Virus record (IMG/VR): IMGVR_UViG_3300022689_000116 | Coordinates: 1 to 64,000 of that record | Strand: one strand, 5' to 3' | Source of the DNA: a virus | Length of the DNA: 64,000 nt | Shown: positions 1-64,000 of the stretch, in pieces | Numbering within the stretch: position 1 is the stretch's first letter | Layout: each line of letters begins with the position of its first letter | The notes under the pieces: generated by a model | The model's input: only the letters and a program-made list of their open reading frames with translations | Database searches by the model: none | What the model was told of the DNA's origin: nothing | Program-made: the position numbers and the translations under genes

Positions 1-216
1 GAACTTATTGAAGCAACAGAAAATATTGTTGGTAATGACTGGTTTGAGGCTGATGGAACTCCGAATGTTATTAAGGTAGATGACTTTGAAGATTATGAAG
101 CTAAAGAGCAGTTTTTTAATGATACCGATAATAAAGATTTAATTATTACAAAAGGAGCAAGCTTTATAAGCGATGATGAAGATACTATTTTGAAAAAATA
201 TACAAAAAACAATTAA
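1..216 (+). CDS. 3' end of a hypothetical protein (partial)
   Basis: Open frame from base 1 (ELIEATEN...) to TAA at 214-216, 4 nt before the next ATG. Confidence 0.7.
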   Translation, partial: ELIEATENIVGNDWFEADGTPNVIKVDDFEDYEAKEQFFNDTDNKDLIITKGASFISDDEDTILKKYTKNN

Positions 217-220
217 TACA

Positions 221-802
221 ATGAGTTATACATTACAACAAGCTGAGGCTATTGCAAAAGTACCTTTTGGTAAGATTTATCTTGGAGAAGGTATTGATAT
301 TGATGATAGTACTTACAAAGATTTAGCTGATAGTTTTAATCGCAGAGGTTTAAAAACTATTCAGAAAGATAATTACTTCTATGTATGGGATGATATTGGA
401 GAGATTGATCTTAACATTCCTTTACAACAACTTGGTGGTATTATTGCAGGTGGTGGATTCTTTAAAGGTATTCGTTTAGGAATACAAGTTGATAAAAGTA
501 TTTTTAACGATACTGTTCCTGAAGGAGTTCCCGGTTCTGTAAATATTGATAATACCGATCCTGAAAATCCTGTTTATACTCAAAAGACTTTTGAAGAATG
601 GGTTGAAGAATTTGGTTACAAGACTAAGCTCGATGATAGTAATGTTCTTTTCAGAGCAAGTCATGGCGGTAAAATGTTTAATAGTAATGATATTACCCCA
701 CTTCTTTCTTTGATTGGTAGCGGTGTTATGATACTGTTTTGGAGAGAATTTGTAGCTACTTATAATGGGGAAGATTATAATATTGATGAAGAACAAATTT
801 AA
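221..802 (+). CDS. hypothetical protein
   Basis: 193-aa ORF, tightly packed in the + strand operon. Confidence 0.8.
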   Translation: MSYTLQQAEAIAKVPFGKIYLGEGIDIDDSTYKDLADSFNRRGLKTIQKDNYFYVWDDIGEIDLNIPLQQLGGIIAGGGFFKGIRLGIQVDKSIFNDTVPEGVPGSVNIDNTDPENPVYTQKTFEEWVEEFGYKTKLDDSNVLFRASHGGKMFNSNDITPLLSLIGSGVMILFWREFVATYNGEDYNIDEEQI

Positions 803-817
803 TAAATAGTTATACTT

Positions 818-2311
818 ATGAAAAAATTAATTTTTATACTGATGTTGCTTGTAGCATTTGTTGCTATTAAAGCACAAGTTATTCCATCTGGAGTTAGTGG
901 TTATCAACTTAGAACTAATGTGAATAATGCCTTTTCTGCACATGATGATTCTATTACATCTTTGCGTTATGCTACTAATCAGAATTATGGATTTATTTCA
1001 AGTCTTGATGATTCTATTAGTGAAATAAATGATTCTGTTGTAAATTTCAATAATTATATATCTAATATTAATGATTCTATTCCGGTATTACGTGGTCTTA
1101 TTGAAACTACTGTTAATATGGATTATGATACAATAGATTATCTTGACAATAGAGTTGATTCATCTAATATTAATATTTCAAGCTTACAAGATTCTATTCC
1201 TGTACTTAGATCACTAATTGGTAGTGGTGGTAGTGGTTCTATGGATTATGATACTATTGATTATGTTAATACAAGGATTGATTCGATTACACTTAGTTCA
1301 GTTGAAGCAGGAAGTATTGTTTATAAAGATTCTACTGATTATCCTCAATTACCTACTGGACTTGATACTACTTATTACCTAAATGCTACAAATAATTGGT
1401 CTGTTCCCGTTAGTGGTGGTGGTGGAAGTTCAGTATCTGTAATGTATTTTACGAATGCAAATGCTAAAGGAGATACTACTATAACTCATGGTGACTTTTA
1501 CGGTAAGGTTTTAGACGTGGCTGCTGATAGTAATTTTATAATGATTGGTAATACTTCGATCGTTCCTTCTGCAATAACTTTTACTGATTCTACACTAACT
1601 TATGGAACTGGTTTTTCTTCTGTTATCAATGTGGTTTACATAAGGGATTCAGTTGATTTGATTGTTCCTAGAAATTTACTAAATCCACTTGTTGCAAATA
1701 CTGTTGCTTATTATGCTTTTGAAGAAAGTAGTGGTGTTATTACAGATGCTACAGATAGTGCAAATGATGCTACAAGTTCAACGATTACAACTTATTCTGA
1801 AACCGGAATTGTTAATAATGCCATTACTCAAGCTGCAAGTGATGGTTCTGAGGTTCCTGTTTGGACATCATTTTCAAGACCTTTAAGTTATTCTGTTTGG
1901 ATTAACGTTCCAGGTGCTGTAACTGGTACTCAATATATTGTTGGTTGGAGTAATGCTGGGGGTCCTGCTCTTGCTATTACATCCACACAACTTCAATTTA
2001 TAAGACAGCGACAAGCTAATGTTTGTGATTATAATTTTGTTCCAACTGCTTCGACATGGTATCATATTGTATTTACTTATGATGCTAGTGGTAATTATGC
2101 CTTTTATGTTAATGGTAGTTCTGTTAAGACAGGAACGAGTAACGATGCTTCGATCAACTACGATTTAGATTTAAGAGTTGGTTCTAGAGATTTCCATACG
2201 GAATCTTTTATTGGAACAATGGATGAATTAGGTATATTTAATAAAGTACTTAGTCCTACTGAAGTTACAGAACTTTATAATAGTGGTTCTGGACTAACTT
2301 TTCCTTTTTAA
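818..2311 (+). CDS. exported fibre-like protein: signal peptide, coiled-coil stalk, C-terminal LamG/concanavalin-A-like lectin domain
   Basis: MKKLIFILMLLVAFVAIKA-Q signal peptide; heptad-like N-terminal half; Laminin_G_3-like motifs WYHIVFTYD..YAFYVNG and FIGTMDELGIFNKVLSPTEV. Confidence 0.8.
   Translation: MKKLIFILMLLVAFVAIKAQVIPSGVSGYQLRTNVNNAFSAHDDSITSLRYATNQNYGFISSLDDSISEINDSVVNFNNYISNINDSIPVLRGLIETTVNMDYDTIDYLDNRVDSSNINISSLQDSIPVLRSLIGSGGSGSMDYDTIDYVNTRIDSITLSSVEAGSIVYKDSTDYPQLPTGLDTTYYLNATNNWSVPVSGGGGSSVSVMYFTNANAKGDTTITHGDFYGKVLDVAADSNFIMIGNTSIVPSAITFTDSTLTYGTGFSSVINVVYIRDSVDLIVPRNLLNPLVANTVAYYAFEESSGVITDATDSANDATSSTITTYSETGIVNNAITQAASDGSEVPVWTSFSRPLSYSVWINVPGAVTGTQYIVGWSNAGGPALAITSTQLQFIRQRQANVCDYNFVPTASTWYHIVFTYDASGNYAFYVNGSSVKTGTSNDASINYDLDLRVGSRDFHTESFIGTMDELGIFNKVLSPTEVTELYNSGSGLTFPF
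1073..1288 (+). repeat. internal ~40-aa duplication in the stalk
   Basis: DSIPVLRGLI..MDYDTIDYLDNRVDS versus DSIPVLRSLI..MDYDTIDYVNTRIDS. Confidence 0.85.
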
Positions 2312-2323
2312 TAAATTAATGAT

Positions 2324-3979
2324 ATGAAGAAATTAATATTTATATTACTATTGTTTGTTCAAATTATTTCATTTGGACAGTATAGAACTGTACTTAGTGA
2401 AAGTCAAACTTTTATTGTTCCTAGTGATGCTAGTAATAATGAATGGGTTGGTACTATTAGATCATATCCTGAGGTTGAGTTATTAGGTACTTCTATTAAT
2501 TATAGTTTAAAAACTAATTTTCAAAATATTTATTCTGTAGCTGATAGTGGTACTATAGTTATTGCAAACGATATAAATTTAAATATAGGTTTAGATTCTA
2601 TTGAAGTTACTATTACCAAAGGAGCTATTACAAACGATATTTGGTTTTATATACGTTCTGTAGATTTTAACAATGTAACTTTTATTGATTTTGATGGTAC
2701 TTCTGGAGCTGGAACTAGAGCTAGTCCTTTGAATAATTTTGAAACATTTCATACAGGAGATACTATTCTTTGTAAGCGTGGTTCAAGTATATCGAGAACT
2801 CAATTATTTATAAGTGGTATTTCTAATATGTTAATAGGAAGTTATGGTAGTGGAGCAAAACCTATTGTAAGTTGTACTAGTAATGGAGGTAGAGCTATAA
2901 CTATAACTGATAATTCTGATAATATTACATTGAGAGAATTAGATGTAAAGGGCGAAGATTACATTCTTGATGCTGGTGGAAGTACAACTGTTAGTAATGG
3001 TATCTATGTTACTACAAACTCGGATAATGCTAAAATTCTTTATTGTGATATTCATAGGTTTGGTGGTGGGGTTAGTATGTATAATGGTTACATTACTGAT
3101 TTTTCTTGGAATGAAGTTTATAATATTGCTAATGATGGAGTGTTTTTTGCCAATGCTGCATCTATGAGTACTATTAGTATATTAGCCAATGCTAATTATG
3201 TACATGATGTAAATGATAATGATCAAATTTATGATAATGAAAGTCAAGCAAATGGTGATGGTTTTCAATCTGATCATATAGTTACCTATTCAAATAATTT
3301 TGTTGATCGAACGAGTTCTGATTTTAAATTTGCAATTATAGCAGGTAGTGTTGGATGTAATTTTATAAATAATTATTTCAATATGGGAACTGTTTACCAT
3401 AGACCTGCCGTTTACCCTATTACTTCTGGTCATTATTTTAAAGGTAATTATTTTAAAAATGGTGCTTTTGGAGTTTATAATTCAAGTGGTAATCAAACAT
3501 TTGAGTATAATATATTTGATGGATGTGATGATGTAGGTATATTTGGAGCAGGGGCAACACATAATGTTTATAACAATGTATTTTATAATTGTAATGCTGC
3601 ATTGAATACTGGTACTTATACGGCTAAAAACAATGTTCTTTTAAATGTTACAGGACTTGGAACTGGAACGACCACGTGGACTTATAATGTATATTATGGA
3701 ACGACTCCTGAAATAAGTGGAGCAACTAATTATAATTATAATCCTGCATTTATTAATTCTACTCTTGGAGATTTTAGAGTTTTAAGTACTTCTCCTATTG
3801 TTGATATTGGAACGGATGTTAGTTTAACAGTTGATTATTTTAATAATACAGTTCCATATAATACTATTCCTGATATAGGGGTATTTGAATATCAGGGTAT
3901 TGAAACACCTATTGATAATACTAAATATTATTTTAAAGTAAGACGTAATGGTTCTTACTTTTTTAGATATAATAATTAA
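2324..3979 (+). CDS. exported right-handed beta-helix protein (pectin-lyase-like depolymerase or adhesin) with cadherin-like N-domain and choice-of-anchor-Q-like C-terminus
   Basis: MKKLIFILLLFVQIISFG-Q signal peptide; GDTILCKRG and IGSYGSGAKP start of beta-helix; Asn/Gly ladders; GDFRVLSTSPIVDIG..PDIGVFEY. Confidence 0.75.
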   Translation: MKKLIFILLLFVQIISFGQYRTVLSESQTFIVPSDASNNEWVGTIRSYPEVELLGTSINYSLKTNFQNIYSVADSGTIVIANDINLNIGLDSIEVTITKGAITNDIWFYIRSVDFNNVTFIDFDGTSGAGTRASPLNNFETFHTGDTILCKRGSSISRTQLFISGISNMLIGSYGSGAKPIVSCTSNGGRAITITDNSDNITLRELDVKGEDYILDAGGSTTVSNGIYVTTNSDNAKILYCDIHRFGGGVSMYNGYITDFSWNEVYNIANDGVFFANAASMSTISILANANYVHDVNDNDQIYDNESQANGDGFQSDHIVTYSNNFVDRTSSDFKFAIIAGSVGCNFINNYFNMGTVYHRPAVYPITSGHYFKGNYFKNGAFGVYNSSGNQTFEYNIFDGCDDVGIFGAGATHNVYNNVFYNCNAALNTGTYTAKNNVLLNVTGLGTGTTTWTYNVYYGTTPEISGATNYNYNPAFINSTLGDFRVLSTSPIVDIGTDVSLTVDYFNNTVPYNTIPDIGVFEYQGIETPIDNTKYYFKVRRNGSYFFRYNN

Positions 3980-3990
3980 TAATTAAAGTT

Positions 3991-4302
3991 ATGAAAACAG
4001 AAGTTGAAAAATATTTAAAAGATGCTAAGGGTAATAATTCTAGTACTAGATATTTTAGTTATTTATTACTTAAATTCTTTATGTGGTTTAACGCTCTTGC
4101 TTTACCTTTACTTGGAATATTTGCATTTGTATTAAAAGGAGAAGTTAATGCGATAACGATGATGCTAGGTATAAGTAGTGTGTGGTTAGTATTCAATGCT
4201 TTACTTGGAATAATGATATTTGCTCCTAAACAAATGGGTAAAGTTGAAGAAATTAAAGAACTTATTGCATTAGCTACTGGAAATAAAACTGAAAATAAAT
4301 AA
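3991..4302 (+). CDS. small two-TM membrane protein (holin-like)
   Basis: Two hydrophobic segments with charged termini. Confidence 0.55.
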   Translation: MKTEVEKYLKDAKGNNSSTRYFSYLLLKFFMWFNALALPLLGIFAFVLKGEVNAITMMLGISSVWLVFNALLGIMIFAPKQMGKVEEIKELIALATGNKTENK

Positions 4303-4306
4303 ATAT

Positions 4307-4882
4307 ATGATAGCACAAAGTTATATAGTAAAAGATTGGAAAGATATTCCTAATACTGGATTTTATCTTGTTTTTATTCGTAGTAATACATTTATAGCAA
4401 AGGTTATTCATTTAGGAATGTGGTTACTTCAATTCCTAAGGATTAAAGTCTATCCTGAGAAAGTTCCTCAACATAGTGATATTGTTTATAATGGCATTAG
4501 TATTGGAGCATTAGGTAAAGGTATTCATCCTCATTCATTACAATATCGTCATAGGCATACTAAGAAAGATACTGTTATATGGGTATTTGAACCTATTATG
4601 ACTAAACAAGAAAAGGATAAAGTTTGGAAATTTCTACTTGCTCAAGAAGGTGTTTCTTATGAATATACTAATTTTGTTTATCATGCTTGGAGAATATTCA
4701 CTGGTTATTGGAAAGGTCATACTGGTAGATTTTCGATTAATGCTTGGTATTGTGTAGAACTTAGTGCTGCTGCTATTAATACTGTATGGAAAGGATTTAT
4801 TAAAAAACCTTGGGAACTTACTCCTTATAGATTTATTAAAACTGTTGTTGAATATAAACATAAATTCAAAATACCAAAATGA
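4307..4882 (+). CDS. permuted papain-like NlpC/P60 (YiiX/YebB-type) amidase
   Basis: N-terminal His (QHSDIV), G-x-x-Y-x-Y (GVSYEY) and C-terminal catalytic Cys (WYCVEL), the permuted order. Confidence 0.7.
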   Translation: MIAQSYIVKDWKDIPNTGFYLVFIRSNTFIAKVIHLGMWLLQFLRIKVYPEKVPQHSDIVYNGISIGALGKGIHPHSLQYRHRHTKKDTVIWVFEPIMTKQEKDKVWKFLLAQEGVSYEYTNFVYHAWRIFTGYWKGHTGRFSINAWYCVELSAAAINTVWKGFIKKPWELTPYRFIKTVVEYKHKFKIPK

Positions 4883-5256
4883 TGAACATAATAATCTTAA
4901 TAGTATTTCTGACTGTCATAATCCTTGATTCTACAGGGGATTCTTTAATGGACAGTAAACGTAATAAAGAACTTAGTCATCTTTTGAAGGCTATTAATAC
5001 TGGTATATTTATTCTTTTACCATTCTTTTTAAAGGTTGAACTTAACGATATTCTTTGGTATGTTATAGGTTATACTTTATTAAGATTTTCTTTATTTGAT
5101 TATATTTATAATCTTATATCTAAATTACCATTTAATTATATAGGTAAGACTAGTTATTATGACAAACTTCTTAATAAGATTAATCCTGGAAGTTTTATTT
5201 TTGCTAGAGTTATCGCTTTAGTTGCTGGTATTCATATAATTATAACTAAACTTTAA
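4879..5256 (+). CDS. multi-pass membrane protein
   Basis: 3-4 hydrophobic segments; ATGA overlap with the upstream gene. Confidence 0.7.
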   Translation: MMNIIILIVFLTVIILDSTGDSLMDSKRNKELSHLLKAINTGIFILLPFFLKVELNDILWYVIGYTLLRFSLFDYIYNLISKLPFNYIGKTSYYDKLLNKINPGSFIFARVIALVAGIHIIITKL

Positions 5257-5259
5257 ATT

Positions 5260-5916
5260 ATGGCTTCTTTAAAACAATTAGCTACTGAATATATTGATGC
5301 TTTAGGAAAGCCTTTTGATCATCTTTTATATGAAAGAATTAAAGCTCTTATCATACATGAACGATCAACTGAAATTAGACGTAGCGTTCAGAAATATGGT
5401 CTTGATGAAGAATTTCTTCAAAGATATAAGATTACATTAGTTCCGGTTGATGCTTCTGATTTATATGGTGTGAATAGTTATCATAAAGTTTTTAGAAGTG
5501 AGAATAAGATTGCTACTTTGATTAGAGTTCCTAGCGATAGTCCATTCTCTTATGTTGGTGCTGTAGATTTAACAGTTCCATTTCTTTATATTCAACCTTA
5601 TGCTTTAGGTAATATTGATTCTTTACCTGCTTTGAAAGATATTAATAAGTACAGTACTAGAAATGGTTATGTTTACGTTTATACTAAGAATGTTAATCTT
5701 AAAGAGTTAGTAGTTGAGGCACCTTTTGTTAATCCTCATTTAATTGATAATTCTAATTATACTGATGCTAGTATTCCATTTACAGATGATATGGAGTTTT
5801 TTATTAGTGAAGATATGATTCAGAACATTAAAATTAAACTTCTTAAAGGAGAACTATCTGTTACTAATACTTCTGATAAAGAAGTAAATATTGAAGAAGA
5901 TGAAAACGCTAGGTAA
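5260..5916 (+). CDS. putative tail ring protein (crAss-like)
   Basis: 218 aa; size and position upstream of the IHF-like, tubular and stabilisation genes as in crAss-like tail modules. Confidence 0.55.
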   Translation: MASLKQLATEYIDALGKPFDHLLYERIKALIIHERSTEIRRSVQKYGLDEEFLQRYKITLVPVDASDLYGVNSYHKVFRSENKIATLIRVPSDSPFSYVGAVDLTVPFLYIQPYALGNIDSLPALKDINKYSTRNGYVYVYTKNVNLKELVVEAPFVNPHLIDNSNYTDASIPFTDDMEFFISEDMIQNIKIKLLKGELSVTNTSDKEVNIEEDENAR

Positions 5917-6799
5917 AGAAGAACTATATTCTGATTATATAGATGATATTCTAACTGAAATTAAAGGTTTAAGAACTTCTCTAAATGATCAAAGTAAATT
6001 AAAAGATCATTATTTAGAAACTATTATTTCTTATTCAGAATATTATAAATATAGTAAAAATAGTAAACCAATACCTAAAGATCAATTTATTGAAAATATT
6101 AAACATTCAATTATAAGTACCGTTTCTGATAGTTATACTTATGATTCTATTTCTAAACCTACAGATACTGAACATTTAAACATTTTTAAATCATTTATTA
6201 ATAATTTTGTTTATAGAAATAATAGGGTTAAATATCTTAATGGTAAAATTGAAGAACTAAAAACATATCTTATAAGCAAAGAAGATTATATTAAAATAAA
6301 TGATAGTTATAATCAAGAACTTGTTAAATTTCTTTTAGATGGTAATACTTATAGCCTTGGAAGTAGATTGGGAAATATTTATATAGCTGGTAAAGCTCGT
6401 TCTAAGAAGTCTATTGATTGGGGTGAGTCAAATAAGTATAAACAGCAATTACTTGACAGTGGTCAGATTCCCTATAGAAAAGAAGATTCTGAGAAAGCCA
6501 AAGCTCGTGGAGAAGATTATAAAGGTGTAATGTGGTATATATATAATTATAGTAAATATGTATATCATCTCAAATGGACTAAACCATTGTTTGTTAAAAA
6601 TATTAAACTTTTTAGTTTTATTCCATCTATTGCTAACAATACTAAAATGAGTATTGAAAAATTAAAAAATTGTTCTAATTTTAAAGATATTCCAAACCTT
6701 AATATAGGTATGGTACAAAAGATTAAACTTAGTACTGAATATGATAATGATCATTATCGTAAGTATTTAAATAAAAAAGTTAAAGACAATGAATTATAA
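5900..6799 (+). CDS. crAss-like IHF/HU-related protein of the tail module
   Basis: LLDGNTYSLGSRLGNIYIAGKAR resembles the HU/IHF beta-arm; IDWGES motif; synteny. Confidence 0.55.
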   Translation: MKTLGKEELYSDYIDDILTEIKGLRTSLNDQSKLKDHYLETIISYSEYYKYSKNSKPIPKDQFIENIKHSIISTVSDSYTYDSISKPTDTEHLNIFKSFINNFVYRNNRVKYLNGKIEELKTYLISKEDYIKINDSYNQELVKFLLDGNTYSLGSRLGNIYIAGKARSKKSIDWGESNKYKQQLLDSGQIPYRKEDSEKAKARGEDYKGVMWYIYNYSKYVYHLKWTKPLFVKNIKLFSFIPSIANNTKMSIEKLKNCSNFKDIPNLNIGMVQKIKLSTEYDNDHYRKYLNKKVKDNEL

Positions 6800-7595
6800 T
6801 CTTGTTACATCTAAAGAAACTATTGGTAGAGTTTTTAATTCTTATAATATTAAATCTTCTACTTTTATACCAAAGGTTCCTCAGTGGGTTGGTGAAGCTC
6901 TTGGTAAACTTAAACTATACGTTAGTTTACAACCTATGGTAACTAAGATAGAAGTTTCTAATTATAGAGGCTTTGTTCCATCTGGAATTAAACGTATTGA
7001 CGCTGTTTTGTATGAGGGTAAGATATTACCTAGAGTTATAGGTAAACGTTTAGTTAATCCTAATGAGAATTTATTTGATCCTTTATATGTTAGAGATACA
7101 ATACAAAATGTAGAGTATGATGATGAAGGTAACATAACTCAAATAAGAACTGTTGAAAATACAGAGGTTACAGTTTCTGCTGATTATATTACTAGTCGTC
7201 ATAATTATATATTAAATGGAAGTGGTTATTTGGATACTTCTTTTGAAAGTGGTATCATATATTTATATTATGTTGGAATACCTCAAGAATATGATGAAAT
7301 TTCAGGTATTTATTATCCATTAATTCCCGATCTTGAATATTGTAAAGAAGCTATAGTTTGGTATATTCTTATGAACATACTTTATAGTGGATATATTCAT
7401 CCGCTTTTATCACTTACGGCAAATAATAGATATATTAATCCTGCTTTACAGTTTGATTATTATCAACCCAAAGCTAAGAATGAAAGTCTTAGACTTGATA
7501 GAGAACAAAGAGAATTACATAGTAGATTATGGAATTCAGTTGTGATTGATGCAAGTGATTTTGAACATTCTTTTCACCCTAAATATAGTGAGTAA
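6789..7595 (+). CDS. tail tubular/ring protein
   Basis: WVGEALGKL, YLDTSFESGIIYLYY and PLIPD..CKEAIVWY patterns; directly upstream of the stabilisation protein. Confidence 0.65.
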   Translation: MNYNLVTSKETIGRVFNSYNIKSSTFIPKVPQWVGEALGKLKLYVSLQPMVTKIEVSNYRGFVPSGIKRIDAVLYEGKILPRVIGKRLVNPNENLFDPLYVRDTIQNVEYDDEGNITQIRTVENTEVTVSADYITSRHNYILNGSGYLDTSFESGIIYLYYVGIPQEYDEISGIYYPLIPDLEYCKEAIVWYILMNILYSGYIHPLLSLTANNRYINPALQFDYYQPKAKNESLRLDREQRELHSRLWNSVVIDASDFEHSFHPKYSE

Positions 7596-10500
7596 TGGAT
7601 ATTAATAAAGGACTTGTTTTAGATGGTTTAGATATAAATAAACCTAATGGTAGCTGGGCTGTTGCCAAAAATATACTTATTTCAGAAGGTTGGAAGTCTG
7701 TTAAAAACGAATATGGTTTTGATGATTTGGATGATATTGAAGATTATATTCAAACTTTTTATGATGATGAAACTATATATTTTAATGCTGTAAGTTCCAT
7801 TTCTAATGATGAAGATATTTATATATTTGGTAACATTCGAGATGGTAATGATCTATATATGACCATAGTTAAATATGATGATGTTAATGACGAATATAGC
7901 ATTATAATGACTACTTATGAAAGTGGTTTAGATTATATATTTGATCATAGTTTAGTTATTGATATAGTTTATACTTATCTTCCTAATGGTGATTTTGTAT
8001 TAGCATGGTGTAATGGTATTTCTGATACTGCTATCGAACCAATGGTTTTAAATGTTGATACTAGAAATGAGTTTGTTCTTAAAAATAATATACTTGTAAA
8101 TGAAGAATTAATATTTCTATTTCCTAGAACTGATCATACTATTGTTAATACAGAAGTTGTTCAAAATGGAAATCTTCTTCCTGGTGTTTATTATATTACT
8201 GCAAGATTTATATTTGTAGATGATAGTACTAGTGAATGGTGTATGTTATCTCCTGCTGTTAAGATAGGTAGTAATCCTGATGAAATTACTGATGATGCTA
8301 TAAAAATACAAATTGATACTATTCGTGATATTCCTAGAAAAGGTATTGAAATAGCTTATATTCGTAAACATAAAGGAATTGTAAAGGCTTATAGATATGA
8401 AAAATTAAATGATATAGATTCTACAGATATAAGTAGTGTTAATAGGTTTAATGTTGGTACTGGTGTTAGTCTTGGTAATAGAACTGTACGTCATTTAAAT
8501 AGACCTAGAACATCTAGGGGTTTAACTGTAACTAAAGATTCAGATAATGTATTTAGTTATGTTTATGATTACGAATTTGTACTTACTGAAACAAAAGGTT
8601 ATGAAATAGATATTGATTCTATACTTGTAAAAAGAGCATTTTATGATAAATGTGAAACTGTAACTTTAAACAATAATAAACTTTATTTAGGTGGAGTTAA
8701 AGAACAAAAAGTAGATTTACATTATGAAAATTTGGCAAAACAAATCTATGTAGAATATACAGAAAGTACTTATGATAAAGGTGACCCTAAAAATAAAACT
8801 TTTGCCCCTGGTGAAGTTTATTCTCTTTATATTTATTTTGTATTAAAGGATAGTGGTTTATTAAGTATTCCTTATAATATTCCTGGTAGAGATGCAGTAC
8901 TACCTGATGATGCTGATTTTTTAGATTTGGAAAAAGATACTTCTGGAACTGTTCCTTCTAAAGTTGCTGGTTCTATTGAGTTTTCTACAGATTTACTTAA
9001 ACAAGATTATAAAGTAAATGGTATAAATAATATAAGTGTTACACTCATTCTTGGAGAACCTGTTAATTTTGGAGTTAATGATTATATAATGTTTGGAGAT
9101 GATTTTGATATAGAAAGTTCCACATTCGATGATGATTTCTTAGATGTTATTCAATCTTATTATAATACTTTATCTTTAGCAGGTAAAACCCAAAATTTCT
9201 TATTTAGTAGAGTTGTAGATGGTGATGGTAAAAAATTAATTATTACACATGATATTACTAGGATAGATGAAGATTATTGTTATAATAGTGGATATTTTTA
9301 TATTCGAATTCATGATGGTTCTTCTAACGTTACTGATAAATTTACAACAACCAATGAAGAAATAAATATAAAAAGAAGTTTTTTAATGACTGGGGCATAT
9401 ACTCCCAACTATCTTGGTATCAGTCCTGTTACAAATATGATGGGTTATTGGGAAAATGAAAGTTCTGTTGGTGGAGATAAACATCATAGATTTCCAACAC
9501 TTAGAACTTTAAGGTCAAATGGAAATTCTACTTTTGGACTTACTAGTTTTGCAAGGTTAGGTTTGAAAATATATAATATACATATACCTGAAAGTTTTAA
9601 AGATAAAGTTGATTATATAGGTGTAGCTGTAGCTAAAAGAACTAGTGAAGATAAAATGTATTATGGTGAAAGTTTAGCTTTTCCTTATTTTAAAGTTAGT
9701 GGAACTTCAAATCAATATACTACATTTACTCCGGAATTACATAAACATAGATATACTGATTTTCAAGTTTCACCTGCTGCTTCTACCCCTACTTATGATA
9801 CTCATGGATTTGCTCTTTATAATTTTGATATTTTAAATAATGATTTAAGAGTAAATATAAATCAATTTGTACCTGCTTATACTATTAATTATGGAAGTAC
9901 TAAAATTCTTGAATTAATAGGTACTGGAGATATTGCTAGTTATATGGGTTATTTGTTTAATACTAAAAATGCTAGTACAGCTATAAATGCTGAAGAAGTT
10001 GTTAATGTAGATTTTAATGCTATTGTACCTCACAATACTATTTTAAATTATGATTATGATTATGTTTCTGATTATGGAGTAAACACAAATCGATCAAATT
10101 ATAATAGAATAGCTAGGGATAATAATGTTGGTTCTATTTATAATAAGGCTGGTTCTAAACATATTTATTGTTTGACAGAAGATGGTAAAGATTTTTCTAA
10201 TGCTTATGCTACTGCTCCAACACCTTCTTCAAATTTAAATAGAGTGTTTCCTGATTCTGCTGCTACTGGTGGAGAATCTACTGCTGGTTCTAAAACTATT
10301 ACTCATACAGAATTTAAACTTGATTTTGGTTCTATATATTCTTATAAACGTAATGTATATGTTGATCCTAATAATAAAGATTTATTTGTTTTAAACAAAT
10401 TAGTAAGTATTGATGATTTTAATGGTACTATAGAAATTGATAATGATGGTGATTGTGTTATAAGTGAACATTTATTAAATCTTACATCTGATGCTTATAT

Positions 10501-12073
10501 TGATGAAGATACTGGTACTGACAGTGATAATGAAAAAAGAGCTTTAAGTGAAAATTATGCTAAAAATTCAAATCTTTGTATTACAAACCGATCTATTTAT
10601 AATTATTTAGGAACTTCCATATCAGACGTAAATAGAGTGTATGAGAAAGATTCTATTCAATCTAAAAGATATTTTGATGTATTGGGTGATCTATTAAAAA
10701 CACTTCAATATAATGCTTATGAGAAGCCTGAATACGGTTATGAAAATGATTATAATTCCTTACAGGATTTAGATGTACCAGTTTATTCAGAAGTTGAACA
10801 GATTGAATATAATAAGAATAAAATAGTATTTAGTAAATTATTGCAAAATGAAAGTGCTTCTATAAAAGCTTTGAAAACATTTCTTGTAGATAATTATTAC
10901 ATTCTTAGTTCTGATAAAGGTGGTATTGTTAATATATTATCTGAAAATAATAATCTTTATATTCAATGTAAAAAAGGTTTATTGTTTGCTAGAATAAAAG
11001 ATTATATTAATAGTGATGGTAAGAATGTTTATCTTGGTACTGGTGATATATTTGATCGTGTCCCTGATGAGATAAAATTTGCTAGAAATCGTTCTATTCA
11101 TTGTTCTCATAAGTTATCGTCTTTAATGTTTGATTTTGGATATGCTGTATTTGATGATTATAATAAAATATTAGTTACCTTTAATGGTAAAGAATTAGAT
11201 ATTCTTAGTAATAAAAATGCTTCTCAGTTTTTTAATAAATATTTTGATTTTAGATTAGGTACATATAATCCTTTGAAGTATCAAACTGAAGGTGTTGTTT
11301 TAACTTATGATAGGTTTAATAAAAATTTACATATTATTTGTAGAAATAATAGTAACCCTGTTTATTTTAATTTATCTTTTAATTACGGTATTAATAATTT
11401 TTTAAGTTTTCACGATTGGATTGGAGATATTCATATACAGCATAGAGATAATTTGTTAAGTATAAATCATAACGATGTTAGTGCTATTAATACTAATCCT
11501 TTGTTGAAGTATAATAAATTAGCTCCTGTTTTATATGCTCATAACAATAAATCAAAAAGAGCTATATTTTATAATGCAACTCTTTATAGTTCATATATGG
11601 ATATTATTATAAATGGTGGTACTCCTGAAAGTAAATTAATAGAAGTTATAAGGTGGAAAACTGAAGTTATTGATTTGTATAATAATATTAGTATGTATGA
11701 CAAAACATTCACTAAGATTATGCTTTATAATAAAGATCAATGTAGCGATTTTATTGATCTTGATAATCCTGCTCATGATTCTGATTGGTTTGATATGATT
11801 CAAAGAAATATTAATAACGAGTGGTTGTTTAATGCTTTTAGCGATGGTCGTATAAGTGATTTAGCTCCATTTATAACTAGTATTTTTAGAACACTTAATA
11901 CTTCTAATGTAAATACTTCTTCTAAAGATTGGTTTAACAATAGTGTTTTTGAAGGAGAATATGTCGTTATTCGATTGCTTTATAATAATGAAATTGATGG
12001 TATAACTGGAACTAATCAACATGAGATTGTATTTAATAGTATTGACGTTGAAGGTAAAATTTTAAAAAGATAA
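7595..12073 (+). CDS. tail stabilisation (muzzle) protein, P22 gp10-like
   Basis: 1492 aa, beta-rich; KTFAPGEVYSLYIYF, MGYWENE..HHRFP and FLSFHDW motifs typical of crAss-like muzzle proteins. Confidence 0.75.
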   Translation: MDINKGLVLDGLDINKPNGSWAVAKNILISEGWKSVKNEYGFDDLDDIEDYIQTFYDDETIYFNAVSSISNDEDIYIFGNIRDGNDLYMTIVKYDDVNDEYSIIMTTYESGLDYIFDHSLVIDIVYTYLPNGDFVLAWCNGISDTAIEPMVLNVDTRNEFVLKNNILVNEELIFLFPRTDHTIVNTEVVQNGNLLPGVYYITARFIFVDDSTSEWCMLSPAVKIGSNPDEITDDAIKIQIDTIRDIPRKGIEIAYIRKHKGIVKAYRYEKLNDIDSTDISSVNRFNVGTGVSLGNRTVRHLNRPRTSRGLTVTKDSDNVFSYVYDYEFVLTETKGYEIDIDSILVKRAFYDKCETVTLNNNKLYLGGVKEQKVDLHYENLAKQIYVEYTESTYDKGDPKNKTFAPGEVYSLYIYFVLKDSGLLSIPYNIPGRDAVLPDDADFLDLEKDTSGTVPSKVAGSIEFSTDLLKQDYKVNGINNISVTLILGEPVNFGVNDYIMFGDDFDIESSTFDDDFLDVIQSYYNTLSLAGKTQNFLFSRVVDGDGKKLIITHDITRIDEDYCYNSGYFYIRIHDGSSNVTDKFTTTNEEINIKRSFLMTGAYTPNYLGISPVTNMMGYWENESSVGGDKHHRFPTLRTLRSNGNSTFGLTSFARLGLKIYNIHIPESFKDKVDYIGVAVAKRTSEDKMYYGESLAFPYFKVSGTSNQYTTFTPELHKHRYTDFQVSPAASTPTYDTHGFALYNFDILNNDLRVNINQFVPAYTINYGSTKILELIGTGDIASYMGYLFNTKNASTAINAEEVVNVDFNAIVPHNTILNYDYDYVSDYGVNTNRSNYNRIARDNNVGSIYNKAGSKHIYCLTEDGKDFSNAYATAPTPSSNLNRVFPDSAATGGESTAGSKTITHTEFKLDFGSIYSYKRNVYVDPNNKDLFVLNKLVSIDDFNGTIEIDNDGDCVISEHLLNLTSDAYIDEDTGTDSDNEKRALSENYAKNSNLCITNRSIYNYLGTSISDVNRVYEKDSIQSKRYFDVLGDLLKTLQYNAYEKPEYGYENDYNSLQDLDVPVYSEVEQIEYNKNKIVFSKLLQNESASIKALKTFLVDNYYILSSDKGGIVNILSENNNLYIQCKKGLLFARIKDYINSDGKNVYLGTGDIFDRVPDEIKFARNRSIHCSHKLSSLMFDFGYAVFDDYNKILVTFNGKELDILSNKNASQFFNKYFDFRLGTYNPLKYQTEGVVLTYDRFNKNLHIICRNNSNPVYFNLSFNYGINNFLSFHDWIGDIHIQHRDNLLSINHNDVSAINTNPLLKYNKLAPVLYAHNNKSKRAIFYNATLYSSYMDIIINGGTPESKLIEVIRWKTEVIDLYNNISMYDKTFTKIMLYNKDQCSDFIDLDNPAHDSDWFDMIQRNINNEWLFNAFSDGRISDLAPFITSIFRTLNTSNVNTSSKDWFNNSVFEGEYVVIRLLYNNEIDGITGTNQHEIVFNSIDVEGKILKR

Positions 12074-12084
12074 ATATATAAGCT

Positions 12085-13836
12085 ATGAAAGTAAAATTAA
12101 AATCTGGTAAAGTTATTACTAAAAAAAGTAATAAAAAAGTTTTAGGAGCTGCTGCTTTGGTAGGGGGTGCTATTAAAATTGGTTCAACACTTATTAAAAA
12201 TAAACAAGAAAAGGATGCTTTAGCTAAGAAAACTAAACTTGAAAAAGACTTGGCTATTCAAAGTATTATGAATCAAAGTAATATGGATGATGAAAATGAT
12301 CAAACTTTTTATAATCAGAATCCTGAACTTATTCATGGTGTTTCTACTGAAATACAAGCTTTAGGTAAAAAAGGTAAACCTGTTGATCTTTCTAAAACAC
12401 AAAGTATTCCTGAACTTGAATTTGTTTATAAACGTAAACCTGTTGTTCCTATAGATATTAAACCTAGTAATAAATATTCTCCTAGTACAACTTCTGACTG
12501 GACTTATTATGATGCTCAAGATAAATGGGTTTCTAATAAAAGAGATAATAAAGGTAAACTTATTCAATTAAGTCCTGAAGAATTTCATGCTCAGAATCCT
12601 GATATTGTAACTCAAGCAGGTTATAGAAAAAAAGCTATGGGTGCCAAAGGTTTAAATCCTTTATCTTCTGATGCTGCTATAGTAAATGCTGGTTCTCATG
12701 AAAGTGGTAATGATCTTGATCTTGGCGATATGCAAGTTGAAGGAGAAGAAATTGTTAGAGATAATGGTGATGTTATGTCGGATAGAGTAAATGGTATTAG
12801 TATTGCTGAATATGGAGAATCATTAGCTAGTATAAAAGGTGCTTTAGAAAAAGCTTCAAGACGTCTTAATAATTCTCAAAGAGGAGATGTTAAAAATATT
12901 ATAAGAACTATTGATAAAGATATGGATGAAGCTGTTGCTAAACAAGAACTTATCAAAGATAATATGGGACTTAATGACGATGGTAGTGAAAAAAGTTTAG
13001 GTTTTAGTTATATGGGTGATATTGTTAATAAACAAGCTAAAAAGATGGCTAGAAAAGAATCTTTTGATCTTTTTAAAAAGAACGCTGGTAATTTTCTAAA
13101 TGAGAATGAAAATCTTATTACATCTGGTGTCGATGCGGGTGTTTCTGTATTAGATAATATTCTTAATGCAAGACTTTTAAAACAAACTCCTGAAATTCCT
13201 ACTCCTGTTTATAATAAAGCTGCCAATCTTAAAACTAAAATTGATGTTAGTCCTCAGATTAGAACTGTCAATGAAGAACGAGATAAGTTTGATGAAGTCA
13301 TTGATGAAAATACTCGTTCTAGTAATACAGCTATTCAACGTAAAAGAGCTAATAAAAATAGTGCTGTAAAAGCTATCAATGATATTAATTCTAAGAAAGC
13401 TAATATTGAAGTTGGACTTGAAAATCAAGATGCTATGAATAAACAACAAGTTCGTACTTCCAATGTATATACTGGAAATCAATTTAGTAAAGATAAGCAA
13501 GAAAGAGAAGTTGATATTATAAGTGCTAAATCACAGAATAATGCTAATCTTTCAGGAGATTTAACAAGTGTTGTTGATAAGTTTAGAATGGCTAATTTTC
13601 AAGACAAACAACTCCTCAATGATAGTCTTAACTATTCTGACACTGGTGCTAATGCTAAAGCAGTTATGAGTGGAAAAATTAATGGTTTTGTTCTTCGTAA
13701 CTATGATGCATTGCTTAAACAATTTGCTACTGCTGGTCGTAGAGATGCTATTAAATGGATGTATAAACTTCAAAATAATACTGACCCTAGTGATGAAGAA
13801 GTTGATAAAATAATTAGTGAAACACTTGCAAATTAA
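12085..13836 (+). CDS. virion cargo/ejection protein
   Basis: N-terminal GAAALVGGAI helix; GSHESG..VEGEEIV motif; lies between the muzzle and vRNAP genes. Confidence 0.55.
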   Translation: MKVKLKSGKVITKKSNKKVLGAAALVGGAIKIGSTLIKNKQEKDALAKKTKLEKDLAIQSIMNQSNMDDENDQTFYNQNPELIHGVSTEIQALGKKGKPVDLSKTQSIPELEFVYKRKPVVPIDIKPSNKYSPSTTSDWTYYDAQDKWVSNKRDNKGKLIQLSPEEFHAQNPDIVTQAGYRKKAMGAKGLNPLSSDAAIVNAGSHESGNDLDLGDMQVEGEEIVRDNGDVMSDRVNGISIAEYGESLASIKGALEKASRRLNNSQRGDVKNIIRTIDKDMDEAVAKQELIKDNMGLNDDGSEKSLGFSYMGDIVNKQAKKMARKESFDLFKKNAGNFLNENENLITSGVDAGVSVLDNILNARLLKQTPEIPTPVYNKAANLKTKIDVSPQIRTVNEERDKFDEVIDENTRSSNTAIQRKRANKNSAVKAINDINSKKANIEVGLENQDAMNKQQVRTSNVYTGNQFSKDKQEREVDIISAKSQNNANLSGDLTSVVDKFRMANFQDKQLLNDSLNYSDTGANAKAVMSGKINGFVLRNYDALLKQFATAGRRDAIKWMYKLQNNTDPSDEEVDKIISETLAN

Positions 13837-13855
13837 AAATATTATAACTACATTT

Positions 13856-13886
13856 AAACCTCTTATTTTTCAATAAGGGGTTTTTT
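13856..13886 (+). terminator. intrinsic terminator
   Basis: AAACCTCTTATT-TTTC-AATAAGGGGTTT followed by a T run. Confidence 0.75.
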
Positions 13887-13909
13887 AACAAACTTAAAAC
13901 AGTAATAAA

Positions 13910-16426
13910 ATGGCTGATGTACCTATTTTTTCGTATAATGAACAAAGACCTGCTTTTATTGGTAAAGATGTTGAAGGTATCAAATCTTTAAATCAGGCAA
14001 TGGAACAAAAATATAACATGAATAAGCAAAATTATACGCTTATTGGTGATACTCTTGATGCACTTCAACAGTTAGATGTTGATAGTCCTATTAAACAACA
14101 AGCTATTGATGAATTTCAAACTCAATTTGATGATATTGTTAAAAATGGTAATTATGAAGATGCTGGTAAAATATTAGATGTTGCTTCTAATAAGATAAAA
14201 CGTAATAAAGCTTTAAAACAATCTGTAAGTAATTATGCTACTTATGCTGAGTGGACTCAAAAACTTAAAGATGACCCTAAAGGTTGGACTGATAAAGAAA
14301 TTAATGCAATAGTTTCAAAAAGTGTTAATGAATATGGTGGAGTACAGATTGACCCTGAAACTGGAGAACCTGTTGGTACTTTTAACACTTATGACCCTGG
14401 TGAAAAGATTAATATACTAGATGAATTAGGTGAAGGTATAAAAGATTTTGCTGCTGATAAAGGTGTTAGTGAATTTCAAGCTAGACAATTATTTGAAGGT
14501 AACGATGTTAATTTTGTAGCTTCTCAAACTACTAAAGAAGAAGTTACTAAAGATGATCTTTTAAAATATATTAAGGTTTATTATAAATACGATCCTGCTA
14601 TTACTAAATACTATGAAACAATAAATGTTATCAATAGTCAAAAAACTCCTGAACAATTAGATTATGATTTTGTAAGTACTGTAAATGATGCTGTATTTCT
14701 TCCTAGTTATTATAATTCAATGCCTAAATCATTTAAGGATGCTGTTAAAAAAGGAGATCAAGAAACTATTGATAATGAACGTAATAAATTCTTAGAATAT
14801 TTCATTAAAAAAGAATATGGTAAGGATGTTAGTATTAGTAAGATAAGAGAAGATATTAAAAGTAATGATCCTGAGGTTGTTAGTTTGGCTAAACAAGAAT
14901 TAGCTCATATAAACACAGAATTAGGTAAAGCTATTGCTTTTAATCAAGTTGCTGAAAAAGATGCTTATACTAAAGAAACTATTTCTAATAAATTCTTTGA
15001 TGATGATGTAGCTATGTATATGTTAAAGCAAAGAAATGAAAATCCTAATTTTGCTTTTGATTTTACTACACAACTTACAAACACTAATAATCCTTTAGCT
15101 GGTAAAAAACCATTGGCTCACATGAATGATAAAATCAATACTTTAGATAGTAATAAAAATGTTTATCAAGAACAAATGCAACAAGCTGGAAAAGATGCTG
15201 TTGCTAATGGTGAAGCTACATGGAATCCAACTACTAAATCTTACGATTGGGAAAATGATAATTCTGAAAATAAAAGGTTGTATGATGTAGCTAAAGCTAA
15301 ATACAATAGAACACAATATGAATTAGAAGCTTCTAAAGCTGTTAAAAAAGAAGCTGATGCTTATGTGAATGATAAACTTAAAAATAGCCCAGAAGCAAAA
15401 GCTAGAGAAGCTGAAAAGAAAACTCTTAGAGTAAATATTACATCGGATATTGACAAGGCTATTCGAAAAGCTAAAGAAGAATTAAATGCTGTAGATGGTA
15501 AAGATTTGCTTCCTGGTATCAAAGATCATAAACGAAAGAAATATAATAAACGTATTAAAGGTTTAAATTCTTTAAAACAAACTATGTCTAATCCTGAACT
15601 TTCTTCTGATCTTCTTTATAATGAAGAAACAATGATTGAAATAAATGATTTATTAGTACAGTCTAATGTACCTTATAAAAATATTCTTAATTATATATCT
15701 TTAAACAAAAAAGATAACAAGGTTAAAGAAGAAGCTTATAGAGAATATTTTGACGGTAGAGCTGTTACTGAAAAATCATATACCATGATTAATATTAATA
15801 GTGATGTTTCTTTAGGTGCAAAACACGTTGAAGCTAGATATCCCAAAGACAAGTCTGCCCATGTTATGTTAGACGATAGAGGTGTACCTATGGAACAAGA
15901 TGATTATCCTGAACAAATTAAAATTAATGGTATAAGTGCAGAAGAATTTGAAGATGGTTCTATTTATTTTGAAGGTAGTCCTGGTATTCTTAATAAAAAA
16001 ACTAACAAGATAGAATATGATAATACTAAAAAAGTTTTTATGAATGTTATAAATTCTTCTGTTTTGTATAAATGGGCTACTGACGAAATTGATAATGAAA
16101 ATCCTGTTGTGGCAAATACTGCTAGAAACTTTCTTTATCCTAGTGGATTTGAAGTTATTGGAACTAACGTTTTAGGTGTTTATGTTCCATTAATGAAAGA
16201 TGGTTTGGAATATGGTAAAATAAAACTTAAAGCTACTCCTGATATAAATGGAAAACCTGATCAAAATAATGTATTTTATACATTCACTTTAAATCCTGAA
16301 ATTAGAAATAAAATAAATAGTAGAAAAGATGTTACTGATGCTGAAAAACTTCCTAGTACTATGACTTTTGATAGTAAAGTTGAAGCTGAACAAACTTTAG
16401 GAATTATTGAACAATTAAATAAGTAA
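13910..16426 (+). CDS. large virion cargo/ejection protein
   Basis: 838 aa, helical and charged, no Cys seen; upstream of the vRNAP. Confidence 0.6.
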   Translation: MADVPIFSYNEQRPAFIGKDVEGIKSLNQAMEQKYNMNKQNYTLIGDTLDALQQLDVDSPIKQQAIDEFQTQFDDIVKNGNYEDAGKILDVASNKIKRNKALKQSVSNYATYAEWTQKLKDDPKGWTDKEINAIVSKSVNEYGGVQIDPETGEPVGTFNTYDPGEKINILDELGEGIKDFAADKGVSEFQARQLFEGNDVNFVASQTTKEEVTKDDLLKYIKVYYKYDPAITKYYETINVINSQKTPEQLDYDFVSTVNDAVFLPSYYNSMPKSFKDAVKKGDQETIDNERNKFLEYFIKKEYGKDVSISKIREDIKSNDPEVVSLAKQELAHINTELGKAIAFNQVAEKDAYTKETISNKFFDDDVAMYMLKQRNENPNFAFDFTTQLTNTNNPLAGKKPLAHMNDKINTLDSNKNVYQEQMQQAGKDAVANGEATWNPTTKSYDWENDNSENKRLYDVAKAKYNRTQYELEASKAVKKEADAYVNDKLKNSPEAKAREAEKKTLRVNITSDIDKAIRKAKEELNAVDGKDLLPGIKDHKRKKYNKRIKGLNSLKQTMSNPELSSDLLYNEETMIEINDLLVQSNVPYKNILNYISLNKKDNKVKEEAYREYFDGRAVTEKSYTMININSDVSLGAKHVEARYPKDKSAHVMLDDRGVPMEQDDYPEQIKINGISAEEFEDGSIYFEGSPGILNKKTNKIEYDNTKKVFMNVINSSVLYKWATDEIDNENPVVANTARNFLYPSGFEVIGTNVLGVYVPLMKDGLEYGKIKLKATPDINGKPDQNNVFYTFTLNPEIRNKINSRKDVTDAEKLPSTMTFDSKVEAEQTLGIIEQLNK

Positions 16427-16432
16427 CTTATT

Positions 16433-19400
16433 ATGGCAAATAAAAATACAATTCAGGAAATAGTTGCACCTGAAACAAGTGATCTTCTTAAAGAAGTTCA
16501 AAAATATAGCAATGTTAAACCAAACCCTATTGATAAAACAAAACCACTTACTTCTATAAATAGTGCAAAACAGCAATCTAAAATTGGAGATACAAAAATT
16601 TCTACAGAAGATTTAAACGTTATAGGTAAATATCTTAGTCCTTATGGTGGTATATATCCCGGAACTGATTTTAGAGAGAAAGCTGCACAAGTTCAAACTA
16701 CAGGTAATAAATGGTTTAATGGAGTTGTTAAATTCACAGGTAGAGTTGGAACATCTTTTCTAGAACCTTTTGTAGATATTGGATATGGTATTCCTTCTAT
16801 AATGGCTACTGGTAAATTTTCTGCTTTATATGACAATGATATAACTCAAGCTTTTGATGAGTTTAATAATCATCTTCAAAAACAATTTCCTAATTTTTAC
16901 ACTCATGCTGAAACTGATTCTAAAGCACTTAGTTTAAAGAATCTTACATCTGCTAATTTTTGGGCTGATAAAGTTTTAGGTGGTGCTGCTTTTACAGTTG
17001 GTACATTACTTAATGCTTATGCTACTGCTGGTATTGGAACTGCCCTTAGAGGCGGAGCTGCTTTAAAAGCTTTTAGAGCCGGTTTTAAAGAAATGAGTTT
17101 AGCTGCTGAAACAGAAAATGCTTTGAAAGCTATTAGTAGTAAAGCTGCTAGGGTTAGAACTGGAGATGCTATTCAAAATCTTGCCACAACTATTTTATCT
17201 GTTGCTGGAGAATCTGGTGTTGAAGCTAGGGATTTAGGTAACACACTTAAAGCTCAAATGGCTGATTATGTTAAACAAGGTCTTATTAGTCAAGAAGAAG
17301 CTAGTCGTCAAATTGAAAATGCTATGAATCTTGCTTTTGCAGCTAATGTTGCGATTGTTGGTACTTCTCAATTTATCCAATTTGGTAAACTTTATTCTAG
17401 AGGTTTTAAATCTGACAAACTTAATATATTCAAATTAGTTAAAGAAGGTGGTACATTTAAACCTACTTTACCCGAAACTGGTTTTGGTAAATTTGTAGCT
17501 AAATCAGCTGGTGGTAGAGCTATACTCAAAGATATACTTACTGAGAGTAAAGAAGAAGGTTTACAATATCTTACTCAAAAAACTTTAGAATATAAGTATG
17601 GTGCTGAAGTTTCTAAAGATATGACTGAATCTATTTCGCATGGTTTTAAAGAACTATTTGGAACTAAAGAAGGTATTGAAAATATGCTTATTGGTGCTAT
17701 ACTTGGTGGTGGTAGCCATTTAGGTAAAGCTGTAACTGGTAATGCAGAAAATCCTTATACTGCAAAAGTAAATAAAAGTAATGTTGTTGCTGATCTTGCT
17801 AATAGATATTTTTCAGATGATAATAATAAACTTAGGGATTTAGTTTCTAATGTTGGAGTATATACTGCTGCCAATGAACGTAAAGAATACTATCTTTCTA
17901 AAGATGATATTTTTAATTATAAAAATGAAGAATCGCAAGAGTTTGCTTCAATGGTTAAGAGTTTTGCTGATCTTGGTGCTATGGATGTTCTTTATGAACA
18001 AGTAGATGAAATAACTTCTATGAATGATGAAGAATATAATAAGATGTTTGGACAAGCCGAAGATGTTAAAGTTACTAAATCTAGAGAAGAACTATCTAGA
18101 GAGATTAAAGAAAAAGCTGAAGCTTTAGATCGTATAAATACTAATATAAATACTGCTTTTAACAATCATATACCAGCATATAAAAATAATTTATTTTATG
18201 TTTCAGCTATGATTGATGATGGTCGTAGACGTGAAGCTATTCTCAAAAATGAATTATCAGAAGTTACTGGTATTCAATATGAAGATTTTGCTAAGTTGAG
18301 AACTCAGAATTATAAAGATAGAGAACTAGCTAAAATTGAAAAGTCTAATAAGACTCCCGAAGAAAAACAAAAAGCTATTGATGAATTAGAAAGTCTTAAT
18401 AAAGAAACTTTAGATGATGCTTATAGTAAAGCTATCAATAATTGGATAACTGATAATAATCCTGACCTTACCGATACTGAAATAAAAACTCTTACTACTA
18501 AGTTAGATGATCTTACTAGATTACATGACAGACGACAAAACTTTATTGATACTTATAATTATATGGTATCAGAAAAAGGTATGGAAAATACTACTTTTGA
18601 AGGACTTTCAAAGAGTGCTGATAAAGATGCTCAAGAATCTATTAAAGAACTTCAAGCTTTACAAGAGAAGTTTCAGAAAGATATTAATGAAGGAAAACTC
18701 AATAAAAAAGAGATTGATAAAGCTATTATTGATGCTGAAGCTTTATATAAACTTAATGGTAGGGAATCTTTTAATAAATTAAAGAAAAATCTTACTAAAT
18801 TAAGAGATAACTATTATAATAAAAAGGGGAGTGACAATTCTTCCAATCCTACCGGGAAATCGAACAATACGAAAAATACGAAAGTTGAAGATACTTCTGA
18901 CATTAATGAAACTAATGATGATACATCTGTAGCTGAACCTACTCAAGAAGAAGTTGATCTTGAACAAGTTATGGCTGATACCGAGTTAGAAGATATTAAT
19001 GATGAAGTTATAGAAGAAGGTGATGTTAAAAATGTTAGTGAATTAAGAAATTCTAATCTTAGTCAAGATCAAGAAGGATTAATATTAGATGCTTTAGATG
19101 AAGCTAATAAACTTGAAGATACAGAAGGTGTTGATGAAGTTATAAAATCTCCTAAAAAGGTTAGTGGAGATCAAGCTAAGAAAGCTTTTATTCAACTATT
19201 TGATAGGCTTAGTCCTAATAGTATTTTCTCATGGAATCTTTCTAATAATATGCTTTATGATTTTGGAGCTATTATGGAAAAGATAAATGATGTTGCTGTT
19301 AAGAATGGTAAAGAACTTTCTCCTCAGGCTTTTCAAGTACTTCAAGGTTTTTATTTTGCATATGTTTATTCAACAGCTAAAGATCAAGCTAAGTATAAGA

Positions 19401-22400
19401 ATCCTATGTCTTATAAATATGCTGATTTAGAAAGTGCTGAAATAGCTCATCAAAATAGAGTTGCTGTAACTGTTCATGACGTTAATAAAAAATATACCAA
19501 AGATGTTGCTAAAGAAGATTTAGCAGATATGGAAACAAGACGTGTTGGTCGTGTTACAGAAAATGCTCATAGAACTGTTTCTGCTTTTAATAGAGCTTAT
19601 GAAAAAGTAAAAGGTGAGAATAAGTTTAGAGATTTAAACAATACTATTGTAAATCTTGCAGCTTTAGATTTTAATAAAGTTAATGTAGGAAGTACAATTA
19701 CTTTAAGAATACCTAAAAAGGTTGAACATACTGTTGATGGTATCCCTAAAGGAAAAGCTGAAATACTACAACGTGCTTTAAATAAAGAAAATCTTACTAA
19801 AGATGAATTAAGACAACTTACTATAGAAATGGTAGATGAAGATGGTAATACTATAGGCTATCTTCATACAGAAGAATGGGTTGATAATAAGTTTAAAATG
19901 ATTAAGGAAAATCATCCTGATCATTATAGTGATGAAAAGCTTCAAGAAGAAATGGATAATCTTCTTAGTATTAGAGCATCAGTTTATTTAAATGGTTCCG
20001 TAAAAACTACTGTAACTGGTCGTTCTAATGGTATTTTATTAAACTGGAAAAGTGATAATACAGATGCTGTTACAATTTCTGCTAAAACTGCTTTTCAAGA
20101 TGATAATCTTAAGTTCGGAATTGGTGATAGTGGTCGTGTTGAAATAGGTAATAATAGATCATCTAATGATATTGGTGAAGAACTTACTAATCCAGATAAG
20201 GTTGTAGATGGTATTACTTATGCTGTTTTACCAGTTAATAAAAATACAACTACTAATCAAGTTAAATATATATCTGTACCATTACAATCTATTAAAATTG
20301 GTAACCTTACGGATGAACAAAAACAAGCTAAGATTAAGAGTAGTATTGTAAATGCTATAAGGATATATATTACTAATGCTAATCCTGATGTAAAAGTAAA
20401 ACTTAGTGTTGAAGATCAAAATGTAGTTAAAGATTTAAAGAAGGCTGGTTATGATATTACAACTTCTACTGGATTAAATAATTATTTACAGAACTTTATT
20501 TATACTTTTAAAACTGTAGGTTTTAATTCAGAAGATAAAGCTGGAGAACTTCTTAGAACATTTCTTAAAAGTAAGAGTACTACAGATGTTGCAATTAAAG
20601 CCGGAACTAAGTATATAGAGTTTGGTAGTGGAGATGCTAATGGAGCAGGAGAAAACTATGTTGCAAAAATAACTAAAAAGGGGGTTGAATACTATATAGG
20701 TGGAGAACGTGTGAATCTATCTAAACAAGATAGTATTGATGAAGAAACTTTCTTTAAAGCATTGGGTGGTATAACTAATAAAGCTTATATTGCTAGTGAT
20801 AGTAAATTGATAAATAAGAAAGGTAAATTTAACCTTAATTATATTGTTGATGGGAAAGTTGAAACTAAAGAATATAAACAATATAATGATTATCTTAAAG
20901 AAAATTTTCTTACTGATATTTATGGTCATACAACTAAAGAAGGTAAAACTTATTATTCTATTCATCCTATAATCGAGTTTGATGATAGTTTTATCAAAGG
21001 TAAACAAAATACTAAACAAGTAGCAGATACTATAAGTGAAACAGAAGGTAAAGCAGAAAAAGAAGTTCGAGCTAAAGCTATGATTGAAAGAGCCATTACA
21101 GAAGTTATGAGTACTGGCGATATTATGGTTGGTGAAGAAACTTATACTCTCGAAGAAATATTACCTATTGGTAAACAAAGTACAGAAGGTGTTACTACTA
21201 TATATAAAGATAGTAAAGGAAAGAAAGTTAAAGTAACTGTTCCTATTACAGATATTGTAGATCAAAAGTATAGTAATAATGATATAGCTGATTTAATTTA
21301 TGCTAGGGTACGTACTGAAAGTAGCCCTGTAGAAAAGGAGATAACCAAAGAAACTCCTAGTGAACAAACAGGAGGTAAATTTAGTACTGATGAACTTGAT
21401 GATATAGCTTCTCAATTTGGAGAAACTAATAATACTAATGATGAAGTTATTAATGCTCCTATGCGAGTTGTTGATGATGAAATATTTAATCTTGAAGTTG
21501 ATTTAGGTATTCGTCATAATCCAAATGATACTAAACCTGTTTATAAACGTTGGTTACAAAGACAATATAAAGCGGTTCTTAAAAAAGCTATTGAACTTAA
21601 TTCTAAACTTAAAGATACCTCTTATAAGGTAAAGATTATTAAGATTGAGGGAGAGGTTGGAGATAACCGTGTTTATTTTGCTTTAAAAGCTGTTAGGAGA
21701 GTTGATGAACAAGTCATTAATTCTTTAATTAAAGAAAAAGATCTTTCTACTAATACTCTTAGACAGAATATTGATGGTACTCTATATATTGCAGACCTTA
21801 ATTTGGCTTTGCAAAATTCGACCATTGGCGACCTTAAAACAGCTATTATAAGACGTTTAAAAGAAGTTAGGGGTAACAGGTCATTAGAGAAACAGGTGCT
21901 TGAAACAAGCTTAAATGATGCTCTACAAGGCTATATTGACCTTAGAAATCAGTTCATAAGTGCAAAGAATCAAAGTACTGATAAAAACCGTATTGCACAG
22001 TATGATAAAACTATTACCGGATTAACAGATATTATAAATAATTTTGATACTCTTGCTAAGTTTGCAATTAACGAACTTGCTTCTATTAATTTATTAAGTG
22101 TTTCTACTAAAATTAAATTAGAAGGTGGTAAGATTAAAACTCAAGAGGTTGAAAAAACTATTGATAATAATATTTTAAATGAGAATGATGAAGATGATCC
22201 TGATACTGGTGTAGAAGATATGGATTCAAATGGTGAAGATACTGCTCATTTTGAAACTGAACATAGTATTAAAATAGATCATAAGAAAACTATTTCTAAA
22301 GAACTTAAACTATTTCTTAGTGATATTACTAATGATAAGATTGGCAGGACTATATTTGGAAAAGCTTTGCCTATGAGATTTGATACTGTTTATAATGATG

Positions 22401-25400
22401 TTTTAAATGCTTTATCAAATAAATTATTTACTGGTTATAAAACTTCTTTTGAAGGTATGTTATCTGAATTAGAAAAAGCTTCTGAACAAAAACCTTATTT
22501 AATGCAAGTTGTAGAAAAACTTAAAGAGGAAGCTAAGGATGATAAATCTAAAATTCCTGCACAATTTGAAAGACTTGTATTTAAACATAAATCTGAAATG
22601 TTTTATATAGGTTATTCTTATCGTAAGGATAATTCTAGTAACAATAATAAGAAATACAAAGATAATAAAAAGTATTATTACATTGTTCCAGCTAGAACTA
22701 ATAATCTATATAATGAACGTGTTCTTGTAGATAGTTGGATTAGTAATTTTAGAATGGGTCAATATACAACCGTTGATGATAATTATGCTGATTCTATTTT
22801 AAGTGCTGAAAAGTTTGGTAAGTTAAAGAAAGATTATTATAAAATTGCCGATGTTATTGATACTCAAAATACATTATATAAAAATGCTGTTGAAAATGAT
22901 CAATTTGAGAAAGCCGAAAGTCATATGCTTAAACTTAAACAAGCTATTAAAGATGCTTTTGGAGTAACTGGTATAATGTTATCTAATGAAACAGTTGATA
23001 TAATTGCTAACAATAAATTTAAGATTGGTAATAATACTGTTACAGTTGCTAATATGTTTAAAGTTGGTAATAAGAATGTTGCTCAAGCTGGTGGTAGATT
23101 TACTAGATTTGTTAAGAATTTAAAGTTTGACAAACCTCTTAGTACATTTAATATATTTTCATCTTCTTTTGTCGAAAGTATTGCAGCTTTAGAATCTAAT
23201 TATAACAATGTTGATTTTAGTAGTAATTACTTAGATCAAGAAGGTAAGTCTATTAGTTCTAATAGTAACTATAAATTCTTAGTTGAAAGAGTTATTACTT
23301 TGTTGGATAATCCAGTTGTTGATAATAATACTAAAGAAACTATTTGGGAGAAACTTGATAATATTCCTTTCATTCGTAATTCAAGATGGTTTAATGATCT
23401 TAAAGAAGGTAAACTAAATAGAGATAATTTTCATGTAACTTACTCTGACGCTATTGTTCCTTTTAATAAAAGTGATAAAGCAGTTAAAATTAAAAATGCT
23501 CCTGAAGCAGATATTGAAAATTATAAACTAGGTCATTTCTTTAATATGAGAAGTGAACCTGAACAAGAACTTGTTAGGTTTATATATCCTACTCTTTCAG
23601 ATGGTGGTACTGTAATGGAAGTTACAGCTATGGCACAAGATTTTGAACTTGATGACAATAATCAGGTTTCTCAAAATACTATTAGTAGTATAGTAGATCA
23701 AATAGTAATGCCGGAAGTTGATAGGATTAAAGATGTTAAAGATAAGACTATTGATATTGAAGGTTACAATGAAGGTTCTAAATTATTTTTATTCTTCCCC
23801 GAACTTAATAAAAAATCTAATGGTTTATTTGATAATGATGGTAATTTAAAACTTGATGTTAAAGGTGAACTCCCATTGGAATCTGTTAAAACTATTAGAA
23901 AAGTTGTTAAAAAATATATTAATAATCTTGTTGATAATAAGATTAACGAATGGATTGATTTTGGTATTCTAAGAGAATCCCCTAAAGGTATTAGAAGTGA
24001 AATTCTAAACTATGATAAAGATAATCTAATAACTGAAACCCAATTAGAAAACGTTAAAAGGTGGAATACAACTAATGGATTATATGTTGATAGCGAACAA
24101 GTTAAATATAAAGATAGCACTGGTAAAGAAGTTGAAATAAGACCAGAAGATGTTATATTTGTATATGATACTGATGCTAGTGGAAGTTTACGAAATATAA
24201 CTTCTGCGGTAGCTAAAAAACGCTATGGTGCTAAAGATGGTTATGTTAATAGAGTTGTAGGTAATTCATTTGGTATTGTTACACTTGCAGATGAAAATGC
24301 CGATATTAAAGATATGTATCTTTCGAGGAATGAAGTTCGCGAAGCTTTTCAAAAGGTTGTAGATGCTGCCAATAAGAATCCTGATAAATATTTTGTATTA
24401 CCTACTTTTAGAAATTCATTTAAACAGTTTGGTTATAATACTTTTGAATATGCTCAAATATTGAGTACTTTAGCTTTACCTGAAAATATAGTTATAAATG
24501 AAAAGTTTGCTAAAACTATAAGTAAAGCTAGAACTAGTTTATTAGAAACTACTCCCGAAGAACTTGAAAGTAGAAAAGAGAAGTCTAAAGCATATATTTA
24601 TAAAGATCATATCTTACATTTTGTTGATAAGAATTATTCTGATAGAATGGAGATTATGCTCGAAGGTACTAATAAGAATAGAATTAAGCAAATGGCTCTC
24701 GATTATGTACTTAATTATATGGTAGCTAATACTAATATTCATCAACTTATAATTGGCGATCCTGCTTTATACTTTAAAAAGGCTAATGAAAATTTATATT
24801 CTCCAGAGAATGCAATAGCTACATTTGATAATGTTATAAAACGTCTTGCAGCTGATCGCGCTCCTGGTGAACACATGGCTAATAGTTTTGCTGTAGATGA
24901 AGTTTATAAACAAGTATTTGTATTAGATAGAAAGAAAAAACTTGCTTCACTAGCTAATACTTATCTTAAATCATTAGGTTTTGATTATAGTGAAATTAAT
25001 GGTACGGATGCTCAAGAAATGACTACTTTTAAAGAGGATATGTATGTTAAATATAGAAATGGTATTATAAGTAAAGCTTTATATAATAGACTATTTAATA
25101 AAAATGGTATTGTTACTAAAGAGTTAAATCGTAAAGATTCTAATGGCAAACCAAATCCTAACCATTATTATATGGGAGCTATTTATGGAACTCTTAGTAA
25201 AGAAGATTCTGATCTTTATAAAGAATTTAAAGAAAATGTTAATCAACCAGTTAAACCTGTTTATGTTAATAATCTTGCTCAAACTATAGATGGACACAAT
25301 GTTGATAGACGTATGTATATTAAATCTTCATCGTTTGCTTTAACACCTTCTCTGACTATGAATAGAGAACTTGATAAGGTACGTATTTATATGGAATCTA

Positions 25401-28400
25401 ATGGCATTGATCGTCTTGCATTTGGTTCTGCTGTTAAAGTTGGTAATTTTGCAACAAATCCACGAATATTTAATAATGATGGTACTATAACTATTCCTGA
25501 TGATTTTGATGACTATACTATGGAACTTCCTAGAAGTGGTTTTAGAATCCAGCAAGATAATCCATTTGATGTTAATAAAAATAAGGTTAAATTTGGAGTT
25601 CAAGAATCAGCCCTTCTATTTAATAATCTTTTACATATTGATAAATTTAAAGATTTAAGCACACGATTTAATGATACTTATTCTAAACTTTATCAATTAG
25701 AATTAGGTAAGCTTTATACTCAACTTGGTATATTAGAAGAAGGTCAAAAACTTAGTGATCTAAATGAAACTATATTAGATACTACATTTATAAATGATAA
25801 AATTAATCTTGAGAAACTTTCAGCACTTGTTAAAGAAGAAGCTTCTGCTAGAGGTTATAGTCGTAATGATATTGTTGGACTAGGACTTAAAGATGGTGAG
25901 TTTTTTATTCGTCTAGGTTTTCATACTAGAGCTATTAATTTAGAATCTTTATTTAATTCTATAATTAATAATAGAGTTATTTCTCATAAGATTACAGGTA
26001 AGAGTTTTATACTTGGTACAGAAGAAGGTTTTAAACATCTTGAAGATAAAAAATTAAGAGATAATATTGTCTATACTTCTGATATAGTTGATGATCTTAA
26101 ACCTATGGGTTTTACAGATAAAGATGGAAACTATATTGATATAAAAGATGTTGATAAGGATAGTAAGTTTCAACCTGCTCAGATATTTATACCTTCTATA
26201 CTAAGAGATAACAACGGTAAAAAGATAAATCTATTTGAAAAGGATATAGAAACTAAATCATACAAATATTTAATGATTGTTAAACGCAATGGTCAAAATA
26301 AACTTGTGCTTAGAAAGAATATGGTTGATTCTGATCTTTTTAAAGCTTTTGGTTTCCGTATTCCAACACAAGGTCATAATAGTATGACTTCAATAGAAAT
26401 AGCAGGTTTTCTTCCAGAAGATGCAGGTGATCTAATCATTGCTCCTAGAGATTTTGTTAAACAAATGGGTTCTGACTTTGATGTTGATAAACTTTACAGT
26501 TATATGTATAATATGGAAGTTAATGAAGATGGAAAGATTAAGAAAGTTAAATCTGGAAATGATAGTAAAAAGGCTTTACAAAATCAATTATTAGATATTC
26601 ATTTTGGAGTTTTAAATGATCCTAATGTAGATGTTCAAAAACAAATATTTGAACCTCTTGAATTTGGTATTCTAAAAATGGAACAAGGTGAATTTATAAG
26701 TTCTGATAAAGATGTTGAGAAAGCTGTTAATAATATGTATAATGGTAAGTTAGCAGACTATATTGATGATCTTAATAGTACAAGGGATAAAATGTTTACT
26801 GGAATAGATGATATGTTCCAAAGACAAAGCTTTCTTGAAGGTCGTGATGGTGGTGTTGGTATTGGTAAGTTTAGTTTAGATAGTACATTCAATGCTTTAT
26901 TACAACAAACTAAAGTTGAAATTGGTAAAGAAACAGTTAAAGGATTTAAACCAGATTCTGTTACACTTGGTAATAAAGTTTCCAATCACATTTACGATGC
27001 TAAATCTAATAAAATTGGAGATAAAGAATTTAATAAATCTCAAGTTATTTCTTGGTATCAATCAGCTTCTGTTGATAATGCTAAAGAAAAATTATTATAT
27101 AAACTTAATATCAATGATGTAACTTATGGTGCTATAACTTATCTAAATCAATTAGGATTTAATGAAGAAATTATATGGTTAATCAATCAACCTATTATTA
27201 GAGATTATGTAAGAGAATTACAAATTGTAAATAGTTCTATAAATTCTGTAGATGATTATATAAATAGAGCTACTTTAAAAGTTTATGAAAAGTATAATCG
27301 TGATCGAGTTTTTAGTAAAGAAGATGGAACTGACAAACTTACAAAAACTTATAATAATCCTGGTAGATATGGTATTGGCGAATTACATAAACTTCTTAAA
27401 CAAAATAAAGAAGGTATAAAAGACAATACTGCTGATGAATTTAACAGAAGTCAATTAGGTATATTTAAGATATTTAAAGACTTTAGTAAAAAAGGAGATG
27501 CTATTGCTGATTTACAATCTGTATTAAATAGTAACAGTAAAGGTATGGGTAAAGATGTAGCTACAGCTTATATCAAAACTAAAGCTATTTTAGAAATAGA
27601 TGATAATGTTAGTTTTTACAATCCTTCACAACTTATTGGAACTAAGATAAATGAAATTAAATATCGTAAGTTAGAACCTGAACAACAAAACCAATATTTC
27701 AAAATAGAAGATAATGTTTATATTAAACCTACCACTATTGCAGGTATGGCTTCTATATTTGGTACTATTGCAGGTACTAAATTATGGTCTAGTATCTTCC
27801 CTTATAACAGTCCTATAATAGGTCGTGAAATAGATAAGATACATGAAATTTCTAATTTTAGGTCTAAGCATATTTCTACAGAAGCTAAAGATATTAAACA
27901 TTTATGGACTGAGTTAAAGAAATTTATCAATAGTAAGACTATTTCTAACATAAGTACTGAAAGTCCAAATGAGATTCGTAATCGTCTTATGTTAGATAGA
28001 TTTGATGGGGATAATAATCATACTCATTATTCATTAGCTTCTATTATAAAAGCTGGAAAAGAAAATGGTACATTGACAAGTAATGATCTTGTCAATACTT
28101 TAATACTTGAACCTAAAAAGAATAGGAATAGTTTTGCACTTGTTAAGTATAATACTAATGGTAAGAATATAGATGAATCTAATCTTATAAATGGATTTAT
28201 GCAACTTATTCATACTAATAAAAAGATTGGAGATTTCAATGGGGTTGAATATACAACTCGTAATCTTGCTGCTGATCTTTTACTCTATAGTCTTACTGCT
28301 GGTGGAGTTCAACAATTTGGAAGGTTTGCTAAATATGTTCCTATGGAATATCTTGATAAGGTTGGTTATACAGAAGCTATCAATAGTTTAGATTTTACTA

Positions 28401-29923
28401 ACCCTTATATAGCTGGTTATACAGAAATGAATGAAGATCATAATAATATATCTGAATTTGTAACTCAATATTTTCAGCATTTTCCAACTAAGACTCAAAA
28501 AGTAAATCTTAGTAATTCATTTATGTTTTATGATAACTCTTTAGATTTAGATGATCTTAAACAAATTCAATTAGATAAACTCAACATTGAAGATTCTGTA
28601 TTAGTAGAAGGAGTTCCTGTTAGTAAGGAAATGGAACAAGCAGAAAATAGACGTCTTGCTTTTATTAGAAGAATATATAGAACTTATGATGAAAATGATG
28701 ATTCTAATAATGAATTAAAAGAGTTCTTCCATGTTCAACATCCTGATACTAATAAAGTTTATCTATTTAGACTTATTAATAAAAAGGATGGTACTTATGC
28801 TAAAATTCCAACTTTAGGTCAGCAAGGTATTTCTGAATATAATTATGATTCTATAAATGACAACAATTATCAGAATAGTGTACTTAACAATAATAATGAT
28901 AAACTTATTACATTCCGTGATCCTACATTACATGATAAGAAAGCTAGTTATTTAAGTCAATCTGATCTTACCGATAACCGTTCCTTAATAGACAATTATA
29001 ACATAAATAGTTTAAATGCTAAAACAATATTAAGAAATATCATTAAGCACAAACAAGATAGAATTAATAGGAATAAGCTTCAAACTAATGATATGAATAA
29101 TCAATTAGTATTTAATTCTTTCATAGCTGAAAAGATATTAGATCGTATTGATAACTTCGATATTAAAATTGTTATAGATAATACAATTAAAGCTTCAGGA
29201 CAAATTACAAGTACTGATAATTATGCTAATAATATAACTATTAAATTAAACTTACAAGATATAAATTCTTATAAGAATAATCAAGTTGTTGATACTGTTA
29301 GTATTGAAGATGCTAGTATTAATCCTGAACTTTATACTTTTGAACGTGTTTTCTTACATGAAGGACTTCATGCTATTACGCTTAATTATCTAAAGACAAC
29401 TGAGGAGAGCAATCTTTCTATTCTACAGGGAAATTGGGCAAAGGCTAGAACTTATGCTCAAAACAATGGTGTCAATATTAAAGAACTTGATAGACTTGTT
29501 AATACACCCGGAGCTTCTCTTCCCGCTGATATGTATAAATATTATGGACTTGCTCAAACTAAGGATGGTAAGCCTAGACTAGATGAGTTTATAACAGGTG
29601 TATTTACTGATGCTGAATTTAGGAATTTTTTAAGTGGTATTGATAGTGATACTAAATCAGTATTAGATAAGATACTTGAGTTTATTGTTAATGCTCTAAA
29701 CGAGATAGGTTTTAATATTAAAGAAAATACTTTAGCTGAAAGTTCATTGCTTGAAATTATTAATGTTATTGAGGAGTCAGATTTCCCGGTAAAGAAGAAA
29801 AATGTGAATGTCGAGAATGATAGTATTAATAGTGTTCTTAAAGCATTTGGTGAAGAAAATTTAGATAATATTATAAATGATCTTATTAAAAATAATCAAG
29901 TTAGTATTGCTTGTAAACTTTAA
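16433..29923 (+). CDS. giant virion-associated RNA polymerase polyprotein (double-psi barrel) with N-terminal hydrophobic segments and C-terminal zincin motif
   Basis: GFRIPTQ and MGSDFDVDKL (DxDxD at 26474-26488) as in the phi14:2 gp66 family; FLHEGLHAI HExxH at 29357-29371. Confidence 0.9.
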   Translation: MANKNTIQEIVAPETSDLLKEVQKYSNVKPNPIDKTKPLTSINSAKQQSKIGDTKISTEDLNVIGKYLSPYGGIYPGTDFREKAAQVQTTGNKWFNGVVKFTGRVGTSFLEPFVDIGYGIPSIMATGKFSALYDNDITQAFDEFNNHLQKQFPNFYTHAETDSKALSLKNLTSANFWADKVLGGAAFTVGTLLNAYATAGIGTALRGGAALKAFRAGFKEMSLAAETENALKAISSKAARVRTGDAIQNLATTILSVAGESGVEARDLGNTLKAQMADYVKQGLISQEEASRQIENAMNLAFAANVAIVGTSQFIQFGKLYSRGFKSDKLNIFKLVKEGGTFKPTLPETGFGKFVAKSAGGRAILKDILTESKEEGLQYLTQKTLEYKYGAEVSKDMTESISHGFKELFGTKEGIENMLIGAILGGGSHLGKAVTGNAENPYTAKVNKSNVVADLANRYFSDDNNKLRDLVSNVGVYTAANERKEYYLSKDDIFNYKNEESQEFASMVKSFADLGAMDVLYEQVDEITSMNDEEYNKMFGQAEDVKVTKSREELSREIKEKAEALDRINTNINTAFNNHIPAYKNNLFYVSAMIDDGRRREAILKNELSEVTGIQYEDFAKLRTQNYKDRELAKIEKSNKTPEEKQKAIDELESLNKETLDDAYSKAINNWITDNNPDLTDTEIKTLTTKLDDLTRLHDRRQNFIDTYNYMVSEKGMENTTFEGLSKSADKDAQESIKELQALQEKFQKDINEGKLNKKEIDKAIIDAEALYKLNGRESFNKLKKNLTKLRDNYYNKKGSDNSSNPTGKSNNTKNTKVEDTSDINETNDDTSVAEPTQEEVDLEQVMADTELEDINDEVIEEGDVKNVSELRNSNLSQDQEGLILDALDEANKLEDTEGVDEVIKSPKKVSGDQAKKAFIQLFDRLSPNSIFSWNLSNNMLYDFGAIMEKINDVAVKNGKELSPQAFQVLQGFYFAYVYSTAKDQAKYKNPMSYKYADLESAEIAHQNRVAVTVHDVNKKYTKDVAKEDLADMETRRVGRVTENAHRTVSAFNRAYEKVKGENKFRDLNNTIVNLAALDFNKVNVGSTITLRIPKKVEHTVDGIPKGKAEILQRALNKENLTKDELRQLTIEMVDEDGNTIGYLHTEEWVDNKFKMIKENHPDHYSDEKLQEEMDNLLSIRASVYLNGSVKTTVTGRSNGILLNWKSDNTDAVTISAKTAFQDDNLKFGIGDSGRVEIGNNRSSNDIGEELTNPDKVVDGITYAVLPVNKNTTTNQVKYISVPLQSIKIGNLTDEQKQAKIKSSIVNAIRIYITNANPDVKVKLSVEDQNVVKDLKKAGYDITTSTGLNNYLQNFIYTFKTVGFNSEDKAGELLRTFLKSKSTTDVAIKAGTKYIEFGSGDANGAGENYVAKITKKGVEYYIGGERVNLSKQDSIDEETFFKALGGITNKAYIASDSKLINKKGKFNLNYIVDGKVETKEYKQYNDYLKENFLTDIYGHTTKEGKTYYSIHPIIEFDDSFIKGKQNTKQVADTISETEGKAEKEVRAKAMIERAITEVMSTGDIMVGEETYTLEEILPIGKQSTEGVTTIYKDSKGKKVKVTVPITDIVDQKYSNNDIADLIYARVRTESSPVEKEITKETPSEQTGGKFSTDELDDIASQFGETNNTNDEVINAPMRVVDDEIFNLEVDLGIRHNPNDTKPVYKRWLQRQYKAVLKKAIELNSKLKDTSYKVKIIKIEGEVGDNRVYFALKAVRRVDEQVINSLIKEKDLSTNTLRQNIDGTLYIADLNLALQNSTIGDLKTAIIRRLKEVRGNRSLEKQVLETSLNDALQGYIDLRNQFISAKNQSTDKNRIAQYDKTITGLTDIINNFDTLAKFAINELASINLLSVSTKIKLEGGKIKTQEVEKTIDNNILNENDEDDPDTGVEDMDSNGEDTAHFETEHSIKIDHKKTISKELKLFLSDITNDKIGRTIFGKALPMRFDTVYNDVLNALSNKLFTGYKTSFEGMLSELEKASEQKPYLMQVVEKLKEEAKDDKSKIPAQFERLVFKHKSEMFYIGYSYRKDNSSNNNKKYKDNKKYYYIVPARTNNLYNERVLVDSWISNFRMGQYTTVDDNYADSILSAEKFGKLKKDYYKIADVIDTQNTLYKNAVENDQFEKAESHMLKLKQAIKDAFGVTGIMLSNETVDIIANNKFKIGNNTVTVANMFKVGNKNVAQAGGRFTRFVKNLKFDKPLSTFNIFSSSFVESIAALESNYNNVDFSSNYLDQEGKSISSNSNYKFLVERVITLLDNPVVDNNTKETIWEKLDNIPFIRNSRWFNDLKEGKLNRDNFHVTYSDAIVPFNKSDKAVKIKNAPEADIENYKLGHFFNMRSEPEQELVRFIYPTLSDGGTVMEVTAMAQDFELDDNNQVSQNTISSIVDQIVMPEVDRIKDVKDKTIDIEGYNEGSKLFLFFPELNKKSNGLFDNDGNLKLDVKGELPLESVKTIRKVVKKYINNLVDNKINEWIDFGILRESPKGIRSEILNYDKDNLITETQLENVKRWNTTNGLYVDSEQVKYKDSTGKEVEIRPEDVIFVYDTDASGSLRNITSAVAKKRYGAKDGYVNRVVGNSFGIVTLADENADIKDMYLSRNEVREAFQKVVDAANKNPDKYFVLPTFRNSFKQFGYNTFEYAQILSTLALPENIVINEKFAKTISKARTSLLETTPEELESRKEKSKAYIYKDHILHFVDKNYSDRMEIMLEGTNKNRIKQMALDYVLNYMVANTNIHQLIIGDPALYFKKANENLYSPENAIATFDNVIKRLAADRAPGEHMANSFAVDEVYKQVFVLDRKKKLASLANTYLKSLGFDYSEINGTDAQEMTTFKEDMYVKYRNGIISKALYNRLFNKNGIVTKELNRKDSNGKPNPNHYYMGAIYGTLSKEDSDLYKEFKENVNQPVKPVYVNNLAQTIDGHNVDRRMYIKSSSFALTPSLTMNRELDKVRIYMESNGIDRLAFGSAVKVGNFATNPRIFNNDGTITIPDDFDDYTMELPRSGFRIQQDNPFDVNKNKVKFGVQESALLFNNLLHIDKFKDLSTRFNDTYSKLYQLELGKLYTQLGILEEGQKLSDLNETILDTTFINDKINLEKLSALVKEEASARGYSRNDIVGLGLKDGEFFIRLGFHTRAINLESLFNSIINNRVISHKITGKSFILGTEEGFKHLEDKKLRDNIVYTSDIVDDLKPMGFTDKDGNYIDIKDVDKDSKFQPAQIFIPSILRDNNGKKINLFEKDIETKSYKYLMIVKRNGQNKLVLRKNMVDSDLFKAFGFRIPTQGHNSMTSIEIAGFLPEDAGDLIIAPRDFVKQMGSDFDVDKLYSYMYNMEVNEDGKIKKVKSGNDSKKALQNQLLDIHFGVLNDPNVDVQKQIFEPLEFGILKMEQGEFISSDKDVEKAVNNMYNGKLADYIDDLNSTRDKMFTGIDDMFQRQSFLEGRDGGVGIGKFSLDSTFNALLQQTKVEIGKETVKGFKPDSVTLGNKVSNHIYDAKSNKIGDKEFNKSQVISWYQSASVDNAKEKLLYKLNINDVTYGAITYLNQLGFNEEIIWLINQPIIRDYVRELQIVNSSINSVDDYINRATLKVYEKYNRDRVFSKEDGTDKLTKTYNNPGRYGIGELHKLLKQNKEGIKDNTADEFNRSQLGIFKIFKDFSKKGDAIADLQSVLNSNSKGMGKDVATAYIKTKAILEIDDNVSFYNPSQLIGTKINEIKYRKLEPEQQNQYFKIEDNVYIKPTTIAGMASIFGTIAGTKLWSSIFPYNSPIIGREIDKIHEISNFRSKHISTEAKDIKHLWTELKKFINSKTISNISTESPNEIRNRLMLDRFDGDNNHTHYSLASIIKAGKENGTLTSNDLVNTLILEPKKNRNSFALVKYNTNGKNIDESNLINGFMQLIHTNKKIGDFNGVEYTTRNLAADLLLYSLTAGGVQQFGRFAKYVPMEYLDKVGYTEAINSLDFTNPYIAGYTEMNEDHNNISEFVTQYFQHFPTKTQKVNLSNSFMFYDNSLDLDDLKQIQLDKLNIEDSVLVEGVPVSKEMEQAENRRLAFIRRIYRTYDENDDSNNELKEFFHVQHPDTNKVYLFRLINKKDGTYAKIPTLGQQGISEYNYDSINDNNYQNSVLNNNNDKLITFRDPTLHDKKASYLSQSDLTDNRSLIDNYNINSLNAKTILRNIIKHKQDRINRNKLQTNDMNNQLVFNSFIAEKILDRIDNFDIKIVIDNTIKASGQITSTDNYANNITIKLNLQDINSYKNNQVVDTVSIEDASINPELYTFERVFLHEGLHAITLNYLKTTEESNLSILQGNWAKARTYAQNNGVNIKELDRLVNTPGASLPADMYKYYGLAQTKDGKPRLDEFITGVFTDAEFRNFLSGIDSDTKSVLDKILEFIVNALNEIGFNIKENTLAESSLLEIINVIEESDFPVKKKNVNVENDSINSVLKAFGEENLDNIINDLIKNNQVSIACKL

Positions 29924-29935
29924 ATAATTAAAGAT

Positions 29936-32900
29936 ATGTCAATTTGTACAAACGGTATAAGCCGTATTCGAGTAAAAGCCGCAAATGGTAAAGATAGTAT
30001 ATTATTCAAAAATATATTAGATCATTATGAAGGCAATAGAGATGATGCTATAAGACTTTATGCTTATGCTAATTCTCAAGAGTTTTTTGATAACTATGGT
30101 AATTATAAATCTAATCCTGAATCATTCAGTAATTTAGATATTAATTCTGAACCTAAAATAACAGATGTTTTAAATACTGTTTCTGAAACTGATTATAGAC
30201 TTGCTCCTAAAATTGGTAAAGATTTTTCTTTTGCTTTTGATAAAGATAAGTTTACACAGAATACAGAACTTGATGATGAAACTATCAAGAATAATAGAAA
30301 ACGATCTAGACGTATTATTGTTAAAAAGAGAGCCATTTTAGATGATTTATATAAACATTTAACCCCTCTTAAATTTGTTGATAGTAACGATGCAAGACGT
30401 GAAGAATATAAAATTAATATGCGTATTAGTGCATTAAATGGTGAGATTAATCGTATTGAAGAAGAAATGGATGCTGATGCTCTGGTTAAAATGGCTAATG
30501 CTGACCTTAAACGTGTAAGCTATATTCTTAGTAATAGAAATATTAACATGAGTGATTTCTTTTATGCAAAAAATACACTTAATGTTTGGTATGATGTTAT
30601 TAATACTTTCTTTCAAGAATCTAAGACTAGCGATAATACTTTTTATGGTGAAGCAAAAGATGATAGTCTTAGGTTTAAATCACTTAGTGATGTTGAGGCA
30701 GAAGCTAAACGTTTAATCAATGCTGCAAATGCTAAAGAAGTATTTCTTATTAATCAATATTTGAAATCTGAAACAGGTAGAGATGTTGATATTAAGAAAG
30801 TATTTAGAGAACAACAAGATTATAGTGCTGTTCATGCTAGTACCATGAGTATTGATAGAACTGATAATATATTATTTCAACAAGTTGCTAATACTAATTA
30901 TAAAATAATTGGTAGAGTTAAAGAACAATACCAAACTTTTGAAAAAGAAATTGATGTTCTTATTGATAAGGCTGAAAGAGAATTAAAAAACATTGCTACT
31001 TCAAGTGATAAATATGATATATTTAGAGAGAAATATAAAGATGGTAGTGCAACTGGCAATATGATTAGACAATTTAATCCTGAATATGATGATGAAAATG
31101 CTATCCAATTTAGTAAAGCGATTGAGTCTAATAGTGAAACTTCTTTTGCTACTTACTATAAATGGTTTAACGATAACAACTACATACTTGATTTTCGTAT
31201 TTTATTTCAAGGTGAGAGAGATAATGATGGACTTCTATTTTGGAATGAAACACAACATACTAAAGCTGAAAAAGATAAACTTATTAATGATCTTAAAGAA
31301 TTAGTTGGAGAAAAAGAAACTCAAAGACTATTGGAATTAAGTGAGAAATATCTTGATGATTATGCTTCTGCTAGAGAGGTTGCTATTGAAGAAATAAATT
31401 CTAGAGCAGATCGTACTACTGATCAAAAAGATGAAGATTTTCGTAGATGGGAAGTAACGTATTCTCCATTCTATTATTCTAATGCAATAGTTAATCAAAA
31501 AATATATACTATTGGTAATAGTATTGCAAATCATAAAGGTCGTCATTCAGTAATGGCTGTTCCTCGTAAAACCAATCGTGAAACTGGACAAGATACAGGA
31601 TGGTTTAATGAAGATTTTGCTAAGATTAAAAATAGTCCTGCCGTATATGAGTTTTATTTAAAGTTTATTAAGACTAATCATATGCTTAATAATTTATTAC
31701 CTTATACAGTATCTAATCACCTTAGAGATAATACTATTCCAACTCTTAGAAAGACTATGTATGATCATATGACAGAAGATGGTATGAAAGGTGTTATGAA
31801 AGATGTGTATCAAGGAGTTATTAATAGTCTTACTACAAATGATAGTAACGAACTTGTTTATGCTGATATTGACCCTTATACTGGTGAGATTGAAAAAAAT
31901 CTTACTATTTCTTTTGTTAAACAAAATCTTAAAGAAATTAATAAAAGATATACTACAAGACTTATACAGTTTGAATCTACAAATAATGCTAAAGCAAGTA
32001 TTGAAGATAAACGTAAGATTAAGAAAGAAGTAATGGATTCTATGGCTAAAGAAAAGTCTTTTGATTTAGGTAAAATTCTTAAAGCTTATTACATGAGTGT
32101 AATGTTTTATACAGCTAAGGCTAGAATAGAAGATTTAGTTCGTGTTAGTGATAGTGTTTTCCAAAGAGAAGCAGAAGTTCTAAGAACAGCTTCTGGAAAG
32201 AATAAACGTCAAGGTAGAATTGGAGAACTTTTAAGAAAGTCCCCTGATCGTAGTTTTAAGAATATTAAAGATCAATGGGATTATTGGGTTGAATACTTCT
32301 ATGGACATCGTAGTGATGATGAACATGTATTTGCTACTAAAGTTCTTACCAAAGAAGAGAAAGAAGAAAAGACTAAGATACTTGAACTTATGGCTACAAT
32401 TAAAAAAGATTTTGAGAATGGAGATATTGAAGCTGAGGAATATAATTTAAAACTTACTAAATTAGAAACTATTCTTGAAGAACTTGGTCGTAATTATTCT
32501 AGTGCTAAAATAGGTAGGACAATACTTAAATATAATCAGCTTAAATCTATGGGTTGGAATGCTTTTAGTGGTGTTACCAACATGACTCAAGGTTATATTA
32601 ATAACTTCATGGAAGCTAATGATGGTAGATTATTTACTAAAAAGAATTTAGGTGTAGCTTATAAAAAGGTTTTCAATTCAGTGCTTAAAAACTATTCTTT
32701 TAATACTATTGAAAGTAATGAAGCTAAGAAGATTAGATCACTTATGGATAGGATGGATGCTATGAGTGAAACTTCTAATGAACTTTATCAACGTAGTTTT
32801 AAGAATAGAAAGACTGGTGGAATTAATTGGATGAATCCTTATAATATACAGAACAGAAGTGAATATTTTAATCAAGCTCCTTTGCTTGTTGCAACTATGT

Positions 32901-33862
32901 TAAGTAAAAATAATATGGTTAAAGATTTAAAAGGTAATGATGTTCCTATTTATGAAGCTTTTGATGAAGAAGGTAAATGGAAGACTGATATATTTGGTGC
33001 TGAAGATCCTAATCTAATTGATAATTTAAAACTTAAAATAGCTGCTACAATATCTAAAGTTCATGGTAACTATAATAGTGAAATGCCAATTAGAGCAAAC
33101 AAAAAAGTTATTACTTCTGCTATGAAACAATTTAGAACTTGGATGTTTGAAGGTGTTGCTGATAGATTTCAACGTGAACAATTTAGTGATGCTTTAAAGA
33201 TTCAATTAAAAGGTCGTTATCGTAGTGGTGTTATGGGTTTTGTACGGGCAAGTGCTAAGAGTAAGACTAATGAACAAGGAGAACGTATTGATGAAAAAGG
33301 TAACATTATAAAAGATTATGAAAGAGGTATTGATCTGAAAGAAATTTTAGATAATCAAGTATTTAGTATAAAACAACTTTTGAGAAAGTTAGTATTTATG
33401 GATACACAGTATGATGAAAGATTTAGTGAAGTTGATGCTGCAAATCTTCGTAAAAATCTTAGTGAATTAGTTATACTTGGACAAGTTTCAGGTCTTATAC
33501 TTTTACTTAGTATGTTAGGTGGAGATGATGATGATGATAAACTTAAATTTTATGTTAAGAATTATACTTTAAATGCTTTGTTTAGAGGTCAAGCTGATAT
33601 TACCTTATATCTTAGTCCCGATTCTTTAGAACAAGTTTCTCAAAGACCTATTCCTGTTATGAGCCTTATTACTGATATGCACAAACTTATTAATGCAAGT
33701 ATTTCTTTAGCTCTGGGTAATGATGAAATAACTAGAGGTATTTATACAGGAGAAAGTAAGTTTAAAAGAGCATTATTTAGAAATCTTCCATTAGTTAGTA
33801 AGGTTCAAAGTAATAAAAGTGCTGCTATACAAGTTTATAACAATATTCAAGGAGCTAAATAA
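29936..33862 (+). CDS. large virion ejection protein
   Basis: 1308 aa, follows the vRNAP; VHGNY and QFRTW motifs and a hydrophobic segment before DDDDD resemble C-termini of large polyvalent/ejection proteins. Confidence 0.65.
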   Translation: MSICTNGISRIRVKAANGKDSILFKNILDHYEGNRDDAIRLYAYANSQEFFDNYGNYKSNPESFSNLDINSEPKITDVLNTVSETDYRLAPKIGKDFSFAFDKDKFTQNTELDDETIKNNRKRSRRIIVKKRAILDDLYKHLTPLKFVDSNDARREEYKINMRISALNGEINRIEEEMDADALVKMANADLKRVSYILSNRNINMSDFFYAKNTLNVWYDVINTFFQESKTSDNTFYGEAKDDSLRFKSLSDVEAEAKRLINAANAKEVFLINQYLKSETGRDVDIKKVFREQQDYSAVHASTMSIDRTDNILFQQVANTNYKIIGRVKEQYQTFEKEIDVLIDKAERELKNIATSSDKYDIFREKYKDGSATGNMIRQFNPEYDDENAIQFSKAIESNSETSFATYYKWFNDNNYILDFRILFQGERDNDGLLFWNETQHTKAEKDKLINDLKELVGEKETQRLLELSEKYLDDYASAREVAIEEINSRADRTTDQKDEDFRRWEVTYSPFYYSNAIVNQKIYTIGNSIANHKGRHSVMAVPRKTNRETGQDTGWFNEDFAKIKNSPAVYEFYLKFIKTNHMLNNLLPYTVSNHLRDNTIPTLRKTMYDHMTEDGMKGVMKDVYQGVINSLTTNDSNELVYADIDPYTGEIEKNLTISFVKQNLKEINKRYTTRLIQFESTNNAKASIEDKRKIKKEVMDSMAKEKSFDLGKILKAYYMSVMFYTAKARIEDLVRVSDSVFQREAEVLRTASGKNKRQGRIGELLRKSPDRSFKNIKDQWDYWVEYFYGHRSDDEHVFATKVLTKEEKEEKTKILELMATIKKDFENGDIEAEEYNLKLTKLETILEELGRNYSSAKIGRTILKYNQLKSMGWNAFSGVTNMTQGYINNFMEANDGRLFTKKNLGVAYKKVFNSVLKNYSFNTIESNEAKKIRSLMDRMDAMSETSNELYQRSFKNRKTGGINWMNPYNIQNRSEYFNQAPLLVATMLSKNNMVKDLKGNDVPIYEAFDEEGKWKTDIFGAEDPNLIDNLKLKIAATISKVHGNYNSEMPIRANKKVITSAMKQFRTWMFEGVADRFQREQFSDALKIQLKGRYRSGVMGFVRASAKSKTNEQGERIDEKGNIIKDYERGIDLKEILDNQVFSIKQLLRKLVFMDTQYDERFSEVDAANLRKNLSELVILGQVSGLILLLSMLGGDDDDDKLKFYVKNYTLNALFRGQADITLYLSPDSLEQVSQRPIPVMSLITDMHKLINASISLALGNDEITRGIYTGESKFKRALFRNLPLVSKVQSNKSAAIQVYNNIQGAK

Positions 33863-34103
33863 ACTATTCATAGTAAAGATAGTGGTAATGATAGTCATAC
33901 AACATATGAGGTCGATTTTAGGCGTTCTGACTAACTATCTTGTTTCATTGGTATTACGTGTTCACTTTATAATTTGGATTGAAATTTGCCTATTCTCTGT
34001 CAACCTGGAGGCAAATTTTAATTCATTCTGAAATACACAAATAGGGGTAAATTATTAATATCTTTATCATTAACTTTACTTCTAACTTTATTTGTAAATG
34101 CAC

Positions 34104-34133
34104 AAAAAAAAGGGGTTAAACACCCCTCTTTTT
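34104..34133. terminator. bidirectional intrinsic terminator between convergent operons
   Basis: A run, AGGGGT-TAAAC-ACCCCT, then CTTTTT. Confidence 0.8.
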
Positions 34134-34136
34134 ATA

Positions 34137-34418
34137 TCAAAGATTTTCATCAATTAGAATATCTCCTACTTTATCCATAGCTTCCAAGAAAGCATTATAG
34201 CTTTCTTTTTTCTTAAATATTAAATTTATAACTGGTTTTTTGTTATGAACATCTTTAAGTTTAAGTTTCGTACCTACTTCTCGTTTATCAACAGCATATA
34301 ATCTAATAGCAGGATACTTATTTCCTTTATTATCAACTAAAACTTGTGTTACAATTCCAACATCACCATCTCCAAATTCAATATCTTTTACATTCTCAAT
34401 AAGATCAATACCAAACAT
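34137..34418 (-). CDS. hypothetical protein
   Basis: 93-aa ORF packed after dUTPase. Confidence 0.75.
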   Translation of the reverse strand: MFGIDLIENVKDIEFGDGDVGIVTQVLVDNKGNKYPAIRLYAVDKREVGTKLKLKDVHNKKPVINLIFKKKESYNAFLEAMDKVGDILIDENL

Positions 34419-34423
34419 AACTA

Positions 34424-34966
34424 TTACTTGTTACCTGTATGACCAAATCCACCTTCACCTCTATCTGTAGAAGTTAAATGATCAAGAGAACTAACTTCTT
34501 CAAACTCAAAAGGAATAACCTTTTCAATTTCTAATTGAGCAATTCTGTCATTATCTCTAATTAAATATTCTTTACTAGAAGTATTAATTAATATAACACC
34601 TACATCTCCACGATAATCTTCATCAATTAGACCTGGAGTATTAAGTACTGTAATACCATGTTTCAAAGCAAGTCCAGAACGAGGTCTTACATTTGCTTTA
34701 TAACCTTTAGGTATTTGCATATGTAAACCTGTAGGAATTAAAACTCTACCACGAGGTTCTATAGAAAGAATTAATTCATCAGTTTCTTCATCAACATGCA
34801 ATGCAGCACCACACATGAATTTATTTTCACATAAATTCAAATTAGCATTGAGATCAACAGCAGCCGCTCCATCACTTCCTTTTACAGGAATTATAGCAAA
34901 TTCATTACTTTTATAAACAAGAACTTTAAGTTCAGATTTATTAGTTAACATATCATTTTCATTCAT
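34424..34966 (-). CDS. dut: trimeric dUTPase
   Basis: Motifs AAVDL, RSGLA, GLIDEDYRG, RIAQL and RGEGGFGHTG. Confidence 0.97.
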   Translation of the reverse strand: MNENDMLTNKSELKVLVYKSNEFAIIPVKGSDGAAAVDLNANLNLCENKFMCGAALHVDEETDELILSIEPRGRVLIPTGLHMQIPKGYKANVRPRSGLALKHGITVLNTPGLIDEDYRGDVGVILINTSSKEYLIRDNDRIAQLEIEKVIPFEFEEVSSLDHLTSTDRGEGGFGHTGNK

Positions 34967-34977
34967 ATTATTAAGAT

Positions 34978-35151
34978 TTAAAATTTATTATCAAAACTAC
35001 CACGATTATAAGCATCAATAACCCCTGCCATTATAGCAAGGGTTCTGATTTCTTTTTGAGAAGTATGAGTATAAGCTAATTCCATCTTATCAGAAAGTTC
35101 TATAACTTTAGTAGCTATTTCACGAGCTTCTTCTAATTTCATAGCACTCAT
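34978..35151 (-). CDS. small hypothetical protein (57 aa, not in ORF track)
   Basis: MSAMKLEEAREIATKV...FDNKF*; its start overlaps the upstream stop and it fills the gap. Confidence 0.65.
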   Translation of the reverse strand: MSAMKLEEAREIATKVIELSDKMELAYTHTSQKEIRTLAIMAGVIDAYNRGSFDNKF

Positions 35152-36200
35152 CACACTAACATTGAAGGTTGTTTAACAATTTGACTAGCTAAATTATAAG
35201 CATTCATAGTATGATTATAAACACTACCATAAAAAACATTCTTCATTTTAGTTTCACTATCTTTATATATTTTAGCATTTTGAAAATAACCACTAACAGA
35301 GTTATAAGCACCCCAAAGAGTACCTTTAGCAACATCATATTTCTGACCCGGTCCATCATAGTAATATTTATTAACATCATTAATAAGATTAATCTTTTTA
35401 CTAGATAGAACATCACCAGCTTTTTCACCACTTTCAATTCTAGCTATTTCTTCCGAAGTTAGAAATACAATATTAACAAATGATCTAATATTGTCATCTG
35501 TCATTTTAATTTTAGACATTTCGTTATACAGAAGTTCAGCTTCAGTAGCCCTCATATTTTCAATCTGTAAAACAGTTTTAGCTTCATCCAAGCGATCATG
35601 TAAAGAAAGAGTGTGACGGATACGAACTTTATTATTAGCTGTACTAAGTGCAAATTGTAATGTATTATTACAAACTACACGTACAGGAGTAAACAATACT
35701 TCAATAGACCTACTACCATCATGAGAATTAGTAAATAGAAGATACCTATCAATTATATCTTTACCACCAACTTTTATAAACTTAGGAAGTTTAGCAGTAA
35801 TAAAAATAGTTTCTCCAAGACCTAATGCTCCAGCAGTTTCAAACATTGCTTCTTTACTTCCAACAATATCATCGAAAAACTTAAATGCTTGATGGTTTTG
35901 AATAATTTCATATTTATTACCAACTTGTCCGAGAGGTTGATTATTATCAGTACGATAAGTAGCAAAACTACCAGGAACTTGTTTCCAAATACTTCTATCA
36001 AAGTTTACAACACGACGATCATTAACTTCAATATGACAAGGTTTCTTATCAACTTCAAAATCAAGATTAGCCATTTTGAGAGCTTCTTTAGAAGTAAGAG
36101 CAGATTCAACTGTTTGACCAAGTTTATGCCAAGCAGGTTTTTGAACACCAAAGTAAGAATATGTACCTTTTTGTTCGTTAAAATTTAAATTGTGAGCCAT
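35151..36200 (-). CDS. DUF932 family phage/plasmid protein
   Basis: PAWHKLG, FETAGAL, LLFTNSHDGS, TPVRVVCNNTL, IRHT and GTLWGAYN motifs. Confidence 0.9.
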   Translation of the reverse strand: MAHNLNFNEQKGTYSYFGVQKPAWHKLGQTVESALTSKEALKMANLDFEVDKKPCHIEVNDRRVVNFDRSIWKQVPGSFATYRTDNNQPLGQVGNKYEIIQNHQAFKFFDDIVGSKEAMFETAGALGLGETIFITAKLPKFIKVGGKDIIDRYLLFTNSHDGSRSIEVLFTPVRVVCNNTLQFALSTANNKVRIRHTLSLHDRLDEAKTVLQIENMRATEAELLYNEMSKIKMTDDNIRSFVNIVFLTSEEIARIESGEKAGDVLSSKKINLINDVNKYYYDGPGQKYDVAKGTLWGAYNSVSGYFQNAKIYKDSETKMKNVFYGSVYNHTMNAYNLASQIVKQPSMLV

Positions 36201-36215
36201 AACTTTATTTATTAT

Positions 36216-36824
36216 TTATTTTATTACAACATAAGGATTATTCTTAAATCTAGCACCTTTAACAGAAGCTAGTGTTAGACTATCAGTTAATCTTTTCTTA
36301 TTAATAATAGATTGAACTTCCGGATTTAATTCTTTGATTCTACCTATATAATCACTACTAATTACTTTAGATATTCTTTTTATAAGCTCTTTATAAGTAG
36401 ATTCATTACCAGGAAGTTTAATAGTAACATACATATAGTCAGGATTGTCAAAATCATCATCAACTTCCACAATATCCTTATTTACACTATATGTTTTAAG
36501 AGTATCAAAGTCAAGCTTTTTATTACCAGACTTACCTTCACAACCAAATTCAAGAGTAGCTTCAAGGATAGTCTTTTTAAGTCTATCTGTAAGATTTTCT
36601 TTGGTTGTCCTTAAACTAGCAAGTCTTTTAGCTTCATCTTTAATGGTTTCAACTTCACCTTTTATAGTGGCTATCTTAGCATAATAAGCTTTAATCTTTT
36701 CTTCAAGATTATCTTCAGCTATTTTAAGACGTTCTTCTAACTCAGGAGTAAGTTCTCCATCAAGTTCTTCAATTTCATCAAATACTTTATAGTATTCTTC
36801 TTTTATTTCAAAAATATTTGCCAT
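36216..36824 (-). CDS. siphovirus Gp157-like protein
   Basis: IEELDGELTPE..LEEKIKAY..IKDEAKRL coiled-coil pattern; C-terminal KGARF. Confidence 0.75.
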   Translation of the reverse strand: MANIFEIKEEYYKVFDEIEELDGELTPELEERLKIAEDNLEEKIKAYYAKIATIKGEVETIKDEAKRLASLRTTKENLTDRLKKTILEATLEFGCEGKSGNKKLDFDTLKTYSVNKDIVEVDDDFDNPDYMYVTIKLPGNESTYKELIKRISKVISSDYIGRIKELNPEVQSIINKKRLTDSLTLASVKGARFKNNPYVVIK

Positions 36825-36828
36825 AATT

Positions 36829-37461
36829 TTAAATAATTTTTTCATTAACAATTATAAATTTTAAATATTCACCTACTTTAGCAGGTGTATCGAATACATT
36901 CAAATTAATAACATAATCAAATGTATCTAGAGTTATATCCATAGCTTCACTTTCATGATTATAATCTCTGCTATCCATATTTTCATCAACAAACGATTTC
37001 CCTGTAAAAGCAATGATTATGCCATCCTTACTTTTAACAAAGTCAGCTTCATTTTGAAAACGTATATCAGTAAGTAATAAATTAGTAGATAGAACATTTT
37101 GTTCTTTATTACCAACCCAATAAGTTCTGTATAGTTTATCAATCCACATTTTAGAATTGATTATTCTACCAACATTAGTACCAAAAAGCTGCATAAACTG
37201 ACCATAAGTCATAGGTTTAGTATAATCATCTTGTAATCTAAATGGAATTAACTTATTTTTAACCTCCCGATCTTCAAGTTCTTCACGAGTAATACCAAAC
37301 ATATAACTAGTAATCTGTTTAATAGGGTCAGCGAAAGCATCAACTTTCCAATTTTTATAAGCAGGTCTGGCATATCTATTGATATTGTGCATAAAAGCAT
37401 TAACAGCAGTAGATTTGCCTGTACCAATTTTACCTGCAAATCCAATTAATTTATTTGTCAT
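36829..37461 (-). CDS. deoxynucleoside monophosphate kinase
   Basis: IGFAGKIGTGKST P-loop, FADPIK, QLFGT and TDIRFQNE. Confidence 0.9.
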   Translation of the reverse strand: MTNKLIGFAGKIGTGKSTAVNAFMHNINRYARPAYKNWKVDAFADPIKQITSYMFGITREELEDREVKNKLIPFRLQDDYTKPMTYGQFMQLFGTNVGRIINSKMWIDKLYRTYWVGNKEQNVLSTNLLLTDIRFQNEADFVKSKDGIIIAFTGKSFVDENMDSRDYNHESEAMDITLDTFDYVINLNVFDTPAKVGEYLKFIIVNEKII

Positions 37462-37466
37462 GTTTA

Positions 37467-37748
37467 CTAAAATTGAGGATAATTAATTTTATCATATTCA
37501 TATACGACTTTACCAGATGATTTAAAATCATTATTTTTAAGTCGTTTAGCAGGATATACACCATTAGAAATAAGTACATCAGTAATAAGTCCCGATGTAT
37601 CAATATATCTAAGTACAGGATCTTTAATTTGATCCTTTATAGAATCACGAAGTTCGTTCCAATGCAGAACACTCTGTGCAGTACTCATAATAGCTTTAGC
37701 TTCTTCGAGCTGTTCAATAACAGTATCATTTTTAATAACATTTTTCAT
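37467..37748 (-). CDS. hypothetical protein
   Basis: 93-aa packed ORF. Confidence 0.7.
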   Translation of the reverse strand: MKNVIKNDTVIEQLEEAKAIMSTAQSVLHWNELRDSIKDQIKDPVLRYIDTSGLITDVLISNGVYPAKRLKNNDFKSSGKVVYEYDKINYPQF

Positions 37749-37756
37749 ATCTTTGA

Positions 37757-38170
37757 TTATTTTACACGTTTATAAATCATTTTTTCTGCATCAGCTAAAT
37801 ACCAATTAGAACTCATACAAAGATCAAGTTTGAAATCTAAAGCTCCACTTAGATCATTAACAGTAATATCTATATGCGACATTGAACTTGATAGCATTAA
37901 TATTATATCTACCATTTCAAATAAAACATCATTTCTAGCTTTATCAACAGTATCCACAAAATGATCATAGGTTTCTTTACTTATCATATCAGGACTAGTT
38001 TTTAATTGAATAAGCTTATCTTTAGCTATTAAATATTTTTTAATAGATTCTAACAATTCATCAATTTCTTCTCTCTTAATATGTTCAATAGGAGCAGTAA
38101 TTTGCTGATCAAGAGTACGTTCTTTAAATGCACTTAAAGTCCATTTTTTAATAACATCAAAATTATTCAT
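37757..38170 (-). CDS. MazG-like/DUF550 dNTP pyrophosphohydrolase
   Basis: W...F...P.EH.K.EE..E and EMVD acidic motifs, C-terminal K....W. Confidence 0.55.
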   Translation of the reverse strand: MNNFDVIKKWTLSAFKERTLDQQITAPIEHIKREEIDELLESIKKYLIAKDKLIQLKTSPDMISKETYDHFVDTVDKARNDVLFEMVDIILMLSSSMSHIDITVNDLSGALDFKLDLCMSSNWYLADAEKMIYKRVK

Positions 38171-38182
38171 TTGTTTATTGTT

Positions 38183-38767
38183 TTAAATTATTTTTAATCG
38201 TTTTAATTCAAAGTAACATTTAACTGTAGTATTAACATCTACAAGAGCATCATGGGCATCTTTAAAACCTTCTCCAAAAAGTTTAATATGAAGTTCATTT
38301 AGAGTCGGCCATTTAAAACCTCCATAATATTTATTACCAGGAATTCCAACATACTGACCAATCATTTGATGCTTCATGGTACAGAGATGAGGTACTTTAG
38401 CAATTTCATGTTTAATACCAGCTCTAATTGAATTAGAACCTACTATAGAAATATCAAAGTCATAATTATGAGCAATAAGTTTATCACACATACTACCAAC
38501 AATTTGAAATTGTTTTAGAACATAAGCTTCTCTCATACCTTCACTAGCTCTACGCATAGTAACTCTATGAAGTTCTTGAAGCTTTTCGGGAATATCCCAA
38601 CCGTCAGGTTTAACAACTTGCATACGTTCTGCAATCTTTTCACCATACTCATTAGTTATAACATAAGCAAGTTGAACCATTCTAGGATAGTTATCTACAT
38701 CTTTAAGAGGCGCATTATAGTTCTTTGGAAGACCATTTGTTTCAGTATCAAAAAATAATAATTTCAT
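38183..38767 (-). CDS. DEDDh 3'-5' exonuclease (DnaQ-like)
   Basis: FFDTETNG, AHNYDFD and AHDALVD motifs. Confidence 0.93.
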   Translation of the reverse strand: MKLLFFDTETNGLPKNYNAPLKDVDNYPRMVQLAYVITNEYGEKIAERMQVVKPDGWDIPEKLQELHRVTMRRASEGMREAYVLKQFQIVGSMCDKLIAHNYDFDISIVGSNSIRAGIKHEIAKVPHLCTMKHQMIGQYVGIPGNKYYGGFKWPTLNELHIKLFGEGFKDAHDALVDVNTTVKCYFELKRLKII

Positions 38768-38904
38768 TTTCTCTCATGTTTTAAATATTTAACAAATTCT
38801 TTAATAGTTTTAGCATCAAAACAATTACATAAATCAATAGTAGTTTGTTCAGATACTCCATATTTTATAAGTTTATCATAAAGATTATTTTTATTTTCAT
38901 TCAT
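38764..38904 (-). CDS. small hypothetical protein (46 aa, not in ORF track)
   Basis: MNENKNNLYDKL...KHERK*; ATGA overlap with the exonuclease start. Confidence 0.6.
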   Translation of the reverse strand: MNENKNNLYDKLIKYGVSEQTTIDLCNCFDAKTIKEFVKYLKHERK

Positions 38905-38907
38905 AAT

Positions 38908-40227
38908 TTAACCTATTATTTCAACAACGTTAGCATGAAAAGGAACTTGTTTAACTCCACTTCTTTCATAGAATTTAACTTTAGCCATCATACCAATATA
39001 ATGATCTTTATTATCAAGATATTCTTTTCTTGATTCATAACTACCTTCAGGATTACAAGTAAATGTTTCATCATTAAGGTCGTTATAGAGTATAAACATA
39101 CCAGTTTCAGGTTCTTTATCTTTAGGAACTACATCCTTAATTTTAAACTCTGCGTCTTTATGTTTTTTGAACTTCATCATAGTCTTAGGTCTACCACCAA
39201 AAGAATAATAAGCTTCGGCATCTCTAATTATAACACCTTCATAACCATATTGAATAAATAAATCTCTAAGTCTTTCAACTTCTTTATCATCATTTACAAC
39301 ATATGTTGTAACTCTTACCAATTCTGACAATAAAACATTATTATCAAAATCTTTATGAAGATTATCTTCAACACTTAACATACGTGGTATAGATTCATTC
39401 TTTCTAGAAAGAAGTACATAACGTTCTCTTTGAATACCATTAACAGCTAAATCAAAACACCAAAATTGAACTTGTTCTGGATTATTAGAAGGTTTACTTG
39501 TAGTACCTTTAGCATTAACCATAGGTATAGAAGCTTTAATATAACTGAGATGTTTATTGGGAATGTATAATTCTCCATCATAAATTATATCATATTCTTC
39601 AGTTTCTTTATTATAGAAATCTTCATGTTTGAAACACTTTGAAATATGAGGTAATATATAAAGATGACCTTCTTTACTTCTAATAGTAACTTCATTAACA
39701 ACTTCTTTAAACATACCAGTACCTTTTATAACAACCTCTAATTGTATAAAACCACGAATACCATTTATTTTAGGTTGAGCAAAAGCAGGATAGTTAAACT
39801 TACCATATTTAAAAGGCTGTGCTTTCATAGGTTTTAAAAGACCATTGGAATCAGTATTATCATCAGGTAAAGCATCACGAAGGATTTTGTTTAAATGTTC
39901 AAAACAAAAGGTTAGTTTAGTATGATTATAAATTAGATAATCTAGAGAAACAATATTCTCAATTTTAATATCCAAATCATCAAATGATTTATAACCTTTT
40001 ATTCTTTTTAATCTAACATTAGATTTAACATCCTCTGTTAAAGATTTAATACCATTTAGAACTTTCTTAACTCTAACAGTTCCACCAGTACTAAATAAAG
40101 CAACTAAAGTCCCACTATAAACATCATAAGTTTTTTCTACAGCATTTAAGTTACCATAAGACCAGAAACGAATACTTCCATTTACATCTTTTATAAAAAG
40201 AGCATTTTTAATTATTTCGTTCATCAT
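38908..40227 (-). CDS. ATP-dependent DNA ligase
   Basis: QPKINGIR (motif I), YDGELY, FDL, EGVIIR and MKFK; C-terminal OB fold. Confidence 0.92.
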   Translation of the reverse strand: MMNEIIKNALFIKDVNGSIRFWSYGNLNAVEKTYDVYSGTLVALFSTGGTVRVKKVLNGIKSLTEDVKSNVRLKRIKGYKSFDDLDIKIENIVSLDYLIYNHTKLTFCFEHLNKILRDALPDDNTDSNGLLKPMKAQPFKYGKFNYPAFAQPKINGIRGFIQLEVVIKGTGMFKEVVNEVTIRSKEGHLYILPHISKCFKHEDFYNKETEEYDIIYDGELYIPNKHLSYIKASIPMVNAKGTTSKPSNNPEQVQFWCFDLAVNGIQRERYVLLSRKNESIPRMLSVEDNLHKDFDNNVLLSELVRVTTYVVNDDKEVERLRDLFIQYGYEGVIIRDAEAYYSFGGRPKTMMKFKKHKDAEFKIKDVVPKDKEPETGMFILYNDLNDETFTCNPEGSYESRKEYLDNKDHYIGMMAKVKFYERSGVKQVPFHANVVEIIG

Positions 40228-40693
40228 TGTACCATTTTAAATTTGACAAATTCTTTAAATATAACGTTCTTACTAATTTTACTACAACTGCATATTTTGG
40301 ATTACCAATTAAAGCAAGTTTATAATAAAAGTAGTCTTTAAGTTCAAACACTTCACGCATCATCATAGCCCTACTGCCATCAGTTCTAATATCATAAGTT
40401 AAATCATGATGATTAAAATTTAATGGTATGAACATAGTTTGATTATTATTAAGTCTAACTAGATCATTATTATCTACCTGATCAGTTTCTCCTAACAAAT
40501 GTACATCTTTTGTACTAAAGTTTATACCACTAGCTTCATATTTATTTTCTAAACTCTTTTCTTTATCGTTATATAGAGCTTCTACCATTTCTTTTTCTAC
40601 AGGGAGAACTACATAAATATAACTATTATTATCAGTATTTAAAGTAGCAACTGGTCTAACTTTAAATGGAGTATCACATCTTTGTATATTCAT
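40208..40693 (-). CDS. hypothetical protein
   Basis: 161-aa packed ORF. Confidence 0.75.
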   Translation of the reverse strand: MNIQRCDTPFKVRPVATLNTDNNSYIYVVLPVEKEMVEALYNDKEKSLENKYEASGINFSTKDVHLLGETDQVDNNDLVRLNNNQTMFIPLNFNHHDLTYDIRTDGSRAMMMREVFELKDYFYYKLALIGNPKYAVVVKLVRTLYLKNLSNLKWYNDERNN

Positions 40694-40704
40694 AAGTTTA
40701 ATTA

Positions 40705-41853
40705 TTAAATTATTATTCTGTTTATATTATTTATAGATACGGAAATTAAATTATCTATTTGATCTTTATTATAAGTATCCGTAAGATCAGTAAAATCTTT
40801 TTCATTATAATCAACAGTTCCAAAACGACCATTGGTAATGAAAAAAGGATAAGTATTAAATTCTTTTCTAAGTCGATTAGACATTCTAATTCCAGTTAGA
40901 TCAAAATCTAAAAGAGTAAACACAGCTTTATGATCTGTATTCTTTATTTTCTTAGTTACAAAACTAGAAAGCCAATCAAATTGTTCTTTATTTAAAGGAG
41001 TACTTTCACTAGATAGAGAAACAATACCTATTTTTGGATTATATTTGTTAGTGTATGAATAAAGAGAAACAACATCTTTTGTAGATTTAGTTATAATAAG
41101 AAAGTCAATAGTTTTCAAATTTACTAAATGGTGAATACCAAATATAAAAGATGCATTTGTTATAAATTTAGGATATGGATTAGGTTTCTTTCTATTTGGA
41201 AAATAAAGCTTGATATTATCAATACCATCACTATCTGTAAGACCATAATAAGCATAACAAGGATCATTATAATTATAATCATATTTGTGTACAGGATTAA
41301 TATGTCTATCTATCCAATAAGTTTTAACCATATAAATATTGAAATATTTAAGATATTTTATAGTAAAATTTTCATCATAAATATACTTGTTCCAGTATTC
41401 TAAATCAAGTTTATTAATTCGTCTATCACTAATTTCAATTATCTTCTTTTCTTTCTTTATTTCTATAAGCCTACTTGAAACCTTTCTTTTCTCTATAGCT
41501 TTAGCTCTACCATCATCATCAATGACACCAAGTTGTATAGCTATATGAGTAAGTATTTCTACAAAATCATATCCATTCTTAACATTCTTATTTAAAACAT
41601 AACCAACTAAATCAAAACAATCTCCCCAAAAATAACCTGCAAAATCTCTCATTCTAAGAATACCAGCACTAGTATATTTAAATCCAACAGTAGCACTATC
41701 TGTATTTCTTAAAGGACTAACCATTAAAATATTATACTTAATACAAGCTATAATATCTCTTTCATCAACCTCTAAATAATGAGAAAATATATCAACCTGA
41801 TCAAGCTTTTCTAAAATATATTGTTTAGTTATATCTCTATTAATTGATTTCAT
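40705..41853 (-). CDS. DNA primase (DnaG/TOPRIM, crAss-like)
   Basis: SPLR, MRDFAG..GDCF, IITKSTKD and LLDFDLTG (DxD) motifs. Confidence 0.85.
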   Translation of the reverse strand: MKSINRDITKQYILEKLDQVDIFSHYLEVDERDIIACIKYNILMVSPLRNTDSATVGFKYTSAGILRMRDFAGYFWGDCFDLVGYVLNKNVKNGYDFVEILTHIAIQLGVIDDDGRAKAIEKRKVSSRLIEIKKEKKIIEISDRRINKLDLEYWNKYIYDENFTIKYLKYFNIYMVKTYWIDRHINPVHKYDYNYNDPCYAYYGLTDSDGIDNIKLYFPNRKKPNPYPKFITNASFIFGIHHLVNLKTIDFLIITKSTKDVVSLYSYTNKYNPKIGIVSLSSESTPLNKEQFDWLSSFVTKKIKNTDHKAVFTLLDFDLTGIRMSNRLRKEFNTYPFFITNGRFGTVDYNEKDFTDLTDTYNKDQIDNLISVSINNINRIII

Positions 41854-41869
41854 GTAATAAATAAGATAT

Positions 41870-41903
41870 AAAAAAAGGGTTACTATAATTAATAACCCTT
41901 TTT
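41870..41903 (-). terminator. intrinsic terminator
   Basis: AAAAAGGGTTA...TAACCCTTTTT inverted repeat. Confidence 0.8.
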
Positions 41904-41923
41904 ATAACATAATTTAAAAATTC

Positions 41924-42664
41924 TTAACCTTTCATAAAAGCAGGTACATCGCCAGAAGCTGCATTATTATTATTTTCATTCAAGTCTTTAGCAGATTTAT
42001 AAGGAGTTGCTACAATACCCTCGCCTTTGGTAACATTAACTCTAAGACTAGGCTTAACACCTTCCTTATAAAGTTCAACAATACCATCTCCAGGATACTG
42101 AGGAAATCCAAAATCTCCATTATTAACAACTTTACCTTTGAAAGTAAGTAATAATTTAAGCCAAGCTTTTTTACCAACAAGTGCAGGTAATTTCTTACCA
42201 TCACCTTTGAAAACTGTAGCAACACCATTCATAAATTTAGTCCATTCTTCAAGCTGACCTTCAAAATCAGTTTTGGTATCATCCAAAGCCAATAATTCAG
42301 CATATTCATCTTTGAAATCATCTTCACTAAATACATCAATAAGATGTTTAAGTGTTTGAGCAATTTGATTCCACTGCCAATTTTCCCTTTCAGGAATGTT
42401 TGCATCCATAGGATAAGCAGTATAACTATGAATATGACGACAAGGTTCTAAATCTTTATCGTGATCAAACTCTTCAAAAATAAAAGATAATCTAGGAACT
42501 TTTTTACCCCTAAATAATTCCCAAGAACTATCTTGTTTAATTTCGGCTTCACCAATTGTTACATCAGTTAAAACAGCTTTAACAAGACCATTATTAATTT
42601 CTGGATTTGGTACAAATTTCTTTAATGATACACTTCTGGTATCTTTAGTTATTCCTTTTGCCAT
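41924..42664 (-). CDS. conserved replication-module protein, possible ssDNA-binding protein
   Basis: Next to the primase; flexible C-terminal tail ending DVPAFMKG; function is inference. Confidence 0.4.
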   Translation of the reverse strand: MAKGITKDTRSVSLKKFVPNPEINNGLVKAVLTDVTIGEAEIKQDSSWELFRGKKVPRLSFIFEEFDHDKDLEPCRHIHSYTAYPMDANIPERENWQWNQIAQTLKHLIDVFSEDDFKDEYAELLALDDTKTDFEGQLEEWTKFMNGVATVFKGDGKKLPALVGKKAWLKLLLTFKGKVVNNGDFGFPQYPGDGIVELYKEGVKPSLRVNVTKGEGIVATPYKSAKDLNENNNNAASGDVPAFMKG

Positions 42665-42724
42665 AACGTTATGATTTTAATGATTAAAAAATATTAGATA
42701 ATTAAATACGTATTTAATAGTGAT

Positions 42725-42754
42725 AAAAAAAGGAGAAGGCTTTATACCTCCTCC
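42725..42754 (-). terminator. intrinsic terminator
   Basis: On the - strand GGAGGAGG-TATAAAG-CCTTCTCC followed by T7. Confidence 0.7.
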
Positions 42755-42775
42755 ATTAATTATGAGAGGATTTAC

Positions 42776-43387
42776 TTACCTCTTAGCTTCTGACCTGTCA
42801 AGTGAGATTACAAACAAATCAACAGCCTCAGGACTTTCAGTTCCATTAGGTGCTTCAACTTGAACAGGCTCTTTACTTACAGAATAAACTTGAATTTCGT
42901 CATTATTTCCACCAAGTTCAACCCAGTTAACAGCATCGCTACCTTCAAGAATAGAACCAATACCGACATTACCGGAAACAGAAGCAAGTTTAAAACCAGC
43001 AAGTTTATCGGTATATTGAGTCAAAGGATTACCTTCTTCATCAACTTCACCAGCTTCAATTAAAGCTTCTTTTTCAGCTTTAGAAAGCCTTTTAATAACT
43101 TGCTCAACTTTACCATCTTTACCATAAATAAGATTACCTTTAGCAATACCCCAAGTTACAGGAGTATCTTCATCAGTTTCTCCTGCAAGAATAGCTTTAC
43201 TAACAGCGTCAGCATTATTCATAAACATAAGATGATCACCAGGAGCAACACCAAGAAGTCTTGAAGTAGCTTCATTGATCTTAACTTTACCGTTAGTAGT
43301 TGTTAAATACAACTCAGGTTCAGTAGTTTTAGCAGCTTTTTTTCCAGTTGATTGAACACTAAATGCAAATTTTACAAAATTTTCCAT
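42776..43387 (-). CDS. hypothetical protein with AbrB-like swapped-hairpin signature; paralog of 57262-57765
   Basis: GKVKINEATSRLLGVAPGDHLMF; shared N-terminal F[SA]VQSTGKK. Confidence 0.6.
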   Translation of the reverse strand: MENFVKFAFSVQSTGKKAAKTTEPELYLTTTNGKVKINEATSRLLGVAPGDHLMFMNNADAVSKAILAGETDEDTPVTWGIAKGNLIYGKDGKVEQVIKRLSKAEKEALIEAGEVDEEGNPLTQYTDKLAGFKLASVSGNVGIGSILEGSDAVNWVELGGNNDEIQVYSVSKEPVQVEAPNGTESPEAVDLFVISLDRSEAKR

Positions 43388-43451
43388 AATTTAATTAATT
43401 AATTTTAAATGAAACAATAGGTTATTTATTATAGGATTAATTATCCCCAAA

Positions 43452-44417
43452 TTAGACATCTTCATAATTAATAATATCACCTTCAGAATTAATAAGATAA
43501 CTTTTCTTATTTTCATCTAAAAGTTCTTTACTATCATAAAGACCAAAAAGAATATCGGCACCAATTGATCTAGCACCATTAGTAAAAGCTCTATGATCAC
43601 ACATAAGCTTAGGTCGTTTAACCCAATTACTATCTTTATTTAAAGCACCAGATTTATCCAATGGAAGTCCAGCTGTAATAGCTTCATCCCAACTAAAAGA
43701 GCTAACTTCTGTAAGAGTTTTTAATTCATCAGTAAGTTCAATCTTTTTGATACGATAAAATATATAAGTAGTACGCCAATCGACAGGTTTAAAATTATTA
43801 CTTTTATAAACAGGAACTTTCTTAGCATCTTTAGCGGCTTTAACAGATACTTCGTCATAAGTATATTGATACTCTCTAGGAAGTAAGTCATTAAGTTCGG
43901 CTTCAGAACAAATAAGTTGAAAACCAGTACCATCAACATATTTATAAAGAGGAACATAATCTTCTGTTTTTTCCCACCAAATATTATTACCAGCTTTAAG
44001 AAGTTTAGCTTTAAGAATATGAACATCAACTCCGGCTTTACCATTGATAATGTGCATATGATCAGAAGCAGTCATAAAAGGTAAACCAAGTTCTTTAGAT
44101 TTAATATAAAGAACCATAGCTTCTTCAGGAGATTTACCAGTAAGTTGTTTAGATTTAACTAGAACACTAAAAAGTTCTAAAGCTTTCTCTCTATCATTAA
44201 CGATATCAATATCAAGAAAACTATTAAGTCCAAAATTTGCAGAAACATTGTTAGCATTAACTAATTTCATTTCAGCTTTTTTATTCTGAACCTCTTTATT
44301 CTGATGATCAGGAGAATCATTCATTTGTTCTTTATTTTCTTCTTTAATCAATTCTTTATTATCCTTTTGAACAAGATCATTATTTTCCTGTTCCTTATTA
44401 ATTATTTGATTTTTCAT
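43452..44417 (-). CDS. RecT/Bet-like single-strand annealing recombinase
   Basis: ELGLPFM..HIINGK, FSWDEAITAGL and NWVKRPKLM..RA..ARSIGADILFGLY..EL; start codon uncertain. Confidence 0.75.
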   Translation of the reverse strand: MKNQIINKEQENNDLVQKDNKELIKEENKEQMNDSPDHQNKEVQNKKAEMKLVNANNVSANFGLNSFLDIDIVNDREKALELFSVLVKSKQLTGKSPEEAMVLYIKSKELGLPFMTASDHMHIINGKAGVDVHILKAKLLKAGNNIWWEKTEDYVPLYKYVDGTGFQLICSEAELNDLLPREYQYTYDEVSVKAAKDAKKVPVYKSNNFKPVDWRTTYIFYRIKKIELTDELKTLTEVSSFSWDEAITAGLPLDKSGALNKDSNWVKRPKLMCDHRAFTNGARSIGADILFGLYDSKELLDENKKSYLINSEGDIINYEDV

Positions 44418-44420
44418 GTG

Positions 44421-44451
44421 TAAAGTTATATTAATTATTTGACATTTCAAA
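44421..44451 (-). promoter_or_regulatory. putative Bacteroidota sigma70-type promoter
   Basis: TTTG-N19-TAACTTTA on the - strand (consensus TTTG-N19-21-TAnnTTTG). Confidence 0.45.
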
Positions 44452-44490
44452 GTAATTCAATCAATAATTTTAAATTATTTTTATACTCTT

Positions 44491-45777
44491 TTAATAAATC
44501 TTTAATTTATCAATATCATCTTTATCGAACTTCTTAACAAATGTATTATAAGCTTTGTAACGATCATTATAGTTATCATCATCCTTTGTATTAAGTAATG
44601 ATAGATTAATGATATTTACGTTACTGTTAAATATTAGTTTACTTCTTTTATTAAGTTCTAAATAAGATAAACATTTTGGAGATGTATATATTAATCCATC
44701 AATATCTTCAATAGAAGTATCTTTAACAAGACTATTAGTAATACAAATACATCTAATATCGTGATTATTAAAAGCTCTTATATAAGTAGAGTTTACAGTT
44801 TTTGAACCATGACCTTTAGGCTGACCCTTTTTAGCACCAGATTTATAAAGTATAAGATTTCCATCATCATCAGAAAGATAAACGTTCTTATGATCATTGT
44901 GGATAGCGTTACAAATATCACCTTTCTTATTTAAAAAGTTAGAAATATCATCAGCCATCTTACTATTCTTACAAACAATAACAAATCTTCTAGTTTTAAG
45001 ATAAGAAACAATACTATTAACGGTTAGAATTTTAACAAAATGTTCATCAAGGTAATGATTACGCATAGCAATGAGATCATGATACATCTTAGCTTTCTCA
45101 TAAATAGCATTAGGATTAAAACCCTCTGATAAATCTTTATAATATTGAATACTAACATCTAAATTTTCATTCCAACCTGAAGCTTTAGCAAATTCTCTAC
45201 GAAAATTGTCCGCAGTAATACCACTTTGCATATCACCCCTGTAACATTTAACAATAGTATCAAAATCACCATTAAACATTTCAAAAATATCTTTCATTTT
45301 ATTAGTAATTTCTTCATACTTTGCAAATTCATTATTTGAAAGTTCAATAGATAAATGTATTTCATTATGTTTACTATCTATAGATCGTTTACTTTTAATA
45401 GCATCCGATGTAAGACGTGGAAACTTATCCAAATCATTATCATAGTTAAACTTAGAAACTGTAGCAAACATATATTTGAATACAATCCTCATTAAAACCA
45501 GATTTATAACATTATCTGCAATATCTCCAGCATCAATTATGATTAAAACATCAACTATACGTTTGTCCATAGTAACTTGATCAGCGGAATGTACAGGATA
45601 TGAAAACTTTTTAGAATAATATTCTACCATTTTAGTCTTTGCTACAACTATTATCTTTAAGTTTGCACTTAATAGACCTGAAATAAGCCTAGATAAAATA
45701 GCATCATTATCTTCACGATCTTCATATTTATATACACCTTTTCCACCGACATATTTCCAATTTTTTAATATGTCCAT
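44491..45777 (-). CDS. degenerate SF2 helicase-like protein
   Basis: HelicC-like C-domain (FNNHDIRCICITNSLVKDTSIEDIDGLI); no intact Walker A or DExD. Confidence 0.6.
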   Translation of the reverse strand: MDILKNWKYVGGKGVYKYEDREDNDAILSRLISGLLSANLKIIVVAKTKMVEYYSKKFSYPVHSADQVTMDKRIVDVLIIIDAGDIADNVINLVLMRIVFKYMFATVSKFNYDNDLDKFPRLTSDAIKSKRSIDSKHNEIHLSIELSNNEFAKYEEITNKMKDIFEMFNGDFDTIVKCYRGDMQSGITADNFRREFAKASGWNENLDVSIQYYKDLSEGFNPNAIYEKAKMYHDLIAMRNHYLDEHFVKILTVNSIVSYLKTRRFVIVCKNSKMADDISNFLNKKGDICNAIHNDHKNVYLSDDDGNLILYKSGAKKGQPKGHGSKTVNSTYIRAFNNHDIRCICITNSLVKDTSIEDIDGLIYTSPKCLSYLELNKRSKLIFNSNVNIINLSLLNTKDDDNYNDRYKAYNTFVKKFDKDDIDKLKIY

Positions 45778-45833
45778 AATTATTAATTTTAATATTTAAA
45801 TGATTATTAGTAATAATATTACTCATTGTAAGG

Positions 45834-45898
45834 TTTCCCGGTAGGATTAGAAAGTGATGTACGCTGACTGTCGCATACTTTCTATCTCTACAGGGAAA
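45834..45898. repeat. long imperfect inverted repeat made of two copies of the TACMGGGAAA motif
   Basis: TTTCCCGGTAGGATTAGAAAGTGATG ... CATACTTTCTATCTCTACAGGGAAA. Confidence 0.85.
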
Positions 45899-45904
45899 TT
45901 GATC

Positions 45905-48001
45905 TTAATCAAACAGGGAAGGTTGATTCAATTCATTACGAATACGTTTCTTAGAACCAGCCTTACGCTTAACATTAGTTTCTATTTGATTTATGATTTT
46001 ATTAGCTTCTCTTTGATAATATAGGTAATCAATATTATAATCTTCCATATTGTCTTTATGAAAATATCTATTAAATATTGTAACCTTTTGACCAGCACAC
46101 ATATTAGCACCATTACCATTAAGATTATTCTTTTTAATTTTAATCAATGAACCACCATTAGTACTGATATAAAACCTAACATTACGTTGAGGATATTCTG
46201 TAATAACCTGACCATTTATAACTCTTATATATTTAAGTGCAAATTCTCTACCAATATTATTAGTAGTACAAAAATCATAAATATCAGTATGTTTACGTAG
46301 AGTTTCAGATACAGAAATACCATCTTTAAAATAATTTATAATGGCTCTAGCTACAATAGGTTTATCAAAACCTTTTTGTAAATCTTCATAATAAAGCTTA
46401 TCATGCAAAGCACTTTTTCGTTTAAGATGTTTTTCTTCATTGTATTCACCTTCATGTTCTTTAACAGCAAAATAAGCATTTACATCTCTACGAACATATA
46501 AAGAATAATTATTAAATTCAAGATTTAAACTAACATCTTTTTGCCATTGCTCACAAGTCTTATTATAAATCTCTTGTTTATCATTAGGAACCAAACATAA
46601 TATACCATCTGTATTAGCAGATATAGTTTTAATACCAATCAATGACAATCTTTCTACCAACATCATTAAAGCAAGTTGTCCATTAATAGTAGTTTGAAAA
46701 GTACATTGAAGGTCATAATAAGGACCGAATTCAAAAGCAAATTTACCATATATAATATTAATTGTATATTTAAGAGTTAAAGCTTTTACATAATCTCCTT
46801 CCTGTTTACCAGTAATTCTATCATCTGTTATAAATTCAAACAATGTTAAAAAGTATGGGTGCATATGTTTTGGTTTAACCTTATTAGTAATTATAAGACT
46901 AGGATAATAACTACTAACATCAGCATCAATTATTTTAACATTGTTGGAACTTCTATAGACACCGGGTAAATCAACAGAATGAATCCCTCCAGATTTAATA
47001 TTATATTCTGTACCATCAAACACAAAATTAATACTAAGTTCTTTAGTTGTTTTAACAGTTGTATGATATACTTTATCTCTAAGGTCTTTTAATTCTTTAG
47101 TTTTAAACTGAATTTTATCTGATATACAATCTGAAAGTTTAACATGGTTTCTATAAGTTTTAGAACCATAAAAATCTTTGTGACTTATACCAGTTTTATC
47201 AAGATAAAATTTCTGAAAAATACGATCTCCAATTTTAGCCTGAGAAGCACTATCAACATTAATACCATATTTAGCACCAATCTTAAATCTTAGTTCAATA
47301 TCATCATGTAGATAATAAAACAATTCTCCAACACCCAAAACATCATTACGATTATAGATTTTAAGATCAGGAATATATTCTTTAACTAAATATCTATCCC
47401 AATCATCTATATTAGAAATAAATCTTTCATCATAAAAATGTTTATCAAGGTCGCTTATGGGAGGTAATTCAAAGGTTATAATATCATACCATTTAAGATT
47501 AATAAGAGTCTGCTTTAAAGATTTTCTAACTTTATCCAAAGAAGGTATTTTTTGAACATCTATACTTTTATAGTTAGCATTAAATCTTCTAACATACTTA
47601 AACTTGTCTAAATTCCGAAGTATTTCTTTATCAGTTTCAATGAGTTCTTTACTAAAGTTATATATCTCCATATTAAACTTTTTAATGCTATAATCTTTAG
47701 TATAATTCATAGCAATAAAATTAAGGAGCATATTATCATAGTCATTATTATTAAAACCAGCAAGATAATTACCGGAAAATGTAAAAGATAAAATCTTAGC
47801 AGTATCATCTTTTTCATAACCTTCTACAGAACTTATTTCAAATATTATATAAGGAATACTTTCAATCAATTTAATAGCTTCAAGTCTGCTAATTTTTTCT
47901 ACATCTATTTTTTTACGAATAGCGTGGTAATCTTCATAATCTATAAAGACAGCAGAAAAATAATTTTTAAAAACTTCGCAATCATAAAGATAACATTTCA
48001 T
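45905..48001 (-). CDS. polB: DNA polymerase, family B
   Basis: Exonuclease motifs YDCE, GFNNNDYD and YNRNDV; polymerase motifs DVSSYYPS, KYTINIIYGK and ANTDG. Confidence 0.95.
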   Translation of the reverse strand: MKCYLYDCEVFKNYFSAVFIDYEDYHAIRKKIDVEKISRLEAIKLIESIPYIIFEISSVEGYEKDDTAKILSFTFSGNYLAGFNNNDYDNMLLNFIAMNYTKDYSIKKFNMEIYNFSKELIETDKEILRNLDKFKYVRRFNANYKSIDVQKIPSLDKVRKSLKQTLINLKWYDIITFELPPISDLDKHFYDERFISNIDDWDRYLVKEYIPDLKIYNRNDVLGVGELFYYLHDDIELRFKIGAKYGINVDSASQAKIGDRIFQKFYLDKTGISHKDFYGSKTYRNHVKLSDCISDKIQFKTKELKDLRDKVYHTTVKTTKELSINFVFDGTEYNIKSGGIHSVDLPGVYRSSNNVKIIDADVSSYYPSLIITNKVKPKHMHPYFLTLFEFITDDRITGKQEGDYVKALTLKYTINIIYGKFAFEFGPYYDLQCTFQTTINGQLALMMLVERLSLIGIKTISANTDGILCLVPNDKQEIYNKTCEQWQKDVSLNLEFNNYSLYVRRDVNAYFAVKEHEGEYNEEKHLKRKSALHDKLYYEDLQKGFDKPIVARAIINYFKDGISVSETLRKHTDIYDFCTTNNIGREFALKYIRVINGQVITEYPQRNVRFYISTNGGSLIKIKKNNLNGNGANMCAGQKVTIFNRYFHKDNMEDYNIDYLYYQREANKIINQIETNVKRKAGSKKRIRNELNQPSLFD

Positions 48002-48527
48002 AATCTTTTCTTTTAATATATTTTTTATAAGTTACTTTATTATACATTAAAGAATACAGCTTATAATCTTCTATCTTTATGATCGCCCTTACTAAATCTA
48101 AAGTACATACATCTTTTATCGGAGTATCTTTATCAATATTTAATTCTTTACATACAAGATTTACATAATTTTTAGAATTGTTTTCAAAAGGAGGAGCATA
48201 AACATAGATTAGTTCTCTAACTGTACTTTCAGGTTTCAAATAACTTGATCTTCCAGTTTGTTTATAAGTTATATCTTTAACTAAAGCATAATATCCATCT
48301 TCAAGTGTTTTGAAATATCTAAATCCAGACTTTCCAACAGGTCTTAGATTACCAGGATTATTACGTTTTGAGGCTATAGTTTTAAGATCACTTTTATCAA
48401 CATCGAAATTAATTTCAAATCTTTCTTTATCAATAGTTATAATATAATCTTTATCGTAATTCTCATTACAATGTAATTTAGATATAGTACAACTAGAAAT
48501 CAATAAGATAAACATTAATTTTTTCAT
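47982..48527 (-). CDS. exported or lipoprotein lysozyme-fold-like protein (RNNPGN family)
   Basis: MKKLMFILLISSC lipobox-like N-terminus; RNNPGNLR..F..F.T.EDG..A..YAPPFENN. Confidence 0.6.
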   Translation of the reverse strand: MKKLMFILLISSCTISKLHCNENYDKDYIITIDKERFEINFDVDKSDLKTIASKRNNPGNLRPVGKSGFRYFKTLEDGYYALVKDITYKQTGRSSYLKPESTVRELIYVYAPPFENNSKNYVNLVCKELNIDKDTPIKDVCTLDLVRAIIKIEDYKLYSLMYNKVTYKKYIKRKDYEMLSL

Positions 48528-48541
48528 AATTAGTATTTTGG

Positions 48542-49054
48542 TTAAACATAATTTGCTATTACTTTTTGAATAGCATTAAAATCTATCTTGTTAACCATAT
48601 TGTTTTTAACAAAATAGATAGGATGATGAAAAGGTATTAAAATAAAATTTTTAAAATTATACTTATCATAAAAGCTATAAGTATAAGGAGTAAGATACAA
48701 ATTAGTAACATCAACACCTAAAGTAAAAATAACTTTAATATTAGATGCTATAGATAAGAACTCTTTATTCTGACTAAGACAAAACTTAGCACTTCGATCA
48801 AAATCTGGAAGATTATTGGTTTTACATCTTATAGCATGACCTTTAATATAATCGTTTTTATAGAGGTTTAAATTAGTTTCAATAATCTTAAAAAATTCAA
48901 TATATTCAATAGTGTTAAAAGGACTATTTAATTTATCTTCTCTATATCTAGTTCTATCAGATAAAAAAAGTATTTTATTGTTCTTATTAACAATATTAAA
49001 TTTAGCTTGATTATTGGTTGTAATACATAGATCACATTTAGTGCATTCTTTCAT
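48542..49054 (-). CDS. uracil-DNA glycosylase family 4-like protein (divergent)
   Basis: CTKCDLC N-terminus, IRC..C, IFTLG and FHHP motifs. Confidence 0.7.
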   Translation of the reverse strand: MKECTKCDLCITTNNQAKFNIVNKNNKILFLSDRTRYREDKLNSPFNTIEYIEFFKIIETNLNLYKNDYIKGHAIRCKTNNLPDFDRSAKFCLSQNKEFLSIASNIKVIFTLGVDVTNLYLTPYTYSFYDKYNFKNFILIPFHHPIYFVKNNMVNKIDFNAIQKVIANYV

Positions 49055-49461
49055 ACTAACAAGTTTATGTTGGTTATATCAAAATCTAATTTCATTATTA
49101 AAAATAAAATTGTAGAATGATTATCAATAAGTAAATCTTTAGAATCATTTTTCTTAATACGTAAAAATAAATTTACTTTTTTAAGTTTAATTTTTTGAAC
49201 TTCTTTTATAATATTAGTTTTACTCAAAGTCATTATTTTAACATTTTTATCACTAAATTTATAATAACGATTATCTAAAGTTTTTAAAATTAAACAAAGT
49301 TCATTAGTTTCTGAATTTAAACTTATATCGCCATGATTAATATCACCATAGCTATTGTAATCACCTGCAATAGAATAACAAAAATCATATTCTTCTGCAC
49401 CCATATATCTAAATGAATCTAAATTATTTATAAATTTACAATCTGTTATTTTAGTTATCAT
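49051..49461 (-). CDS. hypothetical protein
   Basis: 136-aa ORF, ATGA overlap. Confidence 0.7.
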   Translation of the reverse strand: MITKITDCKFINNLDSFRYMGAEEYDFCYSIAGDYNSYGDINHGDISLNSETNELCLILKTLDNRYYKFSDKNVKIMTLSKTNIIKEVQKIKLKKVNLFLRIKKNDSKDLLIDNHSTILFLIMKLDFDITNINLLV

Positions 49462-49557
49462 AATTATTAATATTTAGTTTATAATTAGTTCCTCCATCTC
49501 TTTCGAAGACAGTTTCTTTATCATTTTCATAATAATAAACAATGGAGGATTCTCCAC

Positions 49558-49947
49558 TTATCTGAGCTTATTTCTCAAAGTATCAAGATTAGGAGATTGA
49601 CTAGTTTTTACGCCATTTATAAAAATAGCAAACATATTTTTATTTCTAAGTTTAGCAATCTTTCCATTTTTATTAATAAAAACATACTTTTCAACAACAT
49701 CTTTATACATGAGATCAATGAACTCTTTAAGATATATAATATCTTTTGATTTTTCAACTTCTTTTTTACCAGCTAGAATAGCATATTCACCAGAATAACC
49801 TTTACTGATTGTCTTAGCTGTTCTTGTTACAAATCCGGTATTACCAACTTTAGATTTTTCACTAACGTTAGTTTTTAGAATTGGAACAATTTTATAACCT
49901 GCATGATTATAAACAGGTTTACCATACTTTTTATTTTCTACTGCCAT
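49558..49947 (-). CDS. basic hypothetical protein
   Basis: 129-aa Lys-rich ORF. Confidence 0.75.
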   Translation of the reverse strand: MAVENKKYGKPVYNHAGYKIVPILKTNVSEKSKVGNTGFVTRTAKTISKGYSGEYAILAGKKEVEKSKDIIYLKEFIDLMYKDVVEKYVFINKNGKIAKLRNKNMFAIFINGVKTSQSPNLDTLRNKLR

Positions 49948-49951
49948 AATA

Positions 49952-51361
49952 TTATTTATTTAAAATTATACAACTTTTACTAGCTCTACTAATAGCTACA
50001 TATATAAGCTTACTTCTAAGCAAAGGATCATTCATAACTTTTCCACGTTTGTTATAAATAATATCGTTAAGATTAACAAATACATTATTGTAAGTGCTAC
50101 CTTGAGTTTTATGAATAGTCAAACCATATCCATAATCTAAATCTTTAGTCAGAATAGGTTTGCCTTGATCATCAAATATAGTACTTGTAAGAAGATTACT
50201 ATTCTTAAACTTATAAAAAGCTTCCCATCTAGCTCGTTTCATATTTCTTGTAGCATTTTTTGCAGCAAGTACAAGATTATTAGCTATAGATAGAAATCTC
50301 ATTTTATTATCTTCATCTGCAATATTGACAATAAACATATAAGGAGTACTTTCACCACCAAAGACTTTTGTAAGTCTAACTATATATCCTTTAATGCCAC
50401 TTTCATTAATATAATATTGCATATCATTGAGAATATAATCTTCAGAGTTTACAATAATAGGACTATTAAATTCATCAAGAATAGTATTATAAGATGTTAA
50501 AAGATCATCCATAATAAGAAAATTATTATCATGACCTTTAAAGATTTTACTACGTATAAATTTATTCCAATGTAAAACGGTATCGTTCTTATACGCAGCA
50601 AGTTTAAAAGCATCTATGTCTTTCTCATAATCTTTGTGGTTAAAACCACGTTCAATCATAAATTTAAACATCTTATCATTGACACTCATATAACCTTTAC
50701 CATCTTTAACTTTATTAGGATTACGAGTTATCAATTTCATAACATTAAAAGTATTATTAATAACATCATCTCTTGCAACTTCAAGTAAATCAGTTAAAGG
50801 ATTATCTTCTTCTTGACGCATAATCTGTTTAAGAGTTACTTTATCAGTTGTTTTAAATACATTACTAATATTTTCATTTATAGGAGGTAATTGACAACTA
50901 TCTCCAACAAACAGTACTTTAACATTAAATTGATTAGCTTCATTTACAATGTGTTTATGCAAACTAGCATTAATCATAGAGGCTTCATCTATTATGATAA
51001 GTTTATATGCTCCAATAGTAGGTCTGCCAAGTCTAGCAAAACCAATATTATTAACATTAAAATTTTCCATTAGATAATTAGGTCTAAGACCTAGAAGTTT
51101 CTGAATAGTAACACCTTTCTGACCAGTCAAAGTACTTATTACTCTAACAGCTTTGTGTGTAGGTGCAGTTACAGCTATTCCACTACGATAATTACAAGTC
51201 TTGATAAACTCCTTCATAATAGTTGTTTTACCAGTTCCAGCACTACCTTCTAAGGTAAATACATTAGGTTTTAAACTATTACTCCAATTAAGAAGTTTTT
51301 CAAGAGCAAGTAATTGTTCGTTATTATAATTAAATGTACTAACAGGCTTAAAATCACTCAT
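49952..51361 (-). CDS. SF1B helicase (Dda/RecD-like)
   Basis: GSAGTGKTT, APTHKA, IIDEASM, GDSCQLPP, QIMRQ, TIHKTQGST and YVAISRA. Confidence 0.95.
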   Translation of the reverse strand: MSDFKPVSTFNYNNEQLLALEKLLNWSNSLKPNVFTLEGSAGTGKTTIMKEFIKTCNYRSGIAVTAPTHKAVRVISTLTGQKGVTIQKLLGLRPNYLMENFNVNNIGFARLGRPTIGAYKLIIIDEASMINASLHKHIVNEANQFNVKVLFVGDSCQLPPINENISNVFKTTDKVTLKQIMRQEEDNPLTDLLEVARDDVINNTFNVMKLITRNPNKVKDGKGYMSVNDKMFKFMIERGFNHKDYEKDIDAFKLAAYKNDTVLHWNKFIRSKIFKGHDNNFLIMDDLLTSYNTILDEFNSPIIVNSEDYILNDMQYYINESGIKGYIVRLTKVFGGESTPYMFIVNIADEDNKMRFLSIANNLVLAAKNATRNMKRARWEAFYKFKNSNLLTSTIFDDQGKPILTKDLDYGYGLTIHKTQGSTYNNVFVNLNDIIYNKRGKVMNDPLLRSKLIYVAISRASKSCIILNK

Positions 51362-51572
51362 TATCAAACACAATATTTATTCTACAAAGATATTCTGGCT
51401 TTACAAAAAAACCATCTTCTGTAGCCCATAAAGACATATCTTTATAAGTCAAATTTATATGATTACAAAGCATTGGTTCTTCATCTACTACAGATGTTTT
51501 TACAATATACTTTCCATCAGGATAAGTTTTAGTACTATCAAACTTTTTTAATATTATTTTTTTATTTTTCAT
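51354..51572 (-). CDS. hypothetical protein
   Basis: Small packed ORF. Confidence 0.6.
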   Translation of the reverse strand: MKNKKIILKKFDSTKTYPDGKYIVKTSVVDEEPMLCNHINLTYKDMSLWATEDGFFVKPEYLCRINIVFDNE

Positions 51573-51921
51573 TTTCAATAGTTTTTATAAGTTTTTCAAT
51601 ATGGTTAGCTCTATCTCTAAAAGCCTTTTTAAGTTCTTTAGGAGTTGTAGCTTCTTCTATATTAAAATATGTATGTATATTATCACCTTTGGTACAATAA
51701 AAGACATTGTTCTTTTCAGAAATATTTATACTATATAAACATTTTTCACATTTCACATTTATAGGAATACAAAGAGAACAAGTAGCAACATTACCATAAC
51801 CAGTAAGATTATGTGCTACACTAAATGTACCATCTTCAAACGATTTACATTTAATATCAGCAACTTTAAAATTTCTATAAAGTTTAACTAATTTTTTAGC
51901 TTCTTCTAAATTTTCAACCAT
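51562..51921 (-). CDS. Cys-rich (putative metal-binding) protein; paralog of 54484-54901
   Basis: LTGYG...CSLC-x6-CEKC...YC...TY..I..A.TPK.L.KA...RAN.IE. Confidence 0.75.
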   Translation of the reverse strand: MVENLEEAKKLVKLYRNFKVADIKCKSFEDGTFSVAHNLTGYGNVATCSLCIPINVKCEKCLYSINISEKNNVFYCTKGDNIHTYFNIEEATTPKELKKAFRDRANHIEKLIKTIENEK

Positions 51922-51923
51922 GA

Positions 51924-52289
51924 TTAAAAAGGATTATTAATTTTAATAATAAGTTTAGAAATAACAGTTTCAAACATATGTATAGGACTAATAATAGTCT
52001 TATCATCTGCTACAATAATATCACCATTTTTATCAGCGATATTAGAATAAGCACTATTGATATTATTATTTTTATTAATACATGCAAAACCAGCCCCATA
52101 AACACAAGCTATACTAACATTATGACTGTTAAAGAATTCAAGCCAAATAGGTAATTGATAACTAAAATGAGTATCAAAAAAATTATTTATATCTGGCTTA
52201 GGAAAACCATCAAATTCTTTATAGAACTTGATGAAATTTTCCATTACTTTGGGATTAGCTTTTAATAGCTCTTTATTAAGATGTAACAT
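51924..52289 (-). CDS. hypothetical protein
   Basis: 121-aa packed ORF. Confidence 0.7.
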   Translation of the reverse strand: MLHLNKELLKANPKVMENFIKFYKEFDGFPKPDINNFFDTHFSYQLPIWLEFFNSHNVSIACVYGAGFACINKNNNINSAYSNIADKNGDIIVADDKTIISPIHMFETVISKLIIKINNPF

Positions 52290-52656
52290 AAGCTATATTA
52301 TTTTTAATAATTGCACTCAAAGCTTTACCGGGTTTATATTTCAAATGAGTAGGATAATGACGATCAAAAGGTTTACCTTGTATATATTTAATAAAAGGTT
52401 TCTTTTTACGATCTTTCACAATGTCATTTTGAATATAACATTCAGTACATCCAACGGTACTAGCTGATTCACTATCAATTTTATAGTCTTTGTTATCAAC
52501 TGTAAGATAAGGATAATAATAGTTATTTTCCATGATATATTTTACAATACCACATACCTCAGTTTCATTATTTTTAATAACTAATTCCTTCGTAGATTTT
52601 TCTCTAAATCTACTAGGAGCTTCTTTACTTTGAGAAATACCAAATTCATTTTTCAT
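52276..52656 (-). CDS. hypothetical protein
   Basis: 126-aa packed ORF. Confidence 0.7.
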   Translation of the reverse strand: MKNEFGISQSKEAPSRFREKSTKELVIKNNETEVCGIVKYIMENNYYYPYLTVDNKDYKIDSESASTVGCTECYIQNDIVKDRKKKPFIKYIQGKPFDRHYPTHLKYKPGKALSAIIKNNIAYVTS

Positions 52657-52663
52657 AATATTA

Positions 52664-52864
52664 TTATTTTATATTTTTAAGCATATCATCAAAACTATCT
52701 TCTGTTATAGGTTCTCTTATTATTTCAGATTTATGAATTAGAACGCTATATTTATCATCGCGATAATGATTAATAAATGAAATAATTTTTATACGATGAT
52801 CTTTATTTATTTCATTAAGTTGATTAACAACTTCATCTTTTACTCCAACAACTATCTCAAACAT
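52664..52864 (-). CDS. hypothetical protein
   Basis: ATG at 52864 just after the upstream stop. Confidence 0.6.
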   Translation of the reverse strand: MFEIVVGVKDEVVNQLNEINKDHRIKIISFINHYRDDKYSVLIHKSEIIREPITEDSFDDMLKNIK

Positions 52865-52868
52865 AATT

Positions 52869-53636
52869 TTAAATTTTAAGTTTATTATACACAAAAGGAT
52901 TCTTTTTATAACTTTTAAATTCACTTAAACTCATTGAAGAAATATCATTCATTTTTTCAATCAATTCATTATAACTAAGCTTTAATTTATTATGACCATT
53001 TATAGTTAACTCAAGGTTACTATCCATAATTTCTAATTCTTCTCTAAGACCTGTTATTAGATCAACTTGAACTTTACGAATTTTATCAATATTTTCTATT
53101 TCAGCATCTTTAGCTTTAATGGTATGCTCAAGTTTATCAATTATAACTTGTTGATCATATCCATCTTTAACTACTAATTGAGCAGTTTCATTACTAATTT
53201 TTAATTCTTTTCTAAGACTAGTTATTAAATTAACTAGAACTTTATATCTTTGATCAATGATTTTTATTTCTTCTTGAAGTTTATAATTATCTTCCATATA
53301 AGTATTAATTATAGCACACTTATCATCAATAATACGTCTAAGATTATCAATAATAGCATCTTTATCATCTTCGGGATTCTCTTTTTTACCGGGAGGTTGA
53401 ACATGGATTATATCTTCATTTTTACAAGGAGTCTGAGCTTTTAGTTCCTTTAGTTTACTACGAGCTTCTTTAAGTTGTTCTTTAAACTTAAATTGTGTAT
53501 CTATAATAGTCTTTTGAGTATAAGGATTATCACCAGTAATTAAATCTCTTTCAGTTATTTTAATACACCTTTTAAGATGTGCTATTTTACTTTCAATATC
53601 ATGAATAGTAGTGTTATTTTTATTGTTTTCCATCAC
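52869..53636 (-). CDS. coiled-coil protein
   Basis: Heptad-rich, with an internal repeat LITSLRKELKI / LITGLREELEI. Confidence 0.7.
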   Translation of the reverse strand: MMENNKNNTTIHDIESKIAHLKRCIKITERDLITGDNPYTQKTIIDTQFKFKEQLKEARSKLKELKAQTPCKNEDIIHVQPPGKKENPEDDKDAIIDNLRRIIDDKCAIINTYMEDNYKLQEEIKIIDQRYKVLVNLITSLRKELKISNETAQLVVKDGYDQQVIIDKLEHTIKAKDAEIENIDKIRKVQVDLITGLREELEIMDSNLELTINGHNKLKLSYNELIEKMNDISSMSLSEFKSYKKNPFVYNKLKI

Positions 53637-54139
53637 TTCGTTTTTAAGTTGTTAATAATAGATTCTTTAATACTGTTAAATCCAGGTTTAACATTTTCAG
53701 TAGGATTAAATACTTTATCTTTAATACCTTGTTTAACAATATCAACAAATTGTTCTAAAGTTATTGTTTTAAGATAATCAGATTGATCACCAATACTAAA
53801 AGTCTCAACTTCACCTTCTTTATTGTCAACTACCATAGCATAAATAAGATTAGCTTTAACACCTTTATCAACTACAAAAATATACTGTTCAAGAGTTTTA
53901 CCCTTAGAGTAAATGATAATATGATCATAACGAGTATTACCATCAAGACCATCTTCTTCTTGATAATATTCTTCACTGTCCAAACTATCTATTTCACCAA
54001 GTTGTAATCTACACACACTATTGAGTGGTATTTTAACTTGTTTACAAATATTTGTAGCAAGATTACCAGGACTAAAAGGTATAATTAATTTATTAGCTTC
54101 TTTGTCAATAGTAGTAATATTAATAATTTTTGCTTTCAT
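53633..54139 (-). CDS. hypothetical protein
   Basis: 168-aa ORF overlapping the next start. Confidence 0.7.
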   Translation of the reverse strand: MKAKIINITTIDKEANKLIIPFSPGNLATNICKQVKIPLNSVCRLQLGEIDSLDSEEYYQEEDGLDGNTRYDHIIIYSKGKTLEQYIFVVDKGVKANLIYAMVVDNKEGEVETFSIGDQSDYLKTITLEQFVDIVKQGIKDKVFNPTENVKPGFNSIKESIINNLKTK

Positions 54140-54182
54140 AATATTATTTGATTAATTGTTATTATTATTTTCAAAAAGTTCA

Positions 54183-54443
54183 TTACATATAAGCTTTTAA
54201 ATGTTCATTATTAGTATCAACTTCTTTAGCTAATCTAAGAAGCTCATCTTTGGCTATAAATAGATTACCAGCAGCATGGACAGCATTACTCATTACATCT
54301 GACCACTTATAAACTGAAATAAATACACTACCATAACTATTTACTTCTATGGCAACATAATATTTATTAGATGTCATAGCTCGATCTATATCTTCCTTTT
54401 GAAGATTATCGAGAACTTCTTTTAAATTATTTTCTGTTATCAT
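54183..54443 (-). CDS. hypothetical protein
   Basis: 86-aa ORF. Confidence 0.7.
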   Translation of the reverse strand: MITENNLKEVLDNLQKEDIDRAMTSNKYYVAIEVNSYGSVFISVYKWSDVMSNAVHAAGNLFIAKDELLRLAKEVDTNNEHLKAYM

Positions 54444-54483
54444 AATATTATTTATTATTTAGTTCATAATTATTAATAATAGT

Positions 54484-54901
54484 TTAAATATAATTAGCTT
54501 TATCTTTATAAGTTTTAAGTAATTCTTCATAATCATTAATAATAGTTTCAATATAATTAGCTCTAGCCTCATAAGCTTTAAGTAATTTTTTAGGAGTTTT
54601 AGCATCACGTATGTCATCGTATGTATGATGAAACAAGCAGTAATTATCATCAATGTAATCATAATCACTATTATTAAAATGATTATGAATACAACTATCA
54701 CAATTTACATTAACAGCTATACACAATTTACAATTACGAGAATTACCAAATCCTGTTAGATCATCAAGGACATAATTGGTTATTTTTTTATCAAAAACTA
54801 ACATATTCATATCATAAATTGACATAATTATATCACTATGTGTTACTTCACGATATCTTTCAACCAAACTTTTCGCTTCTTTAAGATTTTTTTATTTCCA
54901 T
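54484..54901 (-). pseudogene. Cys-rich paralog of 51562-51921 with an apparent one-base insertion in an A7 tract near the start
   Basis: ATG GAA ATA AAA AAA TCT TAA; removing one A gives MEIKNLKEAKSLVERYR, matching paralog MVENLEEAKKLVKLYR. Confidence 0.6.
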
Positions 54902-55119
54902 AATATTAATTTTTATTGTTTGAGAATCGTTAAGACCTAAACCTTCATTACGAAGATCAACTAAACTAAGAGTTTAATTTGCACAATAAAAAAAAAGATA
55001 TAATACTGTTGGATATAAGAGGGCAAACTATAGTATTAATACAACTATCAGATTTGCCCTCTTTTCTATTTAAATCATTCTATTTAAATTATTCTAGTAT
55101 ATTGATTAGTTATACTATT

Positions 55120-55431
55120 TTAAGGTGGATGTCTACTACTATCCGAATTAAAAGACTTAACAATAGCTACCCTAATTTGTAGAGTAACTTGTTCTGGATG
55201 ATCGTCATCATCCTCATCATCAAGAAAATCTTCATCACATTTATAATCATAAAAATTATCATAATTATTAATGTAACTATCGAAACTAGTATCATATTCT
55301 TCTTGAACGGTATCATCAATAACCATCAAATCTTTTTCAACTATTTCATTAATAGGTTTATCAATAGCTTTCATAAGACTAAGAAAAACAAAACCTCCAC
55401 CAACATATTCGAGATAATTAAAGTTATCCAT
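55120..55431 (-). CDS. small highly acidic protein
   Basis: DDTVQEEYDTSFDSY..YDNFYDYKCDEDFLDDEDDDD. Confidence 0.6.
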   Translation of the reverse strand: MDNFNYLEYVGGGFVFLSLMKAIDKPINEIVEKDLMVIDDTVQEEYDTSFDSYINNYDNFYDYKCDEDFLDDEDDDDHPEQVTLQIRVAIVKSFNSDSSRHPP

Positions 55432-55451
55432 AATTGTTGGTTTAAATTAGT

Positions 55452-55700
55452 TTAGTTAATTATTTTAACATCTTTAAGATAAATACCCCATTCAATACTA
55501 ATTTTATGCCACACCATACTATCCCAGTAAAAAGGTGCATAAACATATTTAGAAGGATCTTTTTCTTTAAGAAATTTATTAAGAGAAAGCCTGTTATAAT
55601 GACCATTGTAATAATTAATCACGTATTTACCAGCGACACCATGTTTTCTAAGAAGATCAAAGAAATCACGTTTAACTTGAAGTTTAGTTTTAACTTGCAT
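55452..55700 (-). CDS. hypothetical protein; tandem paralog of 55704-55964
   Basis: Shared F..[FL]L...Y...FL....P..Y....F.W...W.....EW pattern. Confidence 0.7.
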   Translation of the reverse strand: MQVKTKLQVKRDFFDLLRKHGVAGKYVINYYNGHYNRLSLNKFLKEKDPSKYVYAPFYWDSMVWHKISIEWGIYLKDVKIIN

Positions 55701-55703
55701 AAC

Positions 55704-55964
55704 TTAACTATTAGATTTAATATTATTTAACGTATGTATTCTTTTAACCCATTCATTATGTAAATTCACCCATATACGAGCATCATATTGCCAAGCGAAA
55801 CCATCAGTAATATATCTATCAGGTGCAACCTTGTTAAGAAAACGATCAAAAGACTCAATAGTAGTATTAATACTACCTTTAGATGAATTATCTCTTGCAA
55901 ATGTTAAAATGTATAACATTAAAACATCTTGTTCAATAAGGAAATTTAAAAATTGTTTTTTCAT
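55704..55964 (-). CDS. hypothetical protein; tandem paralog of 55452-55700
   Basis: Same aromatic pattern. Confidence 0.7.
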   Translation of the reverse strand: MKKQFLNFLIEQDVLMLYILTFARDNSSKGSINTTIESFDRFLNKVAPDRYITDGFAWQYDARIWVNLHNEWVKRIHTLNNIKSNS

Positions 55965-56599
55965 TGGTTGTTTATTTTAATTAATAATAGTAATTCTATT
56001 TAAAACAATCCTGCCTAAAGCATTAATTATAATATCTCCAATACAGGTATGTTTTATAAGGACTGCTTACGTCAAACATACTATACTATAATTATTTCCA
56101 GCAGGATTGTTAAAATTATGATTTATCATACAGTAATATTTCATCTTATAAAAGACTACTTTACAGGTTTCAAAATCATAATTAATATTGTTTTTATCAT
56201 TATCATTTCTATTGTTCTAATCATTTGTATAATTAGAATGTATTGTGAAATCAAATATAAATAACTTATCGGAATAAACCAAACCTTAATGCTATTAATG
56301 ATGTAAACGGGTGTCAATAGCGGTAAAAAAAGGGAGTTGTAAGGTTAATAATGGACTATTTTAATGAGTTTGGATATGATTATTGTTGGAGAATGTTTAT
56401 GATGAAGGTTATTTACTTTATAAGTATGAGGATAACGAGAGATGTTGGGATTAATGATAGTAGAGAGAGCGAGGGAATCACCCGCTCGTTCTCTACTACT
56501 AACACCAATTCACAACCAACAAAACTAACATTAATCTAAGACTAACATCATTACGTCTTATAGCATTAATCTAAGAGTACAACCCTAAGACTTATACTA

Positions 56600-56806
56600 T
56601 TAAGACTTTCGTTTTTTATACTTTTTTTCTCCAACATGAAATTCATTGTTAATCATATTAAGAGAATAAGTTGTAATAACAATTACATCATTCTCATAAT
56701 TCTCAACAAAAGCAATATTACATGTATTAACACCTTTCCAACATTTAACTGGATTAGTCTTACCATCTAACATAGCAATCTCACATAAAACATTAAAATC
56801 ATCCAT
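56600..56806 (-). CDS. hypothetical protein
   Basis: 68-aa ORF with AT-rich leader. Confidence 0.55.
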   Translation of the reverse strand: MDDFNVLCEIAMLDGKTNPVKCWKGVNTCNIAFVENYENDVIVITTYSLNMINNEFHVGEKKYKKRKS

Positions 56807-56867
56807 TTCATTATTATTTATATTAATACTCGAATAACTTCTGAACTAAAACTATAATCAATATTAT

Positions 56868-56909
56868 AAAAAAAGCAATAGCTCCAGATTTAACTCCAGA
56901 ACTATTGCT
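56868..56909 (-). terminator. intrinsic terminator
   Basis: AGCAATAG...CTATTGCT stem followed by a T run on the - strand. Confidence 0.7.
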
Positions 56910-56921
56910 AATGTTATCCAA

Positions 56922-57122
56922 TCAAGATTTAATCTTATTGACCACCATAACGAAAAACGCTATTGCTGTTAAGCAAACTACTAATAGTACACTTACTATT
57001 TGTAACTGATGTAAAACTAAACCACTTGAAACCCCTTTCACCAGGATAACATTTATTATTATGAACGTAAACGTTATTATTAACGTTAATACTAATTTCA
57101 AAATACTTCTAAACTCTTTCAT
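56922..57122 (-). CDS. small two-TM membrane protein
   Basis: Two hydrophobic helices; followed by a terminator. Confidence 0.65.
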   Translation of the reverse strand: MKEFRSILKLVLTLIITFTFIIINVILVKGVSSGLVLHQLQIVSVLLVVCLTAIAFFVMVVNKIKS

Positions 57123-57223
57123 AATATTAATTATTGGTTAACCTAAATCATTATGATTTAACGCACGACTTTCACGCCTTAATAACCTATAATTATTTGA
57201 ACTAAGAACATTATTAAACATAT

Positions 57224-57256
57224 AAAAAAGGTAGCACCATTACTGATACTACCTTT
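57224..57256 (-). terminator. intrinsic terminator with GNRA loop
   Basis: - strand AAAGGTAGTATCA-GTAA-TGGTGCTACCTTT followed by TTT. Confidence 0.8.
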
Positions 57257-57261
57257 ATTAT

Positions 57262-57765
57262 TTATTCTTTTTCTCCTGTGTTACGCTGTTTATCTTCAGT
57301 TTCTTCAAATCCCAAAATATAAACAGTAACTTCACTGCCAAAAACTTCTTTCTTAAAACTAGCAATCTCTCCAGCTTCATTTTTAGCAGGTAAAAAAACA
57401 AGATGTTTATCATCTATTTCAATACCCATTTCTTCAACCAATTTACGAGTAGTAGTACAGATATTACCATCTGTAAATTCATTAGTTTTAGAAATTTTTG
57501 AGCTTTTTGGATATTCAATTTCACCTTCTTCATTTTCAACAGCAACAGAAGCAAAAATACCAATAAAAACATTTTCTTCCTCTTCGTCATAAACAGGTGC
57601 AACCCCATAAGAAATATGCTCATTAGCACCTAACAATTTCTTTAAATTGTCGCTAATTTTCATTCGATTATTTGCACTTAAAAAACGCAAACTTTCACGA
57701 GTATCAACATTACTCGTTTTCTTTCCAGTACTTTGTACAGCAAACATTTTTGAATAATCTTTCAT
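57262..57765 (-). CDS. hypothetical protein; paralog of 42776-43387
   Basis: MFAVQSTGKK..NRMKISDNLKKLLG; ATG at 57765 (or 57777) preferred to the TTG start in the track. Confidence 0.75.
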   Translation of the reverse strand: MKDYSKMFAVQSTGKKTSNVDTRESLRFLSANNRMKISDNLKKLLGANEHISYGVAPVYDEEEENVFIGIFASVAVENEEGEIEYPKSSKISKTNEFTDGNICTTTRKLVEEMGIEIDDKHLVFLPAKNEAGEIASFKKEVFGSEVTVYILGFEETEDKQRNTGEKE

Positions 57766-58291
57766 AACTTTAATCATTTTAATTAATATTAGTAATAAAA
57801 TTGTAAATTCCACGCACAAAAATATCTATTTGAATAGTACTATTTTTTGTATGGGGATACTTAATACTTATAACTAAGCAGTTGTTTTTTGATCAGGTGG
57901 TTCACTCCCGCACTCATATACATCATTTTTCCCGTTTGCCCTATCTCGTCTACTCCCATCTACTCTACCTCTCGCTCTCCTTCACACTCTATCTCCAGTC
58001 CTATTACAAAAACTATAATACTTCCAAATCATTATTAAAATGAAATCCTTTAACAAAACTATCAACACGTATATAATAAAAAAAGGGTACGGGGTTATTA
58101 AAATCACTATAAGAAGCCCGGGTATAAATATGGAAACTATTAGAGAAAAGAAACCCCTAATAACATTTCTATCATTAGGGGAATCTCATGGAAAACAAAC
58201 ACCAAGTAATCAACCAGAAAAAGAAGCAGGAAAAGAAGCAGAAAAAGTAATACGAGTTACAGTAATATGAGTAATAAAATCCTCGCCAGTA

Positions 58292-58654
58292 TTATTTTTT
58301 TAAATCGCCCATTACACCACGTTTGACACGATCATAAACTCTATCTTCACAAGCATTTATAAATTCATTCAAACCATTTATCATACGTTCATTAAATTCA
58401 GAAGGGAAAATGGTAGGAAAATCCCAACATAAATCTTTATTAATATCACTCTTTCTAGGAATACTTGTTTTCCACATATCACCATGTCCATCAAGCATCA
58501 CTTTAAGATTAACACAAGCATCTTCAGTATCTCTCCACACATTAACAATTACAGCAGGTAATTCATCAACTACATTACAATGATTAATTCTCATATAATT
58601 TTTATCATCATCTGTAGTAGTGTAAATAACAATTCTTCCAATAGTAGGTTTCAT
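58292..58654 (-). CDS. conserved phage hypothetical protein
   Basis: KPTIGRIV.Y..PAVIVNVW..VNLKV..DG..W.TS pattern. Confidence 0.75.
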   Translation of the reverse strand: MKPTIGRIVIYTTTDDDKNYMRINHCNVVDELPAVIVNVWRDTEDACVNLKVMLDGHGDMWKTSIPRKSDINKDLCWDFPTIFPSEFNERMINGLNEFINACEDRVYDRVKRGVMGDLKK

Positions 58655-58759
58655 AATTTTAAATTTTAATTTGTTTATAATTGATTTTATAACTTGTTTA
58701 AGTATTGTAACTAATTGTACGATTTCCCTGTAGATTAGAAGGATATGAAACGGTTTTGA

Positions 58760-58939
58760 TTAACTGTTATTAACACTAACTAAATCACCAACTTTCACAT
58801 ATTTATAATCATGTTGTATAATAGTTCCATCTTCTTTTAAAATAACAGCATTAAGATTATCATTAAAATTAACAAAACTATGAAGGTAGCCATTATTAGC
58901 TTCACCTTGTTTATAATAAATTACTTTAAGCATTTTCAT
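58760..58939 (-). CDS. small hypothetical protein
   Basis: ATG right after the upstream stop. Confidence 0.55.
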   Translation of the reverse strand: MKMLKVIYYKQGEANNGYLHSFVNFNDNLNAVILKEDGTIIQHDYKYVKVGDLVSVNNS

Positions 58940-58940
58940 A

Positions 58941-59123
58941 TTAATAAATAATAGAAGTTTTAGAAGATTGATAATGTGTAGTATAAGTATTATCAAGAAT
59001 ATCTATAAAACTATCCATGAGTGGTTTGGAATCTCCTTTTTTACAGGGAAATTGAACAATACGTTCAACACGTTTATTAGTAGTATTACGTTTTGATTTA
59101 ATAATATTAAAAGAACCTTTCAT
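58941..59123 (-). CDS. small hypothetical protein
   Basis: 60-aa packed ORF. Confidence 0.5.
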   Translation of the reverse strand: MKGSFNIIKSKRNTTNKRVERIVQFPCKKGDSKPLMDSFIDILDNTYTTHYQSSKTSIIY

Positions 59124-59127
59124 ATTG

Positions 59128-59289
59128 TTATATTGTTATATTATTTATCAATATATAGTCTTTGGAAAAATTATCAGGATGTATAGGATAAAGATCATTT
59201 GGAGAAAACTTATAATGATTATTTATAAATTTATTATTTTCACTAGGTTTATCACTAAGTTTAAAACTATTGATACTTTTGTTAAACAT
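59128..59289 (-). CDS. small hypothetical protein
   Basis: First ORF downstream of the putative - strand promoter. Confidence 0.45.
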   Translation of the reverse strand: MFNKSINSFKLSDKPSENNKFINNHYKFSPNDLYPIHPDNFSKDYILINNITI

Positions 59290-59366
59290 TGTGTTAAATA
59301 TTGATAAAATCATTATGATCTTTATTTTGTGCGTCCGTCACTCCTTAATAGTTGTTATAAGAGAGT

Positions 59367-59397
59367 ACAATATACGGCAATTTTTTAAATTTCCAAA
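59367..59397 (-). promoter_or_regulatory. putative Bacteroidota sigma70-type promoter (leftward)
   Basis: - strand TTTG-N19-TATATTGT. Confidence 0.45.
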
Positions 59398-59729
59398 TTT
59401 TTTATCACTTTTTTATCACTTTTTTTTTATGAATTATATAATTATTAATTTTAATATTTTAATCATCAATTTTACACTATTTATACTCTTTGACTATGAG
59501 GATTTTTTCGTTTTGTACTAGTAGAATAATTAATGGTTGAAACATTTGTTTAAGTAACTCTACGAGCCACTCCCAAATTTTTGGTTTATCATTATCGTTA
59601 TAATTATTAAAAGGTTTTATAGTAACAATGTGTCAATTAACGTTTTTAACACTATTGTTTATTATATAGTTTAAAAATATTACAACTTTAAATTATTTTT
59701 ACTAATAATTGCATTTTATTGACTAATTA

Positions 59730-59761
59730 TTTGGATAAGTTAAACTATCACTATATATTTA
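59730..59761 (+). promoter_or_regulatory. putative Bacteroidota sigma70-type promoter (rightward)
   Basis: TTTG-N20-TATATTTA, about 55 nt before the ATG at 59815. Confidence 0.5.
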
Positions 59762-59814
59762 TTCCATCGAAACCAAACAAGTGTTTAACAAATAATGTAA
59801 ATAAAGTTGATGTT

Positions 59815-60459
59815 ATGGAAAACAAGAAAATTGAAGTTGATTTAACCAAAGTTAGAGATCATAATCCAGCAGGTGATAATCTTTATCAAGAATTATTTAA
59901 AGTATTGGATGTTGATAAAGCAGTAAGTAACCTTAATACTAAAGGTAAAGAAATTTTTGATAAAACAAAAGATGGTAATAGACCTGCTAAAACAACCATT
60001 AATTATTTACCTTCTGCTTTCGCTGTTATACTTGAAGGTGTTGGTTATTGTAAGATACTTGATCTTATCCATCAGGACCCAAAACAAGTTTTTAAGAATG
60101 TACAGTTTATATTTAGAATTGCTGCTTATGGTAGTAGTACTAATCCTATTTATAATATTGGAGATTTAATTGATATTCGTAGTACTGATGCTGTTTCTTA
60201 TAGACCTATGTTTTATAATAAGAATAGTATTTTAAAATGGCAAAACTATTTTAGAAATAATAAAGAATTAGTTAGAGCTAGTGCTATTAGTGATAAAAAT
60301 AGGTTTCATGGTAAAGTTATTCTTCCTGGTGATATTGAACCAAAAGGTGATATTGGAGCAAAAGGTGATAAAAAGTTATTTACTGGTCAAGAAACTGTTG
60401 AAGTTACAGAATATTTTCTAACCGAAGATCATAACATATTTGGAGTATATGGAATATAA
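59815..60459 (+). CDS. hypothetical protein
   Basis: First ORF of the rightward operon; ATG at 59815 preferred. Confidence 0.75.
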   Translation: MENKKIEVDLTKVRDHNPAGDNLYQELFKVLDVDKAVSNLNTKGKEIFDKTKDGNRPAKTTINYLPSAFAVILEGVGYCKILDLIHQDPKQVFKNVQFIFRIAAYGSSTNPIYNIGDLIDIRSTDAVSYRPMFYNKNSILKWQNYFRNNKELVRASAISDKNRFHGKVILPGDIEPKGDIGAKGDKKLFTGQETVEVTEYFLTEDHNIFGVYGI

Positions 60460-60748
60460 GTTTACAGATGCTAAATGTAAGGATGATTTAAATCATATTA
60501 CTAAAGTTGAACTTCAGAAGATTAATGTAAAGGTTTCTTCCGATGTTATTAAAAGAGTAATATCCAGTAGAAGTAAAAGTCTTATAAAGGCTATTGAAAC
60601 TAAACGTAAATTCATGCTTACGGGTATTGGTAGATTTCAAATTAAGAAGTATAGAGAAATGTATCTTCATAAAGATAATAAAGTAAATACTACAGAATAT
60701 ACTAAGGATGTTTTTTTAAATAATTTTAAAGTTAAAGATAATGTTTAA
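60440..60748 (+). CDS. HU/IHF-like DNA-binding protein
   Basis: Helical N-half then KFMLTGIGRFQIKK, matching the HU beta-strand motif. Confidence 0.6.
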   Translation: MEYMEYKFTDAKCKDDLNHITKVELQKINVKVSSDVIKRVISSRSKSLIKAIETKRKFMLTGIGRFQIKKYREMYLHKDNKVNTTEYTKDVFLNNFKVKDNV

Positions 60749-61361
60749 TTTTATAAAGTTAGTAGAAGGAGAAATAGAGATTATAAGAGATGAGTTTTTA
60801 CTTATACCAGAAGGTCTTGAAGTTATTAAAAAAGATAAAGGTGGTGTGTTTTTTGGAGATAGTGAAGGTCGTAATAAATTATATGCTAAAAAGCAATTTG
60901 CTCTAGCATGGTGGATTGTTGATGTTAATAGTCCTGCTAATCTTGCCGGACTTACAGAAGTTGAAGCTATGCGTGATGGTATAACTAATCTTGGCTTTCC
61001 TGATGATTGGACTCCTGATGGTACATTTACTATATTTCTAAAAGCTTATAAAAGAGAGTATGATAAGTATATTGTTACCAATGTTGTAAAAGAACTTCTA
61101 CGATCTTTTAAAACTACCAGTTTAAGTATTAAGAAAATACGTAAGAATATTGATAGACTTTTAGCTCTATCTGAACTTACAGCCGAAGATACTAAAACGC
61201 TATTAGCTTCTAATAAAGAATTACAGTCACTTGCCGGGGAACTTCCTAAACATATACGTAATCTTAAAGAAGCTAGTGAAGAATCTAGAATAGAACAGAA
61301 ATCTGGTCGTATTGCTAGAGGTGGAGTTCAAATTACTAAAAGTATGCAACCTGAAAATTAA
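60741..61361 (+). CDS. conserved hypothetical protein
   Basis: 206 aa; helical C-terminus ending in ARGG. Confidence 0.75.
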   Translation: MFNFIKLVEGEIEIIRDEFLLIPEGLEVIKKDKGGVFFGDSEGRNKLYAKKQFALAWWIVDVNSPANLAGLTEVEAMRDGITNLGFPDDWTPDGTFTIFLKAYKREYDKYIVTNVVKELLRSFKTTSLSIKKIRKNIDRLLALSELTAEDTKTLLASNKELQSLAGELPKHIRNLKEASEESRIEQKSGRIARGGVQITKSMQPEN

Positions 61362-61365
61362 TATA

Positions 61366-61506
61366 ATGGAAGAAATAGGAACAATGTTAGCAGGATTTTT
61401 ATTAGTAATCGTGCTAGGAATATTAAGCTATCTGTTTATAGAACATATATTAATTTTTATAATAATTGCAATAATCTTAATTATAATATTAGTAAATAAA
61501 AAATAA
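61366..61506 (+). CDS. small hydrophobic membrane peptide
   Basis: 46 aa, nearly all hydrophobic; fills the gap exactly. Confidence 0.55.
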   Translation: MEEIGTMLAGFLLVIVLGILSYLFIEHILIFIIIAIILIIILVNKK

Positions 61507-62499
61507 ATGGAAAAGAGAATATTATATTTTTATCCTGATAATCATAGATATACAGATGATGCTAACAGAGATTATATTTCTGTTACTACTTTGATTGATG
61601 AATATGTTCCTAAGTTTGATAAAAAGAAAATGGCTAGAGAAATGGCTCGTAGAGGTAAAGGAATATATAAAGGTAAAAGTACTGGTGAGATTATTAATAT
61701 GTGGAATGATATTACAGAAAACGCTCTAGATAAAGGTAATAGAAAACATAATCGACTTGAAGAGAATGTTAAAGATACTAATAACTTTAATAAAGCAATA
61801 AAGACACTTATATATCGTGATACAACTAGTAATCGTTTATACACTATTGATGATATTATGGTAGATCATAGTTATGGTTCTGTTGATCTTCCTAGATTTA
61901 AGGAACTTATATACGAAGATTATCCTAAAATTTATGATGCTATTAAATATTATGTAGATCGTGGATATAAAGCTTATCCTGAACTTGGTATATATAATAG
62001 TGATTTTAATATAACTGGACTTATTGACTTACCTCTTGTTAATTTTGATCTTGGTAAGTTTGTTGTACTTGATTGGAAAACTAATAAACATGATATGAAA
62101 TTCGAGTCTGGTTATTATAAAAAAGATAACGATCTTCAATATACTGATAAATGGGTTAAATCTTATAAGCATTTTCTTGCTCCTTTAGATGGTTTAGAGT
62201 ATTGTACTGGAAATAAATATTCAATGCAATTAAGTACTTATTCCAGACTTCTTGAATATTTTGGTTTTACTTGTGAAGGTATTATTTTAGTTCATATAAG
62301 GGATGCTTATGTTTTAAATAAATATGGTATGCCTTTTAGAGATGAAACTGGAGATTTTATTGTTGATACTACTAAGAAAGAAAGAGTTGAACTTCACTGG
62401 ATTAATTATATGCGTCAAAATGTAAACAATATGATTAATCATTATTATAATAAAACAGTTGGTGCATATAATAAAGATAATTACAGAATTAATTTTTAA
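61507..62499 (+). CDS. PD-(D/E)xK nuclease
   Basis: YISVTTLI, G...H..LE, PE..IY, GLIDL, LDWKTN and YSMQLSTY. Confidence 0.85.
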   Translation: MEKRILYFYPDNHRYTDDANRDYISVTTLIDEYVPKFDKKKMAREMARRGKGIYKGKSTGEIINMWNDITENALDKGNRKHNRLEENVKDTNNFNKAIKTLIYRDTTSNRLYTIDDIMVDHSYGSVDLPRFKELIYEDYPKIYDAIKYYVDRGYKAYPELGIYNSDFNITGLIDLPLVNFDLGKFVVLDWKTNKHDMKFESGYYKKDNDLQYTDKWVKSYKHFLAPLDGLEYCTGNKYSMQLSTYSRLLEYFGFTCEGIILVHIRDAYVLNKYGMPFRDETGDFIVDTTKKERVELHWINYMRQNVNNMINHYYNKTVGAYNKDNYRINF

Positions 62500-62502
62500 G
62501 CT

Positions 62503-63045
62503 ATGAATAAAGCAGTATTTTGTGATTTAGATGATACTTTGATTAAAGTTAAGTCTAATAATAAGTTTCCTAAAACAATTGATGATTGGGAGCTTAGGAC
62601 AGAAGTTCTTGATTCGTTATATACTTATATGTCTAATAATCTTATAGGACTTATTTGTATTGTTACTAATCAAGGTGGTGTACAAGCGGGATTTTGGAAG
62701 AAAGAACAAATTGATAGTAAGCTTGAAGCCGTTCGTAATGCTGTTCATAAATATTTTATTGAAAAATATAATTATAGAATAGATACAGATTATGGTGTTT
62801 CATATACTACTAATCCGAATGATTTTATGCGTAAACCTAATCCTGGACTTGGCTATCAATTAGCTACTAGGAATAGAGTTTTTTTAAGTCGTTGTATAAT
62901 GATTGGAGATGCCGATGGTGGTGAAGATAGTCATTCTTCTGATGATGTAGATTTTGCTAATAATTGTGTTATGAATTTTTGGTCTGTTGATAACTTTGTT
63001 AATATATATTCTAATGATCTATATATAACACCAACACTTTTTTAA
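62503..63045 (+). CDS. HAD-IIIA hydrolase, polynucleotide 3'-phosphatase-like
   Basis: DLDDTL, VTNQGG, RKPNPG and IGDADG..SSDD. Confidence 0.88.
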   Translation: MNKAVFCDLDDTLIKVKSNNKFPKTIDDWELRTEVLDSLYTYMSNNLIGLICIVTNQGGVQAGFWKKEQIDSKLEAVRNAVHKYFIEKYNYRIDTDYGVSYTTNPNDFMRKPNPGLGYQLATRNRVFLSRCIMIGDADGGEDSHSSDDVDFANNCVMNFWSVDNFVNIYSNDLYITPTLF

Positions 63046-63046
63046 A

Positions 63047-63211
63047 ATGAAATTAATAATAAACTTTAAGGATAACGTTAGTGAGAAAGATATTCAACTT
63101 ATAAAGAGTTTTATTTGTAATGAAATATATCTTAATAAGAGGGTTTCTAGTATTCATAAATTTAGAGATCAAATTGAAAGTTTTGAATTTATTAAAATTG
63201 CAAAGAAATGA
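63047..63211 (+). CDS. small hypothetical protein (54 aa, not in ORF track)
   Basis: MKLIINFKD...AKK*; ATGA overlap with the next gene. Confidence 0.6.
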   Translation: MKLIINFKDNVSEKDIQLIKSFICNEIYLNKRVSSIHKFRDQIESFEFIKIAKK

Positions 63212-63909
63212 ATAATTTATACAGGAAGATTACAAGTATTGAAGCTTTAATAGATTATATGAATTTTAAAAAATATAATGTTGATGATGATATTAATATT
63301 GTCAATATTCGTTCTAATATAACAAAAGCTGGTGATTTTGATGATCTTCAAATACTTTTTTATAAAGATAAAGATAAGTGGTATTTCATCAAGTTTGAAG
63401 TAACTACTGACCCAGGGATTTATTATCTTATTAATCCAATGCGTAAATCTGGTGCTGCAATTGTTCTTGAAGGTCAATATTGGAGAGTTTGGAAAATAGG
63501 TTTACATAGAGGTAAATATGAAGCCCTTGTTCAATCTAAACCAATAATTGTTGTACGAGATAATAATAAAGATGCTGTGTTAGATATGCCTGGCGATGAT
63601 GTGTGGTCTGTAAAAAATAATATGGATAATAATGATTTAAAACAACTTGTTTATAATGATATAACTACGGGTAAAGATGTTGTGTTAGAAAGAGGTATGT
63701 TTGGTATTAATTGTCATCGTGCTTCATCTTATAGGATACTTGATAAAATAGGTCGTTATAGTGCTGGTTGTTGTGTTCATAAAGATCCTGTTTTATTTAA
63801 ACGATTTATAGATCATGTTAAAGTTATTGCTGGTAATAGTTCATTTGATGCTACTTGGATTGATGAACGTTCTTTAGATAAATTTTTAATTGATACTTAT
63901 AAAAAATAA
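63208..63909 (+). CDS. L,D-transpeptidase (YkuD)-fold protein, putative peptidoglycan hydrolase/endolysin
   Basis: TTDPG, GINCHRA and YSAGC (H...SxGC catalytic motif). Confidence 0.65.
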   Translation: MNNLYRKITSIEALIDYMNFKKYNVDDDINIVNIRSNITKAGDFDDLQILFYKDKDKWYFIKFEVTTDPGIYYLINPMRKSGAAIVLEGQYWRVWKIGLHRGKYEALVQSKPIIVVRDNNKDAVLDMPGDDVWSVKNNMDNNDLKQLVYNDITTGKDVVLERGMFGINCHRASSYRILDKIGRYSAGCCVHKDPVLFKRFIDHVKVIAGNSSFDATWIDERSLDKFLIDTYKK

Positions 63910-63915
63910 AAAAAA

Positions 63916-64000
63916 ATGAAAAAACTTAATTCTGTTGAAACTGCTTTTGAAAATTTAAAACTTAGTACTGGTAAAGGTGCTAGTGAACATACTGATAAGT
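63916..64000 (+). CDS. 5' end of a hypothetical protein (partial)
   Basis: ATG after an A-rich leader, open to the window end. Confidence 0.5.
   Translation, partial: MKKLNSVETAFENLKLSTGKGASEHTDK

Follow-up and report, generated by a model that had tools for sequence, protein, structure and literature searches.

Organisation of the locus

The window, by which we mean the whole stretch of DNA analysed, is the first 64 kb of one viral contig of 80,709 bp. CheckV puts the completeness of this linear contig at about 85%, and its G+C content is about 28%. Its 3' end truncates a fibre-like ORF lacking a signal peptide, and a second frame is already open at its 5' end. The missing ~15% of the genome may contain further fibre genes. 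We analysed the open reading frame that starts at position 818 (ORF818) and the genes around it. The features are as follows.

818..2311, + strand: ORF818, an open frame of 497 aa; predicted exported fibre-like lectin
818..874, + strand: predicted Sec/SPI-type signal peptide, aa 1-19, MKKLIFILMLLVAFVAIKA (sequence reading; AF2 helix)
926..1114, + strand: nine-heptad coiled-coil stalk, aa 37-99 (heptad phase count)
947..1762, + strand: sequon-bearing region, aa 44-315, with 14 D-(S/T)-(A/I/L/V/M/T) sites (motif count)
1064..1285, + strand: internal duplication, aa 83-117 versus aa 122-156, 57% identity, three D-S/T-x positions per copy
1850..2266, + strand: Laminin_G_3 / concanavalin-A-like lectin domain (LamG), aa 345-483 (PF13385, E=4e-19)
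2324..3979, + strand: ORF2324, 551 aa, signal peptide MKKLIFILLLFVQIISFG followed by Q; first 8 residues the same as in ORF818
3991..4302, + strand: two-TM protein, 103 aa, holin candidate, first gene of a putative lysis cassette (sequence reading)
4307..4882, + strand: candidate endolysin, 191 aa, like a permuted papain-like amidase (Peptidase_C92 / NlpC-P60)
4879..5256, + strand: multi-TM protein, 125 aa, putative lysis cassette
5260-5916, + strand: crAss tail ring protein 2 (PF25702, E=2e-18)
within 5260..7595, + strand: 302-aa ORF between the two tail ring genes
6789-7595, + strand: crAss tail ring protein 1 (PF24228, E=1e-23)

The gene after ring protein 1 encodes 1,492 aa, weakly similar to crAss-like phage, and is followed by a 4,496-aa ORF. 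The MCP matches PHROG 11589, and IMG/VR contains 80 relatives of it that are 44-59% identical. The best matches of the family B DNAP, at about 35% identity, are in crAss-like phages that include isolates on Bacteroides. With tail ring proteins 1 and 2, a muzzle-like protein and a giant virion RNAP, the MCP and DNAP complete the hallmarks of the Crassvirales. This gene content places the phage in that order, as a divergent member. Crassvirales identity implies a Bacteroidota host and, together with the signal peptidase rule described below, we infer such a host here. In one relative, G001, stop-codon recoding was considered and rejected; the apparent gap is an ORF running off the end of the locus.

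With the head genes on one side and tail ring proteins 1 and 2 on the other, ORF818 is in the tail/fibre module. The same ring proteins anchor the lysis cassette within the tail module of a Crassvirales genome. No family match was found for the 103-aa holin candidate. For the 191-aa protein, ESM Atlas features (0.94-0.96) and structure (TM 0.66-0.73) provide a lead to its assignment as a candidate endolysin.

The 5' DNA of ORF2324 includes a stretch near-identical to that of ORF818, and the signal peptide ends FG, followed by Q. In the AF2 model of ORF2324 (pLDDT 72, pTM 0.80), a right-handed beta-helix comes after a cadherin-like Ig domain. By fold, the model is most similar to CBA120 tailspikes, alginate lyase, chondroitinase B and RbmB; as modelled, ORF2324 looks like a depolymerase. 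Its relatives in sequence have signal peptides or a lipobox. One carries a T9SS sorting domain, which indicates that the family is secreted.

ORF818 is predicted to be exported by the host Sec pathway

The N-terminus of ORF818, MKKLIFILMLLVAFVAIKA followed by Q, has a basic n-region containing two Lys and a hydrophobic core of 14 residues, with small residues at -3 and -1 and Gln at +1. Cleavage is predicted between A19 and Q20, and the Gln20 codon is at 875-877. Residues 2-20 form a confident helix in the AF2 model. The signal peptide ending AIKA-Q that the first-pass annotation reported is thus present, with n-, h- and c-regions, and it fits the Bacteroidota Q-rule. This rule, which places Gln directly behind the SPI site, is confined to SPI substrates of Bacteroidetes (PMC5837995). 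Gln at +1 was found in ORF818, ORF2324 and the proteins P0151, P0152 and P0157. As read from the sequence, these features indicate for ORF818 the extracytoplasmic location of an O-glycosylation substrate.

We considered whether the hydrophobic N-terminus might stay uncleaved, leaving either an ordinary cytoplasmic fibre or a protein held by an inner-membrane signal anchor. Some signal peptide calls for phage structural proteins are false positives (PMC10367356), and the call for ORF818 is a reading of the sequence. However, the h-region is only 14 residues long and is flanked by KK and the A-x-A-like IKA-Q. Moreover, Gln occupies +1 in all five of the proteins named above, the T9SS sorting domain in a homologue of ORF2324 marks that family as secreted, and a cytoplasmic location would leave the sequon bias described below unexplained. 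Hence, we regard the absence of cleavage as very unlikely.

The destination of an exported protein depends on further signals, and these were sought. Neither a lipobox Cys nor a barrel occurs in ORF818, and no match to a T9SS C-terminal sorting domain (PF18962 / TIGR04183) was obtained in ORF818, ORF2324 or the whole contig. Two candidate routes were rejected accordingly: ORF818 as type IX secretion cargo, for want of the C-terminal domain, and ORF818 as a lipoprotein or surface-anchored protein, for want of the lipobox Cys. The proposal that ORF818 is a surface protein of the infected cell is unlikely for the same reasons. A protein lacking lipobox, T9SS domain and barrel is predicted to be soluble in the periplasm until lysis. 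Overall, the earlier suggestion that the phage routes an adhesin through host Sec gains from the signal peptide, the Q-rule and the Crassvirales identity of the phage; export itself is the predicted step.

A coiled-coil stalk precedes a C-terminal lectin domain

Between aa 37 and aa 99, residues I, L, V, M or F are found at phase 3 of 8/9 heptads and at phase 6 of 6/9; at all other phases they occur in no more than 2/9. The register is gone past aa 100. The heptad-like stalk proposed previously is therefore borne out, on a sequence basis, for aa 37-99. The stalk contains a module conserved in relatives of ORF818, DSITSLRxATNQNYGFI ... DSIPxLRGLIE.

At the C-terminus, the LamG domain described by the first-pass annotation was recovered as Pfam PF13385, with a score of 69.7 bits against a gathering cut-off of 27.6 bits. 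The domain is modelled by AF2 with pLDDT of about 80-90 and contains no sequons. By comparison, aa 20-290 have pLDDT of about 30, and the coiled coil is absent from the model. The alignment used for AF2 had 13 rows, the first of which, P0001, is one residue apart from the window protein (T304 for S304). Searches of the ESM Atlas with aa 20-330 gave scores below 0.9 and TM below 0.3. No PHROG or Pfam match, and so no known virion-anchoring domain, was found in aa 1-290.

The excess of sequons in ORF818 is specific to the oriented motif

The tripeptide D-(S/T)-(A/I/L/V/M/T) is the acceptor of the Bacteroidota general O-glycosylation system, which acts in the periplasm; the definition of this sequon used by the first-pass annotation agrees with a review (PMC12871550). 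That annotation had counted 14 sequons in the first ~315 aa (five DSI, two each of DSV, DTI, DST and DTT, and one DSA). Both the total and the subtype counts are exact, and the sites span aa 44-315. The expected number from composition is 3.4, close to the rough figure of about 3 suggested before, and 0/20,000 shuffles reached 14. When compared with other phage proteins, ORF818 had the lowest P-value of 1,568 ORFs from Crassvirales genomes and loci.

Control motifs were counted in the same way. The observed and expected numbers were 1 and 1.0 for E[ST]h, 1 and 3.6 for N[ST]h, 3 and 3.4 for the reversed motif, and 6 and 3.4 for D[AILVMT][ST]. For D[ST][non-hydrophobic] there were 2 occurrences against 4.9 expected, a depletion. 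Consistent with this, 14/16 D-S/T dipeptides precede a permitted residue (binomial P=2e-4). The excess in ORF818 is confined to the oriented motif.

A structural origin for the excess has to be weighed. ORF818 could be exported and yet carry its D-S/T-hydrophobic tripeptides as a by-product of repeats and coiled coil, with D-S at heptad positions f-g and Ile at a. Glycosylation would then be absent or incidental, for example if the host lacks or under-uses the system. Indeed, the sequons at residues 44, 65, 72 and 86 are in register at positions f-g-a, so part of the count could reflect the structural repeat. The internal duplication supplies a further 2-3 sequons, leaving about 11-12 independent sites. 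The motif is also not enriched in all species of Bacteroidota (PMC12871550). Against this, ten sites map outside the coiled coil, coiled coils do not usually favour D/S at f/g, and neither the flat permuted controls nor the depletion of D[ST][non-hydrophobic] would be expected of a by-product. The relatives of ORF818, and unrelated phage proteins, bear on the same question.

Relatives of ORF818 maintain sequon density at different sites

Among 5.8 billion clustered proteins, the N-terminal 290 residues of ORF818 have only two relatives, P0151 (499 aa) and P0152 (550 aa). Both begin with a signal peptide and have an A-Q junction, as in ORF818. The sequence DSITSLRxATNQNYGFI is common to all three proteins and DSIPxLRGLIE is also in P0151. 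The C-terminal domains of P0151 and P0152 differ from that of ORF818, and LamG is missing from both. Conversely, the LamG part of ORF818 has thousands of homologues, and the best 150 matches to ORF818 cover LamG only.

Other searches added no further relatives. Against 50,697 phage records, ORF818 gave no tblastn match, and two scans of genome contigs were negative too. Scans of IMG/VR with ORF818 and P0151 gave LamG-only matches or none, and a metagenome scan with uninformative patterns gave a single LamG match.

Both relatives are enriched for sequons, with 12 in P0151 (4.0 expected) and 12 in P0152 (3.2 expected). In each case 0/20,000 shuffles reached the observed number and the controls were flat. 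About half of the sites are conserved between P0151 and P0152; the rest are lost in one protein and gained elsewhere in the other, so that the total stays at 12. Such turnover at a constant total is the pattern expected if density, not position, is selected. Thus, conservation of sequons in homologues, which the first-pass annotation had put forward as a check, holds for density in both relatives, although the sites are largely non-homologous. That the same density is held through different sites and tripeptides argues further against a by-product of the repeats. Among the LamG matches listed, 24 other proteins of up to 800 aa, most without a signal peptide, include none that is sequon-enriched.

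Sequon bias is seen in signal peptide proteins of the Crassvirales

The 82 called ORFs of the contig contain 96 sequons, compared with 82 expected. Those without a signal peptide account for 74 (74.7 expected) and those with a signal peptide for 22 (7.1 expected). Only two ORFs in the contig are strongly enriched, and both encode signal peptide proteins. One is ORF818. The other, beyond the window at contig positions 65,937-66,509, encodes a 190-aa protein with a lipoprotein-type N-terminus, a C-terminal TM helix and 6 sequons where 0.6 are expected.

We extended the count to 1,568 ORFs from this genome, crAss001, crAss002, 'jaberico', phi14:2 and 80 IMG/VR loci. ORF calling and signal peptide classification were crude, and proteins were clustered at 40% identity. 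The ratio of observed to expected sequons was 0.99 for 480 cytoplasmic clusters and 1.24 for 105 clusters with TM segments. For 30 signal peptide clusters it was 2.87 (44.5 observed, 15.5 expected), or about 2.5 when ORF818 was left out. Small spanin-like proteins contribute the bulk of this signal. These include crAss001 gp27 (4 versus 0.3) and phi14:2 g076, which adjoins the endolysin (4 versus 0.6); a lipoprotein-plus-TM gene upstream of terminase adds to the signal in many relatives. In a small control, exported proteins of lambda and the T1 coliphage had 3 sequons, with 2.7 expected.

The presence of the same bias in unrelated signal peptide proteins of the Crassvirales is a further argument against a by-product of the ORF818 repeats. 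Exported proteins without enrichment are in its favour; these are ORF2324 (2 versus 2.3) and three proteins of Cellulophaga phage phi18:3 (3 versus 9.7). Hence, enrichment is no general rule for exported phage proteins. Taken together, we consider the by-product explanation unlikely.

A proposed model for export, glycosylation and release

Given its N-terminus and its motifs, the ORF818 product, made in a Bacteroidota cell, would be exported and glycosylated. Export together with O-glycosylation by the host is the best-supported reading of the sequence, and we consider it probable. The dense host glycosylation proposed by the first-pass annotation gains from the motif-specific enrichment, from both relatives and from the Crassvirales signal peptide proteins; attachment of glycans is the part that stays predicted.

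Our preferred explanation, to which we assign a probability of about 0.45, is that ORF818 encodes an exported, O-glycosylated protein that is periplasmic until lysis and is then a glycan-binding fibre outside the cell. Export, cleavage, glycosylation, destination and function are all projected here from the sequence features and enrichment statistics. The product would be made late in infection and translocated by host Sec, and signal peptidase I would cut before Gln20. The exposed Gln20 would cyclise to pyroglutamate, as in Bacteroidota. In the periplasm, the coiled-coil stalk would oligomerise and the host general O-glycosylation system would load up to 14 Ser/Thr sites in the stalk and middle region, while LamG would stay bare. 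The protein would remain soluble there, beside its co-exported, beta-helix, depolymerase-like neighbour, until the adjacent holin/amidase cassette opens the cell. A protease-hardened, glycan-binding fibre may then act outside.

Does the ORF818 product join the particle? The first-pass annotation had proposed a virion appendage or a surface protein of the infected cell. In the fullest form of the appendage idea, the virion carries ORF818 as a true receptor-binding fibre. The protein would mature in the periplasm, by pyroglutamate formation, O-glycan addition and oligomerisation, and would dock at lysis, via an N-terminal adaptor, on fibre-less particles assembled in the cytoplasm. The gene has the position of a tail fibre directly before lysis genes, as for crAss001 gp22-26 before gp27-30. 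The protein combines a coiled-coil stalk with a C-terminal lectin, and the three family members share a conserved N-terminus and have swapped C-termini, a modularity like that of receptor-binding proteins. In addition, the LamG region matches a PHROG annotated as virion structural protein, and phage tailspikes are the best fold matches of the neighbouring ORF2324.

A precedent of sorts comes from phi18:3, a member of the Pachyviridae. Its proteins gp085, gp086 and gp087 each carry a signal peptide followed by Gln at +1, are encoded directly upstream of lysis genes, and are listed in GenBank as virion proteins 'based on experimental MS/MS proteomics analysis'. The phi18:3 data are the sole experimental hint that exported proteins end with particles and, by analogy, they raise the probability that ORF818 does so. 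Even so, co-purification in MS is no proof of incorporation, and the phi18:3 proteins, unlike ORF818, avoid sequons.

Other evidence also points away from the virion. No such route is known in tailed phages, and no homology was found between ORF818 and either fibre anchors or phi18:3 gp085-087. For crAss001 and phi14:2, the Crassvirales with virion proteome or structure data, the fibres have no signal peptide. The closest complete relative, with an 88.6-kb genome, terminal repeats and an MCP 59% identical, has no ORF818 homologue. At the corresponding place is an unrelated fibre ORF of 2,162 aa, which has no signal peptide and no similarity to ORF818. Furthermore, another fibre-like ORF, without a signal peptide, spans the contig ends, and the contig lacks about 15% of the genome. 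The virion appendage is thus not our first choice, and a true receptor-binding fibre that matures in the periplasm seems to us possible but rather less likely. For the periplasmic protein released at lysis, we slightly prefer a free or envelope-acting accessory over a part built into the particle.

A broader version of the same idea is that many Bacteroidota phages, this one included, have receptor-binding fibres that pass through Sec, are trimmed to pyroglutamate and take on a coat of host O-glycan in the periplasm, joining the particle only at lysis. We offer this tentatively, and think it doubtful at present. Were the receptor-binding-fibre route true, two-compartment assembly would be new for tailed phages and host glycan would be displayed on the virion.

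Significance

Bacteroidota O-glycoproteins and phage Sec substrates are both already known kinds of protein. In the literature, we found no paper on phage-encoded substrates of Bacteroidota O-glycosylation or on tailed-phage fibres that bear signal peptides, and none that combined Crassvirales with signal peptide or phage with the Bacteroidota sequon. If confirmed, ORF818 would be the first phage-encoded substrate of this phylum-wide glycosylation system. It would also mean that phage protein sequences bear the imprint of the host's machinery for post-translational processing (Sec, the Q-rule cyclase and the O-OTase). The sequon bias in the Crassvirales, 2.9x for signal peptide proteins and 0.99x for cytoplasmic proteins, could mark the host phylum of uncultured phages. 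Gut and environmental Bacteroidota have heavily glycosylated envelopes, and our observations bear on the way in which crAss-like phages deal with them. Maturation of tailed-phage fibres outside the cytoplasm becomes a testable question, most easily in the cultured phi18:3.

Comparison with known systems

The motif is present in about half of the non-cytoplasmic proteins of Bacteroidota, and is enriched there in this phylum, although this enrichment is not universal across species (PMC12871550). Occupancy of the sites is nearly complete, engineered motifs also serve as acceptors, and B. fragilis and T. forsythia glycosylate one another's proteins (PMC12871550). In P. gingivalis, 257 sites have been mapped in 145 proteins; these are mainly periplasmic and inner-membrane proteins, and abundant surface proteins avoid the motif (PMC8729774). 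ORF818 resembles such substrates in its predicted Sec export, exact motif, Q-rule N-terminus and predicted residence in the periplasm. It differs from them in being a gene of a lytic-type crAss-like phage rather than of a cell. It also differs in density, with 14 sites per about 270 residues; in P. gingivalis and T. forsythia there are roughly 1.8-2.2 mapped sites per glycoprotein (PMC8729774, PMC8550257).

Signal peptide proteins of P. gingivalis prophages obey the Q-rule; their function is unknown, and the paper that describes them has 0 occurrences of glycosylation (PMC10367356). Like ORF818, they are phage Sec substrates adapted to the signal peptidase and glutaminyl cyclase rule of the Bacteroidota. 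Unlike ORF818, they belong to temperate phages, and no fibre or lectin architecture is mentioned for them (PMC10367356).

With respect to other Crassvirales, the tail fibre genes gp22-26 of crAss001 have the position of ORF818, after head genes and before the lysis genes gp27-30. The tail-fibre modules of crAss001 and other Crassvirales share lectin- or depolymerase-type domains with the ORF818 locus. However, the crAss001 fibres have no signal peptide, no sequon excess and no homology to ORF818, and the phi14:2 fibres likewise are without signal peptides. As regards the lectin domain, the C-terminal 150 residues of ORF818 are a clear member of the Laminin_G_3 family (PF13385). Homologues of similar size start MALTDN...YWKLDE, and have neither a signal peptide nor sequon enrichment.

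The phi18:3 proteins gp085-087 have in common with ORF818 a phage of a Bacteroidota host, a Sec signal peptide, Gln at +1 and the position before lysis genes, and one of them is beta-helix-like, as is the modelled ORF2324. They come from a different phage family, with no homology to ORF818 or ORF2324, and they are depleted of sequons where ORF818 is four-fold enriched. In being rich in sequons, ORF818 resembles periplasm-resident host proteins and spanin-like phage proteins more than it does the proteins of phi18:3.

Sequon content, 5' end and sampling of ORF818

The Bacteroidota O-glycosylation motif, D-(S/T)-(A/I/L/V/M/T), is enriched in the predicted exported fibre-like lectin ORF818 and in both relatives that share its N-terminal module, P0151 and P0152. 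In the same three proteins, the corresponding N-(S/T)-hydrophobic tripeptides are depleted relative to composition (1 observed against 3.6 expected, 0 against 3.1 and 0 against 2.7, respectively). ORF818 and its signal-peptide neighbour ORF2324 have identical residues 1-8 (MKKLIFIL), and the underlying 5' DNA is almost the same (window 818-845 and 2324-2351). This common start suggests that the signal-peptide-coding segment was duplicated or exchanged.

A copy of ORF818 on a separate 18,971-bp JGI/IMG contig differs at 1 of 497 residues (T304 versus S304). Hence, the phage has been sampled at least twice. Our contig has no terminal repeat and an estimated completeness of 85% (CheckV). Consequently, the contig probably lacks some of the fibre genes' region. 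Relevant features are as follows.

Window 1-216: 71-aa open frame entering at the contig 5' end, in a different frame from the ORF at the 3' end
Window 1727-1729: codon for ORF818 residue 304, the sole difference between the two copies
L015:15893-16708 (same contig, beyond the window): ORF of at least 272 aa, open at the contig 3' end

Predicted envelope-associated and exported proteins

Window 4307-4882: 191-aa protein between two membrane proteins
Contig 65,937-66,509 (L015:1937-2509, outside the window): 190-aa protein immediately upstream of the terminase
L017:2977-3675 (closest relative): 232-aa membrane protein upstream of the terminase
L098:5892-11584: Cellulophaga phage phi18:3 gp085-087, three 'virion' proteins detected by mass spectrometry

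The 191-aa protein is a likely endolysin candidate; it resembles permuted papain-like amidases (Peptidase_C92/NlpC-P60; ESM Atlas) and had no Pfam, PHROG or PDB sequence matches. The 190-aa protein combines a lipoprotein-type signal (…LGLMNSC) with a C-terminal TM helix, a predicted unimolecular-spanin-like architecture, and contains 6 sequons (0.6 expected). Many crAss-like relatives encode a counterpart at the same position that is likewise rich in sequons. The 232-aa protein, with 7 sequons against 0.8 expected, is a further strongly enriched envelope protein in the phage clade.

All three phi18:3 proteins, from a cultured Bacteroidota phage, have a Sec signal peptide and Gln at +1. Opposite to ORF818, their O-glycosylation motifs are depleted (3 against 9.7 expected). 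Whereas the positional counterparts of the 190-aa protein in crAss-like relatives are sequon-rich, the u-spanin of coliphage T1 has no sequons (0.6 expected).

Follow-up and report, generated by a model that had tools for sequence, protein, structure and literature searches.

Copies of the word along the genome

The contig analysed here (G000; 80,709 bp) belongs to a crAss-like phage that is divergent and carries a gene for a giant virion RNA polymerase (vRNAP). The window, the 64,000-nucleotide stretch under study, holds this gene at 16433-29923, a 4496-aa ORF with DFDVD at residue 3348. An earlier note had quoted eight copies of a TAC[A/C]GGGAAA core, and we found each at its coordinate and on its strand (18850+, 29424+, 29782-, 36997-, 45834-, 45889+, 58723- and 59042+); the match of TACCGGGAAATCGAACAATACG at 18850 to TACAGGGAAATTGAACAATACG at 59042 and the identity of AATCCTACCGGGAAA at 18845+ and 45834- also hold. 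A ninth exact copy of TACMGGGAAA lies at 78978+, beyond the window. The 8 copies in the window compare with a mean of 0.18 in 100 dinucleotide shuffles (maximum 1, none reaching 8), and TCTACAGGGA, with 6 occurrences against 0.04 expected under an order-2 Markov model, ranks first in an unbiased k-mer test of the genome. The enrichment survived codon-preserving shuffling, the check that the earlier note had proposed. In coding sequence TACMGGGRA occurs 6 times against 0.63 expected and YTACNGGG 16 times against 3.6, and none of 500 synonymous-codon shuffles within the 70 genes reached either count. Copies are found in both orientations and in several reading frames, and their number exceeds the codon-aware null, which upholds the claim that the DNA, and not the proteins, is under selection. 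This ~25-base repeated motif is real, non-random and selected at the DNA level.

A 28-nt position matrix (PWM) was built from 11 seed sites, with the reversed genome as control. Left out one at a time, the seed sites scored 20-32 bits against a control maximum of 9.8. The matrix gives a total of ~17 sites in the contig, adding 6476- (TATAGGGAAT), 16742-, 53387+ (with 53423+) and 70142-. It recovered three of the copies previously listed as partial (4932+, 21331- and 40598+) and did not confirm the one near 45238. The consensus is cTTTCTAwTC-TACm-GGGAAA-TyGaACAAT, that is, a CT-rich tract, TAC, N, a G-run and then TyGaACAAT; the motif had been called GC-rich, which is right for the core only, the upstream part being a pyrimidine tract.

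The first copy (ataatccttgattcTACAGGGGATtctt, 4918-4945, plus strand; 28.2 bits against the control maximum of 9.8) is sense in ORF 4879-5256, and the next, with a TAT core (tcttcttttcTATAGGGAATctga, 6463-6490, minus strand; 24.8 bits), is antisense in ORF 5891-6799. The weakest accepted copy (ttccaactcTACCTGTGAA, 16729-16756, minus strand) is antisense near the 5' end of the vRNAP gene and at 12.2 bits lies slightly over the control maximum. Further into this gene are a sense copy (aattcttccaatccTACCGGGAAAtcga, 18836-18863, plus strand; 32.9 bits) and a degenerate antisense copy (tctccttttcTACAGGGCTA, 21318-21345, minus strand; 19.4 bits). A convergent pair lies near its stop codon, with a sense copy 491 nt before the stop (caatctttctattcTACAGGGAAAttgg, 29410-29437, plus strand; 34.4 bits) and its partner at 29791-, antisense and 132 nt before the stop (tttttcttcttTACCGGGAAAtctg, 29778-29805, minus strand; 30.7 bits). 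Three further genes carry a sense copy in the dNMP kinase gene 36829-37461 (atcattgctttTACAGGGAAAtcgt, 36993-37020, minus strand; 28.1 bits) and degenerate antisense copies in ORF 40208-40693 (catttctttttcTACAGGGAGA, 40584-40611, plus strand; 16.9 bits) and ORF 52869-53636 (gattctctttttTACCGGGAGGttga, 53373-53400, plus strand; 14.0 bits), the last followed 36 nt on, at 53423, by a weaker copy of 12.4 bits.

Four of the 17 sites are intergenic, in 5.4% of the DNA, a ~4-fold enrichment between genes. One, pointing with the genes, lies 62 nt after the PolB stop and 58 nt before ORF 44491-45777 (cactttctaatccTACCGGGAAAcctt, 45830-45857, minus strand; 30.1 bits), and its intergenic back-to-back partner follows (atactttctatctcTACAGGGAAAttga, 45875-45902, plus strand; 30.3 bits). 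With TAC triplets 46 bp apart, the two form a 65-bp imperfect inverted repeat (45834-45898) whose fold as single-stranded DNA has a free energy of -13.4 kcal/mol (z = -4.45 relative to shuffled sequences). The best copy of all (atatccttctaatcTACAGGGAAAtcgt, 58719-58746, minus strand; 35.8 bits), intergenic and sense, is followed by ORF 58654-58292 and then by a strong intrinsic terminator at 58181-58154. Together with a copy facing the gene block that begins at 59719 on the plus strand (ggaatctcctttttTACAGGGAAAttga, 59028-59055, plus strand; 30.8 bits), it makes a divergent pair where two gene blocks meet.

Related words in other crAss-like phages

Related words were found in the nearest complete relative (G001), crAss002, p-crAssphage, Rudgehvirus jaberico and many metagenome contigs, and each genome's dialect is its top over-represented k-mer. 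The spellings are CTACRGGGGAATCTA in G001 (11 sites), CTCCTyTAYGGGGGAA in crAss002 (29 sites), CCATCCTCYACGGGGrGT in p-crAssphage, the human-gut prototype (31 sites), and TCCTyTACAGGGGwGwTTACAnCAAT in Rudgehvirus jaberico (28 sites); metagenome loci carry further dialects. That distant relatives keep dialects of the word supports selection on the DNA. On sequence comparison, the word is a lineage dialect of a wider signal family (pyrimidine tract, YAY, one free base, G-run) common to the Intestiviridae crAss phages. Intergenic sites make up 7 of 29 in crAss002 and 11 of 31 in p-crAssphage, by rough estimate a 3- to 6-fold enrichment between genes. We found no published description of the word in the literature, and the signal is apparently undescribed.

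The word is specific to the phages. In 25 Bacteroidales genomes the crAss002 core TTAYGGGGG was not above control (4-61 copies each, at or below the reversed control). This bears on whether a host enzyme (AddAB/RecBCD) could read them as Chi-like or uptake-like words, so that phage DNA is protected against degradation whichever side it comes from. Strand-specific words spread evenly on both strands would be an ideal Chi layout, and arrays of AGCGG or GAAGCGG, which match the Chi of Bacillus and Staphylococcus, follow many of the intergenic copies that crAss002 and p-crAssphage carry. However, the crAss002 dialect is not over-represented in these Bacteroidales, and the word is at 16-30 nt far longer than any known Chi and is not the same in phages whose Bacteroides hosts are closely related. 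A Chi-like role is already disfavoured and we regard it as very improbable.

Spacing, orientation and candidate readers

We found that the CV of the gaps between sites was 0.24-0.46 on every strand of five genomes (G000, G001, crAss002, p-crAssphage and Rudgehvirus), where random placement gives ~1. The p values for even spacing on the two strands were 0.003 and 0.0013 in G000 (17 sites), 0.009 and 0.05 in G001, 1e-4 and 0.002 in crAss002, 0.0012 and <5e-5 in p-crAssphage, and <5e-5 and 0.0017 in Rudgehvirus, which was tested after the idea had formed. With the strands pooled the spacing was irregular (CV ~0.7). Orientation tends to alternate (22 of 27 in Rudgehvirus, p = 0.0016; 21 of 30 in p-crAssphage, p = 0.019), and neither GC nor AT skew steps at word sites.

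The earlier note had suggested a binding site for a phage protein in genome organisation, packaging, ejection, replication or transcription. As worded this was too broad to fail; the even spacing per strand narrows it to a strand-specific process. Its core idea, that a DNA-binding protein with sequence specificity docks at these sites to organise, package or regulate the genome, gives orientation little weight. An asymmetric site of 16-30 bp in many copies, the 1:1 orientation within genes and the intergenic enrichment in G000, crAss002 and p-crAssphage all suit docking, and alternation could just avoid direct repeats. However, if orientation were irrelevant the pooled spacing should be even, and it is the per-strand spacing that is. 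No candidate binder emerged either. The supposed HU-like reader (5260-5916) proved, by its match to Pfam CrAss_Ring_2 (E 2e-18), to be a tail ring protein, presumably labelled IHF/HU-like in older crAss annotations, and two other nominees (60440-60748 and 57262-57819) had no Pfam, PHROG or PDB match. The AbrB-looking protein (42776-43387) had no significant family match, and its distribution does not track the motif because weak homologues also occur in relatives without the word. We consider docking improbable.

Within genes, essential ones included, ~39 copies are sense and ~40 antisense, a neutral orientation. Unpaired intergenic copies, by our own count in G000/G001, crAss002, p-crAssphage and Rudgehvirus, run with gene direction in ~14 cases and against it in 2-3, and divergent pairs stand at junctions of diverging gene blocks in G000, G001, p-crAssphage and Rudgehvirus. 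Such bias and pairing would be expected of ordinary promoters that serve only gene expression, whether early, vRNAP-dependent or used by host RNA polymerase together with a phage factor. Promoters would also fit the T7-like core, the unit ending in a terminator and the scarcity of host-type Bacteroidota promoters. However, about half of the copies in genes are antisense, created there by selection, and the spacing tracks strand and ignores genes, which would be unexpected of gene promoters. Other early-region units are without the word, and no T7-like RNA polymerase was detected in G000 (a weak negative) or is annotated in crAss002, p-crAssphage or Rudgehvirus. A role as promoters only is doubtful.

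In-gene copies encode benign loop peptides (sense SSTGG, xFTGx or LYGG; antisense xP(V/I)(E/K)(E/D)). In a PolB alignment they stand at differing, insertion-free columns and so arose by point mutation, at sites that the protein tolerates. We also considered two other kinds of element, one acting in RNA (a hairpin, terminator or processing site) and one mobile (a MITE/REP-like mini-element). The Intestiviridae pyrimidine arm and G-run can pair with G-U (CUCCU-UUAY-GGGGG, for example) and paired copies form long hairpins. Against an RNA element, half of the in-gene copies are antisense, single G000 copies form no stable hairpin (site sequences inspected by eye), no U-tract follows the copies and an Rfam search gave nothing real; against a mobile element, protein alignments show no copy as an insertion, and positions are gained and lost through point mutation. 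Orientation and the lack of insertions largely refute both, and we give them hardly any credence.

Our tentative reading, and the most likely one, is that a phage enzyme begins RNA or primer synthesis at the word in a strand-specific manner; we infer this role and the identity of the enzyme from the sequences. A phage-encoded enzyme whose specificity drifts with lineage would probably read the word on one strand. An RNA chain would start there, by virion RNA polymerase or phage primase, at the G-run or, if the pyrimidine tract is template, at that tract. Both strands would need such starts at regular distances, as in priming DNA replication genome-wide. Free intergenic copies may double as promoters because they point with the genes; the motif at 58732-, its ORF and the strong terminator form a promoter-like unit in neat order. 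As to the enzyme, the word-negative crAss-like genomes G002, G003, G005 and G006 also have a giant vRNAP with a DFDxD motif, and a homologous primase is present in G003 and G006, with none detected by phmmer in G002 or G005. The word can therefore not be predicted from the presence of either enzyme. DnaG-type primases normally need only trinucleotides, which counts against a primase, and the lack of skew steps at the sites also weighs against a start site.

Comparison with known systems

The closest likeness is to the Intestiviridae word (p-crAssphage, crAss002 and Rudgehvirus jaberico). It shares with G000 its build, tens of copies on both strands and in several frames within genes, even spacing per strand, a divergent pair at a gene-block junction and a copy near the PolB 3' end. 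G000, a separate lineage with a PolB 33-35% identical to theirs, differs in its AT-richer spelling (GGGAAA instead of GGGGG), in having fewer copies (~17 in 81 kb, ~9 kb apart per strand against ~6 kb), in the absence of the G-U hairpin and in the TyGaACAAT tail, common only to Rudgehvirus.

Single-strand nicks are known from T5, phiKMV-like and tf/LUZ24-like phages; on this reading a phage nickase would cut the strand that bears the word, in DNA that is mature or replicating. Their words (tf 5'-TACT/RTGMC-3' with 14 sites, phiKMV CGACxxxxxCCTA/CTCCGG, T5 R/GCGCRGG) are, like that of G000, short, asymmetric, strand-specific, in genes and similarly placed in relatives, and drift with lineage (PMC3517423); in both cases word and reader appear to co-evolve, and the T5 nicks have no known function either. 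Every word-carrying genome encodes a DNA ligase, which is compatible with nicks, and even per-strand spacing suits a strand-specific event. However, described nicks are confined to one strand and unevenly spread (PMC3517423), whereas the G000 word is equally numerous on the two strands and evenly spaced on each. With back-to-back copies 30-50 bp apart, nicks on opposite strands would come to lie near one another, no nickase gene specific to word-carrying lineages was found, and nicks leave the gene-direction bias of unpaired intergenic copies unexplained. Nicking is conceivable and unlikely.

Chi sites (RecBCD/AddAB) are likewise strand-specific, orientation-dependent and useful on both strands at regular distances, but they are 5-8 nt, set by the host and abundant in host genomes, whereas the word is phage-variable. 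The phage G4 origin, RSF1010 ssiA/ssiB and the T4/T7 promoter-origins give strand-specific primer starts of the kind proposed here, and RSF1010 has one signal per strand, inverted, like the back-to-back pairs. Those signals, however, number one or two per replicon and need stable hairpins, whereas the word has 17-31 copies per genome and single G000 copies lack such hairpins.

T7-group promoters (T7, T3, SP6 and K11; 23-bp class II/III) resemble the word in length (~20-25 bp), in their 3' part (TATA-GGGAGA against TACA-GGGAAA), in having many copies per genome and in lying partly in upstream genes. The word core resembles the T7 initiation region TATAGGGAGA (compare TATAGGGAAT at 6476- and TACAGGGAGA at 40598+), and in T7 such promoters double as replication origins. 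However, the known T7 promoters all follow gene direction, whereas the word serves both strands equally, and no counterpart of the single-subunit polymerase of that group was detected in G000 or is annotated in its relatives. The middle promoters of phi14:2 resemble those of sigma70, lie mostly between genes and point in the sense direction (bioRxiv 10.1101/2020.03.07.982082). Its early vRNAP transcripts have no common upstream motif (same study), which counts against a start site. Counting for it, in P23-45 strongly conserved, dispersed and phage-specific promoter words direct the two-barrel, non-canonical phage RNA polymerases, vRNAP and nvRNAP (bioRxiv 10.1101/2022.12.01.518664), and crAss phages have such a polymerase.

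The word in the phage and its relatives

The window comes from a crAss-like phage, a member of the most abundant group of viruses in the human gut. Its contig (80,709 bp, linear, rated 85% complete in IMG/VR) encodes on the plus strand a giant virion RNA polymerase (vRNAP) of 4496 aa at 16433-29923, with the DFDVD catalytic motif at residue 3348 and a match to phrog_16227. In the vRNAP region (16433-33862, plus strand) the polymerase is fused into this single ORF, whereas in crAss002 and p-crAssphage its equivalent is split into proteins of ~2000 and ~4100 aa. A 1308-aa ORF lies downstream, an arrangement also seen in G001. This IMG/VR genome (88.6 kb, with repeats at its ends) is the nearest complete relative whose sequence was read. 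The minus-strand replication block at 34-59 kb encodes the DNA polymerase (PolB), a primase, a ligase, a helicase and a dNMP kinase. PolB is 42% identical to that of G001 in an alignment-based scan, only 33-35% identical to those of crAss002, cr107_1, Rudgehvirus jaberico and p-crAssphage, and 50-51% identical to its closest relatives (P0002 and P0003). A single-protein scan of IMG/VR gave no match, and a tRNA search found none.

The word under study is a dispersed motif of ~25 bases with the core TAC[A/C]GGGAAA. All eight cores reported in the earlier note were confirmed in place, where 0.18 matches were expected, and the flank identities that it quoted are exact; a ninth copy lies at 78978+, past the window end. 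Against an order-2 Markov model the word was the top over-represented 8-, 9- and 10-mer of the contig, in a ranking run without prior knowledge of it. The enrichment also persisted when synonymous codons were shuffled within genes (6 versus 0.63, with 0 of 500 shuffles as high). A position matrix set sites of 20-36 bits apart from the reversed-genome control, whose maximum was 9.8, and gave about 17 sites on the whole contig, 14 inside the window and 3 outside; among them the copy at 6476- is a TATAGGGAAT variant. Nine sites lie on the plus and eight on the minus strand. Non-coding DNA makes up 5.4% of the contig yet holds 4 of the 17. The other 13 lie within ORFs, and 8 of the 17 are antisense to the ORF around them, including 59042+ in a doubtful 60-aa ORF.

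Related words, each lineage with its own spelling or dialect, were found in other crAss phages, and in each genome the dialect is the most over-represented k-mer. The consensus of our contig, ..ttc.atTc-TACaGGGAAAt.g..ca, was set beside those of four genomes. The dialect of G001 is CTAC(A/G)GGGGAATCTA after cTTCCCTCTTy (11 copies), the top k-mer there too. The GenBank genomes of Rudgehvirus jaberico, crAss002 and the prototype p-crAssphage carry TCCTyTACAGGGGwGwTTACAnCAAT (28 copies), CTCCTyTAYGGGGGAA (29 copies) and CCATCCTCYACGGGG(G/A)GT (31 copies), respectively. Aligned on YAY, all five share pyrimidines, YAY, one free base and GGG(G), and the window shows which parts of the word are invariant. 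The tail of our consensus, TyGaACAAT, is similar to TTACAnCAAT of Rudgehvirus. The dialects range from prototype crAssphage to the distant AT-rich lineage of our contig, which extends the range of the signal past the Intestiviridae. Among loci fetched by PolB, related words were found in dozens of human-gut contigs. Two of these loci and their sisters (L058 and L068, IMG/VR 3300045988 contigs) carry a GC-rich dialect, GGGCGTGCAACCTCCTC-TCC-CAC-C-GGGGA-GCGGAGCG, with 3-4 copies in each 22 kb; PolB of this lineage is ~32% identical. This dialect suggests that the word family extends past the Intestiviridae on that side too.

Four crAss-like genomes that also encode a giant vRNAP (G002, G003, G005 and G006) showed no comparable word. 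An ACTCCT enrichment in G003 and G006 was rejected as a word because it reflects Thr-Pro codon usage. An exact-word scan of IMG/VR gave just single chance matches. The crAss002 16-mer occurred in at least 120 unrelated bacterial genomes, with one match each, which is no signal since ~550 chance matches are estimated in 596 Gb. In the literature searched, the word does not appear in print, nor is a signal of this kind described for crAss phages.

Many copies in p-crAssphage and crAss002 have a further element on their 3' side. Those at 6026, 28083, 28177, 44959, 58733, 93673 and 95869 of p-crAssphage (L235/L236) and at 4214, 47844 and 86218 of crAss002 (L213/L214), mostly intergenic, are directly followed by arrays of an NAGCG pentamer, for example AGCGGAGCGAAGCGAAGCGG, or alternatively by GC hairpins flanked by AGCG...AGCGGG. 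After these arrays or hairpins p-crAssphage has CTACTAAT. On our contig neither NAGCG arrays, AGCG-flanked hairpins nor CTACTAAT follow the copies.

Layout of the copies between and within genes

We found that copies on a given strand are spaced far more evenly than chance, with gap CVs of 0.24-0.46 in five of five genomes. The CVs for the two strands of our contig are 0.33 (p = 0.003) and 0.28 (p = 0.0013), and crAss002, p-crAssphage and G001 likewise show even per-strand spacing. Rudgehvirus was run as a replication after the idea was formed and gave p <5e-5 and 0.0017. With the strands pooled the spacing is irregular, since plus and minus copies may adjoin. Successive copies tend to alternate in orientation. 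A fixed distance of ~3.5 kb from a minus site to the next plus site was seen in crAss002 and, on our reading, did not recur in the other genomes. Neither GC nor AT skew changed stepwise at the sites (pooled value, 0.017 +/- 0.011).

Within genes the copies are ~39 sense versus ~40 antisense. This 1:1 ratio would fit a word that is a plain docking site for a binding protein, an explanation with which the regularity along each strand does not fit. Unpaired intergenic copies, by our count, run along the gene direction in ~14 cases and against it in 2-3. Back-to-back pairs form palindromes of 65-125 bp, and that of our contig lies directly after PolB. In four of the five genomes a divergent pair sits at the junction where gene blocks diverge: 58732-/59042+ in our contig, 63860-/63971+ in G001, 95751-/95869+ in p-crAssphage and 85907-/86019+ in Rudgehvirus. 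No such junction pair was seen in crAss002. The start of our replication block is cut into short transcription units by three strong minus-strand intrinsic terminators within 56874-58181 (58181-58154, 57256-57227 and 56909-56874), and the word precedes the first unit only.

Copies inside genes occur in either orientation and in several reading frames. They encode benign loop peptides, namely SSTGG, FTGx, LYGG or PLRG when sense and xPVED, xPIKE or TPRRG when antisense. In a PolB alignment the copies of G001, crAss002 and p-crAssphage fall in different columns, and the crAss002 and G001 word columns are gap-free save for one extra residue in G001. The copies therefore arise through point mutations at positions where the protein can accept them, not by insertion. 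A mobile mini-element (MITE/REP) was rejected, since the PolB copies are not insertions relative to homologues. In crAss002 the intergenic and antisense copies have TAT and the sense in-gene copies TAC. This split is accounted for by coding, as ACG (Thr) or CGG (Arg) is tolerated at places that do not accept ATG (Met) or TGG (Trp); the unconstrained optimum is thus TATGGGGGAA. Among crAss002-like loci the in-gene copies are conserved, but just modestly above their coding flanks.

Candidate functions and readers

The word is kept evenly along each strand, even in essential genes, and in dialects across distant lineages. Its layout and conservation point to an undescribed strand-specific step in phage DNA handling. 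Such a step would be an orientation-dependent event that each of the two strands requires at intervals of about 6-9 kb, regardless of genes, and the reader of the word would co-evolve with the phage. The event that we favour, tentatively and from sequence, is the start of an RNA chain: the word may mark where the virion polymerase or primase begins synthesis. An RNA start would account for the T7-like initiation look of the word and for the direction of free intergenic copies, which follows that of the genes. It would likewise explain why divergent pairs sit where gene blocks meet, and why 58732- makes up a unit together with an ORF and a terminator. Promoters of T4 and T7 are able to double as origins. 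Our confidence is limited because the word-less relatives carry a vRNAP too, and of these four genomes two also encode a primase homologue.

The earlier note had proposed a protein-binding site with HU-like and AbrB-like proteins as candidate readers; these and other candidates found no family or PDB support. The AbrB-looking product of 42776-43387 (minus strand, 203 aa) resembles AbrB/SpoVT at its N-terminus by eye (LLGVAPGDHLMF), with no match in Pfam, PHROG or PDB. It is encoded between RecT-like and SSB-like genes and is a homologue of p-crAssphage gp19 and crAss002 gp60; it appears to be a conserved protein of the crAss replication module. This gp19-like protein was dropped as a lineage-specific reader since weak homologues occur in word-less relatives. 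The product of 5260-5916 (plus strand) matches CrAss_Ring_2, tail ring protein 2, in Pfam (E 2e-18), and we take it to be the protein labelled IHF/HU-like in older crAss annotations.

An extended form of the RNA-start reading seems improbable to us: the words would form a grid, along each of the two strands, of sites where the injected vRNAP (or primase) starts an RNA. These RNAs would prime multi-origin bidirectional replication and, where they lie free between genes, would double as promoters. Such a grid, if true, would unite promoter and origin functions in a way that has no described counterpart. It would also supply the recognition sequence that has long been sought for the crAss virion RNA polymerase, an enzyme for which, to our knowledge, no promoter has been defined. 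The words give exact places to seek RNA 5' ends, primers and nicks in the culturable crAss002 and Rudgehvirus jaberico, and the word is a potential sequence signature by which crAss-like carriers could be recognised and classified.

Comparison with known systems

A host-read word of the Chi or uptake type was rejected for the crAss002 dialect, whose core TTAYGGGGG was no commoner across 25 Bacteroidales genomes than in their reversed controls. There was no real Rfam family, and matches to miRNA precursors reflect a long palindrome, nothing more.

Middle promoters of the phi14:2 type have a tripartite sigma70-like motif and are mostly intergenic and sense (bioRxiv 10.1101/2020.03.07.982082). 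This class was rejected, as 13 of our 17 sites fall within ORFs, with 8 in antisense orientation. On inspection some copies have a -35-like TTGAACA 3' of the G-run, with no consistent -10. The host-type promoter TTTG..TAnnTTTG was not enriched in the contig (9 versus 9 in the control). The sole convincing intergenic Bacteroidota-type promoter, at 79043 (plus strand, beyond the window), is directly 3' of the copy at 78978+ and 70 nt upstream of the ORF at 79113.

A T7-like single-subunit RNA polymerase (Pfam RNA_pol, PF00940) had no match in our contig (85% complete) or in the complete G001, a weak negative as the control genomes were silent; the annotations of crAss002, p-crAssphage and Rudgehvirus contain none either. 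A strict T7-type system was therefore rejected. Promoters of the T7 group, moreover, all run along the gene direction, in contrast to the antisense copies here. Single-strand initiation signals (G4 ori, ssiA/ssiB) form a stable hairpin, whereas single copies on our contig offer, on inspection, no more than 3-4 inconsistent pairs and only the back-to-back pair folds; the arms of Intestiviridae copies pair only through G-T/G-U.

Strand nicking at the word is the main rival to an RNA start. The word does resemble the nick-associated words of T5, phiKMV-like phages and tf; those, however, all lie on one strand (PMC3517423), whereas ours is found at 9 plus and 8 minus sites.
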